From NCBI GenBank assembly GCA_017940105.1, contig JAGAZG010000168.1:1136-65135 (forward strand): a stretch of 64,000 nt of DNA. The letters run 5' to 3'. Source of the DNA: Mailhella sp. (GTDB lineage: Bacteria; Desulfobacterota; Desulfovibrionia; Desulfovibrionales; Desulfovibrionaceae). The translations under genes were made by a program, and so were the position numbers. A model generated the notes under the pieces. The model worked only from the letters and a program-made list of their open reading frames with translations. It did not search any database and was not told the DNA's origin. Every line of letters begins with the position of its first letter. The stretch's first letter is position 1. Shown here piece after piece: positions 1 to 64,000 of the stretch.

Positions 1-210
1 AAGAGGCTCCTTCCATTTTTTGGGGTCAATCCTGTTATCCTGCAAGAACTTCTCCCTCTCGTCTTCCCCCATGGTCGCAAGGAAAGCATTCAGGAGCTTG
101 TTCAATCTGTTGTGATAGATGAGGACCTGCCTCTCATACCTGTTGATGCGCCAGAACAGCAGCACAACCACAAACGCAAGACATCCAATCAATCCCATTG
201 CACCTGACAT
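1..210 (-). CDS. Hypothetical protein with N-terminal hydrophobic segment (runs off window)
   Basis: ATG at 210 after AAGGAG RBS; MSGAMGLIGCLAFVVVLLFWRINR..., open to position 1. Confidence 0.6.
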   Translation of the reverse strand, partial: MSGAMGLIGCLAFVVVLLFWRINRYERQVLIYHNRLNKLLNAFLATMGEDEREKFLQDNRIDPKKWKEPL

Positions 211-560
211 AATCAAGCTCCTTCCCTCTCACCCGGCATAGCAAGCTTCTTGTAAGCCAGCCAATGCTTGTTGAACTCAGACTGCGGATACTCTCTCAGC
301 AACCGCTTTGACAGTTTGCCGGATTTGCCCATACGCCCAGACCCGCAATCTAACCTTTTACCCTCTGTCGAGCTGTTGTGCTGGAAGGGCCTTACCCTTC
401 GTGCCGGAATGACTTCGCACCGGCTGGCGCGTCCTTTTCTCCAAGTGTTACCCTGCCCCGCAGATGCTTCCTGAAAAGTACCGAAAAGCTACTAGGAAAT
501 TTCCGCCAGTCTTCCTTTCAAGAGGCGGCAGAATCAAGCTATTGCAGAAGTGCCACGCAT

Positions 561-624
561 AAGCTGTCATCATCAGCAGGGAAGCGCTACCATCCCTGGA
601 CAGGGCCAGCGCCCTGTTTCGATT
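561..624 (-). ncRNA. Hammerhead ribozyme, type II (copy 1)
   Basis: AUC-GAAA-CAGGGC-GCUG-GCCCUG-UC^-CAGGGA-loop-UCCCUG-CUGAUGA-UGAC: full core, perfect stems I and III, short open stem II. Confidence 0.85.
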
Positions 625-912
625 TTATGCTGGCTCATAGTAATATCTGCTTCTGGGATTATCGGAATCCCAGATTTCGGTGCGGTAAAACTTAACCTGT
701 ACCAAGAGCTTCAAGCCATGCTTTTCGATTTCCACCATTTCGTACACAGGCTCTGTAATTTCTTCCCACGCATGACCATCCTCGAAGCATACCGTCTTGC
801 GAATGGTTTCGTCCTCCACGCCGCCGCTTTCGCGACCGCCACGAGTGCCATAATGCTTGTTGAAAAAGGCCGTCTTCTGGTCAAGATATTCACGCATCGT
901 CAGGGTCGTCAT
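625..912 (-). CDS. Small hypothetical phage protein
   Basis: 95-aa ORF with AAAGGAGG RBS; stop abuts hammerhead 1. Confidence 0.8.
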   Translation of the reverse strand: MTTLTMREYLDQKTAFFNKHYGTRGGRESGGVEDETIRKTVCFEDGHAWEEITEPVYEMVEIEKHGLKLLVQVKFYRTEIWDSDNPRSRYYYEPA

Positions 913-932
913 TTCCGTCGCCTCCTTTGCTA

Positions 933-1121
933 TCAGAACATTGCACGGTAGCTGTTCAGGCTGTTCTCGTACTCCTCGCTGCCGTACTCGTAAGATTCGA
1001 GCCTGTCAGCCGCTACTTGCAGATTCACTTCGTACAATGCGTTTTCCCGTTCAATCTGCTCTGCGTTCTGTCTCATTGCTTCGATTGCTGCCATCATTTC
1101 CATCAACTCGTGGTCTTTCAT
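933..1121 (-). CDS. Small acidic hypothetical protein
   Basis: 62 aa, Glu-rich, GAGGAG RBS, directly downstream of promoter repeat. Confidence 0.75.
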   Translation of the reverse strand: MKDHELMEMMAAIEAMRQNAEQIERENALYEVNLQVAADRLESYEYGSEEYENSLNSYRAMF

Positions 1122-1122
1122 C

Positions 1123-1222
1123 TCAATCGCGCTCCTCTCGTCTGGCTTGTTGTATGATTTATCTTGACTTCATCTTAACACGCTATCTGTATATTGCAAT
1201 AGTTTTTCCGAATTATTTTCAA
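1123..1222 (-). repeat. 100-bp perfect direct repeat (promoter + leader + RBS), copy 1
   Basis: Identical to 1576-1675. Confidence 0.95.
1172..1199 (-). promoter_or_regulatory. Repeated sigma-A-type promoter
   Basis: TTGCAA-16nt-TAAGAT with TG extended -10 and conserved TAGCGTGT spacer. Confidence 0.75.
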
Positions 1223-1244
1223 GAAATTTTACTAGAAGTCTTAC

Positions 1245-1308
1245 GACCTGCCATCGTCAGAGCCGGTAGGTCAGTTCCGGCTGACCAGCCTTTCGGCTGG
1301 TTTCGGCT
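1245..1308 (-). ncRNA. Hammerhead ribozyme, type II (copy 2)
   Basis: GCC-GAAA-CCAGCC-GAAA-GGCUGG-UC^-AGCCGG-AACUGACCUA-CCGGCU-CUGACGA-UGGC-AGGUC; loop I GACCU can pair with 3' AGGUC (pseudoknot). Confidence 0.92.
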
Positions 1309-1574
1309 CATTCTGCTATCGCGAAGGAAACTGTCACAGCCTGATTGGCCAGCAGGAACATCACGTTCGATACGGTCTGCTCATCGCTATGCTTTACGAT
1401 GTCGGTTGCCACACGGTAGATGTTTTCCTTCGTCGGCTCCATGAGATTTACTTCATCCAGCAGCCGGGTGTAGTCCTCGTTGCATCCGCAGGTGTAGAGG
1501 TCATTGTTTACGCATACGTTTCTGACGCTCATGGAATTCCACTTGCGAACCTCAGTAATCATCGGGCTAGTCAT
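1308..1574 (-). CDS. Small hypothetical phage protein
   Basis: 88 aa, RBS within the 100-bp repeat, stop overlaps hammerhead 2. Confidence 0.8.
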   Translation of the reverse strand: MTSPMITEVRKWNSMSVRNVCVNNDLYTCGCNEDYTRLLDEVNLMEPTKENIYRVATDIVKHSDEQTVSNVMFLLANQAVTVSFAIAE

Positions 1575-1575
1575 G

Positions 1576-1675
1576 TCAATCGCGCTCCTCTCGTCTGGCT
1601 TGTTGTATGATTTATCTTGACTTCATCTTAACACGCTATCTGTATATTGCAATAGTTTTTCCGAATTATTTTCAA
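1576..1675 (-). repeat. 100-bp perfect direct repeat, copy 2 (promoter at 1625-1652)
   Basis: Identical to 1123-1222. Confidence 0.95.
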
Positions 1676-1705
1676 AAAATTTCACTAGGAGTGCTGGCAA
1701 GAGGT

Positions 1706-1908
1706 AAATGTCCACGGGCTGAAATTTTGAGAGCCTGTGGGGGCTACTGGTGCGCGTCTGGTTGTTTTTATGACTGTGGCCTAAAGGAGATTATTCAAAA
1801 ATTATTTACACGCCGTAGAAGCGATATTCTCTGAGCCTTTGTGGTTATTATCATTGCGTGCTTCGGAAAAAACTGCGCTATCATCAGCGTTCACCGGGAA
1901 AGCACACA
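1706..1908 (-). repeat. ~200-bp dispersed non-coding element, copy A
   Basis: Shares blocks AATGTCCACGGGC, CCTAAAG, CGATATTCTCTGAGCCTTTGTG, GTTCACCGGGAAAGCACAC with 22826-23027 (inverted) and 28876-29078. Confidence 0.9.
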
Positions 1909-1909
1909 G

Positions 1910-2287
1910 CTAAACTTTGCATACCGTTTCTTTCCCGCATAACAGGCACTTTTCTATCCTGTTCAGACCGAGCGATGCTTTCAAAGCCACATCAATGGCT
2001 TTCATCTCAGCCTCACTGCATTTTCCACAAAACCGTCCCAAACGTCTGCAATCCACAGTATGAATCTGCTCACATATCGCTGTGCTTGGCAGCCCCGTTG
2101 CATAAATTGGAACGTGCGTGATCATCTCACGTTTCGGCTGCGTCGTAAGATACACCATCACTACCGTGCTGTTATGCCGGTTCAAATCGCCAGATACAAT
2201 AATGCCCGGTCTACCAGACCATTGCTCTGAACCAAACGTCTTAAACTTTTCCACGAAATAAATCTCGCCTCTCGAATAACTCATCAT
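1910..2287 (-). CDS. PemK/MazF-family protein
   Basis: RGEIYFV...GSEQ..GRPGIIVS...TAICEQIHTVD..RL motif pattern. Confidence 0.8.
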   Translation of the reverse strand: MMSYSRGEIYFVEKFKTFGSEQWSGRPGIIVSGDLNRHNSTVVMVYLTTQPKREMITHVPIYATGLPSTAICEQIHTVDCRRLGRFCGKCSEAEMKAIDVALKASLGLNRIEKCLLCGKETVCKV

Positions 2288-2784
2288 TTCACCCCCTGTG
2301 CCCACCGCAAAAACGGTGGGATTTTTCTTTTCATTTTTCGGTTGAGCCTGAGCAGAACTTGCGGCAAGGATAGGAACAGTTCCTCGCTGGCTGCTTTCGC
2401 ACTTTTGAAACTGTCTATGACCTTGCCACTTTCATCAATCTGCTCAACAGGTCTTGCTCGTGTTCCGCTTTTACCAATATCTCGGTACACATCACGCATG
2501 GTGCGTATTTCCAAATTGTTCACCCAGTTATCCAGCTTGTCGCCATTCTTGTGAAAATAGCATTCGCCTTTTTTGAGCGGACGCAGGAATGTTCTACCTA
2601 CGAGCGTTTGTACCCGATACTGCCGAGCTTTTCCACCAACACTCAGCGTGACAACTTTATAACCATCGGCAACCCTTTGCTTCATCGACTTTTCCTTGCC
2701 TACACGCTTTATGTCGCCAAGCCTGTTGACCTCATACGTCCCCTCGAAGCCTTTCAATGGGACATACTCATACACGGAAATCAT
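2284..2784 (-). CDS. NUMOD4/HNH homing endonuclease-like protein
   Basis: GFEGTYEVNRLG (NUMOD4), HKNGDKLDNWVNNLE (HNH), C-terminal NUMOD1-like segment. Confidence 0.8.
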   Translation of the reverse strand: MISVYEYVPLKGFEGTYEVNRLGDIKRVGKEKSMKQRVADGYKVVTLSVGGKARQYRVQTLVGRTFLRPLKKGECYFHKNGDKLDNWVNNLEIRTMRDVYRDIGKSGTRARPVEQIDESGKVIDSFKSAKAASEELFLSLPQVLLRLNRKMKRKIPPFLRWAQGVK

Positions 2785-3347
2785 CAGCTTTTCCTGCTAT
2801 AACGACAGCTATCAGACCGCGTATCATAATCGCAGCCTTTGCTGTTTTCCGCATGACGGCATTCATCGCAAAGCATAAGACGATTGCCGCATACCGGACA
2901 AAACGCTTTGAAGCCATCGGTATCAGTATTCCACCGCATTTCAATCTCACTCTGGCAATGCGGGCAGCATTCTGTTACCGTATACGTTCTGCCGTTACCA
3001 ATTTCAGCTTTTTTCGTCAGCCACCGCCACCAGCATGAATCGCAAGCGCCGGTTGTGCATTTATCAGAATCACGGTCAGGCGGACATTCACAACGCTCCA
3101 CGAAAAATTCTGCGAGTTCGCGATTATCCATCCGGCGAATCGTATCGGCATTTATCATGCCTATCGGCTCTGCCGTAACATCCGTGATTTCCTCATCGAA
3201 ATAATCGACTGCTTTGCCGGATGCAATCGTCTTCGCTTCCTCATCAGACTTTGCTTCGACTTCCACTTGCCCATAACTCAATTTGCTGAAACGCACCATG
3301 TACCTCATGCCCGTCACACTTCCTTTTCTTTCTTGCATTTGCGACAA
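2784..3347 (-). CDS. Hypothetical Cys-rich (zinc-ribbon) protein
   Basis: CPHC, CPVC, CDEC motifs; start probably downstream of 3347. Confidence 0.65.
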   Translation of the reverse strand: MSQMQERKGSVTGMRYMVRFSKLSYGQVEVEAKSDEEAKTIASGKAVDYFDEEITDVTAEPIGMINADTIRRMDNRELAEFFVERCECPPDRDSDKCTTGACDSCWWRWLTKKAEIGNGRTYTVTECCPHCQSEIEMRWNTDTDGFKAFCPVCGNRLMLCDECRHAENSKGCDYDTRSDSCRYSRKS

Positions 3348-3586
3348 ACATACCGTTCAATGCACTGCTCGTCACCGTGGCCTGTACCACCAACCATTTT
3401 CTGACCAACTTTCACCCAATCGTGCTGTTCGCAAGGGCAAAGAATTTCTTCAAGCTCGTGGATGCGATTTGCAAGCCGAATTTCTTTTTGCCAAGCACCG
3501 ACGCCGAAATGGATTTTCAAGCTGCTGAACAAAACCAGCAGCAAAATAAATGTCATCCACGGATGCTCCAAGCACCACTCCGTCAT
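3314..3586 (-). CDS. Hypothetical membrane protein
   Basis: N-terminal hydrophobic helix, GGAGG RBS. Confidence 0.6.
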   Translation of the reverse strand: MTEWCLEHPWMTFILLLVLFSSLKIHFGVGAWQKEIRLANRIHELEEILCPCEQHDWVKVGQKMVGGTGHGDEQCIERYVCRKCKKEKEV

Positions 3587-3598
3587 ACCATTCCCTCC

Positions 3599-4012
3599 TT
3601 ACCACGTCCGGCGAAGTCCTGCGGCGGGCGTTGGCGCAATACCAATACTGCCCATCTCGGAGCAGTCCGGCATATTATGGTTATACACCCAGGCCAACGT
3701 CTGCTTGTCTTTAATGTCACGTCTGTCCAAATCCCATTCTTCCGGATAGTCACTTACGAACAGGAACGAATCCATCTGCCCGATGTCCGTATAACTGCGA
3801 ATCGCGGTATAAACGAGAGCGTTATTCTCCTGCTCGAATTCAGCCACACGCTTCTTATCTTCATCACTCAACCAAAAATGTGCACCAAATGGCGGCTCGC
3901 TGATATTCACCAAACCATCCTGCTCAAATTGCCTGATTACTTCCGGGAACAGCTTCAGCATTTTCATCCGCTTGATGGCTTCGGCCTTCTTTTCTTCCAT
4001 GCTGACTTTCAT
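3599..4012 (-). CDS. Hypothetical phage protein
   Basis: 137 aa, RBS, translationally coupled to neighbour. Confidence 0.75.
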   Translation of the reverse strand: MKVSMEEKKAEAIKRMKMLKLFPEVIRQFEQDGLVNISEPPFGAHFWLSDEDKKRVAEFEQENNALVYTAIRSYTDIGQMDSFLFVSDYPEEWDLDRRDIKDKQTLAWVYNHNMPDCSEMGSIGIAPTPAAGLRRTW

Positions 4013-4314
4013 TTTGCATCCTCCTTCAATTCATCCAATTTGCCCGACAAAACCAGCAGGGTCGCCTCAGCAATAATCGTGAACTTCACACGCTCCAAAT
4101 TCTCGGCAACGCTCAGGTCACGTTCGCAATACTTTTTGTCGGAACCGGGGCGTTTCTGCCCTGCTGTCTTCTGCGTCACCATCCTGCAAAGGTCTGCCAC
4201 TGCCAACTTCAACGCCGTAATGTTCGGCTTGACAGCAGAGCCGGGTTGCAGGAATGCCCATGTCGTCAATTCCGTAAACCCCTTCATGCCAGGTTCCTGC
4301 TCCATCGCAATCAT
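4009..4314 (-). CDS. Hypothetical protein
   Basis: ATGA overlaps on both sides, AAGGAGG RBS. Confidence 0.65.
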   Translation of the reverse strand: MIAMEQEPGMKGFTELTTWAFLQPGSAVKPNITALKLAVADLCRMVTQKTAGQKRPGSDKKYCERDLSVAENLERVKFTIIAEATLLVLSGKLDELKEDAK

Positions 4315-4496
4315 TTCGGCAGACCTCCTTTCGGCAATCTTCTCGGCTCATACTTCTTTGCCTCATGACCGATTTTCTGGTACAGGCGAGCCATCGCCAA
4401 CATCGGCGTGTCCTCACAAACCTCAAACTTCCAGCCATCTTTCCAAATGCCGTACTTGGCATTCGGCTCGCCGTGATAATAAATGCTCTGCTTCAT
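4311..4496 (-). CDS. Hypothetical protein
   Basis: 61 aa, GGAGG RBS. Confidence 0.6.
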   Translation of the reverse strand: MKQSIYYHGEPNAKYGIWKDGWKFEVCEDTPMLAMARLYQKIGHEAKKYEPRRLPKGGLPK

Positions 4497-4505
4497 GCCG
4501 CCCTC

Positions 4506-4931
4506 CTACACCAAATACACGCACATGAAATCGTCGAAACTATCGCTATCATGCCAACAGGCTTTATCCGGCATAATCTCGGCTTTCTTGACGATGTTCC
4601 ACAACTCTGCCAAATCCATATCGTAATCCAGCGTATCGACATCAAGGTTGTGATGAAAGCAGTACGCAGTCCACAGGCATTGGAGCTGATCGCAGCAGGT
4701 CTTTGCCTCAAAATCGCATTCACGAATAAACGACTTGATGTACTCCAACTCTGCAATCTTCTCGCCCTGCCGATTGTTCCACAGCTTCACAGCCTCTTTC
4801 TCGTCCCCATAGAACCGCATCTGCCCGCCGCAATACGGACAAGCTACCAGCCCGACATTATCCTCTGTCAACTTCACCATCGGTTTCACGCCACAAAACG
4901 GACACCGCTTCAAACTAACCTGTTCACCCAT
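4506..4931 (-). CDS. Lar-family restriction-alleviation-like zinc-finger protein
   Basis: LKRCPFCG...VACPYCG...AVKLWNNR. Confidence 0.7.
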   Translation of the reverse strand: MGEQVSLKRCPFCGVKPMVKLTEDNVGLVACPYCGGQMRFYGDEKEAVKLWNNRQGEKIAELEYIKSFIRECDFEAKTCCDQLQCLWTAYCFHHNLDVDTLDYDMDLAELWNIVKKAEIMPDKACWHDSDSFDDFMCVYLV

Positions 4932-5544
4932 CAATCTTTCCTCCCATCTTGTAACGCTTGTGCCTCTTATCTCCCGTGCCTTTCTTGTACTCAGCAATCC
5001 AGACCGTCTTGCCGGAACGATACTTGCGATAATGCCCACGCACCGTAAAGACCCCTCTCGGACTGGTATGGTGGCCGCCCTGGGCGCCTCTGGTTGCTGC
5101 CTTTCGCTGCCGCAGGATGTAGGTTGTCTGCTTCTTGGTTGGACTGCCTCCACGGGGCTTGTGGCGCGTCTTCATGGCAAACGGCTCGTCCTGCTTGACC
5201 AACTCCGGCTTTTCGTAAACCATGAACGCCATCAACGTGAAGTAGCCTGACAAGATAGATGCTCGGTCATCCCTCGACAAAATCGTCGTGCATTTACGCA
5301 ACAGCAGATGCTGGGCCTCAAAGTCAATCTCAAACTCCATCTTGCCCAGGCTCTCGTTGCCACTGTACACATAGAGCTTCAGCCACTTGCCATCGCGGAT
5401 GCCCTTTATCCGTATCGCATTATGTGTAAGCACTATCTCAACTGCTTTCAGCGGGCATGGAAACTGGCGAACCTGCTCCTTGTGCTCTTGCAGCCATACG
5501 AACAGCATCTTCACGTCGTCCTGCGTCATCAGCACCCTGTCCAT
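4924..5544 (-). CDS. Hypothetical phage protein
   Basis: 206 aa, C-terminal VRGHYRKYRSGKTVWI motif common in phage proteins. Confidence 0.7.
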   Translation of the reverse strand: MDRVLMTQDDVKMLFVWLQEHKEQVRQFPCPLKAVEIVLTHNAIRIKGIRDGKWLKLYVYSGNESLGKMEFEIDFEAQHLLLRKCTTILSRDDRASILSGYFTLMAFMVYEKPELVKQDEPFAMKTRHKPRGGSPTKKQTTYILRQRKAATRGAQGGHHTSPRGVFTVRGHYRKYRSGKTVWIAEYKKGTGDKRHKRYKMGGKIDG

Positions 5545-5666
5545 CGTCTGCCCTCCTCACAGCAATCCACGAATTCTATGGCAGTCATTCGAGATTGCTA
5601 CGCCAACGGAAAAGCTGGCTACCAGCAACACCACGAAAAATATCAGGACTGCCCACTCCTTCTTAC

Positions 5667-5912
5667 TCATGCGTCCCCGGCCTCCTTCCCGTAATACTTG
5701 CTGGTCTTCGGGACAGGCACGGACGGCCAGGTATACCCCGCTTTTCGATTTTCCAGCGCACGTCTACGGTTAGCTGCCTGAACCTCTGCCTTGTCTTTCT
5801 CATATCTGTCGAGCAGTTCCCGAAGACCAGCGGACAGGTCATGCCGCCCGCTGGTTTCGAGGAACGCCCAGATGTTCTTCAGCAGAAGTCCATCTGCGTT
5901 CTTCAGTCTCAC
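5667..5912 (-). CDS. Hypothetical protein
   Basis: 81 aa, coupled to upstream gene. Confidence 0.55.
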   Translation of the reverse strand: MRLKNADGLLLKNIWAFLETSGRHDLSAGLRELLDRYEKDKAEVQAANRRRALENRKAGYTWPSVPVPKTSKYYGKEAGDA

Positions 5913-6436
5913 GATGCTTTCACCTCCGTTTCCGGGTCATGCCACTTCAGGCCACGAGCCTTGTAGAGCGGAATCCAATGAGCCTCATAAAAATCGTAGC
6001 CAGCGCCATCAATACCGAAGAAACAACCGAACTCCTCGCTCTCAAAAATTCTGAACCCGCATTCGGACATGGCCTCAAGCCCATCTTCCTCCTCAAGCCA
6101 ATGCGTATCGAGCGAATCACTGAACGACCACATCGTTCCCCACATCGGAAGGCGTTCATCAAACTCAATCTCGAAGTCGCCCTTCTTGACCCAGACTTCT
6201 TTGCCGCTGTCCAGCTTGACACGGAACTTGTCTTTGCTCTTGCCCTGCTTGATGACCTCACCGCTGTTCTGCTCGTCATAGACGTACACCCGGTTTCCTG
6301 CGACCGGCAGCGTGATCTCATTCCAGTCATCCGGCTCGGCATCCATCAGTTTCTTAATCATGCCCTGCTGGATTGCATCAAACTCGCGCACCCACTGATG
6401 GGCAGCATCTTTTATCGTCATGCCCTTCTCAATCAT
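5909..6436 (-). CDS. Hypothetical phage protein
   Basis: 175 aa, acidic, ends GIDGAGYDFYEAHWIPLY. Confidence 0.75.
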   Translation of the reverse strand: MIEKGMTIKDAAHQWVREFDAIQQGMIKKLMDAEPDDWNEITLPVAGNRVYVYDEQNSGEVIKQGKSKDKFRVKLDSGKEVWVKKGDFEIEFDERLPMWGTMWSFSDSLDTHWLEEEDGLEAMSECGFRIFESEEFGCFFGIDGAGYDFYEAHWIPLYKARGLKWHDPETEVKAS

Positions 6437-7410
6437 TTCAAGTCACCCCATCCATCCGTATACTGCGGCATGATGTCGCTCTGGTACATTTCCTCAATCA
6501 CTGCGTCACCGTACATCTTGCGGTATTCCTCAAGGTCGCCCATCTCGTAGTAATCCAGCAGCTCGTCATACATCGCCTTGTACTTCACGGGCAAGTCCTT
6601 CGGGATGTTCGTATGCAGGGTCACAACGCCATCATCGTCATCTTTATCATGTTTCCACCAGTTACTCGGACTTGCATACGGGAACGCCCTTCTGACCAGC
6701 TCCACCTTCTTCTCAATGTATTCGTACTTCGGGAAATCAGGCTTCGCAGCTTCAGCCACGATTTCATTCACTTTCGCAATCACCGCATCAATATGCTGGC
6801 GATTGATGTACTCATGCTGCGTGTGGGCGTTGTAATAGCCGGACGAAAGGTTCACAGCCGCCACGCCCAAATCTGGCGCTATGTACGAAATATCGCTGAA
6901 CGACCCGCTGGCCGTCTTGAATCCTTTGCTCGTGATATAATCCTCGAACTCCTTGTTGTCACAACTGTAATACACCGCATCTTCGCTGCCCCTGCGGTCA
7001 ATCTCGATTATCAGCTTCAGGTCAGCCAGCTCTTTCGGCAACTTTCCGTCTTCATACTTGCGGCAGAAGTTATCTGCCCCCCTGCCTCCGATTTCTTCAT
7101 CGCAGGTGAATAAGAGCCACGGCTTCTTCTCTGCCGCCTCATACGCATTGACCAGCGCATATACCCCGCAGCGGTCATCACCGCCGATGCCCTGGGGAGA
7201 CATCAGGATGTTACCATCCTGCGTCGTGCAGATATGCTTTACCCGCTCGTTATGCACGGTGTCCATGTGCGCCACCAGCATGACCGGCGCTTCGCCATAG
7301 ACAAGCACAAAACTCTTTTTGCAGCAAATCGTGCGGCCTTTATACATCTTGCGAACCAGCGCATACAGTTCCTTCTGGGTCGGTGTCAAGAACTTCTCCA
7401 ACGAAATCAT
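6433..7410 (-). CDS. M20/M28-family zinc peptidase-like protein
   Basis: LVAHMDTVH, GGDDRCG, FTCDEEIG, EIDRRG, YYNAHT metal-ligand motifs. Confidence 0.85.
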   Translation of the reverse strand: MISLEKFLTPTQKELYALVRKMYKGRTICCKKSFVLVYGEAPVMLVAHMDTVHNERVKHICTTQDGNILMSPQGIGGDDRCGVYALVNAYEAAEKKPWLLFTCDEEIGGRGADNFCRKYEDGKLPKELADLKLIIEIDRRGSEDAVYYSCDNKEFEDYITSKGFKTASGSFSDISYIAPDLGVAAVNLSSGYYNAHTQHEYINRQHIDAVIAKVNEIVAEAAKPDFPKYEYIEKKVELVRRAFPYASPSNWWKHDKDDDDGVVTLHTNIPKDLPVKYKAMYDELLDYYEMGDLEEYRKMYGDAVIEEMYQSDIMPQYTDGWGDLK

Positions 7411-9086
7411 ACAGCCTCAGCCTCCTCTTTTTCCTCGATGCAATCCGGGCAAAAGCCATCCCGCAAATCATCATCGTGATACCAGTCGCCGCATTCATCG
7501 CACTCAGCGTAACTGCTGATGCAGTCCGGGCAAACCGATACTTCAACACCTTCACGGTGAGCATCCGTGACATGATTGCTGCGGACGTACCGACCACAAT
7601 CATCGCACTCAACGTAATGGTAATCACGGCAGCCGTTGCAGATATGAACCTCACAACCGTTCGCATCTACTGCTACGCTCATATCATCCTGGTGAAACCA
7701 CTCGCCGCACTCATCGCAAATCCGATAATGCCTGTCACGGCAATCATTGCATACATACTCGCCATTAGCTAACTGCGTAACGGCATCACGGTGGTAATAC
7801 TCCTCACAGTCTTCGCAATACTCGTAATACTCGTCCCGGCAATCGCGGCAAACCTGCATTTCACGACCTGAGCTGCTATACACGGTGTAGAGGTCATCTT
7901 CGCTGTAACGGTCGCCGCATTCCGCACATTCTGCACGTCCATCATCGTTGCAATCCTCGCAGTAAAGACCAGCACTGGTTTCCTGTCCGCAAGAGATGCA
8001 CAGCCCCCACGTTCCGATGTTGAACACCCTGTAATCAAGCTCATGGTCATGGCGGAGGCTGACCATCGCTGCGAAGTTGCTGTACGTCCAGTCAGGATAG
8101 CCGCCGAAGCCATCTCCCGTACGGAAGTTGATGCCCCTATCGTTGTTGTAATACTTAAACGTCTTCCACAGGTTCGGCATACCCTCGCATTCGGAGATTT
8201 CCCGCTGTATCAGGTCGCGATAGAGCTTCGATTCAGTCTGCGCCCCCTCCGTGCCACCGCTCGTGTTATACATCCGGCTCTGCAACAGCAATCCGTTACC
8301 GGGGCGGTACATATAGAGCTGGCGCGTTGTCTTGCGATTATTGAGCGTTTCCGGCTCATTCGGGTCTGACACGGTAAATGCAATCATCGTACAGTTATCC
8401 CGTGCGTACCCAGAACAACCGTTGTTGTACTGGTACTCGTCACTGTTGAACGAATGGCAGCTTGTCATCGTGTTCCCACGCTTATCCTGCTTCGGATTCG
8501 ACATGGTTACGAAATGCGCCGGGTTCAAGCTGACGTACAACTTGAACGAAATCTTTTTGGCTGACAGCTCATCTGCCAACTGCGCATAGAGATGCTGAAA
8601 CCTGCTTCCAGCAGTCTCATCAGCGATGCCCAACGCCTGACACATCGCCTTGAAAATGCGGCTCTTTTTCTTGCCAGGAGCGTATGCTTTCGGAGCCAAC
8701 CTGCCAATAGCAGCTATTGCCTCGGAATGGTCGCCACCGTACTGAGTGAACAGCTTAATAGCGGCTTTGAGGTCGTCGCTATCGCAGCGTCCATCAAAAG
8801 CGGGATCTAAAATCTCATACGCCAGGTCATACACTATGTCGTAATTCGGGTCATGCGTCCGCGTTCCGTTGATGACCAACGCATCCAATGCCTCATCCCA
8901 TGCCGGAGACTTGCGGAACATTTCACGAAGCTCCTGCTTGGCCTTCACACTGTCTTCTGCCAGCCTGTCCACGAACGAATCGGTCACATCGTCAAGAACA
9001 TCGGTCAAATTGCTGTGCCGACCATAGTCCCCGATGGCTTGCCAGATGTCCTTGCGAGCCTTCTCAATTTTTTCCTGCATTTCCAT
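7407..9086 (-). CDS. Large protein with C-terminal tandem CxxC zinc-ribbon repeats
   Basis: GGAGG RBS before MEMQEK at 9086; about 12 CxxC pairs in the last 200 aa. Confidence 0.8.
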   Translation of the reverse strand: MEMQEKIEKARKDIWQAIGDYGRHSNLTDVLDDVTDSFVDRLAEDSVKAKQELREMFRKSPAWDEALDALVINGTRTHDPNYDIVYDLAYEILDPAFDGRCDSDDLKAAIKLFTQYGGDHSEAIAAIGRLAPKAYAPGKKKSRIFKAMCQALGIADETAGSRFQHLYAQLADELSAKKISFKLYVSLNPAHFVTMSNPKQDKRGNTMTSCHSFNSDEYQYNNGCSGYARDNCTMIAFTVSDPNEPETLNNRKTTRQLYMYRPGNGLLLQSRMYNTSGGTEGAQTESKLYRDLIQREISECEGMPNLWKTFKYYNNDRGINFRTGDGFGGYPDWTYSNFAAMVSLRHDHELDYRVFNIGTWGLCISCGQETSAGLYCEDCNDDGRAECAECGDRYSEDDLYTVYSSSGREMQVCRDCRDEYYEYCEDCEEYYHRDAVTQLANGEYVCNDCRDRHYRICDECGEWFHQDDMSVAVDANGCEVHICNGCRDYHYVECDDCGRYVRSNHVTDAHREGVEVSVCPDCISSYAECDECGDWYHDDDLRDGFCPDCIEEKEEAEAV

Positions 9087-9109
9087 TTTCTGTCCTCCTA
9101 GTCGTTTGT

Positions 9110-9145
9110 GCAAATCCAGCAAACCGTTGAGATGGTTGGAAACGC
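9110..9145. other. Putative recombination site, left inversion junction
   Basis: Core AACCGTTGAGAT (9122-9133) is the exact reverse complement of 25863-25874 and lies at the strand switch. Confidence 0.7.
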
Positions 9146-9606
9146 TAAAAGATGTGACAGCGGTGGCTGCATTCACGGCAGTCGCCTTATATGCCATGCC
9201 CGCAGATAAGGCAAAGCCAGTTCAAAAGCCGGTCATGGTTGTAAAAATCCAGGAGCCTGTGGAGCCGATACCGCAAGCACAGCCCAGATGGTCTGAAGAA
9301 GATGTCAGGGCGATGGCTCTTACGCTTGCTGGTGAGTGTTACTCAGACAAGGTGCAGGACAAACGGCTTGTGTGTGAAGTCATCCTAAACCGAGTCAGCG
9401 ACAGCAGATTTAAGGACAGCGTGGTTGAGGTGCTGGAAACGCCGAATGCCTTCAATGGCTACTGGCAGCAGTCAAGACCCGTAACCGAAAATGACATAGC
9501 TGTTGCAGAGCAAACATTGGCAGACTGGCACGACAATGGATGCCAGCCGTTGTCAGATATTCGGTTCTTCTGCTCCGGCGGAAACCGAGAAAACCATTTT
9601 TATTGA
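9127..9606 (+). CDS. SleB/Hydrolase_2 cell-wall hydrolase, apparently a 5'-truncated half
   Basis: LAGEC...VCEVILNRV..SRF..SVVEV; no RBS; in frame with 25861-26094 across the inversion core. Confidence 0.7.
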   Translation: MRWLETLKDVTAVAAFTAVALYAMPADKAKPVQKPVMVVKIQEPVEPIPQAQPRWSEEDVRAMALTLAGECYSDKVQDKRLVCEVILNRVSDSRFKDSVVEVLETPNAFNGYWQQSRPVTENDIAVAEQTLADWHDNGCQPLSDIRFFCSGGNRENHFY

Positions 9607-9628
9607 TGTGATGAAAGGGGTCAAAATC

Positions 9629-10066
9629 ATGGAAATCGTAATCACCGTAGAAGCTGCGGCTCTTGCCGAGGCTATCAATAACTTGGCAATGGCATTGCAG
9701 GGGGCGAAAATTCCAGCACAGCAGCAGACAGCACCTGCGCAGACACCGGTAGCACCCGCACCGGCACCTGTTCAGGCTCCTCAGCCCGTGCCGACTCCCC
9801 CCGTGGCACAGCCGCAACAGGCCCCGGCTCCACAGCCTGCACCCGCACAGCAGGGATTGCCGGTAGCAGGAGTTCCGTTGGCAACAGCTCCGAAATACAC
9901 CGTGGAGCAGATTATGGCAGCCGGTGCAACATTGATGGATGCGGGCAAGGCGAATGACCTGATTAACCTGCTTCATTCCTTCGGCGTTCAAGCCGTAATG
10001 GAGCTGAAGCCCGAACAGCTTGGCGCGTTTGCCACGGCTATGCGGGATTTGGGGGCAAAGATATGA
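9629..10066 (+). CDS. Conserved phage protein with Pro/Ala/Gln-rich linker
   Basis: Usual first gene of the DUF2800-DUF2815-PolA module. Confidence 0.75.
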   Translation: MEIVITVEAAALAEAINNLAMALQGAKIPAQQQTAPAQTPVAPAPAPVQAPQPVPTPPVAQPQQAPAPQPAPAQQGLPVAGVPLATAPKYTVEQIMAAGATLMDAGKANDLINLLHSFGVQAVMELKPEQLGAFATAMRDLGAKI

Positions 10067-11247
10067 GCGATCATGCACTGCTCTCCCCGTCTGCTGCGCA
10101 TCGCTGGCTAAACTGCCCGCTGTCAGCCCGGCTTGAAGCAGAACTGCCAGAAAAGACCAGTTCCTTCGCAGAGGAAGGGACGCTGGCCCACAGCGTATGC
10201 GAGGTCATGGCAAAGAAGCATTTCGGAAAAATCAAGGCCGCAAGCTGTACGAGAACTCTCAAGAAGCTCAAAGCTGACCCGCTGTGGGACGATGAGATGC
10301 TTCGCTCGGCAGAGACTTATGTTGAGCATCTTGCTGAAAGAGCGATGGGCTTTGCAAGTGAACCTTATGTCGCATTTGAAACGAGCGTTGACATTTCCGC
10401 CTATGTCCCGGAAGCATTCGGGCGATGTGATTGCATCATGTTTGGCGGTGACACGCTTGTCATCACAGACTTCAAGAATGGCAAGGGCGTGAAAGTATGC
10501 GCGGCGGAAAATCCACAGCTTATGCTGTACGCTTTGGGGGCCATCAAGCTCTACCAGCCGATTTTTGGAGGCGGCATCCTGAACGTCGAGATTTACATTG
10601 ACCAGCCGAGGCTTGGAAGCTATGAAAGCTGGAAATGTACCGTGGAAGAACTTTTGGCCTGGGGCGAGGAAATCAAGCCCAAAGCACAGATGGCTTATGC
10701 AGGTTTCGGCGAGTATCATGCCGGAGAATGGTGCAGGTTCTGCCGAGCACATGGAAGGTGTAAAGCACAGGCCAGACAGCAAATATCAGCATTTGATGAT
10801 TTTGCTCCGGCGATAAAGAGCAATCTGACAGGACTGCTATCCCCAGAAGAAATGAGCGAAGCACTCCGAAAAGGTGAGACGCTGGTGGAATGGTTCAGTG
10901 CAGTAAAAGAAGCTGCTCTTATGAGGTTGCTTGAAGGCATCCCCATTCCCGGATTCAAGATTGTCGAGGGACGCAGTTCTCGCGCATGGTCTAACCAAGA
11001 CAAGGCTTTGGAAGCCTTGGAAGCTCAGGGCATTAAGCGGGCTGTGATTTACGACAGCGTTCCCAAGACGTTGGCACAGATTGAGAAAATGCTGGGCAAG
11101 CAGAAATTTGATGAGATGGTTGGTGAGTTCGTGACTAAGCCACAAGGCAAGCCAACGCTCGCCCCTGAAAGCGATAAGCGTCCAGTATTCAGTTCAGCCG
11201 CTACCGACTTTGCAGCAGTTGCAGAAAACGTAAAGAGCGAAACGTAA
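10063..11247 (+). CDS. DUF2800 Cas4-like PD-(D/E)XK exonuclease
   Basis: HALLSPSAAHRWLNCP, EGTLAH, FGRCD, DFKNG, NPQLMLYALG, WCRFC. Confidence 0.88.
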   Translation: MSDHALLSPSAAHRWLNCPLSARLEAELPEKTSSFAEEGTLAHSVCEVMAKKHFGKIKAASCTRTLKKLKADPLWDDEMLRSAETYVEHLAERAMGFASEPYVAFETSVDISAYVPEAFGRCDCIMFGGDTLVITDFKNGKGVKVCAAENPQLMLYALGAIKLYQPIFGGGILNVEIYIDQPRLGSYESWKCTVEELLAWGEEIKPKAQMAYAGFGEYHAGEWCRFCRAHGRCKAQARQQISAFDDFAPAIKSNLTGLLSPEEMSEALRKGETLVEWFSAVKEAALMRLLEGIPIPGFKIVEGRSSRAWSNQDKALEALEAQGIKRAVIYDSVPKTLAQIEKMLGKQKFDEMVGEFVTKPQGKPTLAPESDKRPVFSSAATDFAAVAENVKSET

Positions 11248-11317
11248 AATGTAAAGAGCAAAAAGCGAAAAGTGAAGACGAAAAAGTGAAATGTAAAGAG
11301 TTGAGGAGGAAAAGAGT

Positions 11318-11983
11318 ATGTATAACAACATCCCTACCAAAGTTTTGACCGGTGAAGTCCGCCTGTCTTATGTGAACCTCGTGGCGCCCCGCGCGAACAA
11401 CAATGACCCCAGCGCAACTCCGAAGTATTCCGTGACCCTGCTCATCCCGAAGACGGATGTAGCTGTTAAGCAGAACATTGATGCCAGCATCGAGGCCGCT
11501 GCCGCTGATGCTCAGAGCAAGATTTGGAATGGTGTGCGCCCCCCTGTCATGCCCGTTCCCATCCACGATGGTGACGGTGTTCGTGAGAATGGAACGCCGT
11601 ATGGCGATGAGTGCAAAGGGTGCTGGGTCATCACCGCAAGCACGAAGAATAAGCCGCAGGTCGTTCACCAGAGTGACATTAACACCGAGCTTCTGCCGCA
11701 GGATATTTACAGCGGGATGTATGCCCGCGTTACCATCAATTTCTTTGGCTATGCCCGCGCTGGCAAGCGTGGTATCGGATGTGGCCTGGGCAACGTGATG
11801 AAGACTCGTGACGGCGATCCGCTGGCAGGTGGAGCATCTGCTGCGGCTGACTTCGCTGGCATTGGTATGACCCCCGGAGCTGCTACGGTAGCGACGGGTT
11901 ATGCCCCCGGAACTCCTTCCACTGTTCCGTCAGGGGCGCAGCCAGGAGCCATCAACCCGCTTACGGGACAGCCGATGTATTGA
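11318..11983 (+). CDS. DUF2815 single-stranded DNA-binding protein
   Basis: VRLSYV...KYSVTLLIPK...IYSGMYAR...GLGNVMK. Confidence 0.88.
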   Translation: MYNNIPTKVLTGEVRLSYVNLVAPRANNNDPSATPKYSVTLLIPKTDVAVKQNIDASIEAAAADAQSKIWNGVRPPVMPVPIHDGDGVRENGTPYGDECKGCWVITASTKNKPQVVHQSDINTELLPQDIYSGMYARVTINFFGYARAGKRGIGCGLGNVMKTRDGDPLAGGASAAADFAGIGMTPGAATVATGYAPGTPSTVPSGAQPGAINPLTGQPMY

Positions 11984-11993
11984 TACGAAAATG

Positions 11994-12030
11994 AACCCCG
12001 CAGTTGACCAAAGCCTTGACTGCGGGGTTT
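11994..12030 (+). terminator. Putative intrinsic terminator
   Basis: AACCCCGCAGT...ACTGCGGGGTTT hairpin. Confidence 0.55.
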
Positions 12031-12049
12031 GTAATCAGGAGACGCAAGT

Positions 12050-12433
12050 ATGGAAAATAATTTTCATGTCAGATGGATGACTGGCAACATCAGCGTGAAT
12101 GCCGAACGGTACTTTTCCAGCATGGGAATGCCGTCCATCAAGAAATTGCTGAAATTGGCTTGCCAGCATTGTACCGAGGATGACCGAAAAAAGCTCATCG
12201 TCCTTCTTGAAGAAGCCGTGGAAAATCACGATTTGGCCATGAAGACAGCAGAGGATTTGCGCCAGCAGTCTGATGCCTTGTTTGCAGAACGCATCAGAGG
12301 CTACGTCAACAGGCCGAAATCCACGCCGGAAAAACAGTTGAAAAAGCAACACCAGAAACTGCTGAATGTCATCAAAATTGTTAAGGGACAGAAGTGGTTA
12401 GCGTTTGTTAAAGAACAGGAGTGGCTGCCGTGA
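12050..12433 (+). CDS. Hypothetical protein
   Basis: 127 aa, AGGAG RBS. Confidence 0.65.
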   Translation: MENNFHVRWMTGNISVNAERYFSSMGMPSIKKLLKLACQHCTEDDRKKLIVLLEEAVENHDLAMKTAEDLRQQSDALFAERIRGYVNRPKSTPEKQLKKQHQKLLNVIKIVKGQKWLAFVKEQEWLP

Positions 12434-14418
12434 AGCATCTTTCGATTGATATTGAAACTTTCAGCAGCGAACCGATACCGAAAACGGGTCTGTATAAGTA
12501 CGTCCAGAGCCGGGATTTCGAGGTGCTGCTGTTCGCATACAGCCTAGACAGCGGCCCTGTGGAAATCGTTGACCTTGCTCAAGGAGAAGAACTCCCGGCA
12601 TGGGTTGCCCAGGCGCTGTTCGACTCTGATTATGTTAAGCACGCTTACAATGCTGCTTTCGAGTGGTATTGCTTATCGAAGTTCTGCGGACGGCCTTTGC
12701 CGATTGAGCAATGGCGGGACACGATGCTTCACGGCCTGTATTGCGGGCTGACGGCAGGTTTGGATGCCACGGGCAAAGCCTTGAACCTCCCTGCTGACAA
12801 GCAGAAAATGTCCGTAGGCAAAGCCCTGATTCGTTATTTCTGTGTACCCTGCAATCCAACGAAAGCCAACGGCGGCAGGACGCGGAACTATCCGAAGCAC
12901 GACCCTGAAAAGTGGGCACTATTCAAGCAGTATTGCCAAGGCGATGTCACAACTGAAATGGAAATCGACCGGAGGCTGTCAGCCTTCCCTGTGCCGGAAG
13001 CCATTGAAAAGCAGTGGCAGACAGACCTCCGCATCAATGCCCGTGGTGTGGCCGTGGATATGGAGTTGGTGCAGGGAGCCTTGGAAATAGCAGGAAAGAC
13101 CCATGACAGGCTAATGCAGGAGGCCATCGGCATCACAGGACTGCAAAATCCCAACAGCATCGCCCAGCTTGCCAAGTGGCTTGAGGAAACGACGGGAGAA
13201 ACCCTGCCCGATCTCCGCAAGGACACCGTAGAACAGATGCTCAAGACGCAAGCCGTGACTGGCTCTGCCGAGCGTATGCTGGAAATCCGTCAGGAGCTGG
13301 GCAAGACCAGCACCAAGAAATACAACGCCATTGAGGCGGCAGTATGCGCCGATGGCAGAGTCCGTGGACTGTTGCAGTTCTACGGGGCGAACCGAACCGG
13401 CAGATGGGCGGGACGGCTCGTGCAGGTGCAGAACCTCGCCCGAACCTACATCGACCTGAAATACCTGCCGATGGCCCGCGAAGCGGTCAAGAAGCGTGAC
13501 GGCGAAAAGCTGAAAGTCCTGTTTGGCTCGCCGATGGACACGCTTTCCCAGCTTATCCGCACGTCGTTCATCGCCGGCGACGGCAACGTGCTGGTTGATG
13601 CGGACTTCTCCTCTATCGAGGCTAGGGTCATTGCATGGCTCGCCGGAGAGGAATGGGTACTGGAAGTGTTCAGGACGCATGGCAAGATTTATGAGGCCAC
13701 GGCAAGCCAGATGTTCGGGGTGCCGATTGAGAAAATCAAGAAGGGCAACCCGGAATACGCCCTGCGGCAGCGCGGGAAGGTGGCTACGCTGGCCCTCGGC
13801 TATCAAGGCGGTGTCGGCGCTCTTATCCAGATGGGAGCCTTGAACATGGGCATCCCGGAGGAAGACCTGCAAGACATCGTTTATCGCTGGCGTGAGGCCA
13901 ACAAGCGCATCGTGGACTTGTGGTACAGGGTCGAAAAAGCTGCGGTAGCCACCATTCAGACAGGGAAGCAGACGGGTGTGAACGGTCTGCTGTTCACGCG
14001 AGAGTTCGACATGGCAAACGGCCTGGACTACATGACCATCACCCTGCCGAGCCAGCGCAAGCTCTATTACGCCTTCCCTTCCCTGGGTACGAATCAGTGG
14101 GACAGACCATCCATCAACTATCGTGGCGTGAACCAGACTACGAAGCGGTGGGAGTCGCTTGAGACATACGGCGGGAAGCTCGTGGAGAACGTGGTGCAAG
14201 CTATCGCCCGCGACTGTCTGGCCCTCACGATTGAGAAGCTGGAAGCCGCCGGGTTCCCCATCGTGTTCCACGTCCATGATGAGGTAGTCATTGACTGCCC
14301 TGTCAGCATGGCGAACCTCGATGCCGTGGTCAGGATTATGACTGAGCCGATACCGTGGGCGCAGGGGCTGCCCCTGAACGCTGACGGATGGGTTGGGGAG
14401 TTCTTCCGAAAGGATTGA
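12421..14418 (+). CDS. Phage DNA polymerase, family A
   Basis: IDIET exonuclease motif, RTGRWAG, DFSSIEARV, KVATLALGY, HVHDE. Confidence 0.95.
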   Translation: MAAVKHLSIDIETFSSEPIPKTGLYKYVQSRDFEVLLFAYSLDSGPVEIVDLAQGEELPAWVAQALFDSDYVKHAYNAAFEWYCLSKFCGRPLPIEQWRDTMLHGLYCGLTAGLDATGKALNLPADKQKMSVGKALIRYFCVPCNPTKANGGRTRNYPKHDPEKWALFKQYCQGDVTTEMEIDRRLSAFPVPEAIEKQWQTDLRINARGVAVDMELVQGALEIAGKTHDRLMQEAIGITGLQNPNSIAQLAKWLEETTGETLPDLRKDTVEQMLKTQAVTGSAERMLEIRQELGKTSTKKYNAIEAAVCADGRVRGLLQFYGANRTGRWAGRLVQVQNLARTYIDLKYLPMAREAVKKRDGEKLKVLFGSPMDTLSQLIRTSFIAGDGNVLVDADFSSIEARVIAWLAGEEWVLEVFRTHGKIYEATASQMFGVPIEKIKKGNPEYALRQRGKVATLALGYQGGVGALIQMGALNMGIPEEDLQDIVYRWREANKRIVDLWYRVEKAAVATIQTGKQTGVNGLLFTREFDMANGLDYMTITLPSQRKLYYAFPSLGTNQWDRPSINYRGVNQTTKRWESLETYGGKLVENVVQAIARDCLALTIEKLEAAGFPIVFHVHDEVVIDCPVSMANLDAVVRIMTEPIPWAQGLPLNADGWVGEFFRKD

Positions 14419-14665
14419 TGGCCGTGACCGACTTCAATGAGAAGCTGATGGAATTTTGGCGGTGCTTGCAGGACATGGCCATCGAGCTGTATCAGAGATT
14501 TGTTCGTGCGTATCGAGAGATAAAGCGGATAATTGAGGCAATGCCGCTGTGGGAAGCAGACCTAAGAAACCAGATACTGCGAAAAGCCAAGTACCTGCGA
14601 CGCATGGCGCACAGCAAGCGGCATCGTCGCAAGCGAAAGAAACCATTGCACAGGAGGAAAAGGAA

Positions 14666-15304
14666 ATGAGGATTGTAACCCCAAGCATTGAAATTGTGAC
14701 CCCGCTTGACGGCAATGCCGTCGTAAAGCACATTGAGCGCTGCGGACGTGTTTGCTATAAGTCCGAGGACAGAATTATTGACGGTTCTGCTCAGAAGTTT
14801 ATCAAAGCCATTATCGACTGCGGGCATGAGTCGGTGCTGGAACATTTCAGCATCACCGTTAAGTTCATTGTTGACCGTGGTGTGTCGCATGAAATCGTGC
14901 GGCACAGACTGGCATCCTATTCCCAGGAAAGCACCCGCTATTGCAACTATTCCAAGGGCGAGTTCGGTTCGGAAATCACAGTGGTAAAGCCGCCGTTTTT
15001 CGACGTGGGCGATGCCGGGTATGTATGCTGGAAAGCTGCTTGCGAAGAAGCTGAGGAAGCCTATTTCGCCCTGCTCAACATCGGCTGCACACCGCAGGAG
15101 GCTCGGAGTGTACTGCCCAACAGCTTGAAGACTGAGTTGTATATGACTGCGAACCTTCGCGAATGGCGGTGGTTCTTCCGCAAACGTGCTGCGCCTGACG
15201 CTCATCCGCAGATGCGGGAGGTCGCTTATCCCTTGCTTGCGCAGATGAGCAATATGATACCAGGTGTGTTCGATGATTTGGGAGATTGCCATGACAAACC
15301 TTGA
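14666..15304 (+). CDS. thyX: FAD-dependent thymidylate synthase
   Basis: GHESVLEH, VSHEIVRHRLASYSQESTRY, ARSVLP, NLREWR. Confidence 0.95.
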   Translation: MRIVTPSIEIVTPLDGNAVVKHIERCGRVCYKSEDRIIDGSAQKFIKAIIDCGHESVLEHFSITVKFIVDRGVSHEIVRHRLASYSQESTRYCNYSKGEFGSEITVVKPPFFDVGDAGYVCWKAACEEAEEAYFALLNIGCTPQEARSVLPNSLKTELYMTANLREWRWFFRKRAAPDAHPQMREVAYPLLAQMSNMIPGVFDDLGDCHDKP

Positions 15305-15626
15305 CAAGTTCATAGAGGTCATGAACGCGACATTCGATGCTCACTTCAAGCCCGAAAATATGAAGCTCATGTGTACGCCCTGTGGCGTGTTGAAGCAGGG
15401 CAGACACGCCTGCAACCATTTCAACTGCCTTAGCTGCGAAAGCTGGTGGCGCAGGGAATACAAGCCCCCGAAGGGAGGTGGTCGCAATGGAACCGACAGA
15501 AGCTCAGATTAGTTATGCCAAGGACTTGATGGCGAAGCTAGGCTACACCGAGGATGACTTGGAAGTTGATTTTGAATATATGACCCGCGCAGAAGTGTCG
15601 GAATTGATTGATGAATTGAAGGAGGA

Positions 15627-15890
15627 ATGGGGCGAATGAGAGAGTTGCCGAAAGCCGGAGAAACGTGGCGGCATTTCAAGAACCACGATTATCGCGTCAT
15701 TGCCTGTCCTGTATTCCATACGGAGACTGACGAACGCATGATTTGTTATCAGGCTATGTACGGCGCTGAGGGCATCTATGTACGTCCCCTTGCGATGTTT
15801 ATGAGCGAGGTTGACCGCAAGAAGTATCCCAATGCGCCACAGAAATACCGTTTCGAGAAAGTGGAGGCTGATGAACCAAATGGGAATTGA
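15627..15890 (+). CDS. DUF1653-family protein
   Basis: WRHFKNHDY...HTET...YQAMYG...VRPLAMFMSEVD. Confidence 0.85.
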   Translation: MGRMRELPKAGETWRHFKNHDYRVIACPVFHTETDERMICYQAMYGAEGIYVRPLAMFMSEVDRKKYPNAPQKYRFEKVEADEPNGN

Positions 15891-16101
15891 AACTATGATG
15901 GCTTTACTGACAGTCATATCATTGCTGGCGGCGGGCACTACATGGGTATTCGCCTGGAAGATAAACCATCAGTGGTCTGACTTCATCGACAAGCAAAATG
16001 AAGATTGGGCAAAATTATGCACCCGGCTGAATGACGAATGGTTTAAGTTATACCAGACGATTTCAGAAAAGAATGCAACCGAAAATCGAGAAAGTGAGTG
16101 A

Positions 16102-16422
16102 TTGAGCATGGGGGTAATGAGAGAACGCCCATCAAGACCGAAGACAGATGAATCTGCTGTAAATAAGCTGTACCCTCAGGACACCGAGCCGAATGAGTAT
16201 CGCTATACCTCCCCTGCTTGGCTTGATGCCATTGCAGAAGGGCTGACCAAGGGAGCCGTGAAGCATCCCGGCGAGACATGGCGACAGATACCTGCTGACG
16301 AGCATCTTTCCCGTGCCATGCGGCACATCAACCTGTACCGCATGGGCGACCGCTCCGAGCCTCATCTGGTGAACGCCAGTATGAGGTTGATGATGGCGTT
16401 TGAGGTCAGCCAGCATGAGTAG
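16102..16422 (+). CDS. dATP/dGTP diphosphohydrolase-like (DUF5664) protein
   Basis: GAVKH...W......HLSRAMRH...EPHLVNA..RLMMA pattern. Confidence 0.65.
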   Translation: MSMGVMRERPSRPKTDESAVNKLYPQDTEPNEYRYTSPAWLDAIAEGLTKGAVKHPGETWRQIPADEHLSRAMRHINLYRMGDRSEPHLVNASMRLMMAFEVSQHE

Positions 16423-16608
16423 ACCAACGCCAAGGCAGCTTGCTTATATCGCCAAAATCGAGGAATACCTTGGAATCATGTTCCTGGGCAACACCAAGAT
16501 GGATGCAACCTCGTGGCTGCACGACTATGCTCCGATTTATGAGCGGGAAATGTGGCTGCGATCACTGAACCATGATGCAGAGCTGGAAGCCGCTGATGCC
16601 AGAAGGGA

Positions 16609-17082
16609 TTGGTGAGTATGAAGAAAGATGAATTGATGCCCTGCCCGTTATGTGGTAGTCAGCCTGTCCTTGATGAAGTGAAGCCCCATACGCATTCCGA
16701 ATGGTTGAAAAAGGAGCTTCCCGACCTGCCGGATTCCCACGGCGAATGTTTCGTGGAATGCTGGAACTGCTCATGCGCAGTTGCAGCTCCGACAAAGAAG
16801 CAAGCCGTGGCATTGTGGAACAACCGCAAAGGATTCGTGGGCGTGGATGACTTCACCGTGATGATATTCGCTCTGCGGTATGCAGTGAACCGGCTCTCCT
16901 ATGCGCCTGGGCTGGTTTGCGATTACCTTCGGGACAGGCTCCCGCTCCTGAACAGCAATCAGAAAGAAATGCTGGTTAAGGAACTGAAGGATAAGCTGAA
17001 GTACAGGGAATGCGCTGATGACATCGCAGAGCATTATGTGAAGAAGCTATTAGCGGAGGTGGAGAAACAGGATGGAAAATAA
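16609..17082 (+). CDS. Lar-like zinc-finger protein
   Basis: LMPCPLCG...VECWNC...AVALWNNR. Confidence 0.65.
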   Translation: MVSMKKDELMPCPLCGSQPVLDEVKPHTHSEWLKKELPDLPDSHGECFVECWNCSCAVAAPTKKQAVALWNNRKGFVGVDDFTVMIFALRYAVNRLSYAPGLVCDYLRDRLPLLNSNQKEMLVKELKDKLKYRECADDIAEHYVKKLLAEVEKQDGK

Positions 17083-17314
17083 TGTTATTGACCTGACAAA
17101 AAAAATGATGGAGGAAAGCAGCTTCGGAATTGTCTCTTGCAAGCACGACAGCGGAATAGCTGTGGCGGTCAAGGGCAACCCTCCGCAGATTGCTTTCGCG
17201 ATTGCCTTGCTCATAAAGAATCTGCACGAGGAAGGCAAAGTACCGCTGAAGGAATTCGGCAGCATGATAAACGATGCTATGGCCATGATGCTTGAGGAGG
17301 GAGTCAAGATATGA
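17072..17314 (+). CDS. Hypothetical protein
   Basis: 80 aa, coupled in operon. Confidence 0.6.
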   Translation: MENNVIDLTKKMMEESSFGIVSCKHDSGIAVAVKGNPPQIAFAIALLIKNLHEEGKVPLKEFGSMINDAMAMMLEEGVKI

Positions 17315-17721
17315 AGAAGGTATATATCTGCTCGCGGTATCGCGCTGATGCGAGGCATACGGTTCAGGAGAATATCGACCGTGCCTATTTCGCCTGTGGG
17401 TGGGCGCTCTCGCATGGCTATGCGCCATTTGCCCCACATCTTATCTACCCCCACTGCCTTGATGACAACGACCCTGATGAAAGGAAGCTGGGCATTGAGG
17501 CGGGGCTTGCGTTCCTGGCCGATTGCGATGAAGTCTGGCAATGGGGAGCCACGGTGTCAGAGGGCATGGCAAAAGAGCTTGCCATGGCAAAGACGTGGAA
17601 CATCCCCATCAAGGTATTCAATAGCATCGGCATTCCGAAAGACCGCTGGAATCGGGAGGAAGAAGAATGCAGCATGACCGCAAAATCATTTTATCCGTCG
17701 GCAGCAATCGCCGGAGCGTAA
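17311..17721 (+). CDS. DUF4406/nucleoside deoxyribosyltransferase-like protein
   Basis: KKVYICSRY...PFAPHL...CDEVW...SEGMAKE. Confidence 0.7.
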   Translation: MKKVYICSRYRADARHTVQENIDRAYFACGWALSHGYAPFAPHLIYPHCLDDNDPDERKLGIEAGLAFLADCDEVWQWGATVSEGMAKELAMAKTWNIPIKVFNSIGIPKDRWNREEEECSMTAKSFYPSAAIAGA

Positions 17722-20078
17722 GCTGGCAGCCGCAGACCATGATGCTGTCGGAGTTCTATGAAAAGCTCCGTATTCCCAGCCGTTCCACGGAGACGATGGC
17801 TGAGTACCTTGCCCTGAAAAAGTCCGAGCAGGACGACAAGAAGGACATTGGCGGGTTCGTGGCGGGCAGCCTCTCCGGCGCCCGCCGCAAAGCCGGGGCG
17901 GTTACGGGGCGTGACCTCATCACGCTGGACTTCGACAACATCCCGCCGGGAGGCACGGAGGATGTGCTGCGTCGTGTGGAGGGACTTGGGTGCGGGTACT
18001 GCATCTACTCCACACGCAAGCACTCCCCCACCACTCCCCGGCTCCGCATCCTGCTGCCATTCGACCGTTCAGCATCGGCGGACGAGTACGAGCCAGCCGC
18101 CCGCTACATGGCGGCGGCCATTGGCATGGAGTTTGCCGACCCGACCACGTTCGAGGCATCACGCCTGATGTACTGGCCAAGCTGCTGCGCGGACGGCGAA
18201 TACGTCTTCACTTATGAGGATAAGCCCATGCTGTCTGTGGACGGTCTTCTCGATGCCGTCACGGAGAAGTACGGCGACTGGAAGGACGTGACGAACTGGC
18301 CACAGGTTCCCGGCTCGGAAAACGCCTATCGCAAGCTCGCGACAAAGCAATCAGATCCCGTGACAAAGGCTGGCATCATCGGGGCGTTCTGCCGGACTTA
18401 TGACATCTACACCGCAATGGAATCATTTCTCCCCGGCATCTATGCACCGGTGGACAATATGCCTGGACGGTATACCTATCTCGGCGGCAGTACCACGGGC
18501 GGGGCCGTTATTTATGACAATGGACTGTTCCTTTACTCGCACCACTCCACTGACCCTTGCAGCGGAAGGCTGGTCAATGCGTTCGACCTCGTGAGGCTTC
18601 ACAAGTTCGGGGACGCAGATGATGATGCCGGGGCAAACACCCCGGCGAACCGCCTCCCATCCTATCAGATGATGTGCGAGCTTGCCGTTGCGGATGCCAA
18701 GGTATCGAGGCAGCTTGCCAAGGAACGGGCAGAATCAGCAGTCAGCGACTTCGGCCAGCTTGCCACCCACGAGGATGACGAAGGCAGCCTGGACTGGACA
18801 ACGGAGCTGGAACTGAACAGCCAGACCGGAGCCATCAAGGCGACCATCGACAACATTTGGCTGATACTGGAAAACGACCCGAACCTGCGTGGCAAGTTCG
18901 CATTGAACGAGTTCGCAGGGCGCGGGGAAATCCTCGGCGAATTGCCGTGGAGTCCATTTGCGGGCCGCAGGGCGTGGGCTGACAATGACAATCAGGGCCT
19001 GTACTGGTATTTCGAGAAGGTTTATAAGATTACAGGCAACGGGAAGATTGACGGCGCCCTGTCGCTCCACAGTGAGAAGCATAAGTTCAACGACGTAAAG
19101 AACTATCTCGGCGGGCTGCAATGGGATGGCGTTCCGAGGCTGGACACGCTTTTGGTGGATTACCTCGGCGCGGCGAACAGCAACTACGTGCGGGCCGTTA
19201 CACGAAAGGCGTTCACGGCGGCAGTAGCACGGGCCATGACCCCCGGCTGCAAGTATGACACGATGCTGATTCTTTCTGGGCCGCAGGGCCTCGGCAAGTC
19301 CACGTTCCTTGACCGCATGAGCCGTGGGTGGTTCAACGATGGCATCCGCACCTTTGAGGGCAAGGAAGCCAGCGAGCTGTTGCAGGGTGTATGGCTCATT
19401 GAGATACAGGAACTGGATGCTTTCCGCAAGACGGATGTGTCCCGTATCAAGCAGTTCCTGAGCCTTCGGTATGACCGCTTCAGGGCTGCCTATGGGCGGC
19501 ACGTCAAGGACATCCCCAGGTGCTGCGTGTTTTTCGGAACGACGAACACAACCGAGTTCCTGCGGGACAGGACAGGCAATCGTCGGTTCTGGCCCGTGGA
19601 TGTCGGGGTATTCCAGCGGAAGAAGGACATCTGGAAACAGCTCAATCAGGAAATCGACCAGATTTGGGCAGAGGCGGTCATGCGGTGGCGCATCGGCGAA
19701 AGCCTCCACCTTATCGGCGATGTGGAAAATGAAGCAAGGGTCGTGCAGGAAGAACACAGAGAAGCCGGAAACCTCGAAGGACTGATAGCGCAGTACCTTG
19801 AAAGGCCGGTGCCAGAAGACTGGCAGAAATGGTCTTTGGAAAAGCGCAAAATGTTCCTGAACGGTGAAGGAACCGCAGAAAACCTCGTTCCCCGTGACAG
19901 GGTATGTGCCTTGGAGATATGGTGCGAGGTACTGAACGGCCAGATGAAAGACCTGTCGTACACAACGACCACAGAGATAAACGACATTTTAAGGTCGATG
20001 CCAATGTGGGAAAAGACGTCGAATGGACTGCGGTTTGGATACTGCGGATACCAGCGGGGATTTCGCAGAAAGCATTGA
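17667..20078 (+). CDS. Primase-helicase, VirE/virulence-associated E family
   Basis: N-terminal prim-pol (TLDFD, YSTRKH, PRLR); Walker A GPQGLGKST; TGNRRFWP. Confidence 0.92.
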   Translation: MQHDRKIILSVGSNRRSVSWQPQTMMLSEFYEKLRIPSRSTETMAEYLALKKSEQDDKKDIGGFVAGSLSGARRKAGAVTGRDLITLDFDNIPPGGTEDVLRRVEGLGCGYCIYSTRKHSPTTPRLRILLPFDRSASADEYEPAARYMAAAIGMEFADPTTFEASRLMYWPSCCADGEYVFTYEDKPMLSVDGLLDAVTEKYGDWKDVTNWPQVPGSENAYRKLATKQSDPVTKAGIIGAFCRTYDIYTAMESFLPGIYAPVDNMPGRYTYLGGSTTGGAVIYDNGLFLYSHHSTDPCSGRLVNAFDLVRLHKFGDADDDAGANTPANRLPSYQMMCELAVADAKVSRQLAKERAESAVSDFGQLATHEDDEGSLDWTTELELNSQTGAIKATIDNIWLILENDPNLRGKFALNEFAGRGEILGELPWSPFAGRRAWADNDNQGLYWYFEKVYKITGNGKIDGALSLHSEKHKFNDVKNYLGGLQWDGVPRLDTLLVDYLGAANSNYVRAVTRKAFTAAVARAMTPGCKYDTMLILSGPQGLGKSTFLDRMSRGWFNDGIRTFEGKEASELLQGVWLIEIQELDAFRKTDVSRIKQFLSLRYDRFRAAYGRHVKDIPRCCVFFGTTNTTEFLRDRTGNRRFWPVDVGVFQRKKDIWKQLNQEIDQIWAEAVMRWRIGESLHLIGDVENEARVVQEEHREAGNLEGLIAQYLERPVPEDWQKWSLEKRKMFLNGEGTAENLVPRDRVCALEIWCEVLNGQMKDLSYTTTTEINDILRSMPMWEKTSNGLRFGYCGYQRGFRRKH

Positions 20079-20118
20079 CGAGATGTTTCCAAAGGGGCGA
20101 AACTTCGACTTTGCAGAA

Positions 20119-20372
20119 CAATTTAGGCACGAAAGTCTAAGTTTAGGCACGAAATTCAACCCATTGTTTCGGGCTAGTTTGTTATCAAGTTTCAGGGCTT
20201 GTTTCGGGGTTGTTTCGGCGTGAAGCCTTGATATATCTATACTTATAGTTATATTGAAACATTGAAACATTTAATCTTAATAGAATAGAAGAATAGGTGT
20301 TTTAGAGAATATAGGTAAATAATGTATATGCCTAATGTACCTAATATACCTATATTGAGTAATATAAGGATT
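20119..20372 (+). repeat. AT-rich element (candidate replication origin), copy 1
   Basis: TTTAGGCACGAAA twice, GAAACATTGAAACATTTAATCTTAATAGAATAG; inverted homolog at 48873-49130. Confidence 0.75.
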
Positions 20373-20600
20373 TGGAGGTGCTGTTTCGCCATGATTCCGG
20401 TTGAAAAATACGTCGCTGAGGCCGACAAAATCGAGTGGCTTGAAGGGCTGCTGAAGTCGCACGGCTCGATGCTGCGCGAGACGATTTTCGAGGAGGGTGC
20501 GAAGTTGGGCTTTTCGCGGCAGAGCATAAAAAACGCCCGCCGCTTCGAGGGGTCACGCATCGTGGCCCGTGAGGGCTTTTGGATTTGGCGAGGTTAGGCT

Positions 20601-20924
20601 ATGCTTGAGAAACAGATTGAACGTCGCCTGGTCGATGGCGTGAAGAAGCTCGGCGGGATGTGCATGAAATTCGTCAGCCCCGGTACGCCGGGTGTCCCTG
20701 ACCGAATCATCGTGACCGCCACGGGCAGAGTGATTTTTGCGGAACTGAAGACCGAGACTGGCCGCCTGACGAAATTGCAGCGGCACACGGTCGAGCAGTT
20801 GAAGAAACGCGGGGCTGACGTGAGGGTTGTCAAAGGCTCTGATGAGGTCAAAGCCCTGCTGGCTGAGATTGAGAACGATGATTGCATACGGAGACTGAAG
20901 GCGGTGATGGACAATGAAATTTAA
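20601..20924 (+). CDS. VRR-NUC domain nuclease
   Basis: EKQIE...KFVSPG..GVPDRI...FAELK...Q. Confidence 0.9.
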   Translation: MLEKQIERRLVDGVKKLGGMCMKFVSPGTPGVPDRIIVTATGRVIFAELKTETGRLTKLQRHTVEQLKKRGADVRVVKGSDEVKALLAEIENDDCIRRLKAVMDNEI

Positions 20925-22293
20925 GCCGTACCCCTACCAGCAGTTCTGCATCGACTATGTGATCCGCAATGTTGCTGTTGGTTTGCTGCTGGATATGGGA
21001 TTGGGCAAGACGGTCATCACGCTGACCGCCCTCCATGACCTCCGTTACAATCGGTGGGAGGTATCGAAGCCGCTCATCATAGCACCGAAGAAAGTGGCCG
21101 AGGCCACCTGGACAGCTGAGGCTAAGAAATGGGAGCACCTGCGGATGATGCGGGTTGTTCCCGTCCTTGGCACGGTGAGCCAGCGATTGAAAGCCCTTGC
21201 CACTCCCGCCGATGTATATGTCATCAATCGCGAAAATACGCAGTGGCTGGTCGAGCATTTCAAGAACTCATGGCCCTTTGACATGGTGGTGCTGGATGAA
21301 AGCTCGTCTTTCAAGAACAGCCAGAGCAAGCGGTTCAAGGCGCTCCGCCTTGTCCGCTCCCGCATCCGGCGCATCGTGGAACTGACGGGTACGCCAGCAA
21401 GCAATGGACTGGAAGACCTGTGGGCGCAGATTTTTCTGCTGGACGGGGGTCAGCGGCTCGGCAAGACTCTTGGTGCTTACCGCGACAGGTACTTCGTCCC
21501 CGGCAGGAGAAACCAGACGACGATATTCAATTATGAGCCGAAGGACGGCAGCTTCGAGATGATTAAGCGGGCCATCAGCGACATCTGCATCAGCATGAAG
21601 GCCAGCGACTACATCAGCTTGCCGGACATCGTTTACAACGAGGTTCCCGTGGCTCTCGATGCCAAGGCGAAGAAAGCCTATGAGCAGTTGGAGCGTGAGC
21701 TGCTTTTGGAAGTGAACGACGAGACGATTACCGCTGGCAGTGCTGGCGTCCTGACTGGCAAGCTGTTGCAGCTTTGCAACGGTGCTGTTTACAGCGAGGA
21801 TAGGAACGTCGTGCCAGTCCATGACTGCAAGTTGGATGCCTTCATGGAACTGGTCGAGCAGTTGAACGGGCAGCACGCTCTCGTGTTCTACGACTTCAAG
21901 CATGACCGTGACCGGCTGCTTGATGCGCTGGCAAAGACGAAGCTGCGGGTCAGGGTCTACTCGCAAGCGCAGGACGAGGCAGACTGGAATGCCGGGTTAA
22001 TCGACATCCTTCTCGCCCACCCTGCCAGTTGCGGTTATGGCTTGAATTTGCAGCAGGGAGGCCATCATGCCGTTTGGTTTGGGTTGACTTGGAGCCTTGA
22101 GCAGTATGAGCAAGCAAACAAGCGTCTGCACCGTCAAGGGCAGGAGCATCCAGTGGTCGTTCATCATCTAGTCGTGCAGGGCGGGATGGATGAATCTGTC
22201 ATGGAGGCTCTGAAGAACAAGGGAGATATGCAGGAAGCCCTGCTTGCCGCCCTCAAAGCCCGCATAAGCAGATTGTGCAGTAAATGCAGGTAG
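20914..22293 (+). CDS. SNF2-family helicase
   Basis: DMGLGKT, VLDESS, LTGTP, GLNLQ, QANKRLHRQGQ. Confidence 0.93.
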   Translation: MKFKPYPYQQFCIDYVIRNVAVGLLLDMGLGKTVITLTALHDLRYNRWEVSKPLIIAPKKVAEATWTAEAKKWEHLRMMRVVPVLGTVSQRLKALATPADVYVINRENTQWLVEHFKNSWPFDMVVLDESSSFKNSQSKRFKALRLVRSRIRRIVELTGTPASNGLEDLWAQIFLLDGGQRLGKTLGAYRDRYFVPGRRNQTTIFNYEPKDGSFEMIKRAISDICISMKASDYISLPDIVYNEVPVALDAKAKKAYEQLERELLLEVNDETITAGSAGVLTGKLLQLCNGAVYSEDRNVVPVHDCKLDAFMELVEQLNGQHALVFYDFKHDRDRLLDALAKTKLRVRVYSQAQDEADWNAGLIDILLAHPASCGYGLNLQQGGHHAVWFGLTWSLEQYEQANKRLHRQGQEHPVVVHHLVVQGGMDESVMEALKNKGDMQEALLAALKARISRLCSKCR

Positions 22294-22302
22294 AAAAGGA
22301 GG

Positions 22303-22785
22303 ATGCCCATGCAGAAGGAAGAAATTGCTGAAATAGCCCGTATTGCGGCGGTTGAGGCGTTGGCCAAGCGGGATAGCATCGTCAAGGAGGAGCTTGATGC
22401 CAGATACCATGATGTGAAGCTCTTGATGAAGAATTACCGCAAGCTGAAAGCCCACTATGCGCACGTCTCGCCGGAAGCGTTGGAGGTCAACGCCATCTGC
22501 TCGTTGAAGCGGAAGACTGGCTTGATGATGAGCCATGTGGACAGGATGCTGTCAGCATACAAGGCCCTTTGCGAGAGTGCCGTGGAACGTCACGAGGCGA
22601 TGCGATGGGATGCTTTGTATATGCGGTATATTTCTGACGAGCGGCTGACCATTGACGACATCGCCGCCCGCCTGGGCGACGTTGACCGCCGCACGTTCTA
22701 TCGGTATATTGACAGGGCTTTCGAGGATATGGCGGTGCTGCTGTTCGGCATCGAAGCCATCGGGACTTGGAAGCCGAAGAAATAG
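22303..22785 (+). CDS. ArpU/RinA-like late transcriptional regulator
   Basis: C-terminal sigma-4-like HTH (LYMRY...IAARL..DRRTFYR); last gene of replication operon. Confidence 0.65.
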   Translation: MPMQKEEIAEIARIAAVEALAKRDSIVKEELDARYHDVKLLMKNYRKLKAHYAHVSPEALEVNAICSLKRKTGLMMSHVDRMLSAYKALCESAVERHEAMRWDALYMRYISDERLTIDDIAARLGDVDRRTFYRYIDRAFEDMAVLLFGIEAIGTWKPKK

Positions 22786-22787
22786 TT

Positions 22788-22817
22788 GCCGGGGGCTTTT
22801 CAGCCCTCGGCATTTTT
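22788..22817 (+). terminator. Intrinsic terminator
   Basis: GCCGGGGGCT-TTTC-AGCCCTCGGC followed by ATTTTT. Confidence 0.65.
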
Positions 22818-22825
22818 CTGCTTTC

Positions 22826-23027
22826 GTGTGCTTTCCCGGTGAACATAGCCGCCCTCTCCTTGCTTTTCCGAAGCCCGCAATCCCTTACCACACAAAGGCT
22901 CAGAGAATATCGCTCCTACGGCGCAAAAATAATTTTCGTATATTCTTCTTTAGGCTATCGCAGGAAAACTGACCAGAGGGAAACCAGAAGGCATACAGAG
23001 AGCAGAAAATTTCGGCCCGTGGACATT
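22826..23027 (+). repeat. ~200-bp dispersed non-coding element, copy B
   Basis: Reverse-complement homolog of 1706-1908 and 28876-29078. Confidence 0.9.
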
Positions 23028-23070
23028 CCGACTTTCAGTAGAATTCTTGGAAAATAATTCGTAAACATGA

Positions 23071-23098
23071 TTGACTTATACGGTTAGCGTGTTAAGAT
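23071..23098 (+). promoter_or_regulatory. Repeated promoter
   Basis: TTGACT-tatacggttagcgtgt-TAAGAT. Confidence 0.75.
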
Positions 23099-23140
23099 GA
23101 AGACAAGATAAATCATAACACCTGAACAGAACGAAAGGGG

Positions 23141-23338
23141 TTGGACGACATGACGAAGCGGGAAAGATTTGCGAAAGCACTGTGGGAAACCTTCAGGTAT
23201 GAGCTGCGCAAGGATGACAATATAAGATTTGTTCGCGGGTATGCTGATGAGAATATAGCTGATGTGGTTATCACACGGGCGGACGGATGCAAGGCAACCG
23301 TGGATGCTTATGACATCCAGCTTGGCTGCTTCCAGTGA
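23141..23338 (+). CDS. Small hypothetical protein
   Basis: AAAGGGG RBS; lies between promoter repeat and hammerhead 3. Confidence 0.7.
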   Translation: MDDMTKRERFAKALWETFRYELRKDDNIRFVRGYADENIADVVITRADGCKATVDAYDIQLGCFQ

Positions 23339-23342
23339 TGAA

Positions 23343-23406
23343 AGCCGAAACCAGCCGAAAGGCTGGTCAGCCGGAATTGACCTACCGGCTCTGATGTTGG
23401 CAGGTT
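23343..23406 (+). ncRNA. Hammerhead ribozyme, type II (copy 3; CUGAUGU core variant)
   Basis: Same stems as copies 2 and 4, but A9 replaced by U. Confidence 0.85.
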
Positions 23407-23424
23407 GATAGCAGAAAGGGGCAG

Positions 23425-23724
23425 ATGAAAATGTTCGTAAATACGTTTTTCCGTGTGGAGCCATCGTACAACAGGAAGGGCGAGCTGGTGACGACGAAGG
23501 TGCATGGCTATGACTTGTCGGCAAGTGGTGTGAGGATGCTTGACCTTGACGGCTACGCCCCGATTTTGGAAAAGTTCGGCGGCTGGTTCAACAAGAAGTC
23601 CCGCTGCATTTCCATTCCCGCAGAGGTGTCCCGCCTGGAACTCGCAAACTGGCTGGAATTCTACTATGGCGGCGAGGGCGATAATCCGAATGGCCAGCTG
23701 AATGCAGTGTATGTTGGAATTTAA
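23425..23724 (+). CDS. Small hypothetical protein
   Basis: 99 aa, AAAGGGG RBS just after the ribozyme. Confidence 0.75.
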   Translation: MKMFVNTFFRVEPSYNRKGELVTTKVHGYDLSASGVRMLDLDGYAPILEKFGGWFNKKSRCISIPAEVSRLELANWLEFYYGGEGDNPNGQLNAVYVGI

Positions 23725-23757
23725 GTAGAATTTCTTGAAAAATTTTCGTAAACATGA

Positions 23758-23785
23758 TTGACTTATACGGTTAGCGTGTTAAGAT
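23758..23785 (+). promoter_or_regulatory. Repeated promoter
   Basis: Identical core to 23071-23098. Confidence 0.75.
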
Positions 23786-23837
23786 GAAGACAAGATAAAT
23801 CACAACCACCTGAACGGAACGAAGGGAGACGATTGAG

Positions 23838-24008
23838 ATGTCGGCAAACATGAAGCAGTTCGTAGAGTATTGTGAAGCGTATGATCAGACTGGAAGCAAG
23901 AAATTTCGGGATGAGGCTATTCGGATTTACTGGATGCTGACGGGTACGACGCTCGCAGCAGATGAATTCGAGGACAGGTACTTGGATTTGATGCACGAAA
24001 ATTGGTAA
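23838..24008 (+). CDS. Small acidic protein (56 aa, not in ORF track)
   Basis: AAGGGAG RBS; MSANMKQFVEYCEAYDQ...DEFEDRYLDLMHENW; stop abuts hammerhead 4. Confidence 0.65.
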   Translation: MSANMKQFVEYCEAYDQTGSKKFRDEAIRIYWMLTGTTLAADEFEDRYLDLMHENW

Positions 24009-24071
24009 GCCGAAACCAGCCGAAAGGCTGGTCAGCCGGAACTGACCTACCGGCTCTGATGATGGCAGGTT
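24008..24071 (+). ncRNA. Hammerhead ribozyme, type II (copy 4)
   Basis: Canonical CUGAUGA/GAAA core, GUC at 24031-24033, perfect stems I and III. Confidence 0.92.
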
Positions 24072-24097
24072 AAGCAGAACGAAGGGAGCTGGCCGAA

Positions 24098-24349
24098 ATG
24101 ACGAAGATGGAATATGCGATGAAGCAGAACAGCCGTGAGATTGAGCAGGTTGAGAAGAAAATCATGGACAGCCTTGAGGCGATCAAGCGCAGCACCGAGC
24201 GGGCCTTGGCAGCAGAGAACAAAGCCTTCTCGACGGACATTCCGAGCATTGCTTGCTATGCGGCAGAACTCAAGATGGCGCAGGAAAAGTTGGAGCTTTT
24301 GTATCAGCATCGTCAGACGCTTGAAATGCTGGCAGCCGATGAAGATTGA
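24098..24349 (+). CDS. Small coiled-coil hypothetical protein
   Basis: 83 aa, AAGGGAG RBS after the ribozyme. Confidence 0.7.
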   Translation: MTKMEYAMKQNSREIEQVEKKIMDSLEAIKRSTERALAAENKAFSTDIPSIACYAAELKMAQEKLELLYQHRQTLEMLAADED

Positions 24350-24365
24350 TGAGAGGGCGGCAGAG

Positions 24366-24659
24366 ATGAAGAACGTAAGCGAATTTGACATCAGTCTGAA
24401 GAAGTTGTCCTGGGACAAGCTGTTCGACAGCGAGGAGGAATTGGTTGAGGCTATGATGGGCTGTCCGGTAGAACGGACTGCCAGCCGACATGGACTTGTG
24501 CCGAAGGGTTATGAGTATATCGCCGGGTTCCAGCGGTACTATGCCAAGAACCGCTGCCTGACCGACAAGCAGATGACCCAGCTCAAAAGGCTGGCGAAGT
24601 CTGTGTATGTCGGCATCAAGGGCATGAACGTGGGTGGCTACATCGCAATGTGCTGGTAA
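24366..24659 (+). CDS. Hypothetical protein
   Basis: GAGAGGG RBS before MKNVSEF; followed by terminator at 24663-24687. Confidence 0.65.
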   Translation: MKNVSEFDISLKKLSWDKLFDSEEELVEAMMGCPVERTASRHGLVPKGYEYIAGFQRYYAKNRCLTDKQMTQLKRLAKSVYVGIKGMNVGGYIAMCW

Positions 24660-24740
24660 GCTGGCGGGCCTTGTTGCCCGCCTTTTTCTGTGTCTTGCGC
24701 CTGTGACGCTATCGTGTTATGATGGTAGCATAGAAAGGAT

Positions 24741-24959
24741 GTGGTCGGAATGGCACAGAGCAAGGCGCACATGGCGGCGACCAGCCGTTATGAGCAGAAG
24801 GCATACGACAAGCTGTTGATACGTCTGCGCAAGGATGCAGATGTGAACGGCAGCACTGTCCGCGCCCATGCAGAGTCGCGCGGTGAAAGTATGCAGGGCT
24901 TTGTAGTCAGGGCCATCACGGAGACGATGGCACGAGACAGAGCCGGGATAACAGAATGA
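24741..24959 (+). CDS. Ribbon-helix-helix-like DNA-binding protein
   Basis: KAYDKLLIRLRK...AHAESRGESMQGFVVRAITETM; own promoter TTGCGC-17-TATGAT (24695-24723) and terminator 24962-24989. Confidence 0.7.
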   Translation: MVGMAQSKAHMAATSRYEQKAYDKLLIRLRKDADVNGSTVRAHAESRGESMQGFVVRAITETMARDRAGITE

Positions 24960-25230
24960 GCAAAGACCCGCAGAGATGCGGGTCTTTTTGTGTCCGCGTT
25001 TTCCCCAAAATGGCATCGCGCATCGCATAGCGTCAGCCCTCTCAAATCAAGCGCCCAGAGGCGCATCGCTTCTCAGAGCTTCTCCGCAGCCCTCGAATAC
25101 AATCCCCTTCGCAAGCTGCGTAAATCCGCTCTCAGCGAGTACCAGAGGCTTGCATTTTGGTGATTCAGTAGTCCTGGGTGGTCAGTTGCGACTGTGAGTA
25201 AAATTTCTTGAAAACTTTTCCGAAAAACTA

Positions 25231-25258
25231 TTGCAATATACAGATAGCGTGTTAAGAT
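25231..25258 (+). promoter_or_regulatory. Repeated promoter
   Basis: TTGCAA-tatacagatagcgtgt-TAAGAT, same core as 1172-1199. Confidence 0.75.
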
Positions 25259-25310
25259 GAAGACAAGATAAAGAACACCACTTGAACAGAACGAAAGGGG
25301 GTCAGACGAT

Positions 25311-25562
25311 ATGGAAAACGCAACGGAAAAGGCCGCCCGGCTCCAACGCGGGGACAGCTTGTACTGGTACTGCATCATGACCGTCTACCACGACGATGGC
25401 AAGATAGAACGCAGCATCGTTCGGGATGACAGGACAGGCGCACCGTTCATCGTCAAGTCCTATGAGAAGCCGTTGGACGAATGTTACAGCCGGAAAGCGG
25501 CGGCAGTTTACTACACCTACTGCCACGGGTACAAGGAAGCGTTGGCCTGTTTGGCCCGCTGA
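25311..25562 (+). CDS. Small hypothetical protein
   Basis: 83 aa between promoter repeat and hammerhead 5. Confidence 0.7.
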   Translation: MENATEKAARLQRGDSLYWYCIMTVYHDDGKIERSIVRDDRTGAPFIVKSYEKPLDECYSRKAAAVYYTYCHGYKEALACLAR

Positions 25563-25563
25563 T

Positions 25564-25627
25564 AGCCGAAACAGCCCAGGCGGGCTGTCAGCCGGAGATG
25601 ACCTACCCGCTCTAATGATGGCAGGTC
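25564..25627 (+). ncRNA. Hammerhead ribozyme, type II (copy 5; CUAAUGA variant, probably impaired)
   Basis: GAAA-CAGCCC-AGGC-GGGCUG-UC; C-C mismatch in stem I; G5A. Confidence 0.75.
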
Positions 25628-25675
25628 GGGAAGGAGGTTTGATGAATTATTTTCGGAAAAATTTCCGAAAAACTA

Positions 25676-25704
25676 TTGACTATAACGACTCACAGGGCTA
25701 GAAT
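25676..25704 (+). promoter_or_regulatory. Orphan sigma-A-type promoter
   Basis: TTGACT-17-TAGAAT with no downstream plus-strand ORF in this orientation. Confidence 0.65.
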
Positions 25705-25846
25705 GAGATTATAGGGAAAGAAAAATTCCCGAAAAGCTCAGAGAAGTCCTCGGCAGCGGGTTGGTCAAGCTGCCCAGCACAACTGATAGCCAAGATTGGC
25801 CGGTGGCGACGGCTGGCCCGCATCAAGAGGCGGGAGTACATTATAG

Positions 25847-25882
25847 GCAAAGTCAGCAGACTATCTCAACGGTTCTATACAC
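25847..25882. other. Putative recombination site, right inversion junction
   Basis: ATCTCAACGGTT at 25863-25874; arm 25847-25862 matches arm 9110-9125 at 12/16. Confidence 0.7.
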
Positions 25883-26094
25883 TCCCTCTCGCCACTGACG
25901 TGGCTTTTTCTTTGCCTGAAGTCATATCGGGCTTGGCAGGTCTGGCCAGCGAAAACTGTTTCACGGAAGTAAATCCCGTCTTCCAGCCATTCGCGCTTCA
26001 CTGTCTCCCCTTCCCTCAGCTCCGGCAATTTGCTCTTTGCCAATGCGGATAGTTCTGACGCCACTGCAAGCAGTACATCTGAAGCACCCATCAT
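25861..26094 (-). CDS. 77-aa ORF, probable N-terminal half of the split cell-wall hydrolase gene
   Basis: Ends ...EPLR-stop exactly at the shared core, which reads PLR-W in the 9127 ORF. Confidence 0.6.
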   Translation of the reverse strand: MMGASDVLLAVASELSALAKSKLPELREGETVKREWLEDGIYFRETVFAGQTCQARYDFRQRKSHVSGERECIEPLR

Positions 26095-26309
26095 GCGTCC
26101 TCCTCATCATCGTCGCCAGTTTCGTCAACGAGAAGTTCATCAACTGTGCAGCCATAGAGCTTGGCTATCTCAACCAGCTTGTCTGCTCGTGGCTTTGCTA
26201 GTCCGCGTTCCCACTTGCTGACTGCCGAAGGCACCACGCCGAGAATCTTTGCGACCTCGTTCTGCGTGGGGATAACGCCTTGCAGCCGACGCTTTTTCAT
26301 TATGTTCAT
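26091..26309 (-). CDS. Cro-like XRE HTH regulator
   Basis: TQNEVAKILGVVPSAVSKWERG...P; divergent from repressor. Confidence 0.88.
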   Translation of the reverse strand: MNIMKKRRLQGVIPTQNEVAKILGVVPSAVSKWERGLAKPRADKLVEIAKLYGCTVDELLVDETGDDDEEDA

Positions 26310-26368
26310 GCGCCCACCTCCTTCGTTCATGCGTTGCTTTTTTGTAAAGTTTATGTAACTGCATTCTC

Positions 26369-26460
26369 ATCTTAACACTATAATTCATATTTGTCAACTG
26401 TAATTCAATAAGTTATGCGGAGGTTTTTTGCTTGACCATGTGAATTAAATTCATTATAAT
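26369..26460. promoter_or_regulatory. Divergent lysis/lysogeny promoters with candidate operator
   Basis: Minus TTGACA-17-TAAGAT (26397-26369); plus TTGACC-17-TATAAT (26432-26460); palindrome TGAATTAAATTCA at 26441-26453 and further AATTCA half-sites. Confidence 0.75.
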
Positions 26461-26475
26461 AGACTTAAAAGAAAG

Positions 26476-26910
26476 GTGGTGCTAACCATGAAAGACTTCG
26501 GCTCAAGACTCAGAAAGCTCCGCCGCGATGCAGAGATGTCACAAGCCGAGCTTGCTGAACAACTCGGTGTTGTGCCTTCGGCTGTCGGCAAATATGAACG
26601 TCTTGCAGATTCATACCCCAGCGTAGAAATTCTGCTGAAGATTGCTGACTACTTCAATGTCAGCACAGACTACCTCCTGCGCGGCATACAGCCCATGGCC
26701 ATCGTGGAAAACAACATCAGCGGGGAGCTTACCAACAGCCCGCTCATTCAGGCCAACCACGGCAACGTGCTGGTCAACGACCGCAGCCTGTCGCCGGAAG
26801 CCATTGAGCTTTTGCACATCTATGAGTCCCTGTCCGGCAGGGAACGTCTCAAACTGCTCAATTTTGCCGTGGATATGGAAGAAAAGAGCAAGGAAGGTGC
26901 ATCGACATGA
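26476..26910 (+). CDS. CI-like XRE HTH repressor
   Basis: RLRKLR...SQAELAEQLGV...YER...IADYFNVSTDYLL. Confidence 0.9.
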   Translation: MVLTMKDFGSRLRKLRRDAEMSQAELAEQLGVVPSAVGKYERLADSYPSVEILLKIADYFNVSTDYLLRGIQPMAIVENNISGELTNSPLIQANHGNVLVNDRSLSPEAIELLHIYESLSGRERLKLLNFAVDMEEKSKEGAST

Positions 26911-28307
26911 AACGCGCAGCCCTCTACATCCGCGTCTCAACACAGGAACAGGCTCAGGAGGGCTACTCCATCGGCGAGCAAAAAGAACGGCTGATAGCTT
27001 ATTGCAAAGCGCATGACTGGCTTATTGCCGATGTTTATGTGGACGGTGGCTACTCCGGCAGCAATCTCAACCGCCCTGGGATTCAAAAGCTCATGGACGA
27101 AACAGATAAATTCGATGTGGTGCTCGTCTACAAGCTCGATAGGCTTTCCCGCTCCCAGCGTGACACCCTCTATCTTATCGAAGAAGCATTCCTGCCCCAC
27201 AATGTCGATTTTGTCTCCATGCAGGAGAGTTTCGACACCGCCACGCCATTCGGCAAAGCTATGATAGGGCTGTTGGCTGTCTTTGCCCAACTTGAACGTG
27301 AGCAAATCAAGGAACGTACACGGATGGGCCGCATAGCAAGAGCCAAATCCGGTCTGTATCGCGGCGGTGGCAATGTCCCTATCGGCTATGATCGCACCAA
27401 CGGCAAGCTCACCATAAACCTTTACGAAGCCGAGCAGGTCAGGAAGATATTCGACTGGTATCTCGCGGGGCTTTCAATTCAACGTATAAGAAAACTCATG
27501 TCAGAGGCAGGATACACCACTCGCTATGGCAATTACAGTTCATGGTCAACAGTTCGCAGCATCCTCTGCAATGTCGTATATACAGGCCGCATGGATTTCG
27601 GAGGCGTTACCGTGGAACACGCACATGAAGCAATCATAACTGAAGAACAATTTCAAGCAGCAAGAGAACTTCAAGCCAAACGGCACCAGCATTCCTCAAA
27701 CTTCCGAACCAAAAATCTTCTTACGGGATTGCTTGTCTGCGGACATTGCGGAGGCCGATATTATGTGAAGGCCAGTAGCCATCATCGCTACTATTCATGC
27801 TACTCCCGCACCAAACATATGCCTACGATGGTCAAAGACCCAAACTGCAAAAATAAGCATTGGCGGAAAGATGACTTGGAAGCTGTCGTTGACCATAAGG
27901 TTCGCGAGGTTCTACAATCTCCCAAACTTGCTGCCGAGATTGCTGCATCTCGCAAGCCGGAGCCAGTTTTATCCAGCAAGAATGCCGACATCGAAAAACG
28001 AATCAAAGCCATCGACAAACAAATTGCCAAACTGATGGAGCTATATCAGCTTGACGACATACCACCAAACGTGCTTGGCGAAAGCATCAACAAGCTCTAC
28101 AATGAAAAGACCGCCTTGGAAGCAGCCATCGTCCCAGACAAAGAAAACCCCCAGTCGATTCCTTTTGACTTGGCCCAGGAACTCATTGCCGATGCCGCCC
28201 AGGTCTGGGACTTCGCCGATAAAGCACAGAAACGCCGCATTCTGGAAAGCCTTGTTTCCCGCATTGTCCTGAATGGTGACGATGTTACAATCGAATGGGC
28301 CTTTTGA
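26907..28307 (+). CDS. Large serine recombinase (integrase)
   Basis: YIRVST catalytic Ser, DRLSR, recombinase domain, zinc ribbon (CGHCG...YYSC), coiled coil. Confidence 0.96.
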   Translation: MKRAALYIRVSTQEQAQEGYSIGEQKERLIAYCKAHDWLIADVYVDGGYSGSNLNRPGIQKLMDETDKFDVVLVYKLDRLSRSQRDTLYLIEEAFLPHNVDFVSMQESFDTATPFGKAMIGLLAVFAQLEREQIKERTRMGRIARAKSGLYRGGGNVPIGYDRTNGKLTINLYEAEQVRKIFDWYLAGLSIQRIRKLMSEAGYTTRYGNYSSWSTVRSILCNVVYTGRMDFGGVTVEHAHEAIITEEQFQAARELQAKRHQHSSNFRTKNLLTGLLVCGHCGGRYYVKASSHHRYYSCYSRTKHMPTMVKDPNCKNKHWRKDDLEAVVDHKVREVLQSPKLAAEIAASRKPEPVLSSKNADIEKRIKAIDKQIAKLMELYQLDDIPPNVLGESINKLYNEKTALEAAIVPDKENPQSIPFDLAQELIADAAQVWDFADKAQKRRILESLVSRIVLNGDDVTIEWAF

Positions 28308-28380
28308 TGGCACAAAAAAAAATCCGCAGCAGGATACTGTCCCGCTGCGGATTTCCATGCGCTTTCCGAACAGATAACTC

Positions 28381-28545
28381 TCAGCCCTCCCTGTCCTTGA
28401 TGATGTCCCTGAACACCATCGCCGCCACGCCGATTACTATGCCGTTTATCAGTATCTCCACGACTTGCTTCGTGAAACCAAACAGCATAAAAGTCGGCAG
28501 AGCCAGCAGGACAGGAATGACATACAGCAGATGAATTCGCCGCAT
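28381..28545 (-). CDS. Small two-helix membrane protein
   Basis: GGGAGG RBS before MRRIHLLYVIPVLL... Confidence 0.55.
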   Translation of the reverse strand: MRRIHLLYVIPVLLALPTFMLFGFTKQVVEILINGIVIGVAAMVFRDIIKDREG

Positions 28546-28580
28546 TTGCAAATTCCTCCCTTCTATGCTATGATTTTTCC

Positions 28581-28687
28581 AGCCAAAGGGGAACTTCCTT
28601 GTTCCCCTCGGCTGGCCCCTCACCCCAGATTAGCGTTTGTGCTTCCTATGGCGGTTACGCTTCCTCTTGGGTGAGGCTTTTTTGTTT
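28581..28687 (+). ncRNA. Candidate antisense antitoxin RNA
   Basis: Promoter TTGCAA-17-TATGAT (28546-28574); long hairpin CCTCACCC/GGGTGAGG plus U-tract; overlaps the 3' end of 28630-28782. Confidence 0.5.
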
Positions 28688-28782
28688 GGTGGCCTGTGCT
28701 TTCGTGCTATCAGAGCTACCGCGATAGTAACTACTGCGTTCACAAGTAAACCGACCAGCCATTTGATGTCGTCCTTATCCAT
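28630..28782 (-). CDS. Candidate type I toxin (50 aa, not in ORF track)
   Basis: AAAGGAGGTG RBS; MDKDDIKWLVGLLVNAVVTIAVALIARKHRPPNKKASPKRKRNRHRKHKR: one TM helix plus basic tail; promoter repeat at 28816-28843. Confidence 0.65.
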   Translation of the reverse strand: MDKDDIKWLVGLLVNAVVTIAVALIARKHRPPNKKASPKRKRNRHRKHKR

Positions 28783-28875
28783 TTGCTTTCACCTCCTTTC
28801 CTTGTCCTCATCTTCATTCTAACACGCTAACCGTATATTGCAATAGTTTTTTCTAAAAATTTTTCTGAAAAATCT

Positions 28876-29078
28876 AAATGTCCACGGGCTGAAAAATTCT
28901 GCTCTCTGGATGCTTTCTGGTACGCTTCTGGTCTATTTTGCGTCAATGGCCTAAAGAAGAATATACGAAAATTATTTTTGCGCCGTATAAACGATATTCT
29001 CTGAGCCTTTGTGTGGTAAGGGATTGCGGGCTGTGGATAAGTTTGTGGACAACGGTGTGTTCACCGGGAAAGCACACA
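28876..29078 (-). repeat. ~200-bp dispersed non-coding element, copy C
   Basis: Homologous to copies A and B; contains TGTGGATAA and TGTGGACAA. Confidence 0.9.
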
Positions 29079-29123
29079 AAAAGCCCCACGACCGAGGAAA
29101 ATTCCTCAGCCGTGGGGCTTTTC
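29078..29123. terminator. Bidirectional-looking terminator ending the late operon
   Basis: AAAAGCCCCACG...CGTGGGGCTTTT. Confidence 0.7.
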
Positions 29124-29127
29124 TGCT

Positions 29128-29319
29128 TCAATACTCAATCTCTGTCCTGACATGACGCTTCTCGTCATCGAAGAAAATTCTGCCATCCTCGATACTGTCA
29201 TACCTTGGAAACGTCCTCGCTAGAGATTCATCCGGGCGACTCGACCTCCGCAGGATGTCCCGCACATTTTGCTTCTCGCGGGTTGTCAACGGGGTCTTCG
29301 AGTACACTACTACTTTCAT
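29128..29319 (-). CDS. Small hypothetical protein (paralog of 29781-29975)
   Basis: Shared V.S..PL...K.....IL..S......LA..FP...IFFD..KR...TEI pattern. Confidence 0.6.
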   Translation of the reverse strand: MKVVVYSKTPLTTREKQNVRDILRRSSRPDESLARTFPRYDSIEDGRIFFDDEKRHVRTEIEY

Positions 29320-29498
29320 CTGGCGATGCCTCCCTCTGCTGTCCTCGGCGCAACTCCTTGTCGGGATCTGCCTCGAACAGCCTTCTCTCTATCTCCGGGC
29401 GCATATCGGCGAACAGGCCATCCTCGTCCGCCGCCAGCGCACCCATAACCTTGTCTGCAAACAAGACCCATGCACGGCTGTCCATGCTATGCGCCTCC

Positions 29499-29774
29499 TT
29501 ACAAATGCTTCACACGCTGGCTTTCCTCGGCTCTTTTGGCATTGTTCCATCTGTCGATAGTCCCGACCAAATAGCCTGTGATGCGCCTGATGCGCTCGAA
29601 CTTTGCCCTTGCCTCAAAATCCAGCATCACACAACCGCCCTCCACTCCCGTGATGGTGAGTTTCGTGAGCGGCGTCACAGTTCGCTCCTTCGCCAAGGCA
29701 AGGTACTGCCTTATTTCATCTTCCGTGATGTCCGGCACGTCCTCCACGATAATAATCACACCGTCGATACGCAT
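29499..29774 (-). CDS. Small NrdD C-terminal-like (glycyl-radical loop) protein
   Basis: KFERIRRITGYLVGTIDRWNNAKRAEESQRVKH. Confidence 0.75.
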   Translation of the reverse strand: MRIDGVIIIVEDVPDITEDEIRQYLALAKERTVTPLTKLTITGVEGGCVMLDFEARAKFERIRRITGYLVGTIDRWNNAKRAEESQRVKHL

Positions 29775-29780
29775 AGCGCC

Positions 29781-29975
29781 TCACCCCTTGATTTCCGTAC
29801 ACCAGCGTCGCTTTCCCGCATCGAAGAAGATGTTGCTCCCCTTCCTGCGCTTGAACCGTGACGGGAAAACATTCGCCAAGTCCCTATCCATACTTCGTGA
29901 ATTCTCAAGGATATAACTGATTTTCCGCTTGTCTTCCTCGGACAGCGGCATAGCCGACCAAACCTTCGTATTCAT
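29781..29975 (-). CDS. Small hypothetical protein
   Basis: GAGGTG RBS; paralog of 29128-29319. Confidence 0.6.
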   Translation of the reverse strand: MNTKVWSAMPLSEEDKRKISYILENSRSMDRDLANVFPSRFKRRKGSNIFFDAGKRRWCTEIKG

Positions 29976-29979
29976 GCGC

Positions 29980-31386
29980 TCACCTCAGATACTTGTCTGC
30001 CGTAGCCAGGAATGCGATGGCTGCGTCCTCTGTGTAACCCTGTTTCAGCAGGTAGTCTATATCGTTCTGTTCGTAGGGCTTTCCATTCGGAGCAATGCGT
30101 CCCTTCTGCGTATACTTCGGTTCTTTGGACAAAAGCTCGATTGCATCATCCACAGTGTAGCCATGCCCCACGAGGTACTTGATGTCGTTTTCCTCATAGG
30201 CAGCTCCGTTGGGAGCCAGGGTTACGCAAGACGTGCTCCCAGCATCGCCCACAATTTCTGCTGCTGTCCGGGTACTCTGCCCTTGTACCATGTGTCCAGC
30301 CCCGTAAGACTTGGTTCCCGTGGCGACATAGCCCCACACGTTTTCTGCACCATAATCTCCGGCGATGGAGGACTTCACGATACGGTTACGGCTCGAACTG
30401 TTGCCCCAATAATCACCATCACCTGTGGCAATCACCACATGGTCTGGGCCATCAGAGCGACAGTAATTTGTTTCGAGAAGGCAGATGTCACCCATCACGC
30501 CGCCTTCCTCCGGCTCTTTCCACAGACCGTTAGCCTTGGCATAATCCATCAGGTTTGGAACCCACATCAGGTTTCCTTGCGAACCATCCTCCATGAGCTT
30601 GCCCATAAAATGATTCGCATGGAGCAGGAAATCACGCACCCAGGCAGTACAGCCGTTGTTGCCGTAGCCCTGCGACCCGACACGGCTGTCCGCATAAGCA
30701 GCCGCAGACGGAATATTGCTCGCTGAATATTTGTCCGTGGTATCAAGAAAAGACAAGGCATCAGCACGGGTATAGCCATTGTTCAGCAGGTACTGGATAT
30801 CATTGTCATCATAAGGCTGACCATTCGGGGCAATCTCCCTCGTGTCCTCCTGCTTGCTGACTGCATTGATACCGGCATACCGCATGATACCTTCCGCTAT
30901 GGCCTTGGCAAACGCTTCCTGCCGATCACGAAGGGCTGCATTATCTGTAAACTCGTCGATGAACGCAGTCTCCACAAGGATGGCTGGCATATCCGTTCGC
31001 TTCAAAACGCAAAGACCAGGACGCTCCTTGAGTCCACGGTCAACTGTACCAATCTGTGCGATGAGCTTTTCCTGTACCGCTTCTCCTAAAGCAGACCCCT
31101 GTGTTCCAAGTCGATACACGCAAGTCTCTGTCCCCTTTGCGACACCATTGAACGCATTACAATGAATGCTCACGAACAAATCTGCATCCCACTCGTTTGC
31201 CACATCAGGAACACCGTAAAGGTCGTCCGTTTGCAGGAGATATGTTTCTACTCCCGCCGCATTCAACTTTTCTGTGACCATCGCGCCGACATTTGCAGCT
31301 ACGTCCGACTCCCGCAAGCCATAACCACAAGCTCCGGGGTCTGGGTTGCCATTCAAAGCATGGCCGGGATTGATGAACACTTTCAT
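29980..31386 (-). CDS. Endolysin: Amidase_3 plus second putative catalytic domain and repeats
   Basis: FINPGH, RESD, FVSIHCN, AILVETAFID; three APNG.PY..NDI.YL...GYT repeats. Confidence 0.9.
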   Translation of the reverse strand: MKVFINPGHALNGNPDPGACGYGLRESDVAANVGAMVTEKLNAAGVETYLLQTDDLYGVPDVANEWDADLFVSIHCNAFNGVAKGTETCVYRLGTQGSALGEAVQEKLIAQIGTVDRGLKERPGLCVLKRTDMPAILVETAFIDEFTDNAALRDRQEAFAKAIAEGIMRYAGINAVSKQEDTREIAPNGQPYDDNDIQYLLNNGYTRADALSFLDTTDKYSASNIPSAAAYADSRVGSQGYGNNGCTAWVRDFLLHANHFMGKLMEDGSQGNLMWVPNLMDYAKANGLWKEPEEGGVMGDICLLETNYCRSDGPDHVVIATGDGDYWGNSSSRNRIVKSSIAGDYGAENVWGYVATGTKSYGAGHMVQGQSTRTAAEIVGDAGSTSCVTLAPNGAAYEENDIKYLVGHGYTVDDAIELLSKEPKYTQKGRIAPNGKPYEQNDIDYLLKQGYTEDAAIAFLATADKYLR

Positions 31387-31461
31387 TTCTCTCACCTGTT
31401 CCCTTTCTACCGTTTTGGTTCTTATCACATCATAAAAACCAAATCAGGCTTCTTTTGGTTC

Positions 31462-31758
31462 TTACTTATTCGGCTTGAACGTATCTTTCAGATTATCCAC
31501 GACATCTGCAATTTGCTGTCCCTGAGCTGCCACGTTTGCGACCTGCCCTAATGTCTGGCTGACTTGGCTCTGTTGTAACTGTGCTCTTTCCGCCAGTCCT
31601 TTGCCAGTCAGCACACCGACCAAACCGCTGATAATGCCAATGGGAATTTCTGTTCCCACACTAGCTCCCGACTTATAGGACAACAGCACCCATCCGATAA
31701 TAGCTATTACGCCCATGACCACCAAGCCCCAGGCTATCACAGTATTCATGTCTTTCAT
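31462..31758 (-). CDS. Putative holin
   Basis: Two TM segments, directly upstream of endolysin. Confidence 0.65.
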   Translation of the reverse strand: MKDMNTVIAWGLVVMGVIAIIGWVLLSYKSGASVGTEIPIGIISGLVGVLTGKGLAERAQLQQSQVSQTLGQVANVAAQGQQIADVVDNLKDTFKPNK

Positions 31759-32189
31759 TTCTCGCCACCCCTTTTTCTTTCTCCCATCGGAAAAGTTCTG
31801 GTAATGCGAGCGAGCAAATCAGGAGCCATATCGCCCTTGTGCTCGCAGTTACAGAAATGAGCAAACTCGTTGATACGCTCGTCCACAAGGTCAAGTCTTC
31901 TGTGCATGGCATCCACTTTGGCATTAAGAACAGCAATCCTTTCACTCATTTCTGCTTGCTGGCGAATGGCTTGCTCGCAAATGCTCTCCATTTTACTGAT
32001 GGAGTTTTCCAATCGCTCCATGTTGCGATTCATGGACTTTTCCATCGAATTAACGCTGACGCGAATGGGGTCAACCAACGGCTCCACATAGTCTTCTTTC
32101 AAATGCCGTGAAAACCGCCACTCAAAAACGAGGATGGCGCAGATACCGCTGACTGCCCCGCTAAGTACCGTGACAATCTCTCTTTCCAT
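31755..32189 (-). CDS. Membrane-anchored coiled-coil lysis-cassette protein
   Basis: N-terminal TM helix followed by a long coiled coil. Confidence 0.6.
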   Translation of the reverse strand: MEREIVTVLSGAVSGICAILVFEWRFSRHLKEDYVEPLVDPIRVSVNSMEKSMNRNMERLENSISKMESICEQAIRQQAEMSERIAVLNAKVDAMHRRLDLVDERINEFAHFCNCEHKGDMAPDLLARITRTFPMGERKRGGEK

Positions 32190-32289
32190 TGTCCTCCACC
32201 TCCCTCACCATGTCTTATGCACCAGCCTATACAAAAAACGGCGGCAGCATCCATACATGATGCCGCCGCCGTCCTGAATCTCTGTCGCC

Positions 32290-32466
32290 TTATTCCTTCG
32301 GAATCTTGGACTTTACTTCCTCGCAGAACGCGAAGAACTCCTCATAGGCTTCCGGCTTGGTGTCCTTCTGCCGAAGAATTGCAATCTGGTCGTCAATGCT
32401 GTAACGAGTATTGATGACGGCTGCAATTTCCTGTTCACGGGTCAGTTTGCTTTCCTGAGTTTCCAT
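32290..32466 (-). CDS. Small phage protein (58 aa, not in ORF track)
   Basis: GGAGG RBS; METQESKLTREQEIAAVINTRYSIDDQIAILRQKDTKPEAYEEF...; terminator hairpin at 32232-32272. Confidence 0.65.
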   Translation of the reverse strand: METQESKLTREQEIAAVINTRYSIDDQIAILRQKDTKPEAYEEFFAFCEEVKSKIPKE

Positions 32467-33692
32467 GTCTGTTTCCTCCGTTTCTTTATAACGCAGACCG
32501 GGGCGGACACCCCAAACAGCGTCTTAAATAACACATCCATACGTCTGGCGGCTATCACACCGCCACGACGGATTGCATGGCCTTTCCACGATGCGTGGGA
32601 ATTCGCCGCTTCTGCCAGCGTCAGCTTGCCCTCAGCCACCCTCGCAACGAACTTCTTCAGCTTCCTTCTTTGACGAATGATGCTGTCCCTCGCCATGCGT
32701 CGCTTAACCTTGCCTGTTTCTGTCAAGGTTAGCAACACTTTCAAAAACCGAAGGCCATGCCGCAACTTGACGATATGCGTCTTCTTCTGGTTGACCTCTA
32801 TCCCATAGAAGGAACAAGCCCCTACCAGTTCCCGGACAGCTTTTCTCGCCTCGGCTTTTGTGCGAAACAGCATATAGCCGTCATCCATGTAGCGTCCGTA
32901 AAAACGAACACGCATCCGCTCCTTGACGAAGTGGTCGATGGCTGACGGGTATGCCACTGCCGTTATCTGCGATACTTGGCTTCCTAAACCAAGGCTTCGC
33001 CCCGTATACCCTTCCAGCACATTTTCACGCCTGACACGTTTGTAGGCGATACGGCTGTTCGGGTGTCCGAATGGCAGGACAAACTGCTCCAACAGATGCA
33101 GGATGCGTGAGTCAGAAAACTCTTTCCCATACATCCGAAAGCAATAACTGTGCAGGATGCGGTCAAAGAACTTCGAGAAGTCAAAGACCACGGCCCAGCC
33201 ATCGTTCGAGAAACCATTCTTCCGATAGAACTGCTGCAAATGCGCTGTCAGCCGATCAAGCGCCTGGTCAACGCCTCGTCCTTCGAGGCAAGCACCGTTG
33301 TCATAGATAAGACCCCGGCGCAGCATGGGGACGAGAACATTGTCGCAAGTTGCTCTCTGGATAACCCGCTCCGAGAAATGGATGCTGCGTATGTGACGCA
33401 CTTTGCCACGTTCCTTGGTGTCGAACTCCACGAAGCCCTTCGTGATGTCCCGTCCACGTTCCAAGGCTTCTCTCGCAAGCTCCATATTCCTGAGAAGGTT
33501 CATCTGGTATCGCTGGACACTTGCTTTCCAAGTGACGTTCCTTCTGGACTTCCTGTTTGCCGCGAAAAGAGCACGGTAGCTTGTAATGCTCGAAAAATCG
33601 TCGCATCGTGCATATCTTGCCCTTTTCTTTTCCTCTCTCGCGGCCTTTCGGCGCTGGTATCTTCCTTCGCGCCGCCGCTCAAGCGATGTCAC
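32442..33692 (-). CDS. DGR reverse transcriptase
   Basis: FDFSKFFD, GLGSQVSQ, YGRYMDD; adjacent TR, avd and VR. Confidence 0.95.
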   Translation of the reverse strand: MTSLERRREGRYQRRKAAREEKKRARYARCDDFSSITSYRALFAANRKSRRNVTWKASVQRYQMNLLRNMELAREALERGRDITKGFVEFDTKERGKVRHIRSIHFSERVIQRATCDNVLVPMLRRGLIYDNGACLEGRGVDQALDRLTAHLQQFYRKNGFSNDGWAVVFDFSKFFDRILHSYCFRMYGKEFSDSRILHLLEQFVLPFGHPNSRIAYKRVRRENVLEGYTGRSLGLGSQVSQITAVAYPSAIDHFVKERMRVRFYGRYMDDGYMLFRTKAEARKAVRELVGACSFYGIEVNQKKTHIVKLRHGLRFLKVLLTLTETGKVKRRMARDSIIRQRRKLKKFVARVAEGKLTLAEAANSHASWKGHAIRRGGVIAARRMDVLFKTLFGVSAPVCVIKKRRKQTWKLRKAN

Positions 33693-33968
33693 GATATAGT
33701 TGCCCCCTTGGGCCTCGTGTACGGCAAACCGTCCCTATGGGGCGTGTGCGTCCTAGAACAGCCGCGTAGCGTCACCGGGCATGGAGCAGAGGCAGGTACG
33801 CACCGGAATCCTCTGCCATGCACGAAAGCGTCCGCCCGGACGCATCACGAGGCATATTTACCCTTTTGCTTGGGAAGGTCATGCGCTCCTTCCAATGATT
33901 TCTTTGAATGGTACTGCGTTCGGCCCTTTGCGGGCTTACTTGGCCTGACCCAGCCTTTCGACTATCTT

Positions 33969-34102
33969 GGAATCACAGCGGCGCCCGAATGCCCGTGTTG
34001 CTGGCGTTGTTGTTGTTGGCGTTGCCGTTGTTGTTGACGTTGCAGAAGTTCGTGGCATTCGTCCGGTTAGCAGACAACTCCCACCAGTTGCACCGGGAAC
34101 CA
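33969..34102 (-). repeat. DGR template repeat (TR)
   Basis: 134-nt ungapped match to the VR; AAC-rich; all 20 mismatches at TR adenines. Confidence 0.96.
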
Positions 34103-34139
34103 ACCAGCAAAAATGCAGCGCATGGCCTGTATGCCGTTT

Positions 34140-34559
34140 TCACGGCTGAAATTGCTTGATGAACTTGGCACTGTCCGCCTTGCGCCAGCCCCGAAGGAGC
34201 TGGGCTTCCTTGACAAGCAGCTCGGTCACAGACTGGAACTTGTCAGGACTGACGGAAAGCGTCGTAAGCATGAACTGAAGGAGCTGAAATATCTGCTCCA
34301 CCGTGATGATCGCCTGTGTCTGGTAGTCCCTGCGCATCTCCGCTTCCCGCAAATTCTGCGGGTAGATGCTGTTCGCTGCTGTGATGTTGTCCATCAGGCG
34401 AATGACCCTCTCCACCATCGGAAAGGTGAAGACAGGCCGCCACCTCTTTGGCACGATTTTCTCACTCATCACGAACCGTGTCAGCTCCGCCCGTATCAAG
34501 GTCGCAGTATGGTAGAACTCCAAATGGCTCTCACTTCGGTTTCGCTTCAACACGCTCAT
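34140..34559 (-). CDS. avd: DGR accessory variability determinant (Avd-like)
   Basis: 139-aa helical protein between target and TR, ends LLRGWRKAD. Confidence 0.82.
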   Translation of the reverse strand: MSVLKRNRSESHLEFYHTATLIRAELTRFVMSEKIVPKRWRPVFTFPMVERVIRLMDNITAANSIYPQNLREAEMRRDYQTQAIITVEQIFQLLQFMLTTLSVSPDKFQSVTELLVKEAQLLRGWRKADSAKFIKQFQP

Positions 34560-34585
34560 AGTTCTGCTCCTCCGTTCTTGGTCGA

Positions 34586-34618
34586 TACTAACCGCCCCAC
34601 ATGGGGGCGGGAGTTAGT
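34586..34618 (-). promoter_or_regulatory. DGR target-recognition hairpin downstream of VR
   Basis: GC stem CCGCCCC/GGGGCGG with outer ACTAA/TTAGT, just after the target stop codon. Confidence 0.7.
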
Positions 34619-34620
34619 GA

Positions 34621-35505
34621 TTACCCGATACGGAAGCACAGCGGCGCCCGAACGCCCGTGTAGCTGGCGTAGTTGGCGTTGGCGCCGCCGGAGTAGTCGA
34701 CGAAGCAGAAGTACGCGGCACTCGCCCGGTAAGCAGACAACTCCCACCAGTGGCACCGGGAACCACCGTTGCCATCGCCCTTGATGATGTGCTTCGAGCC
34801 ACCGTAGAAGATGGGGTACTGGAGATTGCAGCCGCCACCGCCAGTGCCGAATCCCGGCTGGCTCCAAGTGTGATGCCCGAATACCTCAACCTCAGTGGGA
34901 AGCCAAAGTTTGCCAGCATTTGCCCAAGACCAACTCGTATCCTCAGATACCGCTCCACCTGCTGAGTAGCGTTCCTCAAGCAGAGCACGTTTGGTGATAA
35001 TATAAGGCTTAAGGTCGGTCGGCAGCTTGGCATAGATGCCATTCGTCTCATCGTTAAGCGTCTGATACAACTCGCTTGCCAGCCACGGATGTTTCACCGT
35101 TGCCGTGCCGTTGTTGGTATCAGACGAATTCATACGCTTGCCGCCAGCAAGGCAGTCACGGCTGATAAAGTCGATATGCCCGCCAATCTCAGTGTCACCA
35201 CACTTACGATAGGGGTTGATACCAGCTACTTCCATGACTACTTTCTCGCCCGTGGTGAGCGTAATGGTCTTGAAGTCACCAATGTGGATGCCCTCAAAAT
35301 CCTCTGCACGAGCGCGACCATTGATGCTTGCCCAGCTCTCGGTCAGCTCCTTGCCGTAAGGCACACCGCCCTGCAAGAAGATTTCCTTCATGAACTCTGC
35401 GGCTTCTGTACCGCTGAGGCGACCAGTCCCGTTGGCCATATCTACGATGAAGCCGTCGGTCTTTTTGAAGCCGGTCTTGCTCGGAAGTTCGTTTGTCTTA
35501 ATCAT
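34621..35505 (-). CDS. DGR target protein (likely C-type-lectin-fold receptor-binding protein)
   Basis: C-terminal VR WWELSAY...GVRAPLCFRI; located at the end of the tail gene cluster. Confidence 0.9.
   Translation of the reverse strand: MIKTNELPSKTGFKKTDGFIVDMANGTGRLSGTEAAEFMKEIFLQGGVPYGKELTESWASINGRARAEDFEGIHIGDFKTITLTTGEKVVMEVAGINPYRKCGDTEIGGHIDFISRDCLAGGKRMNSSDTNNGTATVKHPWLASELYQTLNDETNGIYAKLPTDLKPYIITKRALLEERYSAGGAVSEDTSWSWANAGKLWLPTEVEVFGHHTWSQPGFGTGGGGCNLQYPIFYGGSKHIIKGDGNGGSRCHWWELSAYRASAAYFCFVDYSGGANANYASYTGVRAPLCFRIG
34632..34765 (-). repeat. DGR variable repeat (VR)
   Basis: Adenine-specific differences from the TR. Confidence 0.96.
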
Positions 35506-35520
35506 TTCTTTCGTTCCTCC

Positions 35521-35901
35521 CTATACTTTCTTCACTGCGGCAATAGGAATGCGCCCATCTGTCATGAGCTGCCTCCCATCCGCTGTCAACAGCGGAGCGT
35601 ATACTACGCCACTAATGACGCTTGCCATCAGCCCGTACAGTTCGCTCAAGCACTCTCCCTGATTCATTTCCATAGCTCGCACAAGGCCAGCTACCGCAGA
35701 AGTGAGTGACGTTTCGTTGTCATTTTCAGGTCTTGCACGAACCGCATAGGCTATAATGGGTGTGCCATCGCGGGCAGCAATCTCGTCGCCGTTTGACGTT
35801 ACAAGTGGGGCCTCTACATGACCGGCAATGAGATTGCCAGCCAGCATATCGAGGTCATAATTACTTGCCCCGCCTCCGACATTGAAAACGCCGTATGCCA
35901 T
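35521..35901 (-). CDS. Tail-fibre-associated hypothetical protein
   Basis: GAGGAGG RBS; internal repeat I.G.V.APL.T..G. Confidence 0.65.
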   Translation of the reverse strand: MAYGVFNVGGGASNYDLDMLAGNLIAGHVEAPLVTSNGDEIAARDGTPIIAYAVRARPENDNETSLTSAVAGLVRAMEMNQGECLSELYGLMASVISGVVYAPLLTADGRQLMTDGRIPIAAVKKV

Positions 35902-35914
35902 GCTATGCGCCTCC

Positions 35915-36205
35915 TCATAAAATTCTATAAGCGTAGATTTCCACACCACTCTGAGTGCCAATGGAATCCTTGCCTTGTGTCGCAAGGGGTGCTGCTACCT
36001 CTCCCGCAATGACAGCGGCTTCGAGGTCATCCACTTCTGCGTCCACATCATTGATAAGCTCCTCAACCTCTGAGGAAAGAGATTCAAGAGCCGTTGCTAT
36101 CTGGACTGCGGCGGTGCTGGTCGCGTCCGTCGTCTGCCGGATGTCTTTGATATGTTCGCAGAGGGCTGTCAGCCCCACGGCTTGCAATATCTTGCGCTGT
36201 GCCAT
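35915..36205 (-). CDS. Tail-associated small protein (paralog of 36225-36458)
   Basis: GLT.LC.HIK.IR...LINDVDAEV shared. Confidence 0.7.
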   Translation of the reverse strand: MAQRKILQAVGLTALCEHIKDIRQTTDATSTAAVQIATALESLSSEVEELINDVDAEVDDLEAAVIAGEVAAPLATQGKDSIGTQSGVEIYAYRIL

Positions 36206-36224
36206 AGGCTTTTACCTCCCTTAC

Positions 36225-36458
36225 CTAATCATTGCCAGACAGGGACGACAAATCCCCTTTAATAATGGCATTGGTGAGGTTCTCTACCTCCGCGTCCACG
36301 TCATTGATGAGGCCCTCGACCTCTGCCGTCAAGTCTTCCAAAGCCCCAGAAATCTGGACAAAGGCGGAGCCAGCTTGCTCCGCCATTGCCCTAATTTCCT
36401 TGATGTGGTCACAGAGAGTAGTCAACCCCTCGGTCTGCACTGTTTTATGCGCGGCCAC
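36225..36458 (-). CDS. Tail-associated small protein
   Basis: Paralog of 35915-36205. Confidence 0.65.
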   Translation of the reverse strand: MAAHKTVQTEGLTTLCDHIKEIRAMAEQAGSAFVQISGALEDLTAEVEGLINDVDAEVENLTNAIIKGDLSSLSGND

Positions 36459-36472
36459 GGGGTCAAACCCTC

Positions 36473-37279
36473 TTACTCGCCGCCCTGGGCTACGTCGTCA
36501 GCCAGGAGCGCTGCGATTTCCTCGGCAGTGTAATCGCTGATGTCGCTCTCGACCAGCAGGCTGGTAGCGGGGATGCCACCATCCTGTGCGAAGCCGTTGG
36601 CATCCGTGGTGCGGATGTTGCCAGCCGTGAAGGAGTTGGCAGCCAGCTTCTGCTGGACATCGGCAGCAGCCACGCCGCTGTCGGTGAGGTTGCCGCTGGC
36701 ATCAAGGCCAGCGAGGTCGCCAGTCGTAGCGCCCGTAACCTTGTCTGCCTTGTCATTGTGGACATGACCAGCAGCCGCAAAATCGGATGCCTTGCTGCCG
36801 CTGTCGGTGAGATTGCCATTGGCATCAAGGCCAGCGAAGTTACCAGCAGTTGCGCCAGCCACTTTCTCAGCAAAGCCGGAGAAGTCGAAGGTACCGGTGT
36901 AGGCATCATACTTGTAGACGGGAGTCTCGTCCGTGCCTACATTGATGACGGCAACATTCGTGCCTGCGGGATATTCCTTGCCAGCGCCTTCCTTGAAGTC
37001 GGCGGTGGTGGTGAAATCATCCTCAACATTGTAAATGTTGTTCAGAACGCTTGCGGACAGGGCAGGCAGGTTGGCAAAGGTCACACTGCCAGCGGGCTTA
37101 AGAGCACCAACGAGCGCCGCATTGATAGACGCTTCAACCTGCGCACCGGTCTGGAAATTGCTGTCATTCTGAAGGTCACTTACCTTAGTGGGCAGCTCGG
37201 TCTTCTTGGCAAAGGTCAGCTTGAGCTGCGCAGCCAAGTTCTGAATAGTAGTTTTTGTGGTGATGTTCTTGCTAGGCAT
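36473..37279 (-). CDS. Fibre-like structural protein
   Basis: PTKVSDLQND motif; repeats KV.GAT.G..AGLDA.GNLTDSG. Confidence 0.7.
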   Translation of the reverse strand: MPSKNITTKTTIQNLAAQLKLTFAKKTELPTKVSDLQNDSNFQTGAQVEASINAALVGALKPAGSVTFANLPALSASVLNNIYNVEDDFTTTADFKEGAGKEYPAGTNVAVINVGTDETPVYKYDAYTGTFDFSGFAEKVAGATAGNFAGLDANGNLTDSGSKASDFAAAGHVHNDKADKVTGATTGDLAGLDASGNLTDSGVAAADVQQKLAANSFTAGNIRTTDANGFAQDGGIPATSLLVESDISDYTAEEIAALLADDVAQGGE

Positions 37280-37336
37280 TTTCTTCTACCTCCATAAAGA
37301 TACAAATTGAACTTTTCTTTGCGCGATGCTTTGGTT

Positions 37337-38365
37337 TCAGTCGCCATCGCCAGCGTTGCCAGAGTCTTCCTGTGCATTGTCGCCATCAAGAATTCTTTCG
37401 ACATCCCGCTGAACTTCGGCCTCGTCAACAAGATCGCGTGTGGACATGACTTCTTCAGAATCCACAGCCAGGGCTTCGTGGCTGTCAAACGTCAGCCCGT
37501 GGCCGGCTTTTACTGCCAGCCGCCCGTCTCTCCCGTATTCAAGGCCGGGGCCTACGCCACTCGAAGGTGCACCTCCTTTGCTGAAAAGAGTGACGGCTAC
37601 CTTGATGTCCCCTGCGGGACGACGCTGAGCATAGAAGCGAACAAGCCCATCAAGGGACTCGCAGCCTCCCATCATGCCAGCTTTATCCGCAATGCTGAAA
37701 TAGCCGGGAACGCAGCCGCCCACAGGCACGAGGGCTTTGGTCGCATCCGTCTCCTCAACATCACACACGAATTTATAGTCCGGCGAACTTTCGCTTGCCG
37801 GAACCCAACCGCTTGCGGGCAGGGTCAAGATATAAGTGCCATAGTATCCGCCTATGGGGTACTTGGCGAGGGCTTCGTCGATATATTTCTGGACAGCCTT
37901 GATGGTGGCAAACGCCTCCGGGTCAATGGCCGCCGATACTGCATCCACATCACCGACTGCTGCGATGATGTCAAAAGTTGCCAGCTTGCCAACAATCGAG
38001 CTTGCCGGACGAATCCATTCAGGCTCTCCTTCCAGCACCAGATAGGTGTAGGGAACCTCGCCCAAATCAGGGTCTTCCGCATAGAGCAGCAGGCTCGTGC
38101 AATAGAACCCTGTCTCCACGTCTGCGCTGTTGATTTGAACCGTGACTTGGCACTCGCCATCAATAGGCGACCCCACATCACTGATTCTTGCATCCATGAC
38201 ATAATCCGCAGGAACCGTCATGGTCTTTGGTGTTTCTCCCTCTGGAATTGTGCCTTTGCCGACAGCCACTCTGGTATAGTGCATCTTGCACCGACCAGCC
38301 AGCACCTTGCCTATAAGGGCGATGCCTGGGAGGCTGCCATAGCATCCGTCTTCATACCTAGCCAT
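37337..38365 (-). CDS. Tail fibre/collar N-terminal-domain protein
   Basis: GFY....LYAEDPDLGEV.Y motif; follows baseplate wedge genes. Confidence 0.7.
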   Translation of the reverse strand: MARYEDGCYGSLPGIALIGKVLAGRCKMHYTRVAVGKGTIPEGETPKTMTVPADYVMDARISDVGSPIDGECQVTVQINSADVETGFYCTSLLLYAEDPDLGEVPYTYLVLEGEPEWIRPASSIVGKLATFDIIAAVGDVDAVSAAIDPEAFATIKAVQKYIDEALAKYPIGGYYGTYILTLPASGWVPASESSPDYKFVCDVEETDATKALVPVGGCVPGYFSIADKAGMMGGCESLDGLVRFYAQRRPAGDIKVAVTLFSKGGAPSSGVGPGLEYGRDGRLAVKAGHGLTFDSHEALAVDSEEVMSTRDLVDEAEVQRDVERILDGDNAQEDSGNAGDGD

Positions 38366-38380
38366 TGTTTTTCCCCCTCA

Positions 38381-39553
38381 TCAATCAATTCTTTTGGGTT
38401 TTATGCGGGTCTGTAACATCGACCCAGAACGTCCAGAATCGCCTCTGAGCGTCCTTTTGCTGTCAGGCAATATAGTATTCCTATCCTGCCGCTGAAACGC
38501 TCCATGGGCAACGCTGGCGTCCAATTCAGCCGTTCTTTCCGCATCAGGCATCGCTGTGTCCAAATGGCGTTCAATATTCACGCCCCTTGCTACTTCCATC
38601 CTCTCTGCATCTGTTCGGCTCGCATCTGGGTAAAAGCCCTGAATGTTTCTCTCAGAAAAGCCAAGATGCCTCACATCAAAAGGCTTTTCATGTCGCTGAG
38701 GAACATAAGGCGGCATATCACTGTCCAACCAGCTTCCTGTCATTCCCAGATGTTGCACATCAAATGGTTTCTCAAACGTCTGTGGCGTGTTCGGCGGCAT
38801 ATCTCCTTCAAACCAACTTTCAGCCTGTCCGATATGCAAAACATCAAAAGGCTTTTCAAATCTGTGCGGCTTATACGGAGGAATGTCGCCATACAGCCAG
38901 CTCTCGGTCTGTCCAATGTGCAGCACATCAATCTGCTTCTCGGAAGTCCGCCGTGCGCCTACATCCGTTCCGATGTCAGCCGCATACAGGAAACCGCCCC
39001 GTGTTATTTTCAGTTCTGCTCTGTACGTCCTGTATGTCCGAAGATATAACCGAAACCCAACACCTGCTGCAATCGTCCGCTTGATGGCATAACCAATCTG
39101 CTCAATCAGTTGCAGGCGCTCCTCATCCAGCTTGGTCAAATCCACATAAATTCGTTTCTTCGCAGGGTACACATCCTCGGATTCCAATTCCGTATATTCC
39201 ACACCAAGAAACTCTGCGGCGGCCTTGATAACGGTGTCCTCGTCACCACTTGATAGCTGAGCTATCATCTTGACCTTGATAAACAAGCGGTATAGCTGGT
39301 CAGATGCACCACCTCGCTTCACACCGAAGTTAGCGCCATAGCGGTCGAGCACACTGCCTTCCGCATAATCAAGGTCATCCCATTTCTTGATAAGGTCTGC
39401 CTGTTCATGAACCGTGTCCAGCCCCCAGGCGAATATCGAAAACAGTTTTCCGATATTTGTCTCCACAGGCTTGCCGCTTTGCAGATTATCGTAATCTTTT
39501 CTGCTATACGCACTTGTCAATGCGTACAGCATTTTTGCCAAATACTTATTCAC
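38381..39553 (-). CDS. Baseplate wedge protein with 28-aa C-terminal repeats
   Basis: AEGSVLDRYGANFGVKR...D..YR; follows baseplate J. Confidence 0.75.
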   Translation of the reverse strand: MNKYLAKMLYALTSAYSRKDYDNLQSGKPVETNIGKLFSIFAWGLDTVHEQADLIKKWDDLDYAEGSVLDRYGANFGVKRGGASDQLYRLFIKVKMIAQLSSGDEDTVIKAAAEFLGVEYTELESEDVYPAKKRIYVDLTKLDEERLQLIEQIGYAIKRTIAAGVGFRLYLRTYRTYRAELKITRGGFLYAADIGTDVGARRTSEKQIDVLHIGQTESWLYGDIPPYKPHRFEKPFDVLHIGQAESWFEGDMPPNTPQTFEKPFDVQHLGMTGSWLDSDMPPYVPQRHEKPFDVRHLGFSERNIQGFYPDASRTDAERMEVARGVNIERHLDTAMPDAERTAELDASVAHGAFQRQDRNTILPDSKRTLRGDSGRSGSMLQTRIKPKRID

Positions 39554-40728
39554 GATACATCCACCAGACTTTCCTCTGTCACGGCCTTCTCACGAGGCGC
39601 AATATCAATGTTCTTCCAGCCATAGTTCACTCCGTCGCCACTGATTTTCAGCTTGAAGTCAACAACCCCAGACACTTTGAACACTTCCGTGGGTATCGCC
39701 ACGCAGATGACATCTTTTCCGATGTTCAGCCCGCCTCTCGTATTGCCTCCAATGTACCGCACGATACTGGCTTTGATTTGCTCAATGCCATCCAGCGGAA
39801 ACTGGTCATTGGTCACGAGATTGTAAACCCTGACCCACACCGGCCTGGGCACAGGACGATTGAAATGCACATCATAAAGCTGGCCTGACGACGTAAGAAC
39901 TGGAACAACGGTATCACCAAATGTCTGAATGCCCGCCGCTTTCCTCTGGAAAATGATTTTTGCAATGTCCTCGTCCAGCCCGCCATACGCCACAATCTCA
40001 ATGGAGTGCGGTGGCAGCCCGTGCTCATTCTCAAAATCTGTATCATTCTCCTCACCGATAACGGCAATTACCGCTTCTACGCCTTCATAGATGGCAGCCA
40101 CGATCGCGTCTATGTTCACGCCTCCGGCAAAGTCCACAGAAATGTAATACCTTGCTCTGAACTCAGCATCCGTCTCAGTATTCCTACCGCCCTCAAAGGC
40201 TGACACATTCGTCACTTCCATGATGCCAGACTGAGGATTCGTGATGACTGTGATGGTGTTTTCCGGGGTGTTTCCGTCTGGCCCGGGCACTACAGCAGTA
40301 GCAGGAAGAACCACCGACCCGTCACGGATAACGCCACCTTTCAGCGTGATGTACTGTATGCTCGCCACGGTTTCCGCAAGATAGCCCTCCGGCACATACA
40401 CACCATCATCACCGCTGAAGGTCAAATAGCCGACAGCTTTCTGCGCTCCCAAGAGCCGCAGTCCTATCGCCCGCCCTAAATTCAAGAGGCTTGCTCCTAC
40501 CGCCGTGTCCACGAAACGGCTGTTATATACATCCTCCAACGTGGAGAACAGGAGGTTCAGCATCCAGGCATAAATCCGCAGGAAAATCCCCAGCGGTGAG
40601 CGAACAGTCAGATTCGCGCCGGAGCCAAACAGTTCTCTAGCCTTATGCTCAAGAGCATCAAGCAGTTCTGCGTATGTTGGCCTACGAAAGCCCGCATCGG
40701 TCAGCCCCCAATCTGTTGCCTTTGCCAT
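39550..40728 (-). CDS. Baseplate J/gp47-like protein
   Basis: GGRNTETDAEFRAR, LPPHSIE. Confidence 0.9.
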   Translation of the reverse strand: MAKATDWGLTDAGFRRPTYAELLDALEHKARELFGSGANLTVRSPLGIFLRIYAWMLNLLFSTLEDVYNSRFVDTAVGASLLNLGRAIGLRLLGAQKAVGYLTFSGDDGVYVPEGYLAETVASIQYITLKGGVIRDGSVVLPATAVVPGPDGNTPENTITVITNPQSGIMEVTNVSAFEGGRNTETDAEFRARYYISVDFAGGVNIDAIVAAIYEGVEAVIAVIGEENDTDFENEHGLPPHSIEIVAYGGLDEDIAKIIFQRKAAGIQTFGDTVVPVLTSSGQLYDVHFNRPVPRPVWVRVYNLVTNDQFPLDGIEQIKASIVRYIGGNTRGGLNIGKDVICVAIPTEVFKVSGVVDFKLKISGDGVNYGWKNIDIAPREKAVTEESLVDVS

Positions 40729-41096
40729 TATGCCGTCACCTCCAATCGTACCTTCTCACCGTTTATCATCGTTCCTTGGAACACTGCCGTGACGCTTCGG
40801 TTGTCGTATGTCACCTCAAGAGAATCGACCCTCTGCACATACGGCTCCTGAAATATTGCCTCACGCAGCACTTCTTTGACCTCGCTCATATCTACCTCGT
40901 TCTGATTCTTCCCAACGATGCGTTCATAATCCGTACCGTGGGTTTCATCCGCAAAGAACTCAGCTTTCCATGTCACGAGGGCATGACGAACATTTTGCAC
41001 CACAGTATCTTCATCATAGATTTTCTTGAAATTGCCACCTTCGTCAAACACCAAGTCACGAATTTCCGGGTCTATCAAAAGCGTCATGTTGTCCAT
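40728..41096 (-). CDS. gp25-like sheath initiator
   Basis: EFFAD..HGTDY motif, size and position. Confidence 0.7.
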   Translation of the reverse strand: MDNMTLLIDPEIRDLVFDEGGNFKKIYDEDTVVQNVRHALVTWKAEFFADETHGTDYERIVGKNQNEVDMSEVKEVLREAIFQEPYVQRVDSLEVTYDNRSVTAVFQGTMINGEKVRLEVTA

Positions 41097-41100
41097 GCCA

Positions 41101-41430
41101 TCACCCGCCCACTATGACGTTCGGACTGCCAACGACATGGTTGCCGCTTTGTCCGCAGCTCTGGCAAATCGTCACATCGCCAATGCGCGTCACTCCTCGC
41201 CCATTCACAAAAACCGTTGCCGAAGCACCAACGCTGACAAACGCCCCTCCATGCGGACAGTTGCACGGCCCTGTGTCACCCTTTCGGTGCGTCCCAAGGC
41301 CGTTGATAAGCACGTCAGGAGAAACGACACTATTCGTGCCGCTTCTTCCATGCGGGCAACAGGGAAGACCTATGTCACAGGTTCCCGTAGTGCTGTCCCC
41401 TAGTCTTGTTGCCGGTGGCATATTGCCCAC
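41101..41430 (-). CDS. PAAR-domain spike tip protein
   Basis: PATRLGD, VLING...R.GD, VFVNGRGVTRIGD, GSPNVIVG. Confidence 0.9.
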   Translation of the reverse strand: MGNMPPATRLGDSTTGTCDIGLPCCPHGRSGTNSVVSPDVLINGLGTHRKGDTGPCNCPHGGAFVSVGASATVFVNGRGVTRIGDVTICQSCGQSGNHVVGSPNVIVGG

Positions 41431-41434
41431 CTCC

Positions 41435-41932
41435 TCAGTTGATATAGACCATCGGTGACTTAATCCGTATGTAATCCTTGGCTATTGCTATGAAGCTCCC
41501 GCCGTCCTCACTTGAAATGACGTGCGCATTATCTGGAATGCCAGGTGCAGAATAATTCCCTGACACTATCCCGCCTATGAATATGGCATCAGATGTCGCG
41601 TGATTGCGTTCTGTCAGCGGGTCAGCCTCTTTGCCGCCGGACACTGTGCTGTCAAGGTCATGGTCAAGATAAACCACCAATCCAACATCACCGACCGTTA
41701 TCCAAGGCCGCACAATAAAACCGCCAGTTTTCATGCACATCACAGGGACGCGCAATATCGGCGGCTGGCTTTCATAATTGCCATGTTCCAGATGTTTCGA
41801 CAAAGGCTGCACATTGACTGTCATCTTCTTTTTGTCAAAAGCTATGACTTTCACCGTAGCAGCCACGCAGACCGACTCCTTGAGTTTCTGATCATGCGTC
41901 TGCTCATACTGGAAACTGTTTACCTCAACCAT
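41435..41932 (-). CDS. Baseplate spike (Gp138 N-terminal/gp45-like)
   Basis: VNVQP...VPV...GG....P...GD.GLV...D.D...R.H..SDAIFI. Confidence 0.75.
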   Translation of the reverse strand: MVEVNSFQYEQTHDQKLKESVCVAATVKVIAFDKKKMTVNVQPLSKHLEHGNYESQPPILRVPVMCMKTGGFIVRPWITVGDVGLVVYLDHDLDSTVSGGKEADPLTERNHATSDAIFIGGIVSGNYSAPGIPDNAHVISSEDGGSFIAIAKDYIRIKSPMVYIN

Positions 41933-41944
41933 TTCCTCACCACC

Positions 41945-42826
41945 TTATCCCGTATACGGCTTCAGCTCCATCGACGTTTTCCAATCACCTGTCCTGCCGC
42001 CAACGTGCTTGCCCTTTACCACCGTGAACTTCCCGTTAAGGTCACGGGATTCTATCCTGACCAGCTCTGCCGCCGCCACATTGTAATTCAGAAGGCAGGA
42101 ACGCGAGATATTCTTTTCCTCTCGTTCCTCTGTTGAACCAGCTTTTTGCTTCGATTTCTTCTTGGATGTCTTCTGCGAGTTCTTTTTTGTCTCAAATGGA
42201 ATGACATCCTTATCCTCATCAGAACGCAGAAGGCCATTCTGCGCCGACAGCGTAAGTCCGTTGTCGATGCTTTCCTCAGCCTTCGTTATGTATAGCTGGC
42301 CTGTCGTTCTTACAATAAGACGACTCTTGCACTCGCTCACCACAATCTCTGCCAATACCTGCCGCAATACTCCCCGGCATACACGGCCTCGCGGATAGCT
42401 CTTGTCAATCGACAATTCGCATTTCGCTACCTCGATGCCAAAGATGTTCAGGAGGTCACGAACAATGGCAGATGCCATGCTGTTCTCTGCGTAGGTCTTA
42501 TTGATGAGCTTGTCCAAAATTTCGTCAGCACAGGGCTGAACAGTCAGCGTCGTTGTCCAATCCACTTTCGTCTGCTTATGCCGCAGACCAACTACCTTCC
42601 CTATCAGGATGCAGCCTACGTTGTCCTCATATCCGGCATTCAGAACCACGGGGTCATCCTTCTGGATATTCGCCCGCGTATTCGGCGAAAGGTTTGTCAC
42701 TGTGACCGTTGCAACCGGCGGCTCATCCGTGTCCTCGAAAGGTATCTCAAACTTGAAATCCAGGCTATCGAGAGAATACTTATTTTTCCCGATGGTCAGG
42801 ATTGCTTGCCTTATCCAGAATTCCAT
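41945..42826 (-). CDS. Baseplate hub protein
   Basis: Position; TNLS, LNAGY motifs. Confidence 0.7.
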   Translation of the reverse strand: MEFWIRQAILTIGKNKYSLDSLDFKFEIPFEDTDEPPVATVTVTNLSPNTRANIQKDDPVVLNAGYEDNVGCILIGKVVGLRHKQTKVDWTTTLTVQPCADEILDKLINKTYAENSMASAIVRDLLNIFGIEVAKCELSIDKSYPRGRVCRGVLRQVLAEIVVSECKSRLIVRTTGQLYITKAEESIDNGLTLSAQNGLLRSDEDKDVIPFETKKNSQKTSKKKSKQKAGSTEEREEKNISRSCLLNYNVAAAELVRIESRDLNGKFTVVKGKHVGGRTGDWKTSMELKPYTG

Positions 42827-42827
42827 G

Positions 42828-43205
42828 TCATTCCACCTGCCTGTCATGGAGATACAGCTTGACCTGCTTTCCAAAATTCTTTGGCGTAACCTCTGAAATC
42901 TCATCCCCCGAAAGGCATGACGGAATAATCACAGGTATCGGGAACCGCTCGTCCTCCACAACATTGAACAGCGGTCGTCCGTATCGGATAATATCGCCGA
43001 AAGCAAGCACGTTCCCATTCACATCCAAGAGGTCAACCGTATAAAAACCGCCTTCCTCGTTGTACTTGATGGTGAACACGAACGTCTTGTCTTTCAGCTT
43101 GATGGAGAAGGAATATGGAACCTTCGACGCATCCACATCTATGTACTCCACTTCCGTGGTCAAGTCTATGAGCTGCAATGCCATATCCATCCTCCTTCCT
43201 GCCAA
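42828..43205 (-). CDS. Baseplate plug-like protein
   Basis: Size and position between tube initiator and hub. Confidence 0.6.
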   Translation of the reverse strand: MAGRRMDMALQLIDLTTEVEYIDVDASKVPYSFSIKLKDKTFVFTIKYNEEGGFYTVDLLDVNGNVLAFGDIIRYGRPLFNVVEDERFPIPVIIPSCLSGDEISEVTPKNFGKQVKLYLHDRQVE

Positions 43206-43207
43206 AT

Positions 43208-43810
43208 CTAAAATGCCAGCCCATCATAGCCTCCCGTGAGTCTCGTCAACGGGGCTGCACTGCTGTACGAATTGTATGCCGCCGAAAATTGCTCTGCGGC
43301 AGACGAACTTACCTGCTGTGAAGAAACCATATTCAGCCCAGCATTGCCTGTCTTGGCAAGCTGCTGATTCGAGCTTTTCCCAGCGTCTTGGCTTGTCATC
43401 GGCTGCTGACCGTCCATCGGCACATACTCGGCAGATGTAATTTTCACCTGCTGAAGCGTTGCTGAGAACGATGCACCATCTTTGTTCTTGTAATCCCGCT
43501 TGAAATTCAGGCTGGTGAACACAAGATTCGTCATCCGCGTGACACCTGTATAAGTGAGGATGTCCCGTGACTCCCGCATTTCCTTCAGTGCCTCAACCGC
43601 GCTGTCACCACCGATTATCACACCAGATATGGAGAGCTTACCGGCAGCGTTGTTCACATGGTCATTCATGTCCGCACCGTTCTCAACCGGGTTCGATGTC
43701 ACCGAGCTGCTGTAACTCTCGCTCTCGCTGTCAACTATACCCGTCTGATAAGGCTCAAACCGAACTGTGCCACCCTTGCGACCCTCCAAAACGTATGCCA
43801 TGCTCTCCAC
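43208..43810 (-). CDS. Tail tube initiator/baseplate protein
   Basis: VTSNPVENGA...DHV motif, directly after tape measure. Confidence 0.7.
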   Translation of the reverse strand: MESMAYVLEGRKGGTVRFEPYQTGIVDSESESYSSSVTSNPVENGADMNDHVNNAAGKLSISGVIIGGDSAVEALKEMRESRDILTYTGVTRMTNLVFTSLNFKRDYKNKDGASFSATLQQVKITSAEYVPMDGQQPMTSQDAGKSSNQQLAKTGNAGLNMVSSQQVSSSAAEQFSAAYNSYSSAAPLTRLTGGYDGLAF

Positions 43811-43813
43811 CTC

Positions 43814-46800
43814 CTACCTGAACGAATACTGGTTCTTGAGCGCCATCCGCTCATACTCTGCTTCACGGAACTCTTGGAACAATTCTTTCACGGTGTCATA
43901 CAACGATGTCTTCATGTCCTCAACAGTCTGCTCCGAGGCATTGCCATTGACCGTAATATTGATAACCGGAGCAAACGTCGATGACGAAGCACTGCTTTGG
44001 CTGTCCGGCGCAGTCTGTGCTGTGGCTGCCACAACTGCATCTGCTGTCTCGCCTGTTCCTGCGTCTGGAATAGCGTCAAGCACCGGCCCTGCGAAGTCAC
44101 CCATCACGGAGTTCATCATGTCCGAGGCCAGCCCCTTGACATTTTTCAACAAGCCTGAGAACGAAGGTAGCTTGAACCCTTCAAACATCGGCTTCACGCC
44201 GAAATCAATGTCGGGAACTTCTGGCATGATCACGTCACCCATGACAGGGTTCACTCCAAAGGTTTCATCCGGCACATCTATTTTCGGCATGACCATCTCG
44301 GCAATTTCAGGCACAACATTCACAGCCAAATCAGGCAAGGCTGCCATGAACCCTTCAAACATCGGCTTCACGCCGAAATCAATGTCGGGAACTTCTGGCA
44401 TTTCCACATCTTCCACAAGCGGACTTACATCAACCGTCATACCAGCTGACAGCAAATCTGCAAGCTGTTTCTCTTGTGCTTTGAGCTTGTCCGCTTGAAT
44501 ACTGATGTCCTCATCACCCGTGATACGGTTATACTCAGGAATATCAATGCCAAGCAAATTGCCAAGCTCATCACGCTGCGGAGCGATGTCACCGATGACA
44601 GGCTGTATCTGATAACTGACATCTCCGGACAGCATCTCATCCAACTGCTTCTTCTGAGCCGCAATCTTATCAGCCTGTATGCCCAGGTCTTCCAAACCTG
44701 TGATACGGTTATACTCAGGAATGTCAATGCTCAGGAGATTCCCCAGCTCATCAACTTCCTGTGCGTTGACCTTCGGAAGCTCAAGCTCTTTCGGCATAGA
44801 AGCCTCGATGCCTTTCGTCACGCCGCCGATAGTATCACCAAAGCCTTTGCCAACACCCAGCGCCATATTGTCGCCGATTTCTGCAAAAACCTTGGACGGA
44901 GATGCAATGCCAAGACTCGATTTCACATTGCTGACGATGTTGCTGAAGAAACCGGACACTTGGCTTGTCAGCCAACCACCAGCACTTGAAATGCCCTGCC
45001 ATACACCCTGCACGATATTCGTACCGATGCTGACCATCTCGCCGGGGAGCGATGCCAAAGCACTAACGATGCCTGAAGCCAACTGCGTAACAGCATCCAG
45101 CACCTGTGCTATGCCATCACTGACACCGCCAGCCAAAGCCACCATCGCTTCCAACCCAACGCTTATGAACGTGGGAGCTTCGCCAGTGAAGAAGTCATAC
45201 ACCATGACCGGGATAGGCGCTATGAAGCCCATCAGCTCCGGCAATCCGCTCAGGATGCCTTCACCAAGGTTCGTGATGAACTCTATTCCCTGTTCCAGCA
45301 TCCCTTGCCCATTCTCAGCAAAGAACTCATAAATCATGACCGGGACAGGGAACAGGACTTCAAGAAGCATCGGCAATCCGGACATAATGCCATCAGCCAA
45401 ATCCTGCACCAGCTCCATACCAACATCAGCAAGGTTTCCAAAGAACGAACTTACATCATCCAGCGACGGCAAGCTGTCAAACAAGCTGCCGAAATCAGGC
45501 AAACTGAAATCCGTCGGCAGCAGTCCGGTGATGAAATCTATCACTCCACCGATGGTGTTGCTAAAGCCTTCACCGATACCGAGCGCCATGTTGTCGCCGA
45601 TTTCCGCAAAGACTTTCGACGGAGATGCGATGCCCAGGAACGACTTGACGCTATCGACTATCTTCCCGAAGAAACCAGGTATCATGCCGATTAACCACTC
45701 ACCTGTCTCAGAGATTCCTGTCCACAAGCCCTTCACGATTGCAACGCCGACATCTATCAACAGTCCGGGGATGTTCATGGCCGCATCAACCAACGCACCG
45801 CCTATGCTGACTATCGCTGACAACACATCAGGCAGAGCATTCAATATGCCGCCAGCCAAATGTAGAATAAGCTCAACGCCTGTCTGCACTAAAGCTGGCG
45901 CTTCGGCACGAATGTAACCAACGATGGATTCAATCAGCGTTGGCAGGTTCGACAGAAGGGCTGGAATGGCATTGATGATGCCCATGCCAAGCGTCGCAAG
46001 AAGCTGACCGCCCTGTTCCAACATGGCTGGACTGTTCTCAGCAAGAAAATCAAAAACTCCTGCCAGTACCAACGGAAGCTGGGCCGCAACTTCCGGCAAG
46101 CCCTCCGCAAATCCTTGAGCAAGCGTCTTTGCAAATTCCATACCCTGACTGGCCAAATCTGTCACAGTGGCAATCGCATTGGACATATTCGTGGACATAC
46201 CACCAGCCGACTGTCCCAGCTCATTCCATCTGTCCTTGGTTGTGCCAAGCAAAGCATTTGCTGCACCAATGTCTTCGGCATTGAATATCGCTGAAATCGC
46301 ATTTCTCCGCTCATCATCCGTAAGACCAGCCATTGCCTCATTCAGTTCCGGGAATATCTCGGTAAAGCTCCGCATATTTCCCTTAGCATCCCTGACATCC
46401 ACGCCGAGATTCTTCAGCGCAGCAGCCCCTTCTTCTGTTGGCTGGGCAATGCTCTGTATCACATCGCGCAGCTTCGTTCCTCCCTCGGCTCCTTTCAGGC
46501 CGTTATCAGCCAGTATGCCGAGAGCTACCGATGCCTCAGTCCCCCTGCCAGCCAAATCGTTGGCTGCACCGCCTACTTGGAACATGGCTTTCGCCAGTTC
46601 CGTGGCGTTCATGTTGGTCTGGGAGAACAGTTCATCCTGCTCATTCTTCAGAACTGCTGTTACGCCAGACAGCACTGCACCGCCGACTTGGGTCATGGCT
46701 CTTAATCCGGGCATCACGCGATCAGCAACAGCAATCTGGACACCTTCGAGGGCGCTTTTGAACAATGTCACGTCACCTTCAAGGTTATCCAACTGCGTAG

Positions 46801-48394
46801 CCGCCATCCTTGCAGCGGCTCCCTGTGCTTTCTCAATGGAGCCATCGAGTTCATCCCAGCGTTTTTTCGATGTACCAAGCAAGGCGTTTACCGCCGCAAC
46901 ATCGTAGGAATCGAAAATCTTGGTAATCGTCTGAAGCCTGTCCTCGTCAGTCATCTGCGACAGGGAATTCCCCATTTCTGAGAAGATGTCGGGGAATGCC
47001 CGCATCTTGCCTTCCGCGTCAAATACCTTGACGCCCAATTCCTCAAGAGCAGCAGCGCCGTCCTTTGTTGGCTTCGACAGTTTCAAGAGCATATTTCTGA
47101 GATGCGTACCACCTTCAGCACCCTTGATACCGTTATCAGCCATTACGCCCAACACTTCGGCAATCTCTTTCGTACCGCCAGCCATGACCTTCGCCGTGCC
47201 GCCGACTTGCAGCATGGCCGAGCCAAGCTGCTCAACGCTGGTATTCGACTTGGACGATGCCATTGCCATCTGGTCAACCATGACGGTTGTCTGCTCGGTC
47301 GTCAGCCCCAAAGCTGATGCCGCATCAGTTACCATGTCAGATGCCGCAGCAAGCTCCATGTTACCCGCCGCCGCAAGGTTCAGAACCGTTGGCAGCATAC
47401 TCATGGACTTCTCAGTGTCATAGCCAGCCAAAGCCATGTAGTTCAAAGCGTTTGCCGCCTCAGTCGCCGAGAAAGCTGTATTGCTTCCCATGAACTGTGC
47501 ATACTCCCGCAAATTGCCCTCGAAGTGACCGAACGTAGTATCGACCGAGCCGACCTCATTCTGCAAATCAGACACGGACTTGCCCATCGTCGCAGCCACC
47601 TGCGACATAGCCTTGTCAAAATCCATGCCAACACTTACAGACGAAGCGACAAATCCACCCACTGCAACACCAGCCGCTGCTACCGCAGCTCCGACGCCAG
47701 TCAGGACTGTACTCAACCCGCCGAACCTAGACCCAGCGGATTCAGCCGCAGCTCCAAGCTGGCTCAAATGACCACTTGCACCGCCAGCCGCATTGCCCAG
47801 GTTTCCAGTTGCGCTTGAGGCTTGCTCCGCCCCCCGTATCAGGCTCGTAAATCTCCCCTGCACGGAAGTTATCGCACTACTGAAACCTGTGCGGATAGTC
47901 TGGATGGGATTTCGGAACGCCTCACCGATTCGGCTGACCCCGCTGGACACCCTATTGCTGAACTGCTCATAGCTTGCAGACGCAGAGGCAAAGGCGCTCA
48001 CCGCAGATACACCGACCTGCCGCGCTGCCCCCGTCACACCAGACCGAAGGGATGCCGCAAAGCTCCTGCCACTATCGGTAGCCTCAAGGAATGACCTGCG
48101 GAACGTGGATGCAAGGCTGTTTGCCTGACTGCCAGCTTCATTCAGATTGTTCGTCAGGTCATGCAAACCACCTTGCGCCCCGGACGTGTTCGCATTCACA
48201 TTTATGGTATGCTGGCCATTGCTGCCCAGCGTACTCACGAGGTTTTGAATATTGGACTGTGCTTGCTGAGTGTCAGCATTCACATGGATGTTCTGATGCC
48301 CAAGCCCAGATATGAGATGCTGGATGCTTGCTTGCGCTTGCTGGGTGTCAGCAACAGCACGAATCCGATAGACTAGATTACGAGCCTCCTCCAC
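43814..48394 (-). CDS. Tape measure protein (TP901-family core)
   Basis: 1526 aa; FDKAMSQVAA, GIKGAEGGT, DNLEGD, GIASPSK. Confidence 0.93.
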   Translation of the reverse strand: MEEARNLVYRIRAVADTQQAQASIQHLISGLGHQNIHVNADTQQAQSNIQNLVSTLGSNGQHTINVNANTSGAQGGLHDLTNNLNEAGSQANSLASTFRRSFLEATDSGRSFAASLRSGVTGAARQVGVSAVSAFASASASYEQFSNRVSSGVSRIGEAFRNPIQTIRTGFSSAITSVQGRFTSLIRGAEQASSATGNLGNAAGGASGHLSQLGAAAESAGSRFGGLSTVLTGVGAAVAAAGVAVGGFVASSVSVGMDFDKAMSQVAATMGKSVSDLQNEVGSVDTTFGHFEGNLREYAQFMGSNTAFSATEAANALNYMALAGYDTEKSMSMLPTVLNLAAAGNMELAAASDMVTDAASALGLTTEQTTVMVDQMAMASSKSNTSVEQLGSAMLQVGGTAKVMAGGTKEIAEVLGVMADNGIKGAEGGTHLRNMLLKLSKPTKDGAAALEELGVKVFDAEGKMRAFPDIFSEMGNSLSQMTDEDRLQTITKIFDSYDVAAVNALLGTSKKRWDELDGSIEKAQGAAARMAATQLDNLEGDVTLFKSALEGVQIAVADRVMPGLRAMTQVGGAVLSGVTAVLKNEQDELFSQTNMNATELAKAMFQVGGAANDLAGRGTEASVALGILADNGLKGAEGGTKLRDVIQSIAQPTEEGAAALKNLGVDVRDAKGNMRSFTEIFPELNEAMAGLTDDERRNAISAIFNAEDIGAANALLGTTKDRWNELGQSAGGMSTNMSNAIATVTDLASQGMEFAKTLAQGFAEGLPEVAAQLPLVLAGVFDFLAENSPAMLEQGGQLLATLGMGIINAIPALLSNLPTLIESIVGYIRAEAPALVQTGVELILHLAGGILNALPDVLSAIVSIGGALVDAAMNIPGLLIDVGVAIVKGLWTGISETGEWLIGMIPGFFGKIVDSVKSFLGIASPSKVFAEIGDNMALGIGEGFSNTIGGVIDFITGLLPTDFSLPDFGSLFDSLPSLDDVSSFFGNLADVGMELVQDLADGIMSGLPMLLEVLFPVPVMIYEFFAENGQGMLEQGIEFITNLGEGILSGLPELMGFIAPIPVMVYDFFTGEAPTFISVGLEAMVALAGGVSDGIAQVLDAVTQLASGIVSALASLPGEMVSIGTNIVQGVWQGISSAGGWLTSQVSGFFSNIVSNVKSSLGIASPSKVFAEIGDNMALGVGKGFGDTIGGVTKGIEASMPKELELPKVNAQEVDELGNLLSIDIPEYNRITGLEDLGIQADKIAAQKKQLDEMLSGDVSYQIQPVIGDIAPQRDELGNLLGIDIPEYNRITGDEDISIQADKLKAQEKQLADLLSAGMTVDVSPLVEDVEMPEVPDIDFGVKPMFEGFMAALPDLAVNVVPEIAEMVMPKIDVPDETFGVNPVMGDVIMPEVPDIDFGVKPMFEGFKLPSFSGLLKNVKGLASDMMNSVMGDFAGPVLDAIPDAGTGETADAVVAATAQTAPDSQSSASSSTFAPVINITVNGNASEQTVEDMKTSLYDTVKELFQEFREAEYERMALKNQYSFR

Positions 48395-48413
48395 AGGTCA
48401 TCCCTCCCTTCTG

Positions 48414-48600
48414 TCATTTTTTGTGCCACTCATTCTGCCACAGCAGACGTGCTTGCTCCGCCTCGGCGAATTCATACAAATCCATCGACTTAAGCTCGGC
48501 ATAGCCCAGGCCGTTCATGCAGAATACGAGCCGCCAAAACCTCTCATTGAGCCTCGCTCTTTTCCTTGCTGCCTCCTGGCTGATTTCGTTCTCCAAGAAA
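48414..48600 (-). CDS. Tail assembly chaperone C-terminal extension (gpGT-like frame)
   Basis: Open frame overlapping the chaperone end, stops just before tape measure. Confidence 0.55.
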
Positions 48601-48873
48601 ATTCTCGATTTCCCGCACCAGCTCACCCGGCGTGGCAAGGTCTTCCTGCGCATCGAAATACTTGATGCCGCTCTTTGCAACTTCCGCAGGAGCAGTCACG
48701 CAGCCCTTGATAAGAGCATCTGCATACTTTGCCGTATTGCGACGACCATTTGCGGGATTGATGTAAAGGTCAGTCAAGTTCGAATACCAAGAGAAGGTCA
48801 CGCTTTGCAGCGTAAATTCCATGTCGTTCACGATAACCACTTTTGTTCTTGCCATGATACAAGCTCCCTTCAT
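48544..48873 (-). CDS. Tail assembly chaperone
   Basis: Position between tube and tape measure. Confidence 0.75.
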   Translation of the reverse strand: MKGACIMARTKVVIVNDMEFTLQSVTFSWYSNLTDLYINPANGRRNTAKYADALIKGCVTAPAEVAKSGIKYFDAQEDLATPGELVREIENFLGERNQPGGSKEKSEAQ

Positions 48874-49130
48874 TTCCTTATGTTTATTGATATAGGCTAA
48901 TTAGGTAACATTAGGCATATAATACATTTACCTAAATTACCTATTACCTCTATTTTTCTATTCTATTAAGATTAAATGTTTCAATGTTCCATATAGGTCT
49001 AAAGTGTTGATATATCAAGGGTTGAGAAGTGGAACAAGCATGGAACAAACGCCGAAACCTTGACACAAACAAGTTGGAACATTGGCTTGAATTTCGTGCC
49101 TAAAATGTTCTCGAATTTCCTTTTTCATGC
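48873..49130 (-). repeat. AT-rich element, copy 2
   Basis: Reverse complement contains CCTTGATATATC and AACATTGAAACATTTAATCTTAATAGAATAGAA, as in 20119-20372. Confidence 0.8.
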
Positions 49131-49169
49131 CTAAAAGTCATTTGTTTCACTTGCTTGTTCCACAATGTC

Positions 49170-49568
49170 TCAATGCTTGATATAGATATCCGGGATAAGG
49201 AACACAAACTGAACATCAGGTGCGTCCTTGCCCCTCACGCGGTCAGGCGTTTTCTCGACGATGCAGTTCTGTGCGAAGAACACGATGCCGCTCTGGTCGT
49301 TTGCGTCCGTCACGGCAAGGTTTGCCATCGTGTGCGCTTCAGCACAGGCTTCAAGGAACGGAATGTCCGGGGACTCCTGCTGAAGCGTGATGGTCAGCTT
49401 GCCAGCACGATTCGCATTGCGGATGTATGTGCTGTCGCCCTTCACGCCTTTCTTCAAAGACGTATTCGCCTCATCACGGGCGAGCGTGAACAGTGAGTCA
49501 CCGAACATACGGATTTGCCTATTGTTGTAGGTTACGTTGACCTTCAACGGGTCATAAGTCGATAACAT
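49170..49568 (-). CDS. Tail tube protein
   Basis: TYDP..V...GVKGD...GKLTITLQQESP; follows sheath. Confidence 0.82.
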   Translation of the reverse strand: MLSTYDPLKVNVTYNNRQIRMFGDSLFTLARDEANTSLKKGVKGDSTYIRNANRAGKLTITLQQESPDIPFLEACAEAHTMANLAVTDANDQSGIVFFAQNCIVEKTPDRVRGKDAPDVQFVFLIPDIYIKH

Positions 49569-49582
49569 GGTTCATCCCTCCC

Positions 49583-51070
49583 TTACAGCGAAGCGCGGAG
49601 AGCGCCCTTGGTCTTCACCTTATGGATTGCGCCTGCAAGCAGGGCCTCCCAGGTGATGTCCGGCATTACGCGGTTCCTGCGCTGTTCCTCCGTGCTTTCC
49701 GAATACTTCGGGATATTCACGGTGTAAACGCCAGCGCCGCTCTCGGCATCCCTTGCGATGATGTTATTGTCCACCGCCTCGTCCAGTGCTTGCAGCACCG
49801 CCGTGGCAATGAGGCCGAAACCAGCATCATCATAGTTGATGTTTGCATTGGTGAGCAGGATGTCATAGAGCAGATCACGCATCCGCTTTGCAATCCAGTC
49901 ACCGCCAAGCACAACGTCAATGAACTCACCATTGAGGCATACGCCCTCTTTGACGTACTGGCGTTTGTACTCCTCAGTCAAGAAGTTGACGTGGTTCTCA
50001 AGGAGCTGGTCACGTTCGCCATCGGTCAGCTTGGGCAGCGTAATCAGCTTGATGCCCTCGCTCGTGGTAGCATTGCCATCCTGCGGACGTTTGAACTTCC
50101 AAGTCACGCTGTACGGATAGAACGGCGCGACATTGCCAAGGTAGGAGGCATCTGGCTCCTCATTCATGTGGTCTGTGTCAGCATAGATGACAGCGGCGCG
50201 GGCCGTCTCACATACGAAATTCTTGTCATCGGTTTGTCCGATGTAGAATTTGCGATGGTCTTCCACGCCAGCCCCCAGCTCTGCCTCTGTCGGTTCACTG
50301 GCCTCAGCAAACTTGGAGAGAGCCTTAACATACTCCGGCTCGTCACGGTCAGTCAGGAACACATACCAGTCGTTGTCCTCATCGGACTGGAACTGCTGGA
50401 TAGTCTTGATAAGGTTGTCAGGTGCACTCAACGCATCCGAACCATTCACAAACGTGCAGACCTGCTCGGAAGGCCATTCCTGCGTCAAGTCCGCATCTGC
50501 ATAAACAGTCACGAATGCGGGGATGGTATCGGCCTCGCCCTTCTCGGTTGCGGTTGCCACCAGATTCAGGCCATCCGCTTGCAGATTGTAAGTCTTTCCA
50601 CCTTTCGTGAAGGACGTGCCGTTGAACAATGCAGGAATCTGCCGCCACTTCGTCACCTTTGCGGACGTGGTTGCGGAAATAACTGCATTTTCATCACCAC
50701 CAACCTTCACCCAGATGCCAACTCCTGCTTCCAACGGCCATTCCAGATTGCCGTCAGGGAACGTGGCGGTGAACTTTGCAGCGGTAGCAGGTGTACTGCT
50801 GGGCGGCTCGAACCCCACAATTTTGATTTTGCTCACCAGCGTTTCAGCCAAGGTCGTCTTGCCTTGGTTGAACAGCGTGATGGCTTTACGCAAAATCTTT
50901 GCATTGGGGTGCGGGCCGTCTTTGCCAAACACAGCTTCGACGACATCTTTATCCCTGTAAGTGGCTACCGGGACAGCGCCGGTGGTAGACACAAGCAGGA
51001 TGTCAAGGGTTTCTTTTGTCTTAGGCAGCGCATCACGCTGCACCACGACAATTACATCTCTTGATGCCAT
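49583..51070 (-). CDS. Tail sheath protein (DUF3383-like)
   Basis: TWKFK, GEFIDVV.G.DW, LAGAIH. Confidence 0.88.
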   Translation of the reverse strand: MASRDVIVVVQRDALPKTKETLDILLVSTTGAVPVATYRDKDVVEAVFGKDGPHPNAKILRKAITLFNQGKTTLAETLVSKIKIVGFEPPSSTPATAAKFTATFPDGNLEWPLEAGVGIWVKVGGDENAVISATTSAKVTKWRQIPALFNGTSFTKGGKTYNLQADGLNLVATATEKGEADTIPAFVTVYADADLTQEWPSEQVCTFVNGSDALSAPDNLIKTIQQFQSDEDNDWYVFLTDRDEPEYVKALSKFAEASEPTEAELGAGVEDHRKFYIGQTDDKNFVCETARAAVIYADTDHMNEEPDASYLGNVAPFYPYSVTWKFKRPQDGNATTSEGIKLITLPKLTDGERDQLLENHVNFLTEEYKRQYVKEGVCLNGEFIDVVLGGDWIAKRMRDLLYDILLTNANINYDDAGFGLIATAVLQALDEAVDNNIIARDAESGAGVYTVNIPKYSESTEEQRRNRVMPDITWEALLAGAIHKVKTKGALRASL

Positions 51071-51085
51071 GTGCTTTTCCTCCTG

Positions 51086-51613
51086 TCATCGGGGCAACCC
51101 TTTGGGATTCCCCGGATTTGTAATGATGGTTGTCGGCTTTTCATCGGTTCGTATGTATTTGAACCGAATGTCAACGCCGTATCGACGCACCGTGTCTTCA
51201 ACTAGAAAGCTCGTTCGATTGCTCACAGGCCCTACGTTGTAAATCACGATGTCACCGTTATTGGTATGGATGTTGTGCGCGTCCAGCAGGAAAAACCCAT
51301 GGACTTTTTCTGCCAGTTCCATCGCCTCATCCTCGCCGTAAATATAGCCATCCTCTGCTTCACGGTTCATGCTGCAAACTGTGAAGGACATGGTTGCTGA
51401 TACTGGCTCTTGGCGCTGAAGCACATAGCCTTCATCAGCTTCCACAACCTTATGCAGACCGAACGCATGGTTTGATATTCGTGGGGTCAGAACACTGTAA
51501 TAGCAATACGGGTATACAGGCTTGTCAGCGACCTGTTCTGACAAAACCACGGGGCAGCCAAGGTGAGCTTCCAGCCGAGCCACAATTTCGTTGCGGGCTT
51601 GAATAAATCTCAT
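51086..51613 (-). CDS. Neck/tail terminator protein
   Basis: Position and size. Confidence 0.6.
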   Translation of the reverse strand: MRFIQARNEIVARLEAHLGCPVVLSEQVADKPVYPYCYYSVLTPRISNHAFGLHKVVEADEGYVLQRQEPVSATMSFTVCSMNREAEDGYIYGEDEAMELAEKVHGFFLLDAHNIHTNNGDIVIYNVGPVSNRTSFLVEDTVRRYGVDIRFKYIRTDEKPTTIITNPGNPKGLPR

Positions 51614-51966
51614 TTCTTGACCACTCCTTCCACAAGAAACCTGCGCATCGGGTGAATGGTGTTATGATTCAGTTCCTGCTTCACGGTGTAAAGCTGTCCG
51701 TCATAGGTATCACGGATAATATGTCCAGGCTGAATGTCTACCGGGTCATCGGTGTAGAGCTTCTGCGTGTTCTCCTCATAGGAGCCTTCCGGCAGTTGCT
51801 TCCAATCCTTGTCAGACACCGGCATCACGATTCCCCAGAATGACGCAATCGGCTCATCGACTGGCTTTGATTGCCCGCCGTTTGCCGGATCACGCACAAA
51901 CGTCCTGTTCGATACTGTCAGGATATGCAGCAAAGCCCGTGGCAATCTTGGTGTCGCATAGAACAT
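51610..51966 (-). CDS. Head closure protein
   Basis: LPEG....KLYT motif; position. Confidence 0.6.
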   Translation of the reverse strand: MFYATPRLPRALLHILTVSNRTFVRDPANGGQSKPVDEPIASFWGIVMPVSDKDWKQLPEGSYEENTQKLYTDDPVDIQPGHIIRDTYDGQLYTVKQELNHNTIHPMRRFLVEGVVKK

Positions 51967-52400
51967 CAGGAATCCACCACCTTGTATGCAATCCTGTCAC
52001 GAATATGCGTACCAGTCTCGTACAGTGTCGTATGCTGTCTTTTCTTGGAGAAATCTGACTGCGGCTTCACACGGTTCGTGTCGATATAGTTCTGAACCAG
52101 TTGTGCCGCTTGCGCACCTATGGAGTGCGCTGCGGCTTCTGGCGTGGTCTGCTCCCTCAGTACCTTGGTCAATGCTCCTGACACAATCTCCGCCAGCTTC
52201 CCTTGGTCTGCATCGAAACTCGCCCGTATGAACGACCGTTCCGGCATTTTGCCCAAACCGTATTCATGGATAGCTGCGATTTTCAGGACTTCGGAATCTG
52301 CGGTTCCAACGATTCCCACCAGTATACTTTTTTCCTGTATCTTCTGGCAGACATTTTGAAGCCTCTGAAAATCTGATAGGATTACACTTACGTCTTCCAT
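51966..52400 (-). CDS. Neck/tail completion protein
   Basis: IAAIHEYG..MPERSFIR...LYETG. Confidence 0.7.
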   Translation of the reverse strand: MEDVSVILSDFQRLQNVCQKIQEKSILVGIVGTADSEVLKIAAIHEYGLGKMPERSFIRASFDADQGKLAEIVSGALTKVLREQTTPEAAAHSIGAQAAQLVQNYIDTNRVKPQSDFSKKRQHTTLYETGTHIRDRIAYKVVDS

Positions 52401-52401
52401 G

Positions 52402-53040
52402 TCAGTACCTCCGGTAGAGGTTTATGAGCTGCAACCACTCAGCATGAGTTCCTTTGTCAAACTCCCACGATACGTCGGAGATGGAGAATGCCGACAGCCC
52501 CTGCGACCCGCTCTGCAAGTTCGTGTATGCTTGGGAAACCATGTCCCACAGCAAGCCTTCCAAATCGGCTGGCAGGGTCTGCGGCTCATCCTCGGTGGCA
52601 TCTTTCGGCAGGACATACCCTGCCGTATAGCTCACCTCGATGACCCGCTTCGGCCTAACGATGTCATAGGCTATCCCCTTTCGCCATCCCGCTTTCAGCC
52701 AGCCCTCATCGCGGTAAATAACGCCAATGCTGGCAGTCTGCGCAAAGTCATAACGGCTGGGGTCAACCAGAACACCTTCCTCTTTTACGAAATCCACGCT
52801 GATAATTGGGTACTCCATCAGAACAAGCTCTTGCTGTCCGTCTGCGTCATACCACTGATGGTACGACTGCTTGCCGAAATGCCGACCAGCTTGGCGTTCC
52901 ACCCACGCTGAGGCTTTGTTTATCAGCAGCGTGATGACTTCATCCATCTGCTCGTCCTCGACGTTTGACAAGCCCAGCATCAGCTTCATCCGTTCCAATG
53001 TAGTCAAAGCATTGTCTGCAAGCATAACGGCCTCCTGCAA
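52402..53040 (-). CDS. Head-tail adaptor (gp6-like)
   Basis: LTTLERMK..L, VSYTAGY, LPADLE. Confidence 0.75.
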   Translation of the reverse strand: MQEAVMLADNALTTLERMKLMLGLSNVEDEQMDEVITLLINKASAWVERQAGRHFGKQSYHQWYDADGQQELVLMEYPIISVDFVKEEGVLVDPSRYDFAQTASIGVIYRDEGWLKAGWRKGIAYDIVRPKRVIEVSYTAGYVLPKDATEDEPQTLPADLEGLLWDMVSQAYTNLQSGSQGLSAFSISDVSWEFDKGTHAEWLQLINLYRRY

Positions 53041-53202
53041 AACAACGGCGAGCTACTGCCCGCCGTCTTCATTCTTCTGCTTATTCGATTTCTGCGGCTC
53101 AGGCTTCTTCGCGGAATCCTTCGTCTCGGCAACAGGCTTGAGCGCCTTATCGCTTGACGGCCCCACGGGCTTATAGATTCTGGGCATCATAGCCGCCTCC
53201 CC

Positions 53203-53571
53203 TCAGACTGCCTGGACGTTCTTATCGCCCAGAGCAAGGGCTGCCGTGCTGTTCGCGGCAGCGGCACCAGAGAGGGTGAGCTTCACATAGTTCTTCAGCC
53301 CCAGCAAATCAAGGTCAATGTTGACCACATCGCCGGCCGTCACATCGCTGATGGTATACACGCCACCCGAAGTATGGGTTTCGGGAAATACCAGCTTATC
53401 CGTAACAGCCTCTGCTGCCGTGTCGGCATCTCCGTGCGTGACCGTTACGGTCAATGCACCTGTCGTGCCGACCTTTACAGCGAGGATTGCGGAAAGGAAT
53501 CCGGCTCTCTCAATGCTTTCTCCTGATGCGTAGGGCTGAACCCTCACATTTTGAATCAATTCGCGTTTCAT
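53203..53571 (-). CDS. Putative head decoration/accessory protein
   Basis: 122-aa beta-rich protein after capsid. Confidence 0.55.
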   Translation of the reverse strand: MKRELIQNVRVQPYASGESIERAGFLSAILAVKVGTTGALTVTVTHGDADTAAEAVTDKLVFPETHTSGGVYTISDVTAGDVVNIDLDLLGLKNYVKLTLSGAAAANSTAALALGDKNVQAV

Positions 53572-53590
53572 TCTGCTCTACCTCCCATCA

Positions 53591-55126
53591 TCACACCGGC
53601 ACAGCTACCTTGGTGGCAACGGCGAAGCTCTCCTCATGACGGAGGCCGATGTCCACATTGTCGATAGCACGAATCAGCGTCTGGTCATTCTCGAATGCAG
53701 ACACGAGAGCACCAGACTCATCCGTCCAGGAACCCTCACGGCTGGTTTCGATTTCCAGAGCGCCCTGCTCGCCGATGATGAGGTCATTCCAGTTGCCGAA
53801 GATGATGCTGGTCTTGCCACTGTTGGTTTCCAACAGATTCGTGGTCTGGTATGGATAGCCGACCAGTGTGTGGTTCTCGTTCATCTCCTTGGCGAAGATG
53901 AAGCCACCTACATCATCGCGCATAGCCTTCAGGAACTGCTCTACGCTGGTGTTGAACACGAAGCCCAGACCGTCAGCATAGACGTTGTTCTTCAGCACAG
54001 AAGCTACAAGGTAGTTCGGGAAAGCGGCAGTCAGCACACCTGCGCTGCTTGCGTATGCGGCATCAATCGCAGTCACGTCGATGTTCTGGACGTTCTTGTT
54101 CTTCATAATGCCAAGGGGCTGGAATTCACCGCCAGAACCAAGCAGAGCACCGTAATCAACACCGAGAGCCATCTGCTTCGTGATGTCCTGACCAACGATG
54201 ACATCGTTGTCAAAATTCGTGGAGCGAAGCAGGTCATTGCTCATCGGAATGAGAGCAGTCAGCTTCTTTGCGGAGAGGCGGAGATTGCCGAACTTAGGTG
54301 CAGACTTGGGAATCGCACGATTCTCGCCAGTAAACAACGCACGGGATCCAGTCTTAATCTTGGGAATGTTGAGGTTGCCATTGGACATACCGAGCCGACG
54401 AGCGCCAAGGCTGTAAATGACAGTGGCGGGATAAAGCAGCTCAATGATTTCGTTGGCATAAACCTCCGGCACGAGATAGCCGCCCTCGCTGGGATTCGTA
54501 GCAGACAGAGCTTTGAACTCCTTCGCCATTTCGCTGTCATTGAACTTCTGCTCTGCATTATAGGCAGCCCTCTCGAAGTCACCCTTGGAAGCATGGATGC
54601 ACTTCACAGCACGTCCAAACATACCATAGACTGTCTTCTTGCGTTCAGGTGCGGACATTGAAGCGATGCGAGCTTTGAAGCCATCAGGCTTGTCCTGCCC
54701 AGCAGTACCAGTCAGGAAGATGTTGGCATACTTGCGACCCGTCTGCTGGGGCTTTGCACTCTTGGTTTCAGGAGCCGGAGCCTCACCTTTCTTGTCTCCG
54801 TTCTGAAGTGCATCCAGTGCCTTCACTACGGTGGCAAAGAAGTCTGCCGGAATCTCCGTCTGGCCTTCTTTTGACTTGCCCTCATCGGCGTTGTCAGTAC
54901 CTTCATCTGCGTTGCTGTTATCGGCATCGCCCTCATCAGCTTCGCCACTTTTGGACTCGCCATCCTCACCGCTTCCTACGATGGCTGCAAGCTCGCCGAC
55001 GATTTCCTCGACGGTGAACCCTTCAGCTACATCCTCGCCAGCTTCTTTGCGGGCCTTGCGCTTTTCGCTGAGGTTGTTGTAGATTTTGGCAATAATCTCA
55101 GCAAGTTCTTTCTGATTCAGCTTCAT
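53591..55126 (-). CDS. Major capsid protein, HK97 fold
   Basis: GGYLVPE after delta domain; IIFGNW; AFENDQT. Confidence 0.92.
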   Translation of the reverse strand: MKLNQKELAEIIAKIYNNLSEKRKARKEAGEDVAEGFTVEEIVGELAAIVGSGEDGESKSGEADEGDADNSNADEGTDNADEGKSKEGQTEIPADFFATVVKALDALQNGDKKGEAPAPETKSAKPQQTGRKYANIFLTGTAGQDKPDGFKARIASMSAPERKKTVYGMFGRAVKCIHASKGDFERAAYNAEQKFNDSEMAKEFKALSATNPSEGGYLVPEVYANEIIELLYPATVIYSLGARRLGMSNGNLNIPKIKTGSRALFTGENRAIPKSAPKFGNLRLSAKKLTALIPMSNDLLRSTNFDNDVIVGQDITKQMALGVDYGALLGSGGEFQPLGIMKNKNVQNIDVTAIDAAYASSAGVLTAAFPNYLVASVLKNNVYADGLGFVFNTSVEQFLKAMRDDVGGFIFAKEMNENHTLVGYPYQTTNLLETNSGKTSIIFGNWNDLIIGEQGALEIETSREGSWTDESGALVSAFENDQTLIRAIDNVDIGLRHEESFAVATKVAVPV

Positions 55127-55146
55127 TTCGATTTACCTCCTGTTTC

Positions 55147-55881
55147 TTAGGGAACAATCTCAAAGACCATTCCAGACGACTTCATGCCTTTCTGCGGCTG
55201 GTCTTCCTGCTGCTGCGGGCTGTCACTCAAGAGCGGGTCGAGAATGTCAGTCAGCTCACGCATGACAGCGATGAAAGGCTTGATGGCTTCCAGCTTTGTG
55301 CGGGTCAGCTTCCCGGCTTTCGCCTCGGATGCAATCTCGTCAACCAAGGTTTTGAGTTCCTCAGTCCCGGACTGCAACGACTTCACAGCGTCAATCTTTG
55401 CCTGATTATTCATGGCCCAGGTCACAATCGACACTTCCCACAGCCGGATTTCTTTGAGATGCCGGATGCCAGTGATGCTGTCGAAGTCATACTTCACAGT
55501 ATCATAGCCAATCGACATCTCTGTCAGGACTCCATCTTTCAGAAGAGTACGGATGTCCCGTCCCGTCTGAGTGTCGCTTATCTTGCCTCTGATGTAGAGG
55601 CCGTGGTCATCCTCTTTCAGCTCCAAGGGCTTGCCTATCGGCAAGTCATGCCCTCTGTGCTGCGACAGGATTTTGATGCGACTGAAATCCTCAAGGATTG
55701 TTCTGGCGAACGCTCCTTTTTCGATGATGTCATCACCATCATCCTTGTTGCCGAAAACGGCAGCATAGCCAGAGAACTCGCCCTCCTCGTTCGCCTCTTT
55801 CAGCTCGAACTTAAAGGACTTATACTCTCTGCCGGTGTTTTCGTTGTCCATGCAACGTACCTCCTTTCCTCGGAATGTCAT
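55147..55881 (-). CDS. HK97-family prohead protease
   Basis: FSGYAAVF, D...DIIEKGAF, MSIGY, LWEVSIVTWAMN. Confidence 0.92.
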   Translation of the reverse strand: MTFRGKEVRCMDNENTGREYKSFKFELKEANEEGEFSGYAAVFGNKDDGDDIIEKGAFARTILEDFSRIKILSQHRGHDLPIGKPLELKEDDHGLYIRGKISDTQTGRDIRTLLKDGVLTEMSIGYDTVKYDFDSITGIRHLKEIRLWEVSIVTWAMNNQAKIDAVKSLQSGTEELKTLVDEIASEAKAGKLTRTKLEAIKPFIAVMRELTDILDPLLSDSPQQQEDQPQKGMKSSGMVFEIVP

Positions 55882-55884
55882 ATC

Positions 55885-57996
55885 TTAAAAACCGCCGTAG
55901 GTGAGGTAACACCGGCAGTTAATAAGCTCTCCTGGGCGGTTGTCATTCGGGTCACGGGGGTAAAGCAACCCGTTCGAGAACTTCTCGTCGATGGCCCGCG
56001 TCTCACCTTCCAGCTTGACGTGGTTTGCCTTGCCGTGCGTCCCATCCCTGGGGTCAACCTGCGGCCTGTGATGCCACGTCTTAGTCTGCGCCCCGGCAGC
56101 TTTCATCATGTCAAACTGCCCTGTGGCGAGAGCCGTCATGGTTTCCTGACGGGCAATCAGTTTTGCCCTCGACTTCGTGGTTCCCATCTCCGCCAGAATT
56201 TCTTTTCTCAGTTCTGCCTGACTTGAGCCATTCGCCACGCCAGCGGCAACAATTTCAGCCACACGCTTCTGCGTTGTGGCCTCGATGCCGACGATTCTCT
56301 TGCCGCCGTTTATCTTGGCTGCGCTGACAAATTCAGGACGGTCAATAGAGGTCAGGGTATAATTCTCCTGATTGATGGCCGCCCCATCATCGTATGCCTT
56401 TTTCCACAACGGCAGGAACAGCTCGCCCAGCTTTTTGGCTTCCTCTTTCCAGTCAAGCAAGCCGGAAACAACAGCTTCGGCCAGCAAACGCTGTTCCTCC
56501 TCAGACATCACGTTCCACAGCTCTGCGTCGAACGTGCCATCCGGCAGCAGGAACTGTTCCAGCTTGGCAAGAGCCTCATTCATGCCGGCCTTGTCCTTCA
56601 AGCCAAGAGCTTTCGCTACCGCAGATTGCTGCTCCGTGAAATGCCGGGTTACAGCAACCTCGAAAAGCCGTGCATCTTCCTGCACGGCTGTCGCTTCCTG
56701 CCGAAGCAGGAGGGCGATATTGAATTGTCGTCCCTTCTCGCCATGTTCACTGCTGAGGCCGAGCGTGTCTTGCATCAATGCTTGTGTCACATCAGTCGGG
56801 TTGTCACCCTCGTTTACGAACAGGTCATTGATGCCGATACGGAACACATCGCCATTGTCAGTGTCAGGCAAGTCCAGGAGCCGCCTAGCCTCATTCCTCG
56901 TGAGCAAGCCACCACTGTACCCCTCTATGGCTCTTGTCTTGTCGAATTCTTTGTCGTAAGGAATTACGGCTTCATACCGCCAGACGATGTTCTCGCCAAA
57001 CAGCGGAATGAGCTGCTTGTTTATCGCTTCCTCACGGTTCCTGATTTTCGGTGTCAGCACATTCTTTGCATAGATGTACTGCGCCGCGTCAGCCGTCGAG
57101 CGATTGCTGTTCTCGGTGATGCCCATGATTTCACGAGGCACACCAAAATGTTCAAGGACTGCATCGCGCATGGCTGTGCGGCTTTCGATGAAACCGAGGT
57201 TGCCGCCGTTGGCGTTGCCCATCACATGAATGCTGACATCGCCGGACAGGGCAGCCGCCTTGTGGCTGTTCTCCACACCTTTGTGCTTCTGGTTCCAGCG
57301 GGCCAGGAATGCGTCACGCTGTTCCTTCGTCGCATTCGGCATACTGAACACAACAGGCGGCGTGGCATCGTTGTAGAAGAACCGCTTCTGGAACTTGGCA
57401 GCGTACTCATCAATCTCAACCTCGTCCGCAATGCTTTCAGCAATGCCCAGCCCTCGCATGAACGGGTCAAGGGGGTTGAGCTGCTTCATCACAAACATAT
57501 CATCCACAGGGACGGTCATGTTCAAACCACCCGGCGAGACTATCGAGTATTTCGGACTGCCGAGATACGGCGTGGCCTTTACCCAATGGGGCGGGACGTT
57601 CCACAATTCCACCGGCATACCGCTTTCATTCCTCTCAATCAGGAAATAGCTTTCGCCGACGAGCATCAGGTATATCTCGTGCAGCCGCCACATCGCAGAA
57701 CTCGTCATCTCATACAGCGGGTTCGGCTGTCCCATGAAGTCAAGGAAGGGATGGCTCAAGACCTCGACTTCTGTGCCGTCCGGCTGGATTTGATACAGCT
57801 TGCCTTCGATGTTCGCTAGATCGCTGGCAATCCTGTCCACCACCGCAAGCCGGGGGCTTTTCGAGAACATGGCAAGCCATTCCGACGTGTTCATGGTCGG
57901 TGGTCTTGTCCACCTCGATATGAAGCTGTTACGGTTGCTGTCCGTGTACGCTTCTTGCGATTTCTTTCTCCCAAACAGGGTATCAAATATACTCAT
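55885..57996 (-). CDS. Portal protein fused to MuF/gp7-like minor head domain
   Basis: HK97-type portal N-terminus; C-terminal RAKLIARQET...KTW...ELINCRC. Confidence 0.88.
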   Translation of the reverse strand: MSIFDTLFGRKKSQEAYTDSNRNSFISRWTRPPTMNTSEWLAMFSKSPRLAVVDRIASDLANIEGKLYQIQPDGTEVEVLSHPFLDFMGQPNPLYEMTSSAMWRLHEIYLMLVGESYFLIERNESGMPVELWNVPPHWVKATPYLGSPKYSIVSPGGLNMTVPVDDMFVMKQLNPLDPFMRGLGIAESIADEVEIDEYAAKFQKRFFYNDATPPVVFSMPNATKEQRDAFLARWNQKHKGVENSHKAAALSGDVSIHVMGNANGGNLGFIESRTAMRDAVLEHFGVPREIMGITENSNRSTADAAQYIYAKNVLTPKIRNREEAINKQLIPLFGENIVWRYEAVIPYDKEFDKTRAIEGYSGGLLTRNEARRLLDLPDTDNGDVFRIGINDLFVNEGDNPTDVTQALMQDTLGLSSEHGEKGRQFNIALLLRQEATAVQEDARLFEVAVTRHFTEQQSAVAKALGLKDKAGMNEALAKLEQFLLPDGTFDAELWNVMSEEEQRLLAEAVVSGLLDWKEEAKKLGELFLPLWKKAYDDGAAINQENYTLTSIDRPEFVSAAKINGGKRIVGIEATTQKRVAEIVAAGVANGSSQAELRKEILAEMGTTKSRAKLIARQETMTALATGQFDMMKAAGAQTKTWHHRPQVDPRDGTHGKANHVKLEGETRAIDEKFSNGLLYPRDPNDNRPGELINCRCYLTYGGF

Positions 57997-58004
57997 AATC
58001 CACC

Positions 58005-59381
58005 TCAGAACGAGAAACCAAAGTCTGGTATGCCGTTTTCCAGTTCGGCATAAGCGTTTGCCGATGCGTCAACCATATCTTTCAACGCCATCACGGGGAA
58101 ATTCTCCAACTGTCTGAAATACTCATCATTCCATTCAGCGGTCATAACATCAACATTCCCAGCCAGCCACTGCGATGAAAACGGCTCGGCACGAGTTATT
58201 TTGTCACCCGTCTCTGGCATCGTAATCACATGGAATCCGCCGAGCAGTCTTACGAAACTCTGCACTTGGTCTTTACCGGCCTGTCCGGGGTCTTGCGGCA
58301 AGCGCACCGTGACATTGCCATAGAGCGCATTGTCGCTGACTGCCGTGTTCCTTATCAGCCGTCTAACGTCAGCGCTGTTCTCACGAACATTTATCACATC
58401 CGCAATAACAGTTCTGCCGTCTTTCCGCTTGCCCATCAAAACGCCAGCCGTGCAAGCGCTTTCCTTGTTCTCGCTTGGTATGGTCGCAGCCAAATCCCAG
58501 GCTCGAACCCAACGAACAACATCTGTCGGCACCGCATTGAGCATTTCGCCCACTTTCGACCTCTTGAAGTAGAACCCGGCAGCAGGGCGAATTTTCCAGT
58601 TGCCTCTGAGCAATCGTTCTTTCTCCACGATGCCGAGGCCGTGCAGGTTCGCCAGATATGACGGGTTGCGTTCCAGCAGAATCTTGTTGTCATAGATATT
58701 CGATGCTATGAAGGTCACGCTTTTGCAAAACTCTGGCTTGAAGTCAGGGTTGCCTTTCAGCATTTCCGTCAACTCGTCTACGGAATCAGCCCACGTTATT
58801 TCTTCCGCATCACGGAAAAACCAGCGAATCTTTCCAGACCGTTCGGGTATCGGATAGCCAGTATCTTGGTCAATCCACCATGCAATAAACTTGGCGACCC
58901 AACTATCCACATCGGGATTGCAAGTCGCTCTGATGCAAGGCTTCACGCCACAGGTACTGCGGTTTCGTGATAGCATATAGAAAAACTGCGTTTCGGAGAA
59001 ATGGCACAGCTCATCAAAACCCAAATAACAAATCTGAGAGCCTTGCCATTTCGGCAAATCGCGGTCGCCGTCGATGTGCATAAAGGACACTCTCGCCTTG
59101 CCGTTAAACGTCCAATGAGGCTTCGGACTGGCCTTATATACAGCGCTTCGTAAAAGGCCATATATCTGCATACTTTCGTCCAACAAACCACCGTCAATGG
59201 TTATCTGCGTGGCATTCTTACGAAAAATTGTCGCGGTATAGCCATCCACGTTCATGTGACGCAACGGTTCAAGAAGCAGAGCATACGTCTTCCCGCCGCC
59301 AGCCGCCCCACCGTAAATTGCGATGTCGGCATTTGTTGCGAGGAACTTTTCTTGCGGCCCTCTCTGCGGCTTAAGAATCAT
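58005..59381 (-). CDS. Terminase large subunit
   Basis: GGAAGGGKT, FDEL, ATCNP, RAWDLA, DMVDA. Confidence 0.93.
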   Translation of the reverse strand: MILKPQRGPQEKFLATNADIAIYGGAAGGGKTYALLLEPLRHMNVDGYTATIFRKNATQITIDGGLLDESMQIYGLLRSAVYKASPKPHWTFNGKARVSFMHIDGDRDLPKWQGSQICYLGFDELCHFSETQFFYMLSRNRSTCGVKPCIRATCNPDVDSWVAKFIAWWIDQDTGYPIPERSGKIRWFFRDAEEITWADSVDELTEMLKGNPDFKPEFCKSVTFIASNIYDNKILLERNPSYLANLHGLGIVEKERLLRGNWKIRPAAGFYFKRSKVGEMLNAVPTDVVRWVRAWDLAATIPSENKESACTAGVLMGKRKDGRTVIADVINVRENSADVRRLIRNTAVSDNALYGNVTVRLPQDPGQAGKDQVQSFVRLLGGFHVITMPETGDKITRAEPFSSQWLAGNVDVMTAEWNDEYFRQLENFPVMALKDMVDASANAYAELENGIPDFGFSF

Positions 59382-59856
59382 CTTTACCACTCCCATTGTC
59401 CGGCAAGTAAATCTGAACGTCCTGCTGTGCATTTTCGTCGATTTGCTCGCTATCATTGACAGGGCAATAGTCGCGGTATTTGTCCCTCAAGCGATTTTTC
59501 GCAAGGAAAATCTGCATCGTAGCGTTGGGAGGTATCTGCTTCTTCACCTTTTCTATTTTCAAGATTTTCCCAGATTCAGGGTCAATCGTTGATTTGATTT
59601 CTTCGACATAGGCGCGTCCGCAAGCAAGGTCAATCATCGAAGTTTCGATGTCCAGGTTCGGCTCGGTTTTCGCTTCCCTCAACGCTTTCTGAAATTGAGG
59701 ATACTTCGTCTGCCACGAATAAAAGGTTCGTTCTTTTATGCCCATTTTCTTGATGATTTGCTGGTCGGTCAAACCAAGTTTTGCCCACTTGCAAACCATT
59801 TCAAGACCTTTGCCCTCTATCCACTCTTTATAAACACCGATTCCCACCTCAATCAC
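59371..59856 (-). CDS. Terminase small subunit
   Basis: N-terminal HTH, PPNATMQIFLAKNR; directly upstream of large subunit. Confidence 0.8.
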   Translation of the reverse strand: MIEVGIGVYKEWIEGKGLEMVCKWAKLGLTDQQIIKKMGIKERTFYSWQTKYPQFQKALREAKTEPNLDIETSMIDLACGRAYVEEIKSTIDPESGKILKIEKVKKQIPPNATMQIFLAKNRLRDKYRDYCPVNDSEQIDENAQQDVQIYLPDNGSGKDDS

Positions 59857-60790
59857 CCAGATACTTTTCTGACAGGATGCGGAGGAAGTCTAGTTTGTTT
59901 TTCGGGTCTAGCCCTTCCTCGTCAATCATCTTCTTTACGGCTTTGGAAATGATGTCAGCCGATTCCTGCGGCAAGGCATTTGAACCGAAGATGCTAGTCA
60001 TCTGCACCCACTGTTCCTCGCCTGTATAGCCAGCCTCGTCCATCGCTTGCAACGTCAGCTTGGTCATAGCATGGATTGCAGCCCCGATATTCTTCACATC
60101 TGCGAAGCCCTGGTATTTTGCCAGCGCCTCAAGGAATGGCTTATATTCCTCGATGCTTGCCACACCAACGCAATCCGGTGACATACGCTTCACAGCCTCG
60201 ATGAGCTTGTCCATGTCGTTTATCTGGTGCGGCAGGAACGTAAACACGATGTTCTTCCACTCGAAAGTCATAACTGGACTCAGATACTTGTCAATGTCCT
60301 CATGCACTTCAGCCAGCACATCTTTTCCGGCATACGATTCAATCATGTCGTCCACATCGTCAAGTAGCTTCGCCAGTTCCTTCAAAGTGGACTGATCATC
60401 GAAACCGGAAATTGCATTATGAGCAATCTGCTTTGCCGTTATTTTCGAGCGATTCAGCCCACTCACATCAAGAATAACATAAAACTCTTTCAATCCAGCA
60501 TCCTTGCCGGAGCGTATTCTGTGATGCCCAGAAATAATCTCAATCCTCGTATCATCCTGCGTCAATGCGCAGAACGGGAGAGATTCTAGCTGACCACGTT
60601 TTTTGATGTTATCGGTCAACTGCTTTTGCATCTCCGTCTTCATAATGCGAGCATTGATGTCCTGCTCACGAATATGGTTTGCAGCTACCTTTGCGATAAC
60701 CAAGCCTGAACCCATGTCAGCTATTTTCTCATATTCTATTTTTTGCTTTTCGCCCGTTCCGTTCTCCACTTCTTTTCCCTCCTGAGCCAT
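59849..60790 (-). CDS. ParB/Srx-domain protein
   Basis: NARIM...L..NI...EIISGHHR. Confidence 0.8.
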   Translation of the reverse strand: MAQEGKEVENGTGEKQKIEYEKIADMGSGLVIAKVAANHIREQDINARIMKTEMQKQLTDNIKKRGQLESLPFCALTQDDTRIEIISGHHRIRSGKDAGLKEFYVILDVSGLNRSKITAKQIAHNAISGFDDQSTLKELAKLLDDVDDMIESYAGKDVLAEVHEDIDKYLSPVMTFEWKNIVFTFLPHQINDMDKLIEAVKRMSPDCVGVASIEEYKPFLEALAKYQGFADVKNIGAAIHAMTKLTLQAMDEAGYTGEEQWVQMTSIFGSNALPQESADIISKAVKKMIDEEGLDPKNKLDFLRILSEKYLGD

Positions 60791-62163
60791 TCAATCAACG
60801 TCTGCTTTTCAGTTCTGTCTTTCAGCTCTGACACATAGGTCAGTCGATAACCAAACTTTGGGTCTTTTTCCCGTTTCGTCAGCTTCATAATGCCACGCAT
60901 TTCTTTCGCTTCAGGGTACTTTGTCATCTGCACTGTTTTGAGCGTTTTTGCTTTTTCGCGCTCCAAGTCTGTGCAAAGTCCGAGAATGAATTGCCTATTC
61001 TGTGCTACCATCGTCAGCAAACGATTCAAGCGGTAAACCCTATGCGGGACTGTCATTCCATACATCACAAAAACGGAATCTGATACCAGTCCGCCAAAAG
61101 CTCCCATCGTCAGGGCTGCTTTATCCAAACCAAAAACACCGGCAATTTTTTTGTCGATGAACAAAGCTATGTTTATCTGCGCAGCCGCCCCCGTGAAATT
61201 ATGCGTCCACAGCTTGCGGTAATACTGCGCTGACTTCGACTCAATCCGGCAAACTTGAATGTCGGAGGTTTCCTGTATCTCATAATCAATAGGCAGCATA
61301 GGGCAATCGAGAGGCAGCAATTCTGACTCGTTTGGCCTGTCAATTTTCTTGCCTTCTGCCAATTCAACGGCTTCATCCGGGCGGTTCGTCGTCAAATATA
61401 CGTTCACGCCATTTCTTACGCCATACCTTGCAAACACAGGAGAACCTGCGGTGGCTCCGGGGACATTTTCCTCGTAGCAAAGCACCAAGCACTTCGCGTC
61501 TTTAACCAAGTCCATGAACTGCTTCAAGCCCGTCTTCGGGTCAAACATTCCATATTCCGGTTCCTTCCACGTCATGTTCCCGCCAGTGTCATAATACTTT
61601 TCAAACCCAGCCAGGTATGTTGGCGGGTTTGCAATCACAAGAGCATGAGGGTCATCAAGCACCTCATCCATGTGCTTCCACATATCGAGCGCACGGTAGC
61701 TCATGCCACCGAGAATACTTCTGGCCCTATCAAGCTGTTCGCGAAGGAATTTAATATGCTCCTCGCGTCTTTGCTCCATGTCAACCATGTAGTTGTAGAA
61801 GTAATCCTTGCCAGCATTCTTTACCATGCTGAGATACTTCCATGCGTAAAGCGCGACTGCCGGGTCAAGCAACTCCTCATTAGTAAAGCCGTTCGCCCGC
61901 AGCTCCAATTCTTCCAGCGACTGACCAGTTATTGCATAGCCCATAATCGACGTGAACATTGACACGTCAGACGCTTCAATCTGGTTCGGCTTGAACCCAG
62001 CTTGCGTAGCAAGATGCGACATGGCAAAAGCGCCAGCGCACGGCTCCACAAATCTTGTGTACCCATTGCGGGCCGCATTCGTAATCAGCGTCTTCAGGAA
62101 TTTTTGTTCCGATGGCACTAGCGTACCAAGGAAAAACGTCCCTGGATTTTGGAATTTCGCCAT
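60736..62163 (-). CDS. Adenine methyltransferase-like protein with extra C-terminal domain
   Basis: Motif I FVEPCAG, motif IV-like NPPTY. Confidence 0.7.
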   Translation of the reverse strand: MAKFQNPGTFFLGTLVPSEQKFLKTLITNAARNGYTRFVEPCAGAFAMSHLATQAGFKPNQIEASDVSMFTSIMGYAITGQSLEELELRANGFTNEELLDPAVALYAWKYLSMVKNAGKDYFYNYMVDMEQRREEHIKFLREQLDRARSILGGMSYRALDMWKHMDEVLDDPHALVIANPPTYLAGFEKYYDTGGNMTWKEPEYGMFDPKTGLKQFMDLVKDAKCLVLCYEENVPGATAGSPVFARYGVRNGVNVYLTTNRPDEAVELAEGKKIDRPNESELLPLDCPMLPIDYEIQETSDIQVCRIESKSAQYYRKLWTHNFTGAAAQINIALFIDKKIAGVFGLDKAALTMGAFGGLVSDSVFVMYGMTVPHRVYRLNRLLTMVAQNRQFILGLCTDLEREKAKTLKTVQMTKYPEAKEMRGIMKLTKREKDPKFGYRLTYVSELKDRTEKQTLIEWLRREKKWRTERAKSKK

Positions 62164-62228
62164 GCAAACCTGTCCTTTCCTCTAAGCAATATAACAGCCC
62201 CGGCCAATATAGCCGGGGCTTCATTTTC

Positions 62229-62304
62229 TGGTCCGCCGAGCAGGAATCGAACACTGCGTCCTCCCGATAAAGAGTCGGGTGCTTTGACACTAAGCTATCG
62301 ACGG
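62229..62304 (-). tRNA. tRNA-Lys(CUU), atypical
   Basis: Acceptor CCGUCGA/UCGGCGG-ACCA, D stem GCUU/AAGC, anticodon arm CCCGA-CUCUUUA-UCGGG, UUCGAUU T loop; hairpin at 62195-62220 follows. Confidence 0.8.
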
Positions 62305-62326
62305 TTTATTCAGTTTTGCTGGATTA

Positions 62327-63130
62327 TCATTCCAGCGTTATATGTTGAACGCGAGCCTTGCCGTTTTTCAGCATTTCGACTGCGCTTTCAATATCCATTT
62401 CTCGTTCATTGCCCTTTCGGTCAACCCAAAACGCTTTGTTGGCGGGATCACGGGAAAGCACTAATCTGATTTTTGCCTTCGAGTCATCGTCTTTCAGCAA
62501 TTCAGCTTTTCCTTGTGCCAGCAGGTCAAGAGCTACGGCATCAGCGATTCTCGCTTTCTTGCCAGTAGCGCGGTCAACCTGATAGTACATATCTCCGCCT
62601 TGCCAGCCATTCTCGTCATGCCACAATGAGTAGATGGCCTTAACGAGCAGCTTTTCTTCGACAACAGCAGGAGGCTTTTCTTCTGAAAAATTCAGTTCCT
62701 CTTGCTTGATTTCGGGTTCTTCGACCGTCTTTTTCTTCACGCCCTTGACAGGCGAATCGTCCTTCAGTTCTGGAATGACTTGCCCCGTTCGCTTCATCCA
62801 CCATGACGCGAACACCAGCCGATGACACCATTCATTCGGCTTTCGCACATCCTCATAACAACACAGGACGACATCTTTGCCTAGCTCGGTATACTTTCGC
62901 AACTGAGCTGAGATTCTTTCCACACCGAGACGGTCGAGATGTTCCATATACGGTGGCGTGAACTCGTCACGATCGTAAATGTTGAACAGCTCCCTCGGCG
63001 GGGCAATGTCGATGATGTTTCCAGCCCGTTCGTACTTCAGCTTAAACCTTGGCAGCCCTCTGACAATGCCGACCACCGTATAGTTCCCGCTGCTTAGCTC
63101 CGGGTTTGAAAACCGGCTTGTATAAATCAT
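62327..63130 (-). CDS. DUF488-like N-terminal domain protein
   Basis: MIYTSRF...IAPP..L...VVLCCYE....CHR. Confidence 0.7.
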   Translation of the reverse strand: MIYTSRFSNPELSSGNYTVVGIVRGLPRFKLKYERAGNIIDIAPPRELFNIYDRDEFTPPYMEHLDRLGVERISAQLRKYTELGKDVVLCCYEDVRKPNEWCHRLVFASWWMKRTGQVIPELKDDSPVKGVKKKTVEEPEIKQEELNFSEEKPPAVVEEKLLVKAIYSLWHDENGWQGGDMYYQVDRATGKKARIADAVALDLLAQGKAELLKDDDSKAKIRLVLSRDPANKAFWVDRKGNEREMDIESAVEMLKNGKARVQHITLE

Positions 63131-63281
63131 AGTCATCACTCCTCGTACCGCATTTTCTTCGCTCTGCACACTTCACACTTCGCAGTATCGTCGGATGCTG
63201 ATAACATGATTATACCACAGGCCCATGCGGGCTTGTGCGTAATTTTCGATGCTATCATTTTATCACCTGCATAGTGCCACG

Positions 63282-63710
63282 TCAATGGCGGCTTTGTGAC
63301 ACGATGCGACATTCCTTGATGTCCGGATTTTGCTCGCGGAACCAGTCCCCAAGCCCTTCCAGCAATTTTTCAGGCTCGCAAGGTGTGACAGGAGCGAACT
63401 CCACCCCGACATCCATCATGGCATTCTTCACTGCGGAGAACTCCCTTTCATGGCCATTCATCCGTGCTCTTGCTGTTGCCATTCGCTCGCCGTGGTCATT
63501 AAAACTCTCAAACGAAGCATGAGCCAGCGGGTTGCCAGCACTCACAGAATCGCCTATCGACAGCTTGGCAAGCGTAATCACATAAGGCAAGCCGCCTCCG
63601 ACAGTCACCTTGCCAGTCAACGTGTACGCCTTCACGTTGCTTGCGTAGCTAGGCACTTGGTTCAGGCCGTCAAACGGCCTTGGCGTAAAACTCCTAATCA
63701 TTGTTTCCAT
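63282..63710 (-). CDS. Hypothetical protein
   Basis: 142 aa, GGGAGG RBS. Confidence 0.65.
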   Translation of the reverse strand: METMIRSFTPRPFDGLNQVPSYASNVKAYTLTGKVTVGGGLPYVITLAKLSIGDSVSAGNPLAHASFESFNDHGERMATARARMNGHEREFSAVKNAMMDVGVEFAPVTPCEPEKLLEGLGDWFREQNPDIKECRIVSQSRH

Positions 63711-63978
63711 CCTCCCTTCGCATCTGTTTGATGCGTTTTTTCAAATCATCGTCTGTCTCGAACGTGCTGTCATGCCCCAGGCAGTTGCCCAATATCCAAA
63801 GCTGTGCATTGCTTGCGCAGCCGCTTGGGTTCAATTCCTTGCGCCAGTCCTTGCCATATTCTATGGCTTTTCGTGCACAGATGTCCAGCACCTTTTCATA
63901 AGTCGCCCTGACATTCTCAGCTATCTGCTTGTCTGGCAACTGCTGACGAACTGGTTTGACCATACATGGATTCATCAT
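63694..63978 (-). CDS. Hypothetical protein
   Basis: 94 aa, AAAGGA RBS. Confidence 0.6.
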   Translation of the reverse strand: MMNPCMVKPVRQQLPDKQIAENVRATYEKVLDICARKAIEYGKDWRKELNPSGCASNAQLWILGNCLGHDSTFETDDDLKKRIKQMRREDGNND

Positions 63979-64000
63979 TTCTGCACAGTCCTTTCCATAC

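What the first reader, a model, noticed from the sequence alone, without database searches (positions are those of the whole stretch)
561..25627. Five type II hammerhead ribozymes, each at the stop codon of a small promoter-driven gene
Seen: copies at 561-624(-), 1245-1308(-), 23343-23406(+), 24008-24071(+) and 25564-25627(+), each starting 0-5 nt after a stop codon. Order is GAAA-stem III-GUC-stem I-CUGANGA with an extra U before stem II. Copy 1 has completely different stems I and III and copy 5 a different stem III, yet pairing is kept (covariation). Four copies have a loop-I GACCU / 3' AGGU(C/U) pseudoknot. Known: type II hammerheads occur in Bacillota and phage-associated DNA, but their role is unresolved. 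Inference: self-cleavage punctuates early transcripts. The upstream mRNA is left with a 3' hairpin and cyclic phosphate, and the downstream cistron with a 5'-OH end, giving protein-free control of mRNA stability or termination.
Basis: partly seen in the sequence, partly recalled or inferred. Interest (0 to 1): 0.85.

Follow-up and report, generated by a model that had tools for sequence, protein, structure and literature searches.

The report
Hammerhead ribozymes punctuating phage gene cassettes
A temperate rumen phage carries five self-cutting hammerhead RNA motifs, each flush against the stop codon of a small accessory gene; this layout has been known since 2011 and likely cuts early messages into single-gene pieces, although two of the five have core changes predicted to cripple them and cutting was not shown here.

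Summary
All five motifs are real type II hammerheads (Rfam RF02276, 35-44 bits; 5 descriptor hits against 0.01 by chance), each 1 nt inside to 4 nt after a stop codon. Copies 1, 2 and 4 have intact cores. Copy 3 carries A9U and copy 5 G5A, so probably only three cut well. They lie in a ~68-kb temperate myophage whose flank points to a Selenomonas-family host, in cassettes of repeated promoter, small gene(s) and hammerhead. Related strains swap genes at those repeats.

Clustered prophage hammerheads, the pseudoknot and the mRNA-processing idea were published by Perreault 2011, and in-vivo cleavage of prophage type II hammerheads by Olzog 2021. This scan also noted the layout on other DNA (e1-5919926 and others).

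My survey found a stop codon flush with 152 of 208 related motifs and a ribosome site right after 139 of 200. Best reading: protein-free punctuation leaving both products hairpin-capped (inferred). Only copies 3 and 4 are followed directly by a cistron. Copies 2 and 5 precede new promoters. Copy 1 precedes a covarying ~140-nt RNA with no Rfam match, which sits behind twister ribozymes elsewhere. Verdict: new member of a known kind.

The parts
561..624 (-). Type II hammerhead copy 1; intact core, divergent stems (48-53% identity to the others); predicted cut 3' of C599; flush with the stop of the 95-aa gene
   Evidence: 1 change in 67 nt against the relative in L008, while the adjacent gene has 26 in 288
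1245..1308 (-). Type II hammerhead copy 2; intact core; predicted cut 3' of C1283; first A shared with the TGA of the 88-aa gene; followed at once by a promoter repeat
23343..23406 (+). Type II hammerhead copy 3; A9U at 23397, predicted weakened; between the 62-aa and 99-aa genes
   Evidence: A read at 23397 in contigs of two other runs (may partly be other copies)
24008..24071 (+). Type II hammerhead copy 4; intact core; predicted cut 3' of C24033; between the 56-aa and 83-aa genes
25564..25627 (+). Type II hammerhead copy 5; G5A at 25614 and a stem I mismatch, predicted inactive; followed by a promoter at 25676
   Evidence: the same slot holds an intact standard copy in the relative L012:3363
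1625..1652 (-). Repeated early promoter with a shared operator-like spacer
1172..1199 (-). Repeated early promoter, directly downstream of copy 2
   Evidence: absent with its 62-aa gene in contigs of X5 and X7 (joint 914->1245)
23071..23098 (+). Repeated early promoter (extended -10 type)
23758..23785 (+). Repeated early promoter (extended -10 type)
25231..25258 (+). Repeated early promoter
625..912 (-). 95-aa accessory gene, no family; ends at copy 1
933..1121 (-). 62-aa accessory gene, no family over cut-off
1308..1574 (-). 88-aa accessory gene; ends in copy 2; 35%-identical homologues in two unrelated records also end at hammerheads
23150..23338 (+). 62-aa accessory gene before copy 3
23425..23724 (+). 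99-aa gene after copy 3; a 231-nt contig of an RNA run lies inside it
23838..24008 (+). 56-aa accessory gene; ends in copy 4
24098..24659 (+). 83-aa and 97-aa genes after copy 4, closed by a terminator-like hairpin at 24663-24682
24750..24959 (+). 69-aa probable ribbon-helix-helix repressor; its own promoter carries the operator-like motif; candidate regulator of the repeated promoters (inferred)
   Evidence: fold search not significant (E 3.4-9.6), 10 of 14 rows are Arc/PutA/AmrZ/HicB/antitoxin-type proteins
25311..25562 (+). 83-aa gene before copy 5; homologues in related phages have no hammerhead and end at the att-like site instead
398..539 (-). Conserved structured RNA 'Y' (~140 nt) about 20 nt downstream of copy 1; no Rfam match; no ribosome-site-led gene before the att site here
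308..335 (-). Prophage end (att half site); flanks differ between strains

Best explanation
These are type II hammerhead ribozyme motifs that likely cut the phage's early, multi-promoter read-through transcripts into gene-sized pieces, with copies 1, 2 and 4 predicted to be active and copies 3 and 5 predicted to be weakened or dead. Each cassette is a strong repeated promoter, one or two small accessory genes and a hammerhead that fills the space from the stop codon onward; no intrinsic terminator lies at these positions. Cleavage after GUC would leave the upstream mRNA ending about 26 nt past its stop in a 7-bp hairpin with a 2',3'-cyclic phosphate. The downstream RNA would start with a 5'-OH and stem I plus the pseudoknot (inferred from the type II topology). 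That would make each gene's mRNA ends independent of its neighbour. This matters because the genes are exchanged between strains at the promoter and hammerhead repeats (shown in contigs; homologous recombination inferred). At copy 1 the cut would set the 5' end of the structured RNA Y.
For: Rfam and descriptor matches. Covariation of stems and pseudoknot; a pseudoknot of >=4 bp in 180 of 208 family members against a mean of 100 with swapped tails. A stop of an ORF >=45 aa ends within -8..+3 nt of the motif in 152 of 208 independent contexts, against 1-9 per 12-nt bin from -200 to -21. Stop triplets there close a long ORF in 152 of 247 cases, against 52 of 928 further upstream; antisense control 9 of 208; ribosome site plus start within 45 nt in 139 of 200, against 146 of 854 control windows. 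In a set found independently by Rfam in relatives of the bin, 18 of 20 sit within -6..+2 of a stop (ORF >=30 aa; counted by eye). A twister P5 ribozyme, also right after a stop codon, fills the slot before Y in related prophages, so cleavage rather than this particular fold seems to be what is kept. No terminator-like site lies at the slots. Gene swaps between promoter and hammerhead occur in the relative L012 and in contigs of runs X5, X6 and X7. Copy 1 is better conserved than its gene. Published: clustered prophage hammerheads cleave in vitro and in E. coli (PMC3088659); three D. vulgaris type II hammerheads near phage genes cleave in vivo (PMC8782182).
Against: No cleavage or RNA-end data for this phage: the RNA run gave contigs only, none over a hammerhead. 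Two of five copies carry core changes, so the cut is dispensable at those slots in this isolate. Homologues of the gene before copy 5 occur without any hammerhead in L050-L056, L059, L063-L065. Simple folding gives only 0.44-0.85 mean pair probability for stem I in the intact copies and puts the hammerhead fold 1.7-3.7 kcal/mol above the minimum (pseudoknot not modelled). Strain joints come from contigs across repeats and some may be assembly chimeras. No accessory gene could be assigned a function.
Confidence: 0.65

Rival explanations
1. Translation-gated cleavage: a ribosome terminating at the flush stop codon would cover the stem II strand and the GAAA core, so the ribozyme would fold and cut only when the upstream gene is not being translated. 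This would couple mRNA fate or downstream expression to translation.
For: Median distance from stop to first paired base is 1 nt; <=4 nt in 131 of 181 hammerheads with a stop within 100 nt (of 208), against 5 of 21 (of 39) terminator hairpins in the same loci, median 12 nt. TAG, which overlaps the motif's AG, makes up 43 of 152 flush stops against 49 of 341 other stops.
Against: Genome compaction and deletion bias alone predict flush placement. Cleavage can be co-transcriptional and faster than a ribosome arrives (general knowledge). The terminator control is small. About a quarter of motifs have no flush stop (56 of 208).
Confidence: 0.15
2. The copies act mainly as DNA repeats: with the promoter repeats they serve as homology anchors for exchanging accessory genes, and self-cleavage is incidental or decaying.
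For: Copies 2-4 are 94-97% identical beside unrelated genes. Strain breakpoints fall at promoter and hammerhead ends. The copy-5 slot holds different hammerhead sequences in different strains. Two copies have core changes.
Against: Copy 1 shares only about 50% identity with the others yet keeps all stems and the core. The family covaries strongly. A 108-aa gene and its 49%-identical homologue both end at hammerheads with different stems. A twister can fill the slot.
Confidence: 0.1
3. Tandem cuts (copy 2 then copy 1; copy 3 then copy 4) excise unit RNAs with 5'-OH and cyclic-phosphate ends that are ligated into circles, or the main product is a released non-coding RNA such as Y.
For: The end chemistry fits ligation (general knowledge). 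Tandem pairs exist on both arms. Y follows copy 1 with no gene before the att site; RAGATH-8 directly follows a family member in L007.
Against: Perreault et al. looked for spliced or circular products and found none (PMC3088659, data not shown). A new promoter lies between each pair. Copy 3 is predicted weak. In four of the other Y contexts (L343, L350, L356, L357) a ribosome site and gene follow Y.
Confidence: 0.1

Closest known systems
Clustered hammerhead ribozymes flanking single genes or short gene blocks in prophages (Perreault et al. 2011, PMC3088659; Rfam RF02276)
   Same: Type II permutation, loop I / 3' tail pseudoknot, several copies around small variable phage genes, proposed processing into single-gene mRNAs, and some copies possibly non-functional.
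   Different: The paper's main text has no 'stop codon' (0 occurrences) and one 'promoter'; flush placement, the repeated promoters and strain-level cassette swapping are not in the parts I read. Figures and supplements were not seen and may show them.
Type II hammerheads near phage genes of Desulfovibrio vulgaris, active in vivo (Olzog et al. 2021, PMC8782182)
   Same: Same Rfam family and phage context; two lie close together.
   Different: Cleavage was measured there and not here; no biological role was established there either.
Extra nucleotide between A9 and G10.1 in the CChMVd plus hammerhead (De la Pena and Flores 2001, as reviewed in PMC3705267)
   Same: Same insertion position; the review says U there raised trans-cleavage 3-4-fold.
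   Different: Viroid context with natural A; here U is fixed across a large phage/bacterial type II subfamily.
Twister P5 ribozymes in the same gene contexts (association reviewed in PMC6765202)
   Same: Occupy equivalent slots; here twisters precede RNA Y in three related sequences.
   Different: Unrelated fold.
Synthetic ribozyme insulators (RiboJ type; recalled, seen only in a search listing) and promoter-cassette shuffling in T4-type phages (recalled, not searched)
   Same: A self-cutting part makes expression independent of upstream sequence; repeated promoters bound exchangeable genes.
   Different: Analogies only; insulation was not tested for these natural copies.

Membership tests
Hammerhead ribozyme type II (RF02276) | Three stems around the core with the open end in stem II (order GAAA, stem III, NUH, stem I, CUGANGA) | tested here: met
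   all five
Hammerhead ribozyme type II (RF02276) | Conserved core C3 U4 G5 A6 N7 G8 A9, G12 A13 A14, A15.1-U16.1, H17 | tested here: met
   met in copies 1, 2 and 4; not met in copy 3 (A9U) or copy 5 (G5A). G5A is the standard inactive control and A9 changes cut activity 10-100-fold per PMC4075628 (part 1 of 2 read)
Hammerhead ribozyme type II (RF02276) | Score at or above the Rfam gathering cut-off (37 bits) | tested here: met
   copies 4, 1 and 2 (44.4, 40.4, 38.8); copies 5 and 3 just under (35.9, 35.3)
Hammerhead ribozyme type II (RF02276) | Loop I / 3' tail pseudoknot as tertiary contact | tested here: met
   5 bp in copies 2-5, about 3 bp in copy 1; family-wide 180 of 208 against a mean of 100 in tail swaps
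Hammerhead ribozyme type II (RF02276) | Self-cleavage giving 2',3'-cyclic phosphate and 5'-OH | not testable with these tools
   only contigs were available from the one RNA run
Clustered prophage hammerheads (Perreault 2011) | Several copies flanking single genes or short gene blocks in a prophage | tested here: met
   integrase, CI/Cro-like genes, head, tail and lysis genes; att ends
Clustered prophage hammerheads (Perreault 2011) | Flanked genes are not constant | tested here: met
   genes differ between slots and between strains
Anti-defence gene cassette (ardA/Acr-like cargo) | Cargo genes with known anti-restriction or anti-CRISPR families | tested here: inconclusive
   no PHROGs or Pfam family over cut-off for the cassette genes; homologue and atlas searches uninformative; NCBIfam and PADLOC not searched
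Known Rfam RNA families (for element Y) | Match to any Rfam 15 model, including RAGATH motifs and other ribozyme classes | tested here: not met
   no hit over Y at E<=5 in the window, at gathering in L343, L344, L349, L350, or at E<=1 in L344, L356, L357, L360

The most novel reading that the evidence does not exclude
The stop-codon-flush hammerheads are natural, translation-sensed insulators of shuffled phage cassettes: a terminating ribosome blocks the fold, so the cut reports whether the upstream gene is being read. Copy 1 (a twister in related prophages) serves to release the 5' end of a new class of ~140-nt structured RNA, Y, whose conserved loops suggest a ligand-binding, antitermination or catalytic role.
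Probability: 0.2. Interest if true: 0.7.

Novelty: new member of a known kind. Interest (0 to 1): 0.35.

Why it matters
[quoted passage not shown] This phage does not answer it, but it offers natural controls: intact and core-mutant hammerheads in the same slot in different strains, genes with and without a hammerhead, and hammerhead-to-twister swaps before the same RNA. The family-wide stop-ribozyme-ribosome-site spacing gives a sharp testable rule. RNA Y is the only part without a known counterpart in Rfam.

Tried and rejected
Expression and cleavage: one RNA run (X20, small share, contigs only) gave a 231-nt contig inside the 99-aa gene and a 158-nt contig in cro, none over a hammerhead, and nothing on 1-3200. 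This is no evidence either way.

The promoter pattern found only two viral records and none in metagenomes. Functions of the cassette genes were not found. The fold search of the 69-aa protein had no match at E<=0.001.

Single-sequence folding of 290-560 showed no unusual stability (z 0.48); Y's structure rests on covariation among 7 sequences. The Y model found no new members beyond G249 and G293 in 150 genomes (two marginal hits at 24-25 bits not followed) and only two chance-level extra hits in 45 sources. The conserved element behind hammerheads in L088-type loci is therefore not shown to be Y.

The 25 'unstructured' pattern matches were not a clean negative control (8 of 25 also flush) and are not used.

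The idea that the host is the sulfate reducer of the bin (dsrA present) was rejected. The right flank matched 74 of 261 genomes of the Selenomonas family and 0 of 200 of the bin's family.

No laid contig showed the inverted junction in the listed joints (4 joints not shown). Weinberg 2015 (PMC4509812) is not held. 'RAGATH' does not occur in the main text of PMC5737381.

Searches for a paper on stop-codon adjacency (2 unrelated papers) and on ribozymes in accessory/early genes found none; the library lacks most subscription journals.
Full report
OBSERVATION. The five motifs are present at the stated coordinates. Rfam Hammerhead_II matches all five at 35.3-44.4 bits, three above the gathering score of 37. 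A pairing-aware descriptor finds five in the window and 0.01 on average in 100 simulated windows, and no perfect-core hit on the other 246 contigs of the bin. Each has the order stem II strand, GAAA, stem III, GUC, stem I, CUGANGA, extra U, stem II strand, tail. On 18 aligned family members (15 distinct), 94.6% of cells pair and 12 of 21 pairs show two-sided changes, with 0 of 500 shuffles as high. Copies 2-4 are 94-97% identical, copy 5 is 75-77% identical to them, and copy 1 about 50%. Copy 3 has A9U and copy 5 has G5A with a stem I mismatch. PMC4075628 (part 1 of 2 read) uses G5A as the inactive control and cites 10-100-fold loss for A9 changes. The extra U has a precedent that raised activity (PMC3705267, passages).

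SETTING. The window is most of a temperate myophage, with replication genes, CI/Cro-like genes, a large serine integrase, lysis genes, a diversity-generating retroelement, tail sheath, head and terminase. It ends at 308, where strains show different flanks, and at about window+68,430 on the contig. The bin is a sulfate reducer, but the right flank matches 74 of 261 genomes in the family of a Selenomonas genome and 0 of 200 in the bin's family. The host is therefore likely of the Selenomonas family (Bacillota) and the contig likely mis-binned. Runs holding the DNA are bovine, sheep and gut metagenomes.

ANATOMY. The hammerheads lie in two accessory regions built of a repeated promoter (1652 and 1199 on the minus strand; 23071, 23758 and 25231 on the plus strand), small genes without family and the ribozyme. 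Copies 2-5 end the first gene after a promoter; copy 1 ends the second. After the motif come genes (copies 3, 4), a new promoter (copies 2, 5) or a non-coding element and the att site (copy 1). No terminator-like site occurs at these slots. The promoters share an operator-like motif that also overlaps the promoter of the 69-aa gene at 24750. Its model matches ribbon-helix-helix proteins only weakly (10 of 14 rows, none significant), so common regulation is an inference.

STRAIN COMPARISON. In a relative about 94% identical in core genes, the stretch from the first right-arm promoter to the 97-aa gene is replaced by a different 108-aa gene, a hammerhead and a second copy of the non-coding element. 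An extra gene is inserted after the third promoter, and the copy-5 slot holds an intact standard hammerhead. Contigs from other runs replace the gene between 23117 and 23343, join copy 4 directly to the 97-aa gene, or drop the promoter-plus-gene unit between 914 and 1245; these joints cross repeats and some may be chimeric. The 108-aa gene has a 49%-identical homologue that also ends at a hammerhead with different stems. The 88-aa gene has two 35%-identical homologues that do the same, though those loci were fetched because they hold hammerheads. Against this, the gene before copy 5 has homologues with no hammerhead in nine related loci.

FAMILY SURVEY. From 264 loci the script took 273 structured and 30 unstructured matches. 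Removing duplicates left 244 structured; dropping those with shared or too-short upstream sequence left 208. An ORF of at least 45 codons ends within -8..+3 nt in 152 of 208, against 1-9 per 12-nt bin further upstream. Controls: 152 of 247 nearby stop triplets close such an ORF against 52 of 928 distant ones; 9 of 208 on the antisense strand. A ribosome site with a start follows within 45 nt in 139 of 200, against 146 of 854 control windows; both hold in 103 of 200. The stop-to-first-pair distance is <=4 nt in 131 of 181, median 1, against 5 of 21 terminators, median 12. ORFs were called mechanically. Eighteen of 20 hammerheads found by Rfam in relatives of the bin are also flush (counted by eye). 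Flush placement is thus a general property of type II hammerheads in phage-like DNA, not special to this phage.

ELEMENT Y. The RNA at 398-539 has seven distinct known sequences; 15 of 32 predicted pairs covary (92.4% paired, 0 of 500 shuffles; the structure was derived from the same alignment). It has no Rfam match. Two of the seven follow hammerheads, three follow twister P5 ribozymes and two follow no detected ribozyme. I had noticed the element before consulting earlier notes (note 26); the twister lead came from e1-5919926 and I confirmed it. In this window no ribosome-site-led gene lies between Y and the att site, so it is not simply a leader here. It differs from the relative at 3 of 142 positions, against 26 of 288 in the adjacent gene.

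MECHANISM. Shown: the motifs, their structure conservation, their position and the gene swaps. Inferred: transcription from the repeated promoters, cleavage after GUC, and hairpin-capped ends on both products that decouple each gene's mRNA from its neighbours. I put this at 0.65, translation-gated cleavage at 0.15, a mainly DNA-level role as recombination anchors at 0.10, and circle or non-coding RNA release at 0.10.

WHAT IS KNOWN. Perreault et al. 2011 (PMC3088659; parts 2-3 of 8 and passages read) report type II hammerheads, the pseudoknot, clusters flanking single variable genes in prophages, cleavage in vitro and in E. coli, and the same processing hypothesis. Olzog et al. 2021 (PMC8782182; passages and part 1 of section 7) show in-vivo cleavage of three phage-associated type II copies. 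The 2019 review PMC6765202 (passages) calls the bacterial role largely elusive. I found no paper stating stop-codon adjacency, but figures and supplements were not seen. This scan has recorded the same layout on other DNA several times.

VERDICT. Real, a new member of a known kind, with a useful spacing rule, natural active/inactive pairs and one undescribed associated RNA. Interest 0.35.

Noticed in passing
window ~9107-9145 and 25844-25875; L062/L351 versus L058: Inverted att-like half sites sharing an ATCTCA core bound a ~16.7-kb block of replication genes. In the window's orientation the block and the left arm lack a consensus promoter. Two 97%-identical relatives diverge exactly at that core, one joining the promoter to the left arm. 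Likely an integrase-driven inversion switch; also noted earlier by the scan (e1-5919925, e1-7972733). Searches showed no paper on it.
   Followed up: partly
window 398-539 (-): Structured RNA Y with no Rfam match; conserved GAAAGG and CGAAGNCAU loops and two CUUUUC tracts, one of which could pair with the GAAAGG loop (untested).
   Followed up: yes
window 32445-35505 (-): Diversity-generating retroelement: reverse transcriptase, RT-2 RNA (102 bits), Avd-like gene, and 134-nt repeats at 33969 and 34632 that are 85% identical.
   Followed up: no
window 24750-24959 and promoters at 1199, 1652, 23071, 23758, 24704, 25231, 28843, contig window+64033: Shared operator-like motif in the promoter spacers, also seen in a distant relative (L352), with a probable ribbon-helix-helix repressor beside them; resembles autoregulated accessory-gene regulons (recalled).
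   Followed up: partly
window 22863-23035, 28869-29041, 1744-1843; contig window+64050-64300: A second, ~170-290-nt repeat precedes several promoter repeats; role not examined.
   Followed up: no
L088, L107, L112, L114, L121, L140, L230, L234, L283, L289, L301, L302 downstream of the hammerhead: Another conserved non-coding element follows hammerheads in many gut-phage loci. The six of these scanned (L088, L107, L114, L121, L230, L234) had no Rfam hit on it at E<=0.01, and it is not clearly related to Y. RAGATH-8 follows one in L007.
   Followed up: partly
L089-L094 (one 112-kb viral contig): Seven distinct extra-U type II hammerhead matches with divergent stems within about 9 kb of one early region.
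   Followed up: no
contig C145 ends: The prophage is integrated in a macro-domain gene (L008 continues into it). In this assembly the left flank is different DNA, and the contig appears mis-binned into a sulfate-reducer genome.
   Followed up: partly
window 62232-62304 (-); 60739-62163 (-); 1913-2287 (-): A tRNA gene, a Dam-like/GNAT-like fusion protein and a MazF-like gene without an examined partner.
   Followed up: no

What the first reader, a model, noticed from the sequence alone, without database searches (positions are those of the whole stretch)
9110..25882. 16.7-kb apparent site-specific inversion that disconnects the replication module: a candidate recombinase-driven phage ON/OFF switch
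Seen: AACCGTTGAGAT (9122-9133) and its exact reverse complement (25863-25874) sit at the two points where gene polarity flips. As assembled, the operons diverging from 9086 and 9127 are about 40 bp apart with no promoter, the cro operon dead-ends after one ORF, and the promoter at 25676 has no gene. Flipping the segment fixes all three: cro drives the replication genes, and the 25676 promoter drives the 9086 operon through its GGAGG RBS. All genes except repressor and recombinase then lie on one strand. The re-joined junctions are dyad-symmetric around GTTGAGAT: GCAAATCCAGCAAACC/AGTCTGCTGACTTTGC (12/16) and GTGTATAGAACC/GGTTGGAAACGC (8/12). The present junctions therefore look like attL/attR-type hybrids. 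All four repeat families are plus-strand inside the segment and minus-strand outside. Known: large serine recombinases act on imperfect-palindrome att sites with short cores and invert DNA between inverted sites. Inference: the recombinase 1 kb away uses an attP and an attB both carried by the phage, so dormancy could be set by self-inversion instead of, or as well as, integration.
Basis: partly seen in the sequence, partly recalled or inferred. Interest (0 to 1): 0.92.

Follow-up and report, generated by a model that had tools for sequence, protein, structure and literature searches.

The report
Prophage integrase flips own replication module
This dormant gut-bacterium virus carries its 16.7-kb DNA-copying block back-to-front between two recombination sites of the same type as those that anchor it in the host DNA, public sequence data hold it in both orientations, and its single integrase enzyme likely flips the block as a physical off/on lock between dormancy and active growth.

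Summary
Real, and richer than reported. The window is a 68-kb integrated prophage. Four arms of one attP-type motif occur in it. An outer direct pair (central TT) forms its ends; an inner inverted pair (central GA, 9129-9130 and 25866-25867) brackets the replication block. Contigs from independent studies support the assembled orientation; the flipped junction is also present for this phage in 2 of 4 runs. Rumen and gut relatives share the layout. Their flipped junction occurs in 3 of 22 virus-record hits, and four gene starts predicted from re-joining exist as called genes, none on contigs above 66 kb. All 7 integrated records show the assembled state; 3 of 6 excised ones are flipped or broken at the crossover, 3 are not. 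The 77-aa ORF after cro is a predicted directionality factor (0.63 vs 0.00). Best model: integrase alone integrates and locks replication off; integrase plus this factor excises and flips it on; the differing central dinucleotides likely keep the pairs apart. Untested biochemically. Ten paper searches found no description; this scan noted it before on other DNA (e1-5901571, e1-5919925).

The parts
308..333 (+). Outer left attachment site (prophage end): central TT at 308-309, then a P-type arm pointing inward; DNA to the left is non-prophage flank
   Evidence: Arm motif 24.6 bits with the window left out of the motif; pairs with the outer right arm at contig C145:69539-69564, outside the window, as a symmetric attP (16 of 22) giving a 68,120-bp prophage
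7407..9086 (-). 559-aa ORF, first gene of the leftward operon; promoterless as assembled, downstream of the 25676 promoter after the flip
   Evidence: No Pfam or PHROG hit; next to the inner P arm in most relatives; no promoter-like site upstream; co-directional with the replication block in flipped record G439
9105..9130 (+). Inner P arm plus crossover dinucleotide GA (9129-9130): left inversion junction, a P-B' hybrid
   Evidence: 25.6 bits, window left out; flipped P-P' junction at this point in runs X9 and X11
9127..9606 (+). Cell-wall-hydrolase (Hydrolase_2) ORF, first gene of the block; its 5' end is the B' arm and it lacks a ribosome-binding site as assembled
   Evidence: PF07486 E 1.3e-8; in relatives re-joining supplies RBS and start in frame, and those complete N-termini exist as called genes
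9131..25865 (+). Invertible 16.7-kb block: DUF2800 nuclease, SSB, DNA polymerase A, ThyX, primase-helicase, VRR-NUC, SNF2 helicase, HTH regulator, then promoter/hairpin repeat cassettes with small ORFs
   Evidence: Pfam; strand and skew flip; both orientations in relatives
25676..25704 (+). Sigma-70-type promoter facing the right junction: antisense to ORF77/cro as assembled, predicted to feed the 9086 operon when flipped
   Evidence: 10 of 12 consensus match; function inferred
25842..25867 (-). Inner P' arm plus crossover GA (TC at 25866-25867 on +): right inversion junction, a B-P' hybrid
   Evidence: 27.9 bits, window left out; same arm after ORF77 in 14 of 14 related loci
25891..25912 (+). 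Terminator-like hairpin plus T run on the strand antisense to ORF77; would shield cro/ORF77 from the 25676 promoter in the assembled state
   Evidence: 7 found in region, 4.4 expected, so not significant alone; hairpin plus T run in 8 of 12 sequences by eye, stems differ between lineages; the A run also codes for conserved residues
25861..26094 (-). 77-aa ORF, candidate recombination directionality factor (RDF)
   Evidence: Follows cro beside repressor and integrase in 14 of 14 loci; 65 matches among 1.84 billion representatives; no Pfam or PHROG family, best PDB match E 0.035; complex score 0.63 vs best control 0.00
26091..26330 (-). Cro-like HTH protein
   Evidence: PF01381 E 1.9e-12
26488..26910 (+). 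Repressor-like HTH protein, overlapping the integrase start
   Evidence: PF01381 E 7.6e-14
26907..28307 (+). Large serine recombinase (integrase), 466 aa, intact; the only recombinase found in the prophage
   Evidence: Resolvase, Recombinase and Zn-ribbon domains; Ser11, DRLSR and four Cys present and conserved; phrog_95 integrase; no second integrase among the ORFs scanned

Best explanation
The prophage carries two pairs of attachment sites with the same arm motif, an outer pair at its ends and an inner inverted pair around its replication block, and its one large serine integrase likely works both: alone it would integrate the phage and flip the block into the assembled, disconnected orientation, and with the 77-aa predicted directionality factor it would excise the phage and flip the block back. 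In the assembled state the cro promoter runs out after ORF77, the first replication-block gene is cut from its ribosome-binding site and start, and the leftward operon has no promoter (shown in sequence). In the flipped state all three are reconnected and the lytic genes lie on one strand (shown in record G439 and in called genes of relatives). The pairs are likely kept apart by their central dinucleotides: GA inside, A/T-only (TT, AA or AT) outside. Free phage likely carries the flipped state and lysogens the assembled one, so the flip would be a DNA-level lock on top of the repressor.
For: Shown: (1) the four best arm matches in the contig are the two inner and two outer sites (27.9, 25.6, 24.6, 20.9 bits; next 13.1; rest of genome at most 18.1). 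(2) The outer pair re-joins to a symmetric attP (16-18 of 22 in C145, G429, G443), and 6 virus records hold it intact. (3) The inner layout is found in 10 of 10 records with both junctions examined, with P-P' dyads of 12-16 of 22 against 4-11 for hybrids and cores that differ per phage. (4) Flipped P-P' DNA: 3 of 22 family hits in IMG/VR and 2 of 4 runs for this phage, beside the assembled form in X9 (depth 3.5 vs 10.5). (5) Flipped B-B' product: the starts predicted for G429, G430, G431 and G432 are the N-termini of P0309, P0071/P0193, P0243 and P0253. (6) Of 175 listed cluster members, 30 had flipped-type starts, 32 hybrid-type, 113 ambiguous; on contigs of 40 kb or more, 0 of 10 flipped-type but 5 of 9 hybrid-type exceed 70 kb (Fisher p 0.011, kin not independent, threshold chosen after seeing the lengths). 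P0309's longest contig (60,382) matches the G429 prophage length (about 60.1 kb). (7) 7 of 7 records with an outer host junction show inner hybrids; G439 has the flipped P-P' junction and the intact outer attP on one contig. Predicted: integrase-ORF77 complex 0.63 vs best of 3 controls 0.00 (mark reached by 116 of 157 solved and 2 of 215 mismatched pairs; run agreement at least 0%, partner pLDDT at least 64), at integrase residues 336-348 and 420-449, flanking the presumed coiled coil, where PMC12286644 places RDF binding. Known: integrase alone gives attL/attR, RDF reverses it, head-to-head sites invert, central dinucleotides must match (PMC4111918, passages).
Against: No activity, RNA or virion data. 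3 of 6 records with an intact outer attP show the inner hybrids (G433, L131 and L132 records); excised vs integrated contrast is only p 0.07. G439 starts with a 55-base P-B' overlap, so it is a path through a mixed population. B-B' DNA was never seen directly: 0 of 14 family hits, 0 of 4 runs, none among joints listed; its evidence is protein starts whose DNA context I could not view. Flipped contigs for this phage are short and shallow (48 and 151 bases, depth 2.5-3.5). One of three complex runs scored 0.00. In G438 no start codon is split and in G434 the first gene has its own ATG. In the window the flipped start is unclear (TTG 12 bases from the RBS, or an in-frame fusion with ORF77; no fused protein). 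The two flanks of C145 do not read as halves of one gene.
Confidence: 0.78

Rival explanations
1. The flip is real and integrase-driven, but particles are packaged in the assembled (off) orientation; each infection must then flip the block on, so inversion is the lytic commitment step rather than the lysogenic one.
For: 3 of 6 records with intact outer attP carry inner hybrids. In this lineage ORF77 loses its stop codon on flipping (sequence), which could inactivate it and let integrase flip the block back late in infection.
Against: Flipped-type gene starts sit on phage-sized contigs (7 at 60-66 kb) and never on longer ones; ORF77 ends before the crossover in the G429-G434 lineages; excised-plus-hybrid records can be mosaics of lysogen and free phage.
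Confidence: 0.09
2. The inversion is bidirectional phase variation or a side reaction of the integrase that tunes expression but is not needed for the lysis-lysogeny decision; replication genes would be transcribed in either orientation.
For: Both states co-occur in samples; two weak 9-of-12 promoter matches lie near 9600-9700; no RNA data.
Against: Sites are asymmetric P and B types, which gives directionality; 7 of 7 integrated records are hybrid; the first gene is split from its RBS in most lineages; the weak promoter matches are at chance level (2 found, 1.0 expected).
Confidence: 0.09
3. An unrecognised second recombinase (phage or host) or homologous recombination does the inversion; the resemblance to the outer sites is inherited.
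For: Catalysis untested; many ORFs have no family.
Against: Shared cores are as short as 3 bases, too short for homologous recombination; inner and outer arms fit one motif; no second recombinase found.
Confidence: 0.03
4. Misassembly or a one-off fixed inversion that crippled this prophage.
For: A 12-bp inverted match is common by chance (252 in the window); the first two junction scans found only the assembled form.
Against: Independent studies bridge both junctions; the layout recurs at about 70% integrase identity; both orientations exist.
Confidence: 0.01

Closest known systems
Large serine integrase/RDF systems of temperate phages (phiC31, Bxb1, A118/LI, SPbeta SprA/SprB); seen as passages of PMC4111918, PMC12286644 and 10.1101/2025.01.03.631226
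   Same: Three-domain integrase, about 50-bp symmetric attP with a 2-bp crossover, attL/attR at prophage ends, small predicted RDF at the coiled-coil base.
   Different: Those phages are described with one attP and a host attB. Here a second attP and an attB lie inside the phage, inverted, around the replication genes, with a different central dinucleotide.
Engineered integrase/RDF inversion memory switches and orthogonal central-dinucleotide att sites (PMC4111918, passages)
   Same: One integrase, head-to-head attP/attB, set by integrase and reset by integrase plus RDF; several site pairs kept apart by the central dinucleotide.
   Different: Those are laboratory constructs that flip a promoter or terminator; this is a natural phage that flips a 16.7-kb operon and splits a gene start.
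Integration-dependent immunity of mycobacteriophages BPs, Brujita, Charlie (PMC3694055, abstract and section 4 read)
   Same: Site-specific recombination makes two exclusive DNA states tied to lysis or lysogeny; repressor and integrase are co-transcribed opposite cro.
   Different: There attP lies in the repressor gene, integration itself is the switch and no RDF is needed. Here the repressor is intact and a separate internal inversion disconnects lytic genes.
Phage DNA-inversion systems Gin/Cin/Min and the Bifidobacterium Rin shufflon (PMC6109161, abstract); PinQ/PinR of cryptic prophages (search listing only)
   Same: A segment of the phage genome occurs in two orientations through site-specific recombination, re-joining gene parts.
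   Different: Dedicated invertases acting on tail or receptor-binding genes; that Gin/Cin sites are near-identical and flip both ways is recalled, not from a call. Here the integrase itself acts on asymmetric P/B sites around replication genes.
Gene-restoring elements SPbeta (spsM) and skin (sigK) (search listings of PMC5499854, PMC5025042)
   Same: A serine integrase with RDF restores a reading frame split at att sites.
   Different: They restore a host gene by excision; here a phage gene start is restored by inversion.

Membership tests
Large serine integrase system | Catalytic, recombinase and zinc-ribbon domains with intact catalytic serine | tested here: met
   PF00239, PF07508, PF13408; Ser11, DRLSR, Cys278/281/298/314
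Large serine integrase system | Symmetric attP of about 50 bp around a 2-bp crossover | tested here: met
   Outer 16-18 of 22, inner 12-16 of 22
Large serine integrase system | Prophage bounded by hybrid sites in direct orientation, with the intact attP in the excised form | tested here: met
   Both ends in C145, G429, G443; intact in 6 records. The C145 flanks do not read as one gene
Large serine integrase system | Distal binding motif 4-5 bp nearer the centre in attB than attP | tested here: inconclusive
   Shift of 5, tested first: p 0.21. Best shift is 4: inner arms 0 of 2000 shuffles, host arms 160 of 2000; the inner signal may come from the RBS, whose reverse complement resembles the motif
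Large serine integrase system | Cognate RDF that binds at the coiled-coil/DBD2 junction | tested here: inconclusive
   Predicted only: 0.63 vs 0.00, runs 0.63/0.00/0.68; conserved position after cro
Large serine integrase system | Directional recombination activity on these sites | not testable with these tools
   Needs a plasmid or in vitro assay
Phage invertase systems (Gin/Cin/Rin) | Dedicated small serine or tyrosine invertase separate from the integrase | tested here: not met
   Only the large serine recombinase was found
Phage invertase systems (Gin/Cin/Rin) | Inverted segment holds tail-fibre or receptor-binding gene parts | tested here: not met
   Segment holds polymerase, primase-helicase, SSB and SNF2 genes
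Integration-dependent immunity switches | attP inside the repressor gene | tested here: not met
   No arm match in 26488-26910; the four sites lie elsewhere
Integration-dependent immunity switches | Recombination decides the outcome of infection | not testable with these tools
   Needs infection with integrase or site mutants

The most novel reading that the evidence does not exclude
A widespread family of rumen and gut temperate phages uses a natural rewritable DNA switch: one serine integrase and one RDF act on two att pairs made orthogonal by their central dinucleotides, so that integration is coupled to flipping the whole replication module off and excision to flipping it on. This is a hard-wired lysis-lysogeny lock that makes prophage replication impossible until recombination has occurred, and it also hands over a new RDF family.
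Probability: 0.72. Interest if true: 0.93.

Novelty: categorically new. Interest (0 to 1): 0.88.

Why it matters
Lysis-lysogeny control is usually described as repressor-based, with the integrase only moving the genome in and out. Here the same enzyme would rewire the lytic operon itself, preventing a still-integrated prophage from copying itself and making leaky induction a two-key event. The parts are textbook; the architecture was not found in print by the ten searches listed, and resembles what synthetic biologists built by design. It is directly testable: named cultured hosts carry a relative's gene (Neglectibacter timonensis, Dysosmobacter sp.), four junction PCRs read out the state, and junction ratios in existing metagenomes would give a per-sample marker of induction. 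It also offers an integrase-RDF pair with natural orthogonal sites, and warns that assemblies of these phages come in two gene orders.

Tried and rejected
Core-based scans for the window's own flipped junction found none: viral contigs gave 6 hits, 3 assembled-type and 3 unrelated; metagenome contigs gave 2 chance hits. The first read-laying over 19.5 kb listed no strand-changing joint, with 15 joints and 124 loose ends not shown. A search for longer proteins fused to ORF77 found none among 110 candidates (weak evidence), nor among 120 hydrolase homologues. No homologue of the integrase (E 1e-60) or ORF77 was found in 100, 400 and 400 searched genomes related to G000 (overlapping sets). No close relative is in the isolated-phage collection, so no virion genome could be checked. 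I first considered a plasmid-like prophage that never integrates (no terminal repeats; G433 continuous) and IS30-type integration (PMC12823448, passages); both were dropped when the outer att pair appeared. A promoter match across the right crossover (25869-25840, 11 of 12) was set aside because its -10 box is not kept in the 92% relative. L016's junction next to a PHP-like gene was set aside: it has no P-type arm there. My notes and the second Fisher test counted 15 family hits in the B-arm scan; the correct count is 14 of 23 (13 hybrid, 1 ending at the crossover), so that test is not used. Rows dropped before counts: 4 of 26 unrelated hits, 9 of 23, 113 of 175 ambiguous starts.


Full report
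Observation. The 12-mer at 9122-9133 and its reverse complement at 25863-25874 are exact and do not extend; 252 exact inverted matches of 12 or more bases exist in the window, so the match alone means little. Gene strand, GC skew and four repeat families all reverse at these two points: 21 of 24 called ORFs inside are +, 71 of 73 outside are -, the two exceptions outside being repressor and integrase. Symmetry centres on the GA at 9129-9130 and is higher in the re-joined junctions (14 and 10 of 22) than in the assembled ones (9 and 6 of 22). The window lies in a 70,360-bp contig without terminal repeats and encodes a myovirus-type temperate phage. The block between the sites holds a cell-wall-hydrolase ORF, DUF2800 nuclease, SSB, DNA polymerase A, ThyX, primase-helicase, VRR-NUC and SNF2 genes.

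Not an artefact. Near-identical DNA is held by 20 of 24 listed runs from 14 studies, mostly ruminant gut by their labels. Contigs of X5 and X10, from studies other than the possible source, bridge both assembled junctions, and a relative with a 92% identical integrase has both.

A family-wide layout. The 77-aa ORF after cro found 14 related virus loci; in all 14 it follows integrase, repressor and cro and is followed by the same arm motif, and in 10 of 14 the replication genes are visible and point back at it. The second junction was located in every one of the 10 records examined for both. Re-joined P-P' sites are 12-16 of 22 symmetric against 4-11 for the hybrids. The bases shared by the two junctions differ per phage and span 3 to 14 bp, so only the central GA is the exchange point. 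In G429-G435 an RBS and start codon are stranded just before the crossover, in frame with the headless first gene on the other side; in G438 no such split is seen, and in G434 the first gene is an HTH-like ORF with its own ATG.

Both orientations exist. A scan with the P-arm pattern gave 26 hits, 22 from this family: 18 assembled type, 3 flipped P-P', 1 contig ending at the GA. For the window's own phage, run X9 holds a 48-base P-P' contig (depth 3.5) beside the assembled junction (10.5), and X11 a 151-base one (2.5); X2 and X12 show only the assembled form. The other flipped junction, B-B', was not seen as DNA: 0 of 14 family hits, one ending at the GA, and 0 of 4 runs. It was seen as protein. 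The N-termini predicted for four lineages begin P0309, P0071 and its cluster, P0243 and P0253. I could not view the DNA around these genes.

Aligning the ends of homology among relatives showed a further arm. A motif built from inner arms found an outer pair in C145, at window 308-333 and contig 69539-69564, in direct orientation with TT at the centre, bounding 68,120 bp. With the window left out of the motif, the four sites are the four best scores in the contig, above anything in the other 1.68 Mb. G429 and G443 have both outer ends; G430, G431, G432 and the 92% relative show one. In the 92% relative the flank is the C-terminal part of a Macro-domain gene; the right flank of C145 resembles, from memory, the start of such a gene (21 aa, no Pfam hit), but the left flank does not continue it, which I cannot explain. 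Six records hold the outer attP intact and 17-18 of 22 symmetric. Outer centres are TT, AA or AT and never GA. So the phage does integrate, through sites with the same arms as the inversion sites, and only one recombinase was found.

State versus life stage. All 7 records with an outer host junction have inner hybrids. Of 6 with the intact outer attP, 2 have the flipped P-P' junction, 1 breaks at the crossover and 3 have hybrids (p 0.07, kin not independent). G439 carries the whole block, the P-P' junction, the leftward operon, the intact outer attP and the terminase on one strand, but begins with a 55-base P-B' overlap, the mark of a mixed population. Among 175 listed hydrolase cluster members, flipped-type starts (30) reach at most 65.6 kb of contig, seven of them at 60-66 kb, whereas hybrid-type starts (32) reach 167 kb; 113 were ambiguous. 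On contigs of 40 kb or more, 0 of 10 versus 5 of 9 exceed 70 kb (p 0.011; threshold set after seeing the data). This fits free phage flipped and prophage assembled, but the three excised-plus-hybrid records count against strict coupling.

Directionality factor. ORF77 has 65 matches among 1.84 billion representatives, no Pfam or PHROG family and no solved relative better than E 0.035. Folded with the integrase it scored 0.63 (runs 0.63, 0.00, 0.68) against 0.00 for the best of 3 controls; that mark was reached by 116 of 157 solved complexes and 2 of 215 mismatched pairs; run agreement was at least 0% and partner pLDDT at least 64. Contacts are at integrase residues 336-348 and 420-449, just after the zinc ribbon (271-332) and on both sides of the presumed coiled coil, the region where PMC12286644 places RDF binding. 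This supports binding and does not show it.

Mechanism. Shown: four same-type arms, two central dinucleotide classes, both inner orientations, both outer states, and the connectivity of promoters and gene starts in each orientation. From established integrase biochemistry (PMC4111918, passages): integrase alone drives attP x attB to hybrids, RDF reverses this, head-to-head sites invert, and central dinucleotides must match. Inferred: on lysogenic entry, integrase made with the repressor integrates the genome and flips the block off; on induction, the cro promoter makes ORF77, and integrase plus ORF77 excises and flips it on, joining cro to the replication genes and the 25676 promoter to the 9086 operon. 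A terminator-like hairpin antisense to ORF77 (8 of 12 sequences) would insulate cro in the off state. Confidence: 0.95 that the inversion is a live site-specific event, 0.78 for the full model.

Comparison with what is known. It is a member of the large serine integrase systems by domains, attP shape and prophage ends; the attB motif shift is inconclusive. It is not a Gin/Cin/Rin-type system or an integration-dependent immunity switch by the features tested, though it works like the latter in using recombination to set the life-cycle state. Ten searches of the held library found no natural phage whose integrase inverts its replication module; most subscription papers are not in that library and no supplements were read. 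Papers seen: passages of PMC12823448, 10.1101/2025.05.09.652943, PMC5883640, PMC12286644, PMC4111918 and 10.1101/2025.01.03.631226; abstract of PMC6109161; abstract and section 4 of PMC3694055; others as search listings only. After I had reached this reading, the scan's index showed two earlier AI reports of the same layout on other genomes; they agree but are not independent evidence.

Verdict. Observation confirmed; interpretation supported, with integration by a second att pair added. Interest 0.88.

Noticed in passing
window 32442-35505: Diversity-generating retroelement: reverse transcriptase (PF00078) and a 134-nt repeat pair at 33969-34102 and 34632-34765, 85% identical, the second copy in the 3' end of a 294-aa ORF.
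   Followed up: no
window 1118-1870, 22863-25710, 28811-29081, 64053-64216 (last beyond the window): Repeated cassettes of a sigma-70-type promoter and a hairpin repeat, each in front of small ORFs of no known family; content varies between relatives.
   Followed up: partly
contig C145:1-1442 (window 1-307 and beyond) and C145:69565-70360: The two flanks do not read as one interrupted gene; the left flank holds a 74-aa and an open 376-aa ORF with no good family hit and has no match elsewhere in the genome. Tandem insertion, secondary site or a mosaic of two lysogens are possible.
   Followed up: partly
L016:3957-6393: The integrase-repressor-cro-ORF77 cassette occurs without phage genes or a P-type arm, between an AAA ATPase-like and a PHP-like gene, in a Selenomonadales bin (gene labels recalled from the translations).
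   Followed up: partly
G443:C1:535 and 58605; G430:C1:53602; G429 left flank: Several prophages sit in ICE-like DNA (NlpC/P60, CD1107-like, Abi_2, UmuC-like genes). In G443 the flanks resemble, from memory, a plasmid mobilisation protein (no Pfam hit).
   Followed up: partly
G432:C1:34040 onward: Beyond the outer arm lies a different phage head and tail module (Clp protease, major capsid E), so this prophage may have integrated into or beside another prophage.
   Followed up: no
window 1910-2305 and 62229-62304: PemK/MazF-like gene near the outer left site, kept in all full-length relatives; tRNA-Lys(CTT) gene.
   Followed up: no
window 25861-25867 and 9127-9133: ORF77's stop codon is supplied by the P' arm; after the flip it would read in frame into the hydrolase ORF. 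L003, L024 and L036 also take their stop from that arm. No fused protein was found.
   Followed up: partly
window 60736-62163: Fused DNA adenine methylase-like and GNAT-like protein, also in G433.
   Followed up: no

Follow-up and report, generated by a model that had tools for sequence, protein, structure and literature searches.

Excision of the skin element restores sigK. Invertases of the Gin, Cin and Hin type are small, act at symmetric and reversible sites, and flip tail-fibre or promoter segments. In halovirus phiH, a regulatory segment of ~12 kb (the L-segment) is invertible and flips between insertion sequences. Mycobacteriophage BPs has integration-dependent immunity, with a single attP inside its repressor gene and a tyrosine integrase. 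Tripartite ICEs carry several att pairs in one element and use three recombinases.

Published work on related systems describes the restoration of spsM by SprA/SprB of SPbeta (PMC4191935) and intragenic invertons, which are bacterial genes flipped between inverted repeats (PMC10028968). Serine integrases are reported to require complementary central dinucleotides, and sites arranged head-to-head lead to inversion (PMC4111918). A large serine recombinase (LSR) is counted as multi-targeting by Durrant when one 90%-identity cluster hits over three clusters of target genes (PMC10083194).

At the locus described here, the hydrolase gene of a prophage is split by a serine-recombinase-type inversion and has a full frame with a start in one orientation only. 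The first-pass annotation of this DNA had proposed such a split of the phage's own gene. That account missed two things: the arm of the inversion sites also occurs at the prophage ends, and two whole operons are disconnected when the segment inverts.

Inversion sites and the invertible segment

The DNA analysed (the window; 64,000 nucleotides) spans positions 1136-65135 of a 70,360-bp contig (G000:C145) from an incomplete genome and holds a myovirus-type prophage with terminase, portal, capsid and tail sheath genes. Prophage genes lie on the minus strand except for cI, the gene for the 466-aa recombinase and the block 9131-25865 (Table 1). The terms attP, attB, OFF and ON are labels of the present analysis. 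In the OFF state, the 559-aa gene stands back-to-back with the hydrolase body; in the ON state, cro, the 77-aa gene and the hydrolase are in line.

Table 1. Features of the prophage locus, in window coordinates unless stated otherwise
Feature	Position	Strand	Remarks
Left prophage end, same arm as inversion sites	308-329	-	central AA (minus strand) at 309-308
559-aa Cys-rich gene, head of outer operon	7407-9086	-	
Left inversion site (attL/attR-type)	9109-9133	+	arm 9109-9128; central GA 9129-9130; 12-bp shared core 9122-9133
Hydrolase_2 (SleB-like) body lacking an initiation region	9124-9606	+	hydrophobic helix, Pro-rich linker, invariant LxGEC motif
Invertible segment, 16.7 kb	9131-25865	.	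OFF orientation in the window
Conserved 83-aa ORF immediately inside right site, function unassigned	25311-25562	+	in 19/24 loci, some loci being too short for the ORF
Promoter-like site in segment, facing right site	25676-25704	+	consensus 10/12; presumed function
Right inversion site	25845-25878	-	arm 25846-25865; central GA (minus strand) 25867-25866
77-aa ORF after cro, predicted recombination directionality factor (RDF)	25861-26094	-	stop 4 nt past crossover
Terminator-like hairpin in 3' end of 77-aa ORF, opposite strand	25891-25914	+	
cro-like HTH gene	26091-26309	-	HTH_3
Promoter-like site 5' of cro	26369-26397	-	consensus 10/12; presumed function
Promoter-like site 5' of cI and recombinase	26432-26460	+	consensus 11/12; presumed function
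CI-like HTH repressor gene	26488-26910	+	HTH_3
Large serine recombinase, 466 aa	26907-28307	+	Resolvase PF00239, Recombinase PF07508, Zn-ribbon PF13408; PHROG integrase
Right prophage end, outside window	contig 69543-69564 (window-equivalent 68408-68429)		central TT

Each inversion site has one conserved arm, and the arms of the two sites are mutually inverted copies. The exact 12-mer AACCGTTGAGAT occurs at 9122-9133 (+) and at 25874-25863 (-), in inverted orientation. Because the window contains 631 exact inverted 12-mer pairs, this word alone does not exceed chance expectation; what lends it significance is that arms and central GA are conserved at the left and the right site and that relatives show the flipped arrangement. 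At positions 21-22 from the arm, GA was observed at the left and the right site alike in all 31 pairs (one from the window and 30 from relatives; 24 distinct), which are kin rather than independent samples. The core common to both sites varies from 3 to 15 bp across lineages. Cores were located by arm anchoring; longest-common-word matching mislocated most of them. Excluded from the pair counts were 15 of 57 hydrolase loci that lack the phage module and have their own starts, 6 of 36 records lacking a recombinase match, ON loci and short fragments.

When joined, the two arms form an attP-like site of ~42 bp, which is intact in a circular ON genome (G035). The remaining halves, one holding the RBS and start of the hydrolase and the other its coding sequence, together make an attB-like site within a gene of the phage itself. 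On the cro side of the right site in the window, the hydrolase frame contains the codons TTG (25869-25867) and ATA (25878-25876); relatives have their ATG start at the position aligned with this ATA. On this side, a scripted search located a start codon (ATG, TTG or GTG) in frame and with at least a 4/6 Shine-Dalgarno match in 27 of the 31 pairs; inspection by eye adds an ATG in one more pair and an ATT in three.

The segment encodes the hydrolase body, a DUF2800 protein, an ssDNA-binding protein, DNA polymerase A, Thy1, a VapE-like protein, VRR-NUC, an SNF2 helicase and small ORFs. Its size is 11-17 kb family-wide, and among 26 relatives measured, 25 have the hydrolase motif 10.5-14.6 kb from the 77-aa stop, the remaining one wrapping round a contig end. 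The 559-aa protein outside the segment carries a C-terminal run of CxxC repeats, is ~50-66% conserved in relatives, and has no match in Pfam or PHROG.

Promoters are represented here by consensus matches only, of which 22 weak internal ones lie in the segment (11.6 in shuffles) and none lies between the 559-aa gene and the hydrolase body in the OFF state. A hairpin comparable to that in the 77-aa ORF, together with a T-run, is present in 17 of 20 distinct sequences. In the OFF state, the hairpin at 25891-25914 would stop transcripts leaving the segment from the promoter-like site at 25676-25704. After a flip to ON, the promoter-like site of cro (26397-26369) would read into the replication genes, and the inner site would read into the 559-aa operon. 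The best promoter-like match of the segment (11/12) lies at 25869-25840 (-), with its -35 box on the recombination core, and faces into the segment; a bound integrase could occlude it.

Several further features of the window were recorded. Type II hammerhead ribozymes (Rfam) are located at 24008-24074 (+) and 1242-1308 (-), with related copies at 23342-23406 and 25563-25627, and sit in repeated promoter-like cassettes 5' of small ORFs (repeat families D1, D5, D6 and D8). A locus resembling a diversity-generating retroelement (32442-34765) comprises a reverse transcriptase (32442-33692), Avd (34140-34559), an RT-2 RNA (33692-33953) and a repeat pair (33969-34102 and 34632-34765) that is 85% identical. 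A dispersed inverted repeat of ~230 nt (20142-20338 and 48908-49104; 78% alike) is unlinked to the att arms, and a tRNA-Lys(CTT) lies within the prophage at 62232-62304 (-). According to sequencing-run records, the source metagenomes of the phage DNA are mostly gut, bovine, goat and sheep samples, and one RNA sequencing run matches the phage DNA (share 0.07).

The 77-aa ORF and the hydrolase gene at the crossover

The 77-aa ORF (26094-25861, minus strand) ends in CIEPLR followed by a stop codon, and PLRW is encoded at 9124-9135 in the Hydrolase_2 frame, in agreement with the first annotation. The description of the hydrolase ORF as lacking an RBS also holds, in that the Shine-Dalgarno match is 4/6 at most for each of its five in-frame starts (9127-9196). 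The SleB-like assignment is made by sequence (Hydrolase_2, PF07486; 35.8 bits against a cut-off of 27). Residue E61, which we take to be the catalytic Glu, is invariant in 59 of 59 hydrolases.

The first-pass annotation went on to propose that recombination at the core creates a single 234-aa protein with a soluble N-domain. By coordinates this is correct for the window, where core crossover yields 702 nt, or 234 codons; as the architecture of the family it is not supported. The supposed N-domain is a stand-alone gene: in 28 of 31 pairs its stop codon falls ahead of or at the crossover, and all five clean ON loci retain that stop. Full-length homologs spanning both halves were not found: none of 120 hydrolase hits matched the 77-aa protein, none of 110 longer candidates (136-2000 aa) matched the 77-aa profile, and none of 68 representatives of the 77-aa family is fused to a hydrolase. 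Among these representatives, 64 are at most 100 aa long and the four longer ones have no hydrolase domain. Long matches of the profile consist of a Bro-N fusion, a 129-aa protein with no Pfam match and two repeat proteins. In the first of these (P0167), a 77-aa homolog is joined to a Bro-N antirepressor-like domain. Also considered as fusions were four hydrolase hits (253-266 aa), which were rejected because their N-terminal extensions are unrelated; one of these extensions corresponds, by eye, to the antisense frame of the gene upstream.

In most relatives, the junction is crossed only by the RBS, the start codon and 1-3 codons. In one cluster of 31 hydrolases, all seven of the 168-aa members examined begin with MTEM, a start that only the right site supplies. 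A lipobox-like N-terminus is present in 46 of the 120 hydrolase homologs, and these count against a fusion because a lipobox needs a free N-terminus.

The 234-aa read-through frame was observed in three of 31 pairs, from the window phage, a close relative and a Schwartzia MAG prophage, which form a clade (support 97/93) spanning recombinases only ~74% identical. In these three, the hydrolase frame is offset from the centre, with the 77-aa stop 4 nt beyond it, and a stop past the crossover is found only in this clade. Together with locus L004 they make up a supported set of four (99/93). L004 is ON and has the same frame shift; its hydrolase ATG lies 11 nt before the centre in an ATGA overlap and begins a protein of 161 aa. 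A second protein of this frame type has 158 aa. At the position of this ATG the window has ATA, and a TTG occurs at -2. Locus L128, on a low-coverage contig, carries a later frameshift. Judging from the frames, a 234-aa product is expected after the flip in the window phage's clade, as a derived state, and an internal start at ATA or TTG may give the usual ~160-aa enzyme as well.

The integrase, the prophage ends and orientation in relatives

The 466-aa recombinase is the sole Resolvase-family match on the window's contig, on which no tyrosine integrase was matched; five of five phage contigs tested likewise have one Resolvase-family gene and zero tyrosine integrase matches. The enzyme has the three domains of a large serine recombinase, and its presumed sites are two-armed with complementary central dinucleotides. 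A DUF4368 domain was not found in the window recombinase. The motif YIRVST, which holds the nucleophile Ser, is invariant in 23 of 23 recombinases. Enzymes of relatives are 66-92% identical to that of the window, and the nearest one among the records reached, a close viral relative aside, belongs to a Schwartzia MAG (74% identity). Because it is the only recombinase matched, also on the five phage contigs, this protein likely catalyses attP x attB recombination on these sites.

The 77-aa protein has no match in Pfam, PHROG or GenBank phages, and its gene has none in 400 genomes of the order. Its predicted fold is a helix plus beta-meander (pLDDT 82), for which the PDB gave no match at E<=0.001 and one uncharacterised viral match was found. 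In a predicted complex with recombinase residues 150-466 the score was 0.73, compared with 0.00 for the best control, and the mark applied is reached by 116 of 157 solved pairs and 2 of 215 mismatched pairs. Prediction runs agree in at least 91% of contacts, with a partner pLDDT of at least 82. The N-terminal helix of the 77-aa protein, with 5 of 12 invariant residues among the contacts, packs on recombinase residues 336-348 and 420-449, which flank the coiled coil. Known RDFs are predicted at the DBD2/coiled-coil junction, and false positives occur among predicted RDFs (PMC12286644). Here the prediction likewise places a small element-encoded protein at this junction, and the 77-aa protein is thus the predicted directionality factor of the integrase. 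Its complex score may pass partly through likeness to the solved SPbeta integrase-RDF complex. Placement of the gene behind cro would fit expression at the time of induction.

The arm of the inversion sites recurs at both prophage ends in all seven chromosomal relatives and at both prophage ends on the window's contig, which indicates that the window phage is integrated too. There is no common host flank: eight different flanks are spread over recombinases that do not form one 90% cluster. Central dinucleotides at the prophage ends are complementary in 8 of 8 cases (TT/AA in seven, AT in one) and are never GA. Because inversion sites and prophage ends share the arm, one integrase likely performs both integration and internal inversion, the two being separated by the central dinucleotide. 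A non-integrating phage and a second integrase were also considered, and were dropped in view of the arms at the prophage ends and the sole recombinase match per phage contig. A search of 20 relatives for an empty host site gave none. Integration sites of the window recombinase family may already be included in the LSR tables of PMC10083194.

Some insertions lie in or beside other mobile elements (G036:C33:115462-121200 and 178155-180300; G032:C2:96162-98173), the neighbours being the integrase-repressor module of a second prophage and another serine recombinase. In all seven chromosomal relatives, the conserved gene closest to the left prophage end is PemK/MazF-like (1910-2305, minus strand, in the window).

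Both orientations occur among relatives. The 57 hydrolase loci comprise 36 that are OFF, 2 that are ON, 4 that are too short upstream and the 15 lacking the phage module. For the 77-aa gene, 83 of 91 loci are OFF, 5 are clean ON, 1 is aberrant and 2 end at or before the site. At ON locus L143, the upstream 515 nt are 96.5% identical to an OFF right site and the downstream 400 nt are 99.3% identical to an OFF left site, with the crossover falling within a shared TGA (3 bp). From only three identical bases at this switch we infer site-specific rather than homologous recombination. ON junctions are exact in three separate assemblies, and numerous contigs bear ON products (69 of them for one protein). 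Single contigs bridge the OFF form in several sequencing runs, and it is also present in the isolate genome of Butyricicoccus pullicaecorum DSM 23266.

Two loci end or join in unusual ways. In L114 (2200-2270), a truncated 77-aa gene is joined to the left-site arm at a different GA, reflecting either mis-recombination or an assembly error. The viral contig L192 terminates exactly at the right-site TGA, as expected where an assembly graph forks between orientations.

All eight integrated copies are OFF and none is ON. The integration state can be read for just one of the five clean ON loci. The circular genome G035 (57,656 bp, 141-bp end overlap) is ON and carries all three sites intact, namely the attB-like site and both attP-like sites, one of which is the integration site. 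Among 15 records scanned, G008, G012 and G014 are OFF with an intact integration site, and only one record with such a site is ON. Coupling of orientation to excision is therefore not strict, and a rule by which every excised phage is ON was dropped in view of these three records, which may be excised OFF circles or consensus assemblies.

For the window phage itself, the flipped joint was absent among the assembled contigs of eight runs, contigs being prone to drop rare variants. Contigs of run X5 break at 9133/9104 and 25845, exactly the points at which a 31-mer graph would fork for the flipped arm-arm junction, which provides an indirect hint of inversion in this lineage; forks matching the other flipped junction are missing from that run.

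A model of the locus and its relation to described systems

We consider it probable that the window holds an integrated prophage whose 16.7-kb replication segment, lying between serine-recombinase sites, is flipped by the sole integrase with the 77-aa factor, so that lytic genes would be locked off in the lysogen. Without a partner, the integrase would carry out two attP x attB reactions, one integrating the phage at varied host sites and one inverting the segment to OFF, and mismatched central dinucleotides would keep the two apart. In the OFF state, the hydrolase-to-helicase operon and the 559-aa operon would stand back-to-back, cut off from promoters. Upon induction, the cro promoter would drive production of the 77-aa factor, and both reactions would be reversed. 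The flip to ON would join the arms into the attP-like site and restore the RBS and start of the hydrolase; in the window phage's clade, it would also remove the 77-aa stop and open the 234-aa read-through.

We lean slightly towards a broader view, that this is a natural two-address circuit with one integrase, one RDF and two att pairs insulated by their dinucleotides. Lysogeny would insert the phage and unplug its replication and early operons, and induction would replug them, giving a DNA-level lock atop cI/cro. Fusion of the RDF to a membrane-tethered protein in one clade might add feedback.

The 77-aa ORF could instead be the N-terminal domain of a 234-aa membrane-anchored hydrolase, with the inversion serving its production. 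This appears unlikely given that the two genes are separate in 28 of 31 pairs and in all clean ON loci, that the nearest ON relative uses its own ATG (its 161-aa product being matched by the second protein of 158 aa), that no fused homolog was found, and that the 77-aa protein is predicted to bind the integrase and many hydrolases are lipobox-like (46/120). In its favour, frames match and the stop lies past the crossover in three pairs of one clade (97/93), and the ATA at the window's start position suggests that read-through may be the main route to the enzyme in this phage. Another view accepts the inversion as real and unties it from excision, with OFF also being a free, carrier or virion state and the flip occurring early in infection or as a stochastic phase switch. 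Three of four records with an intact integration site are OFF, and the many contigs with ON products point in the same direction; yet no integrated copy is ON (8/8 OFF), asymmetric attP/attB-type sites imply a directional reaction, and the OFF records with an intact site could stem from consensus assembly of populations with integration at many host sites. We regard this view as quite improbable.

It is very doubtful that a promiscuous integrase gave rise to the second site pair as a selfish or accidental by-product, with no regulatory role. Varied host targets do imply relaxed specificity, and the aberrant junction at L114 would fit a by-product. Nevertheless, the position, the GA centre, the far-side start (27/31) and the opposing terminator (17/20) are kept across recombinases 66-92% identical, and in one clade a shift of the hydrolase frame is matched by a shift of the start on the other side. 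An assembly artefact, or chance homologous recombination at the 12-bp repeat, is an extremely remote prospect and largely refuted, since sites in other lineages have only 3 bp in common, yet exact ON junctions occur in three assemblies, and since the OFF form is seen on single bridging contigs of several runs and in isolate DSM 23266. What would favour it is the abundance of exact inverted 12-mers in the window (631) and the predominance of short-read metagenome assemblies in the data.

If the integrase does lock lytic genes by inversion, the lysis-lysogeny decision gains a heritable layer of DNA rearrangement, and nature makes use of orthogonal central dinucleotides, which have so far been a tool of engineering. 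The locus also supplies a relaxed-target integrase with a candidate RDF, and prophages of this kind look rearranged or defective in annotation. B. pullicaecorum DSM 23266 is an isolate that carries such a prophage and makes a direct test possible. A phage whose integrase also inverts its own lytic or replication genes was not found in targeted searches of the open-access literature.

The locus resembles phiH in having an invertible regulatory segment (~12 kb in phiH), BPs in that recombination edits a phage gene as a lysogeny switch, and tripartite ICEs in the presence of several att pairs in one element; the ICEs differ by their three recombinases. With SPbeta and skin it shares a large serine recombinase, a small directionality factor (predicted in the present case) and the precise rejoining of a split gene. 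In those elements a host gene is restored by excision, whereas here the split gene is phage-borne, only its initiation region is moved, head-to-head sites lead to inversion, the recombinase gene lies outside the segment, and integration of the phage falls to another pair of sites.

Integrases of phiC31, Bxb1, A118 and TP901-1 have the same domain layout, an attP of ~42 bp with inverted arms, a 2-bp centre and the same predicted RDF position (PMC4111918, PMC12286644). These phages have one attP, whereas the present phage genome has two attP-like sites and an attB-like site. Engineered integrase/RDF switches also invert DNA between head-to-head sites and are insulated by differing dinucleotides (PMC4111918); they are synthetic, whereas the present arrangement is natural and acts on the phage's own lytic operons. 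As with Gin of Mu, Cin of P1 and Hin of Salmonella, inversion within a phage genome by a serine recombinase would alter which genes are expressed (PMC8987985). In contrast to those systems, the enzyme is a large integrase of 466 aa, the sites are asymmetric and share one arm and a core of 3-15 bp, and the segment carries 11-17 kb of replication genes. Multi-targeting LSRs, too, have varied host targets around a TT core; the accessible part of PMC10083194 does not describe internal inversion for them. The parts of this locus are textbook parts, but the way in which they are used is not.
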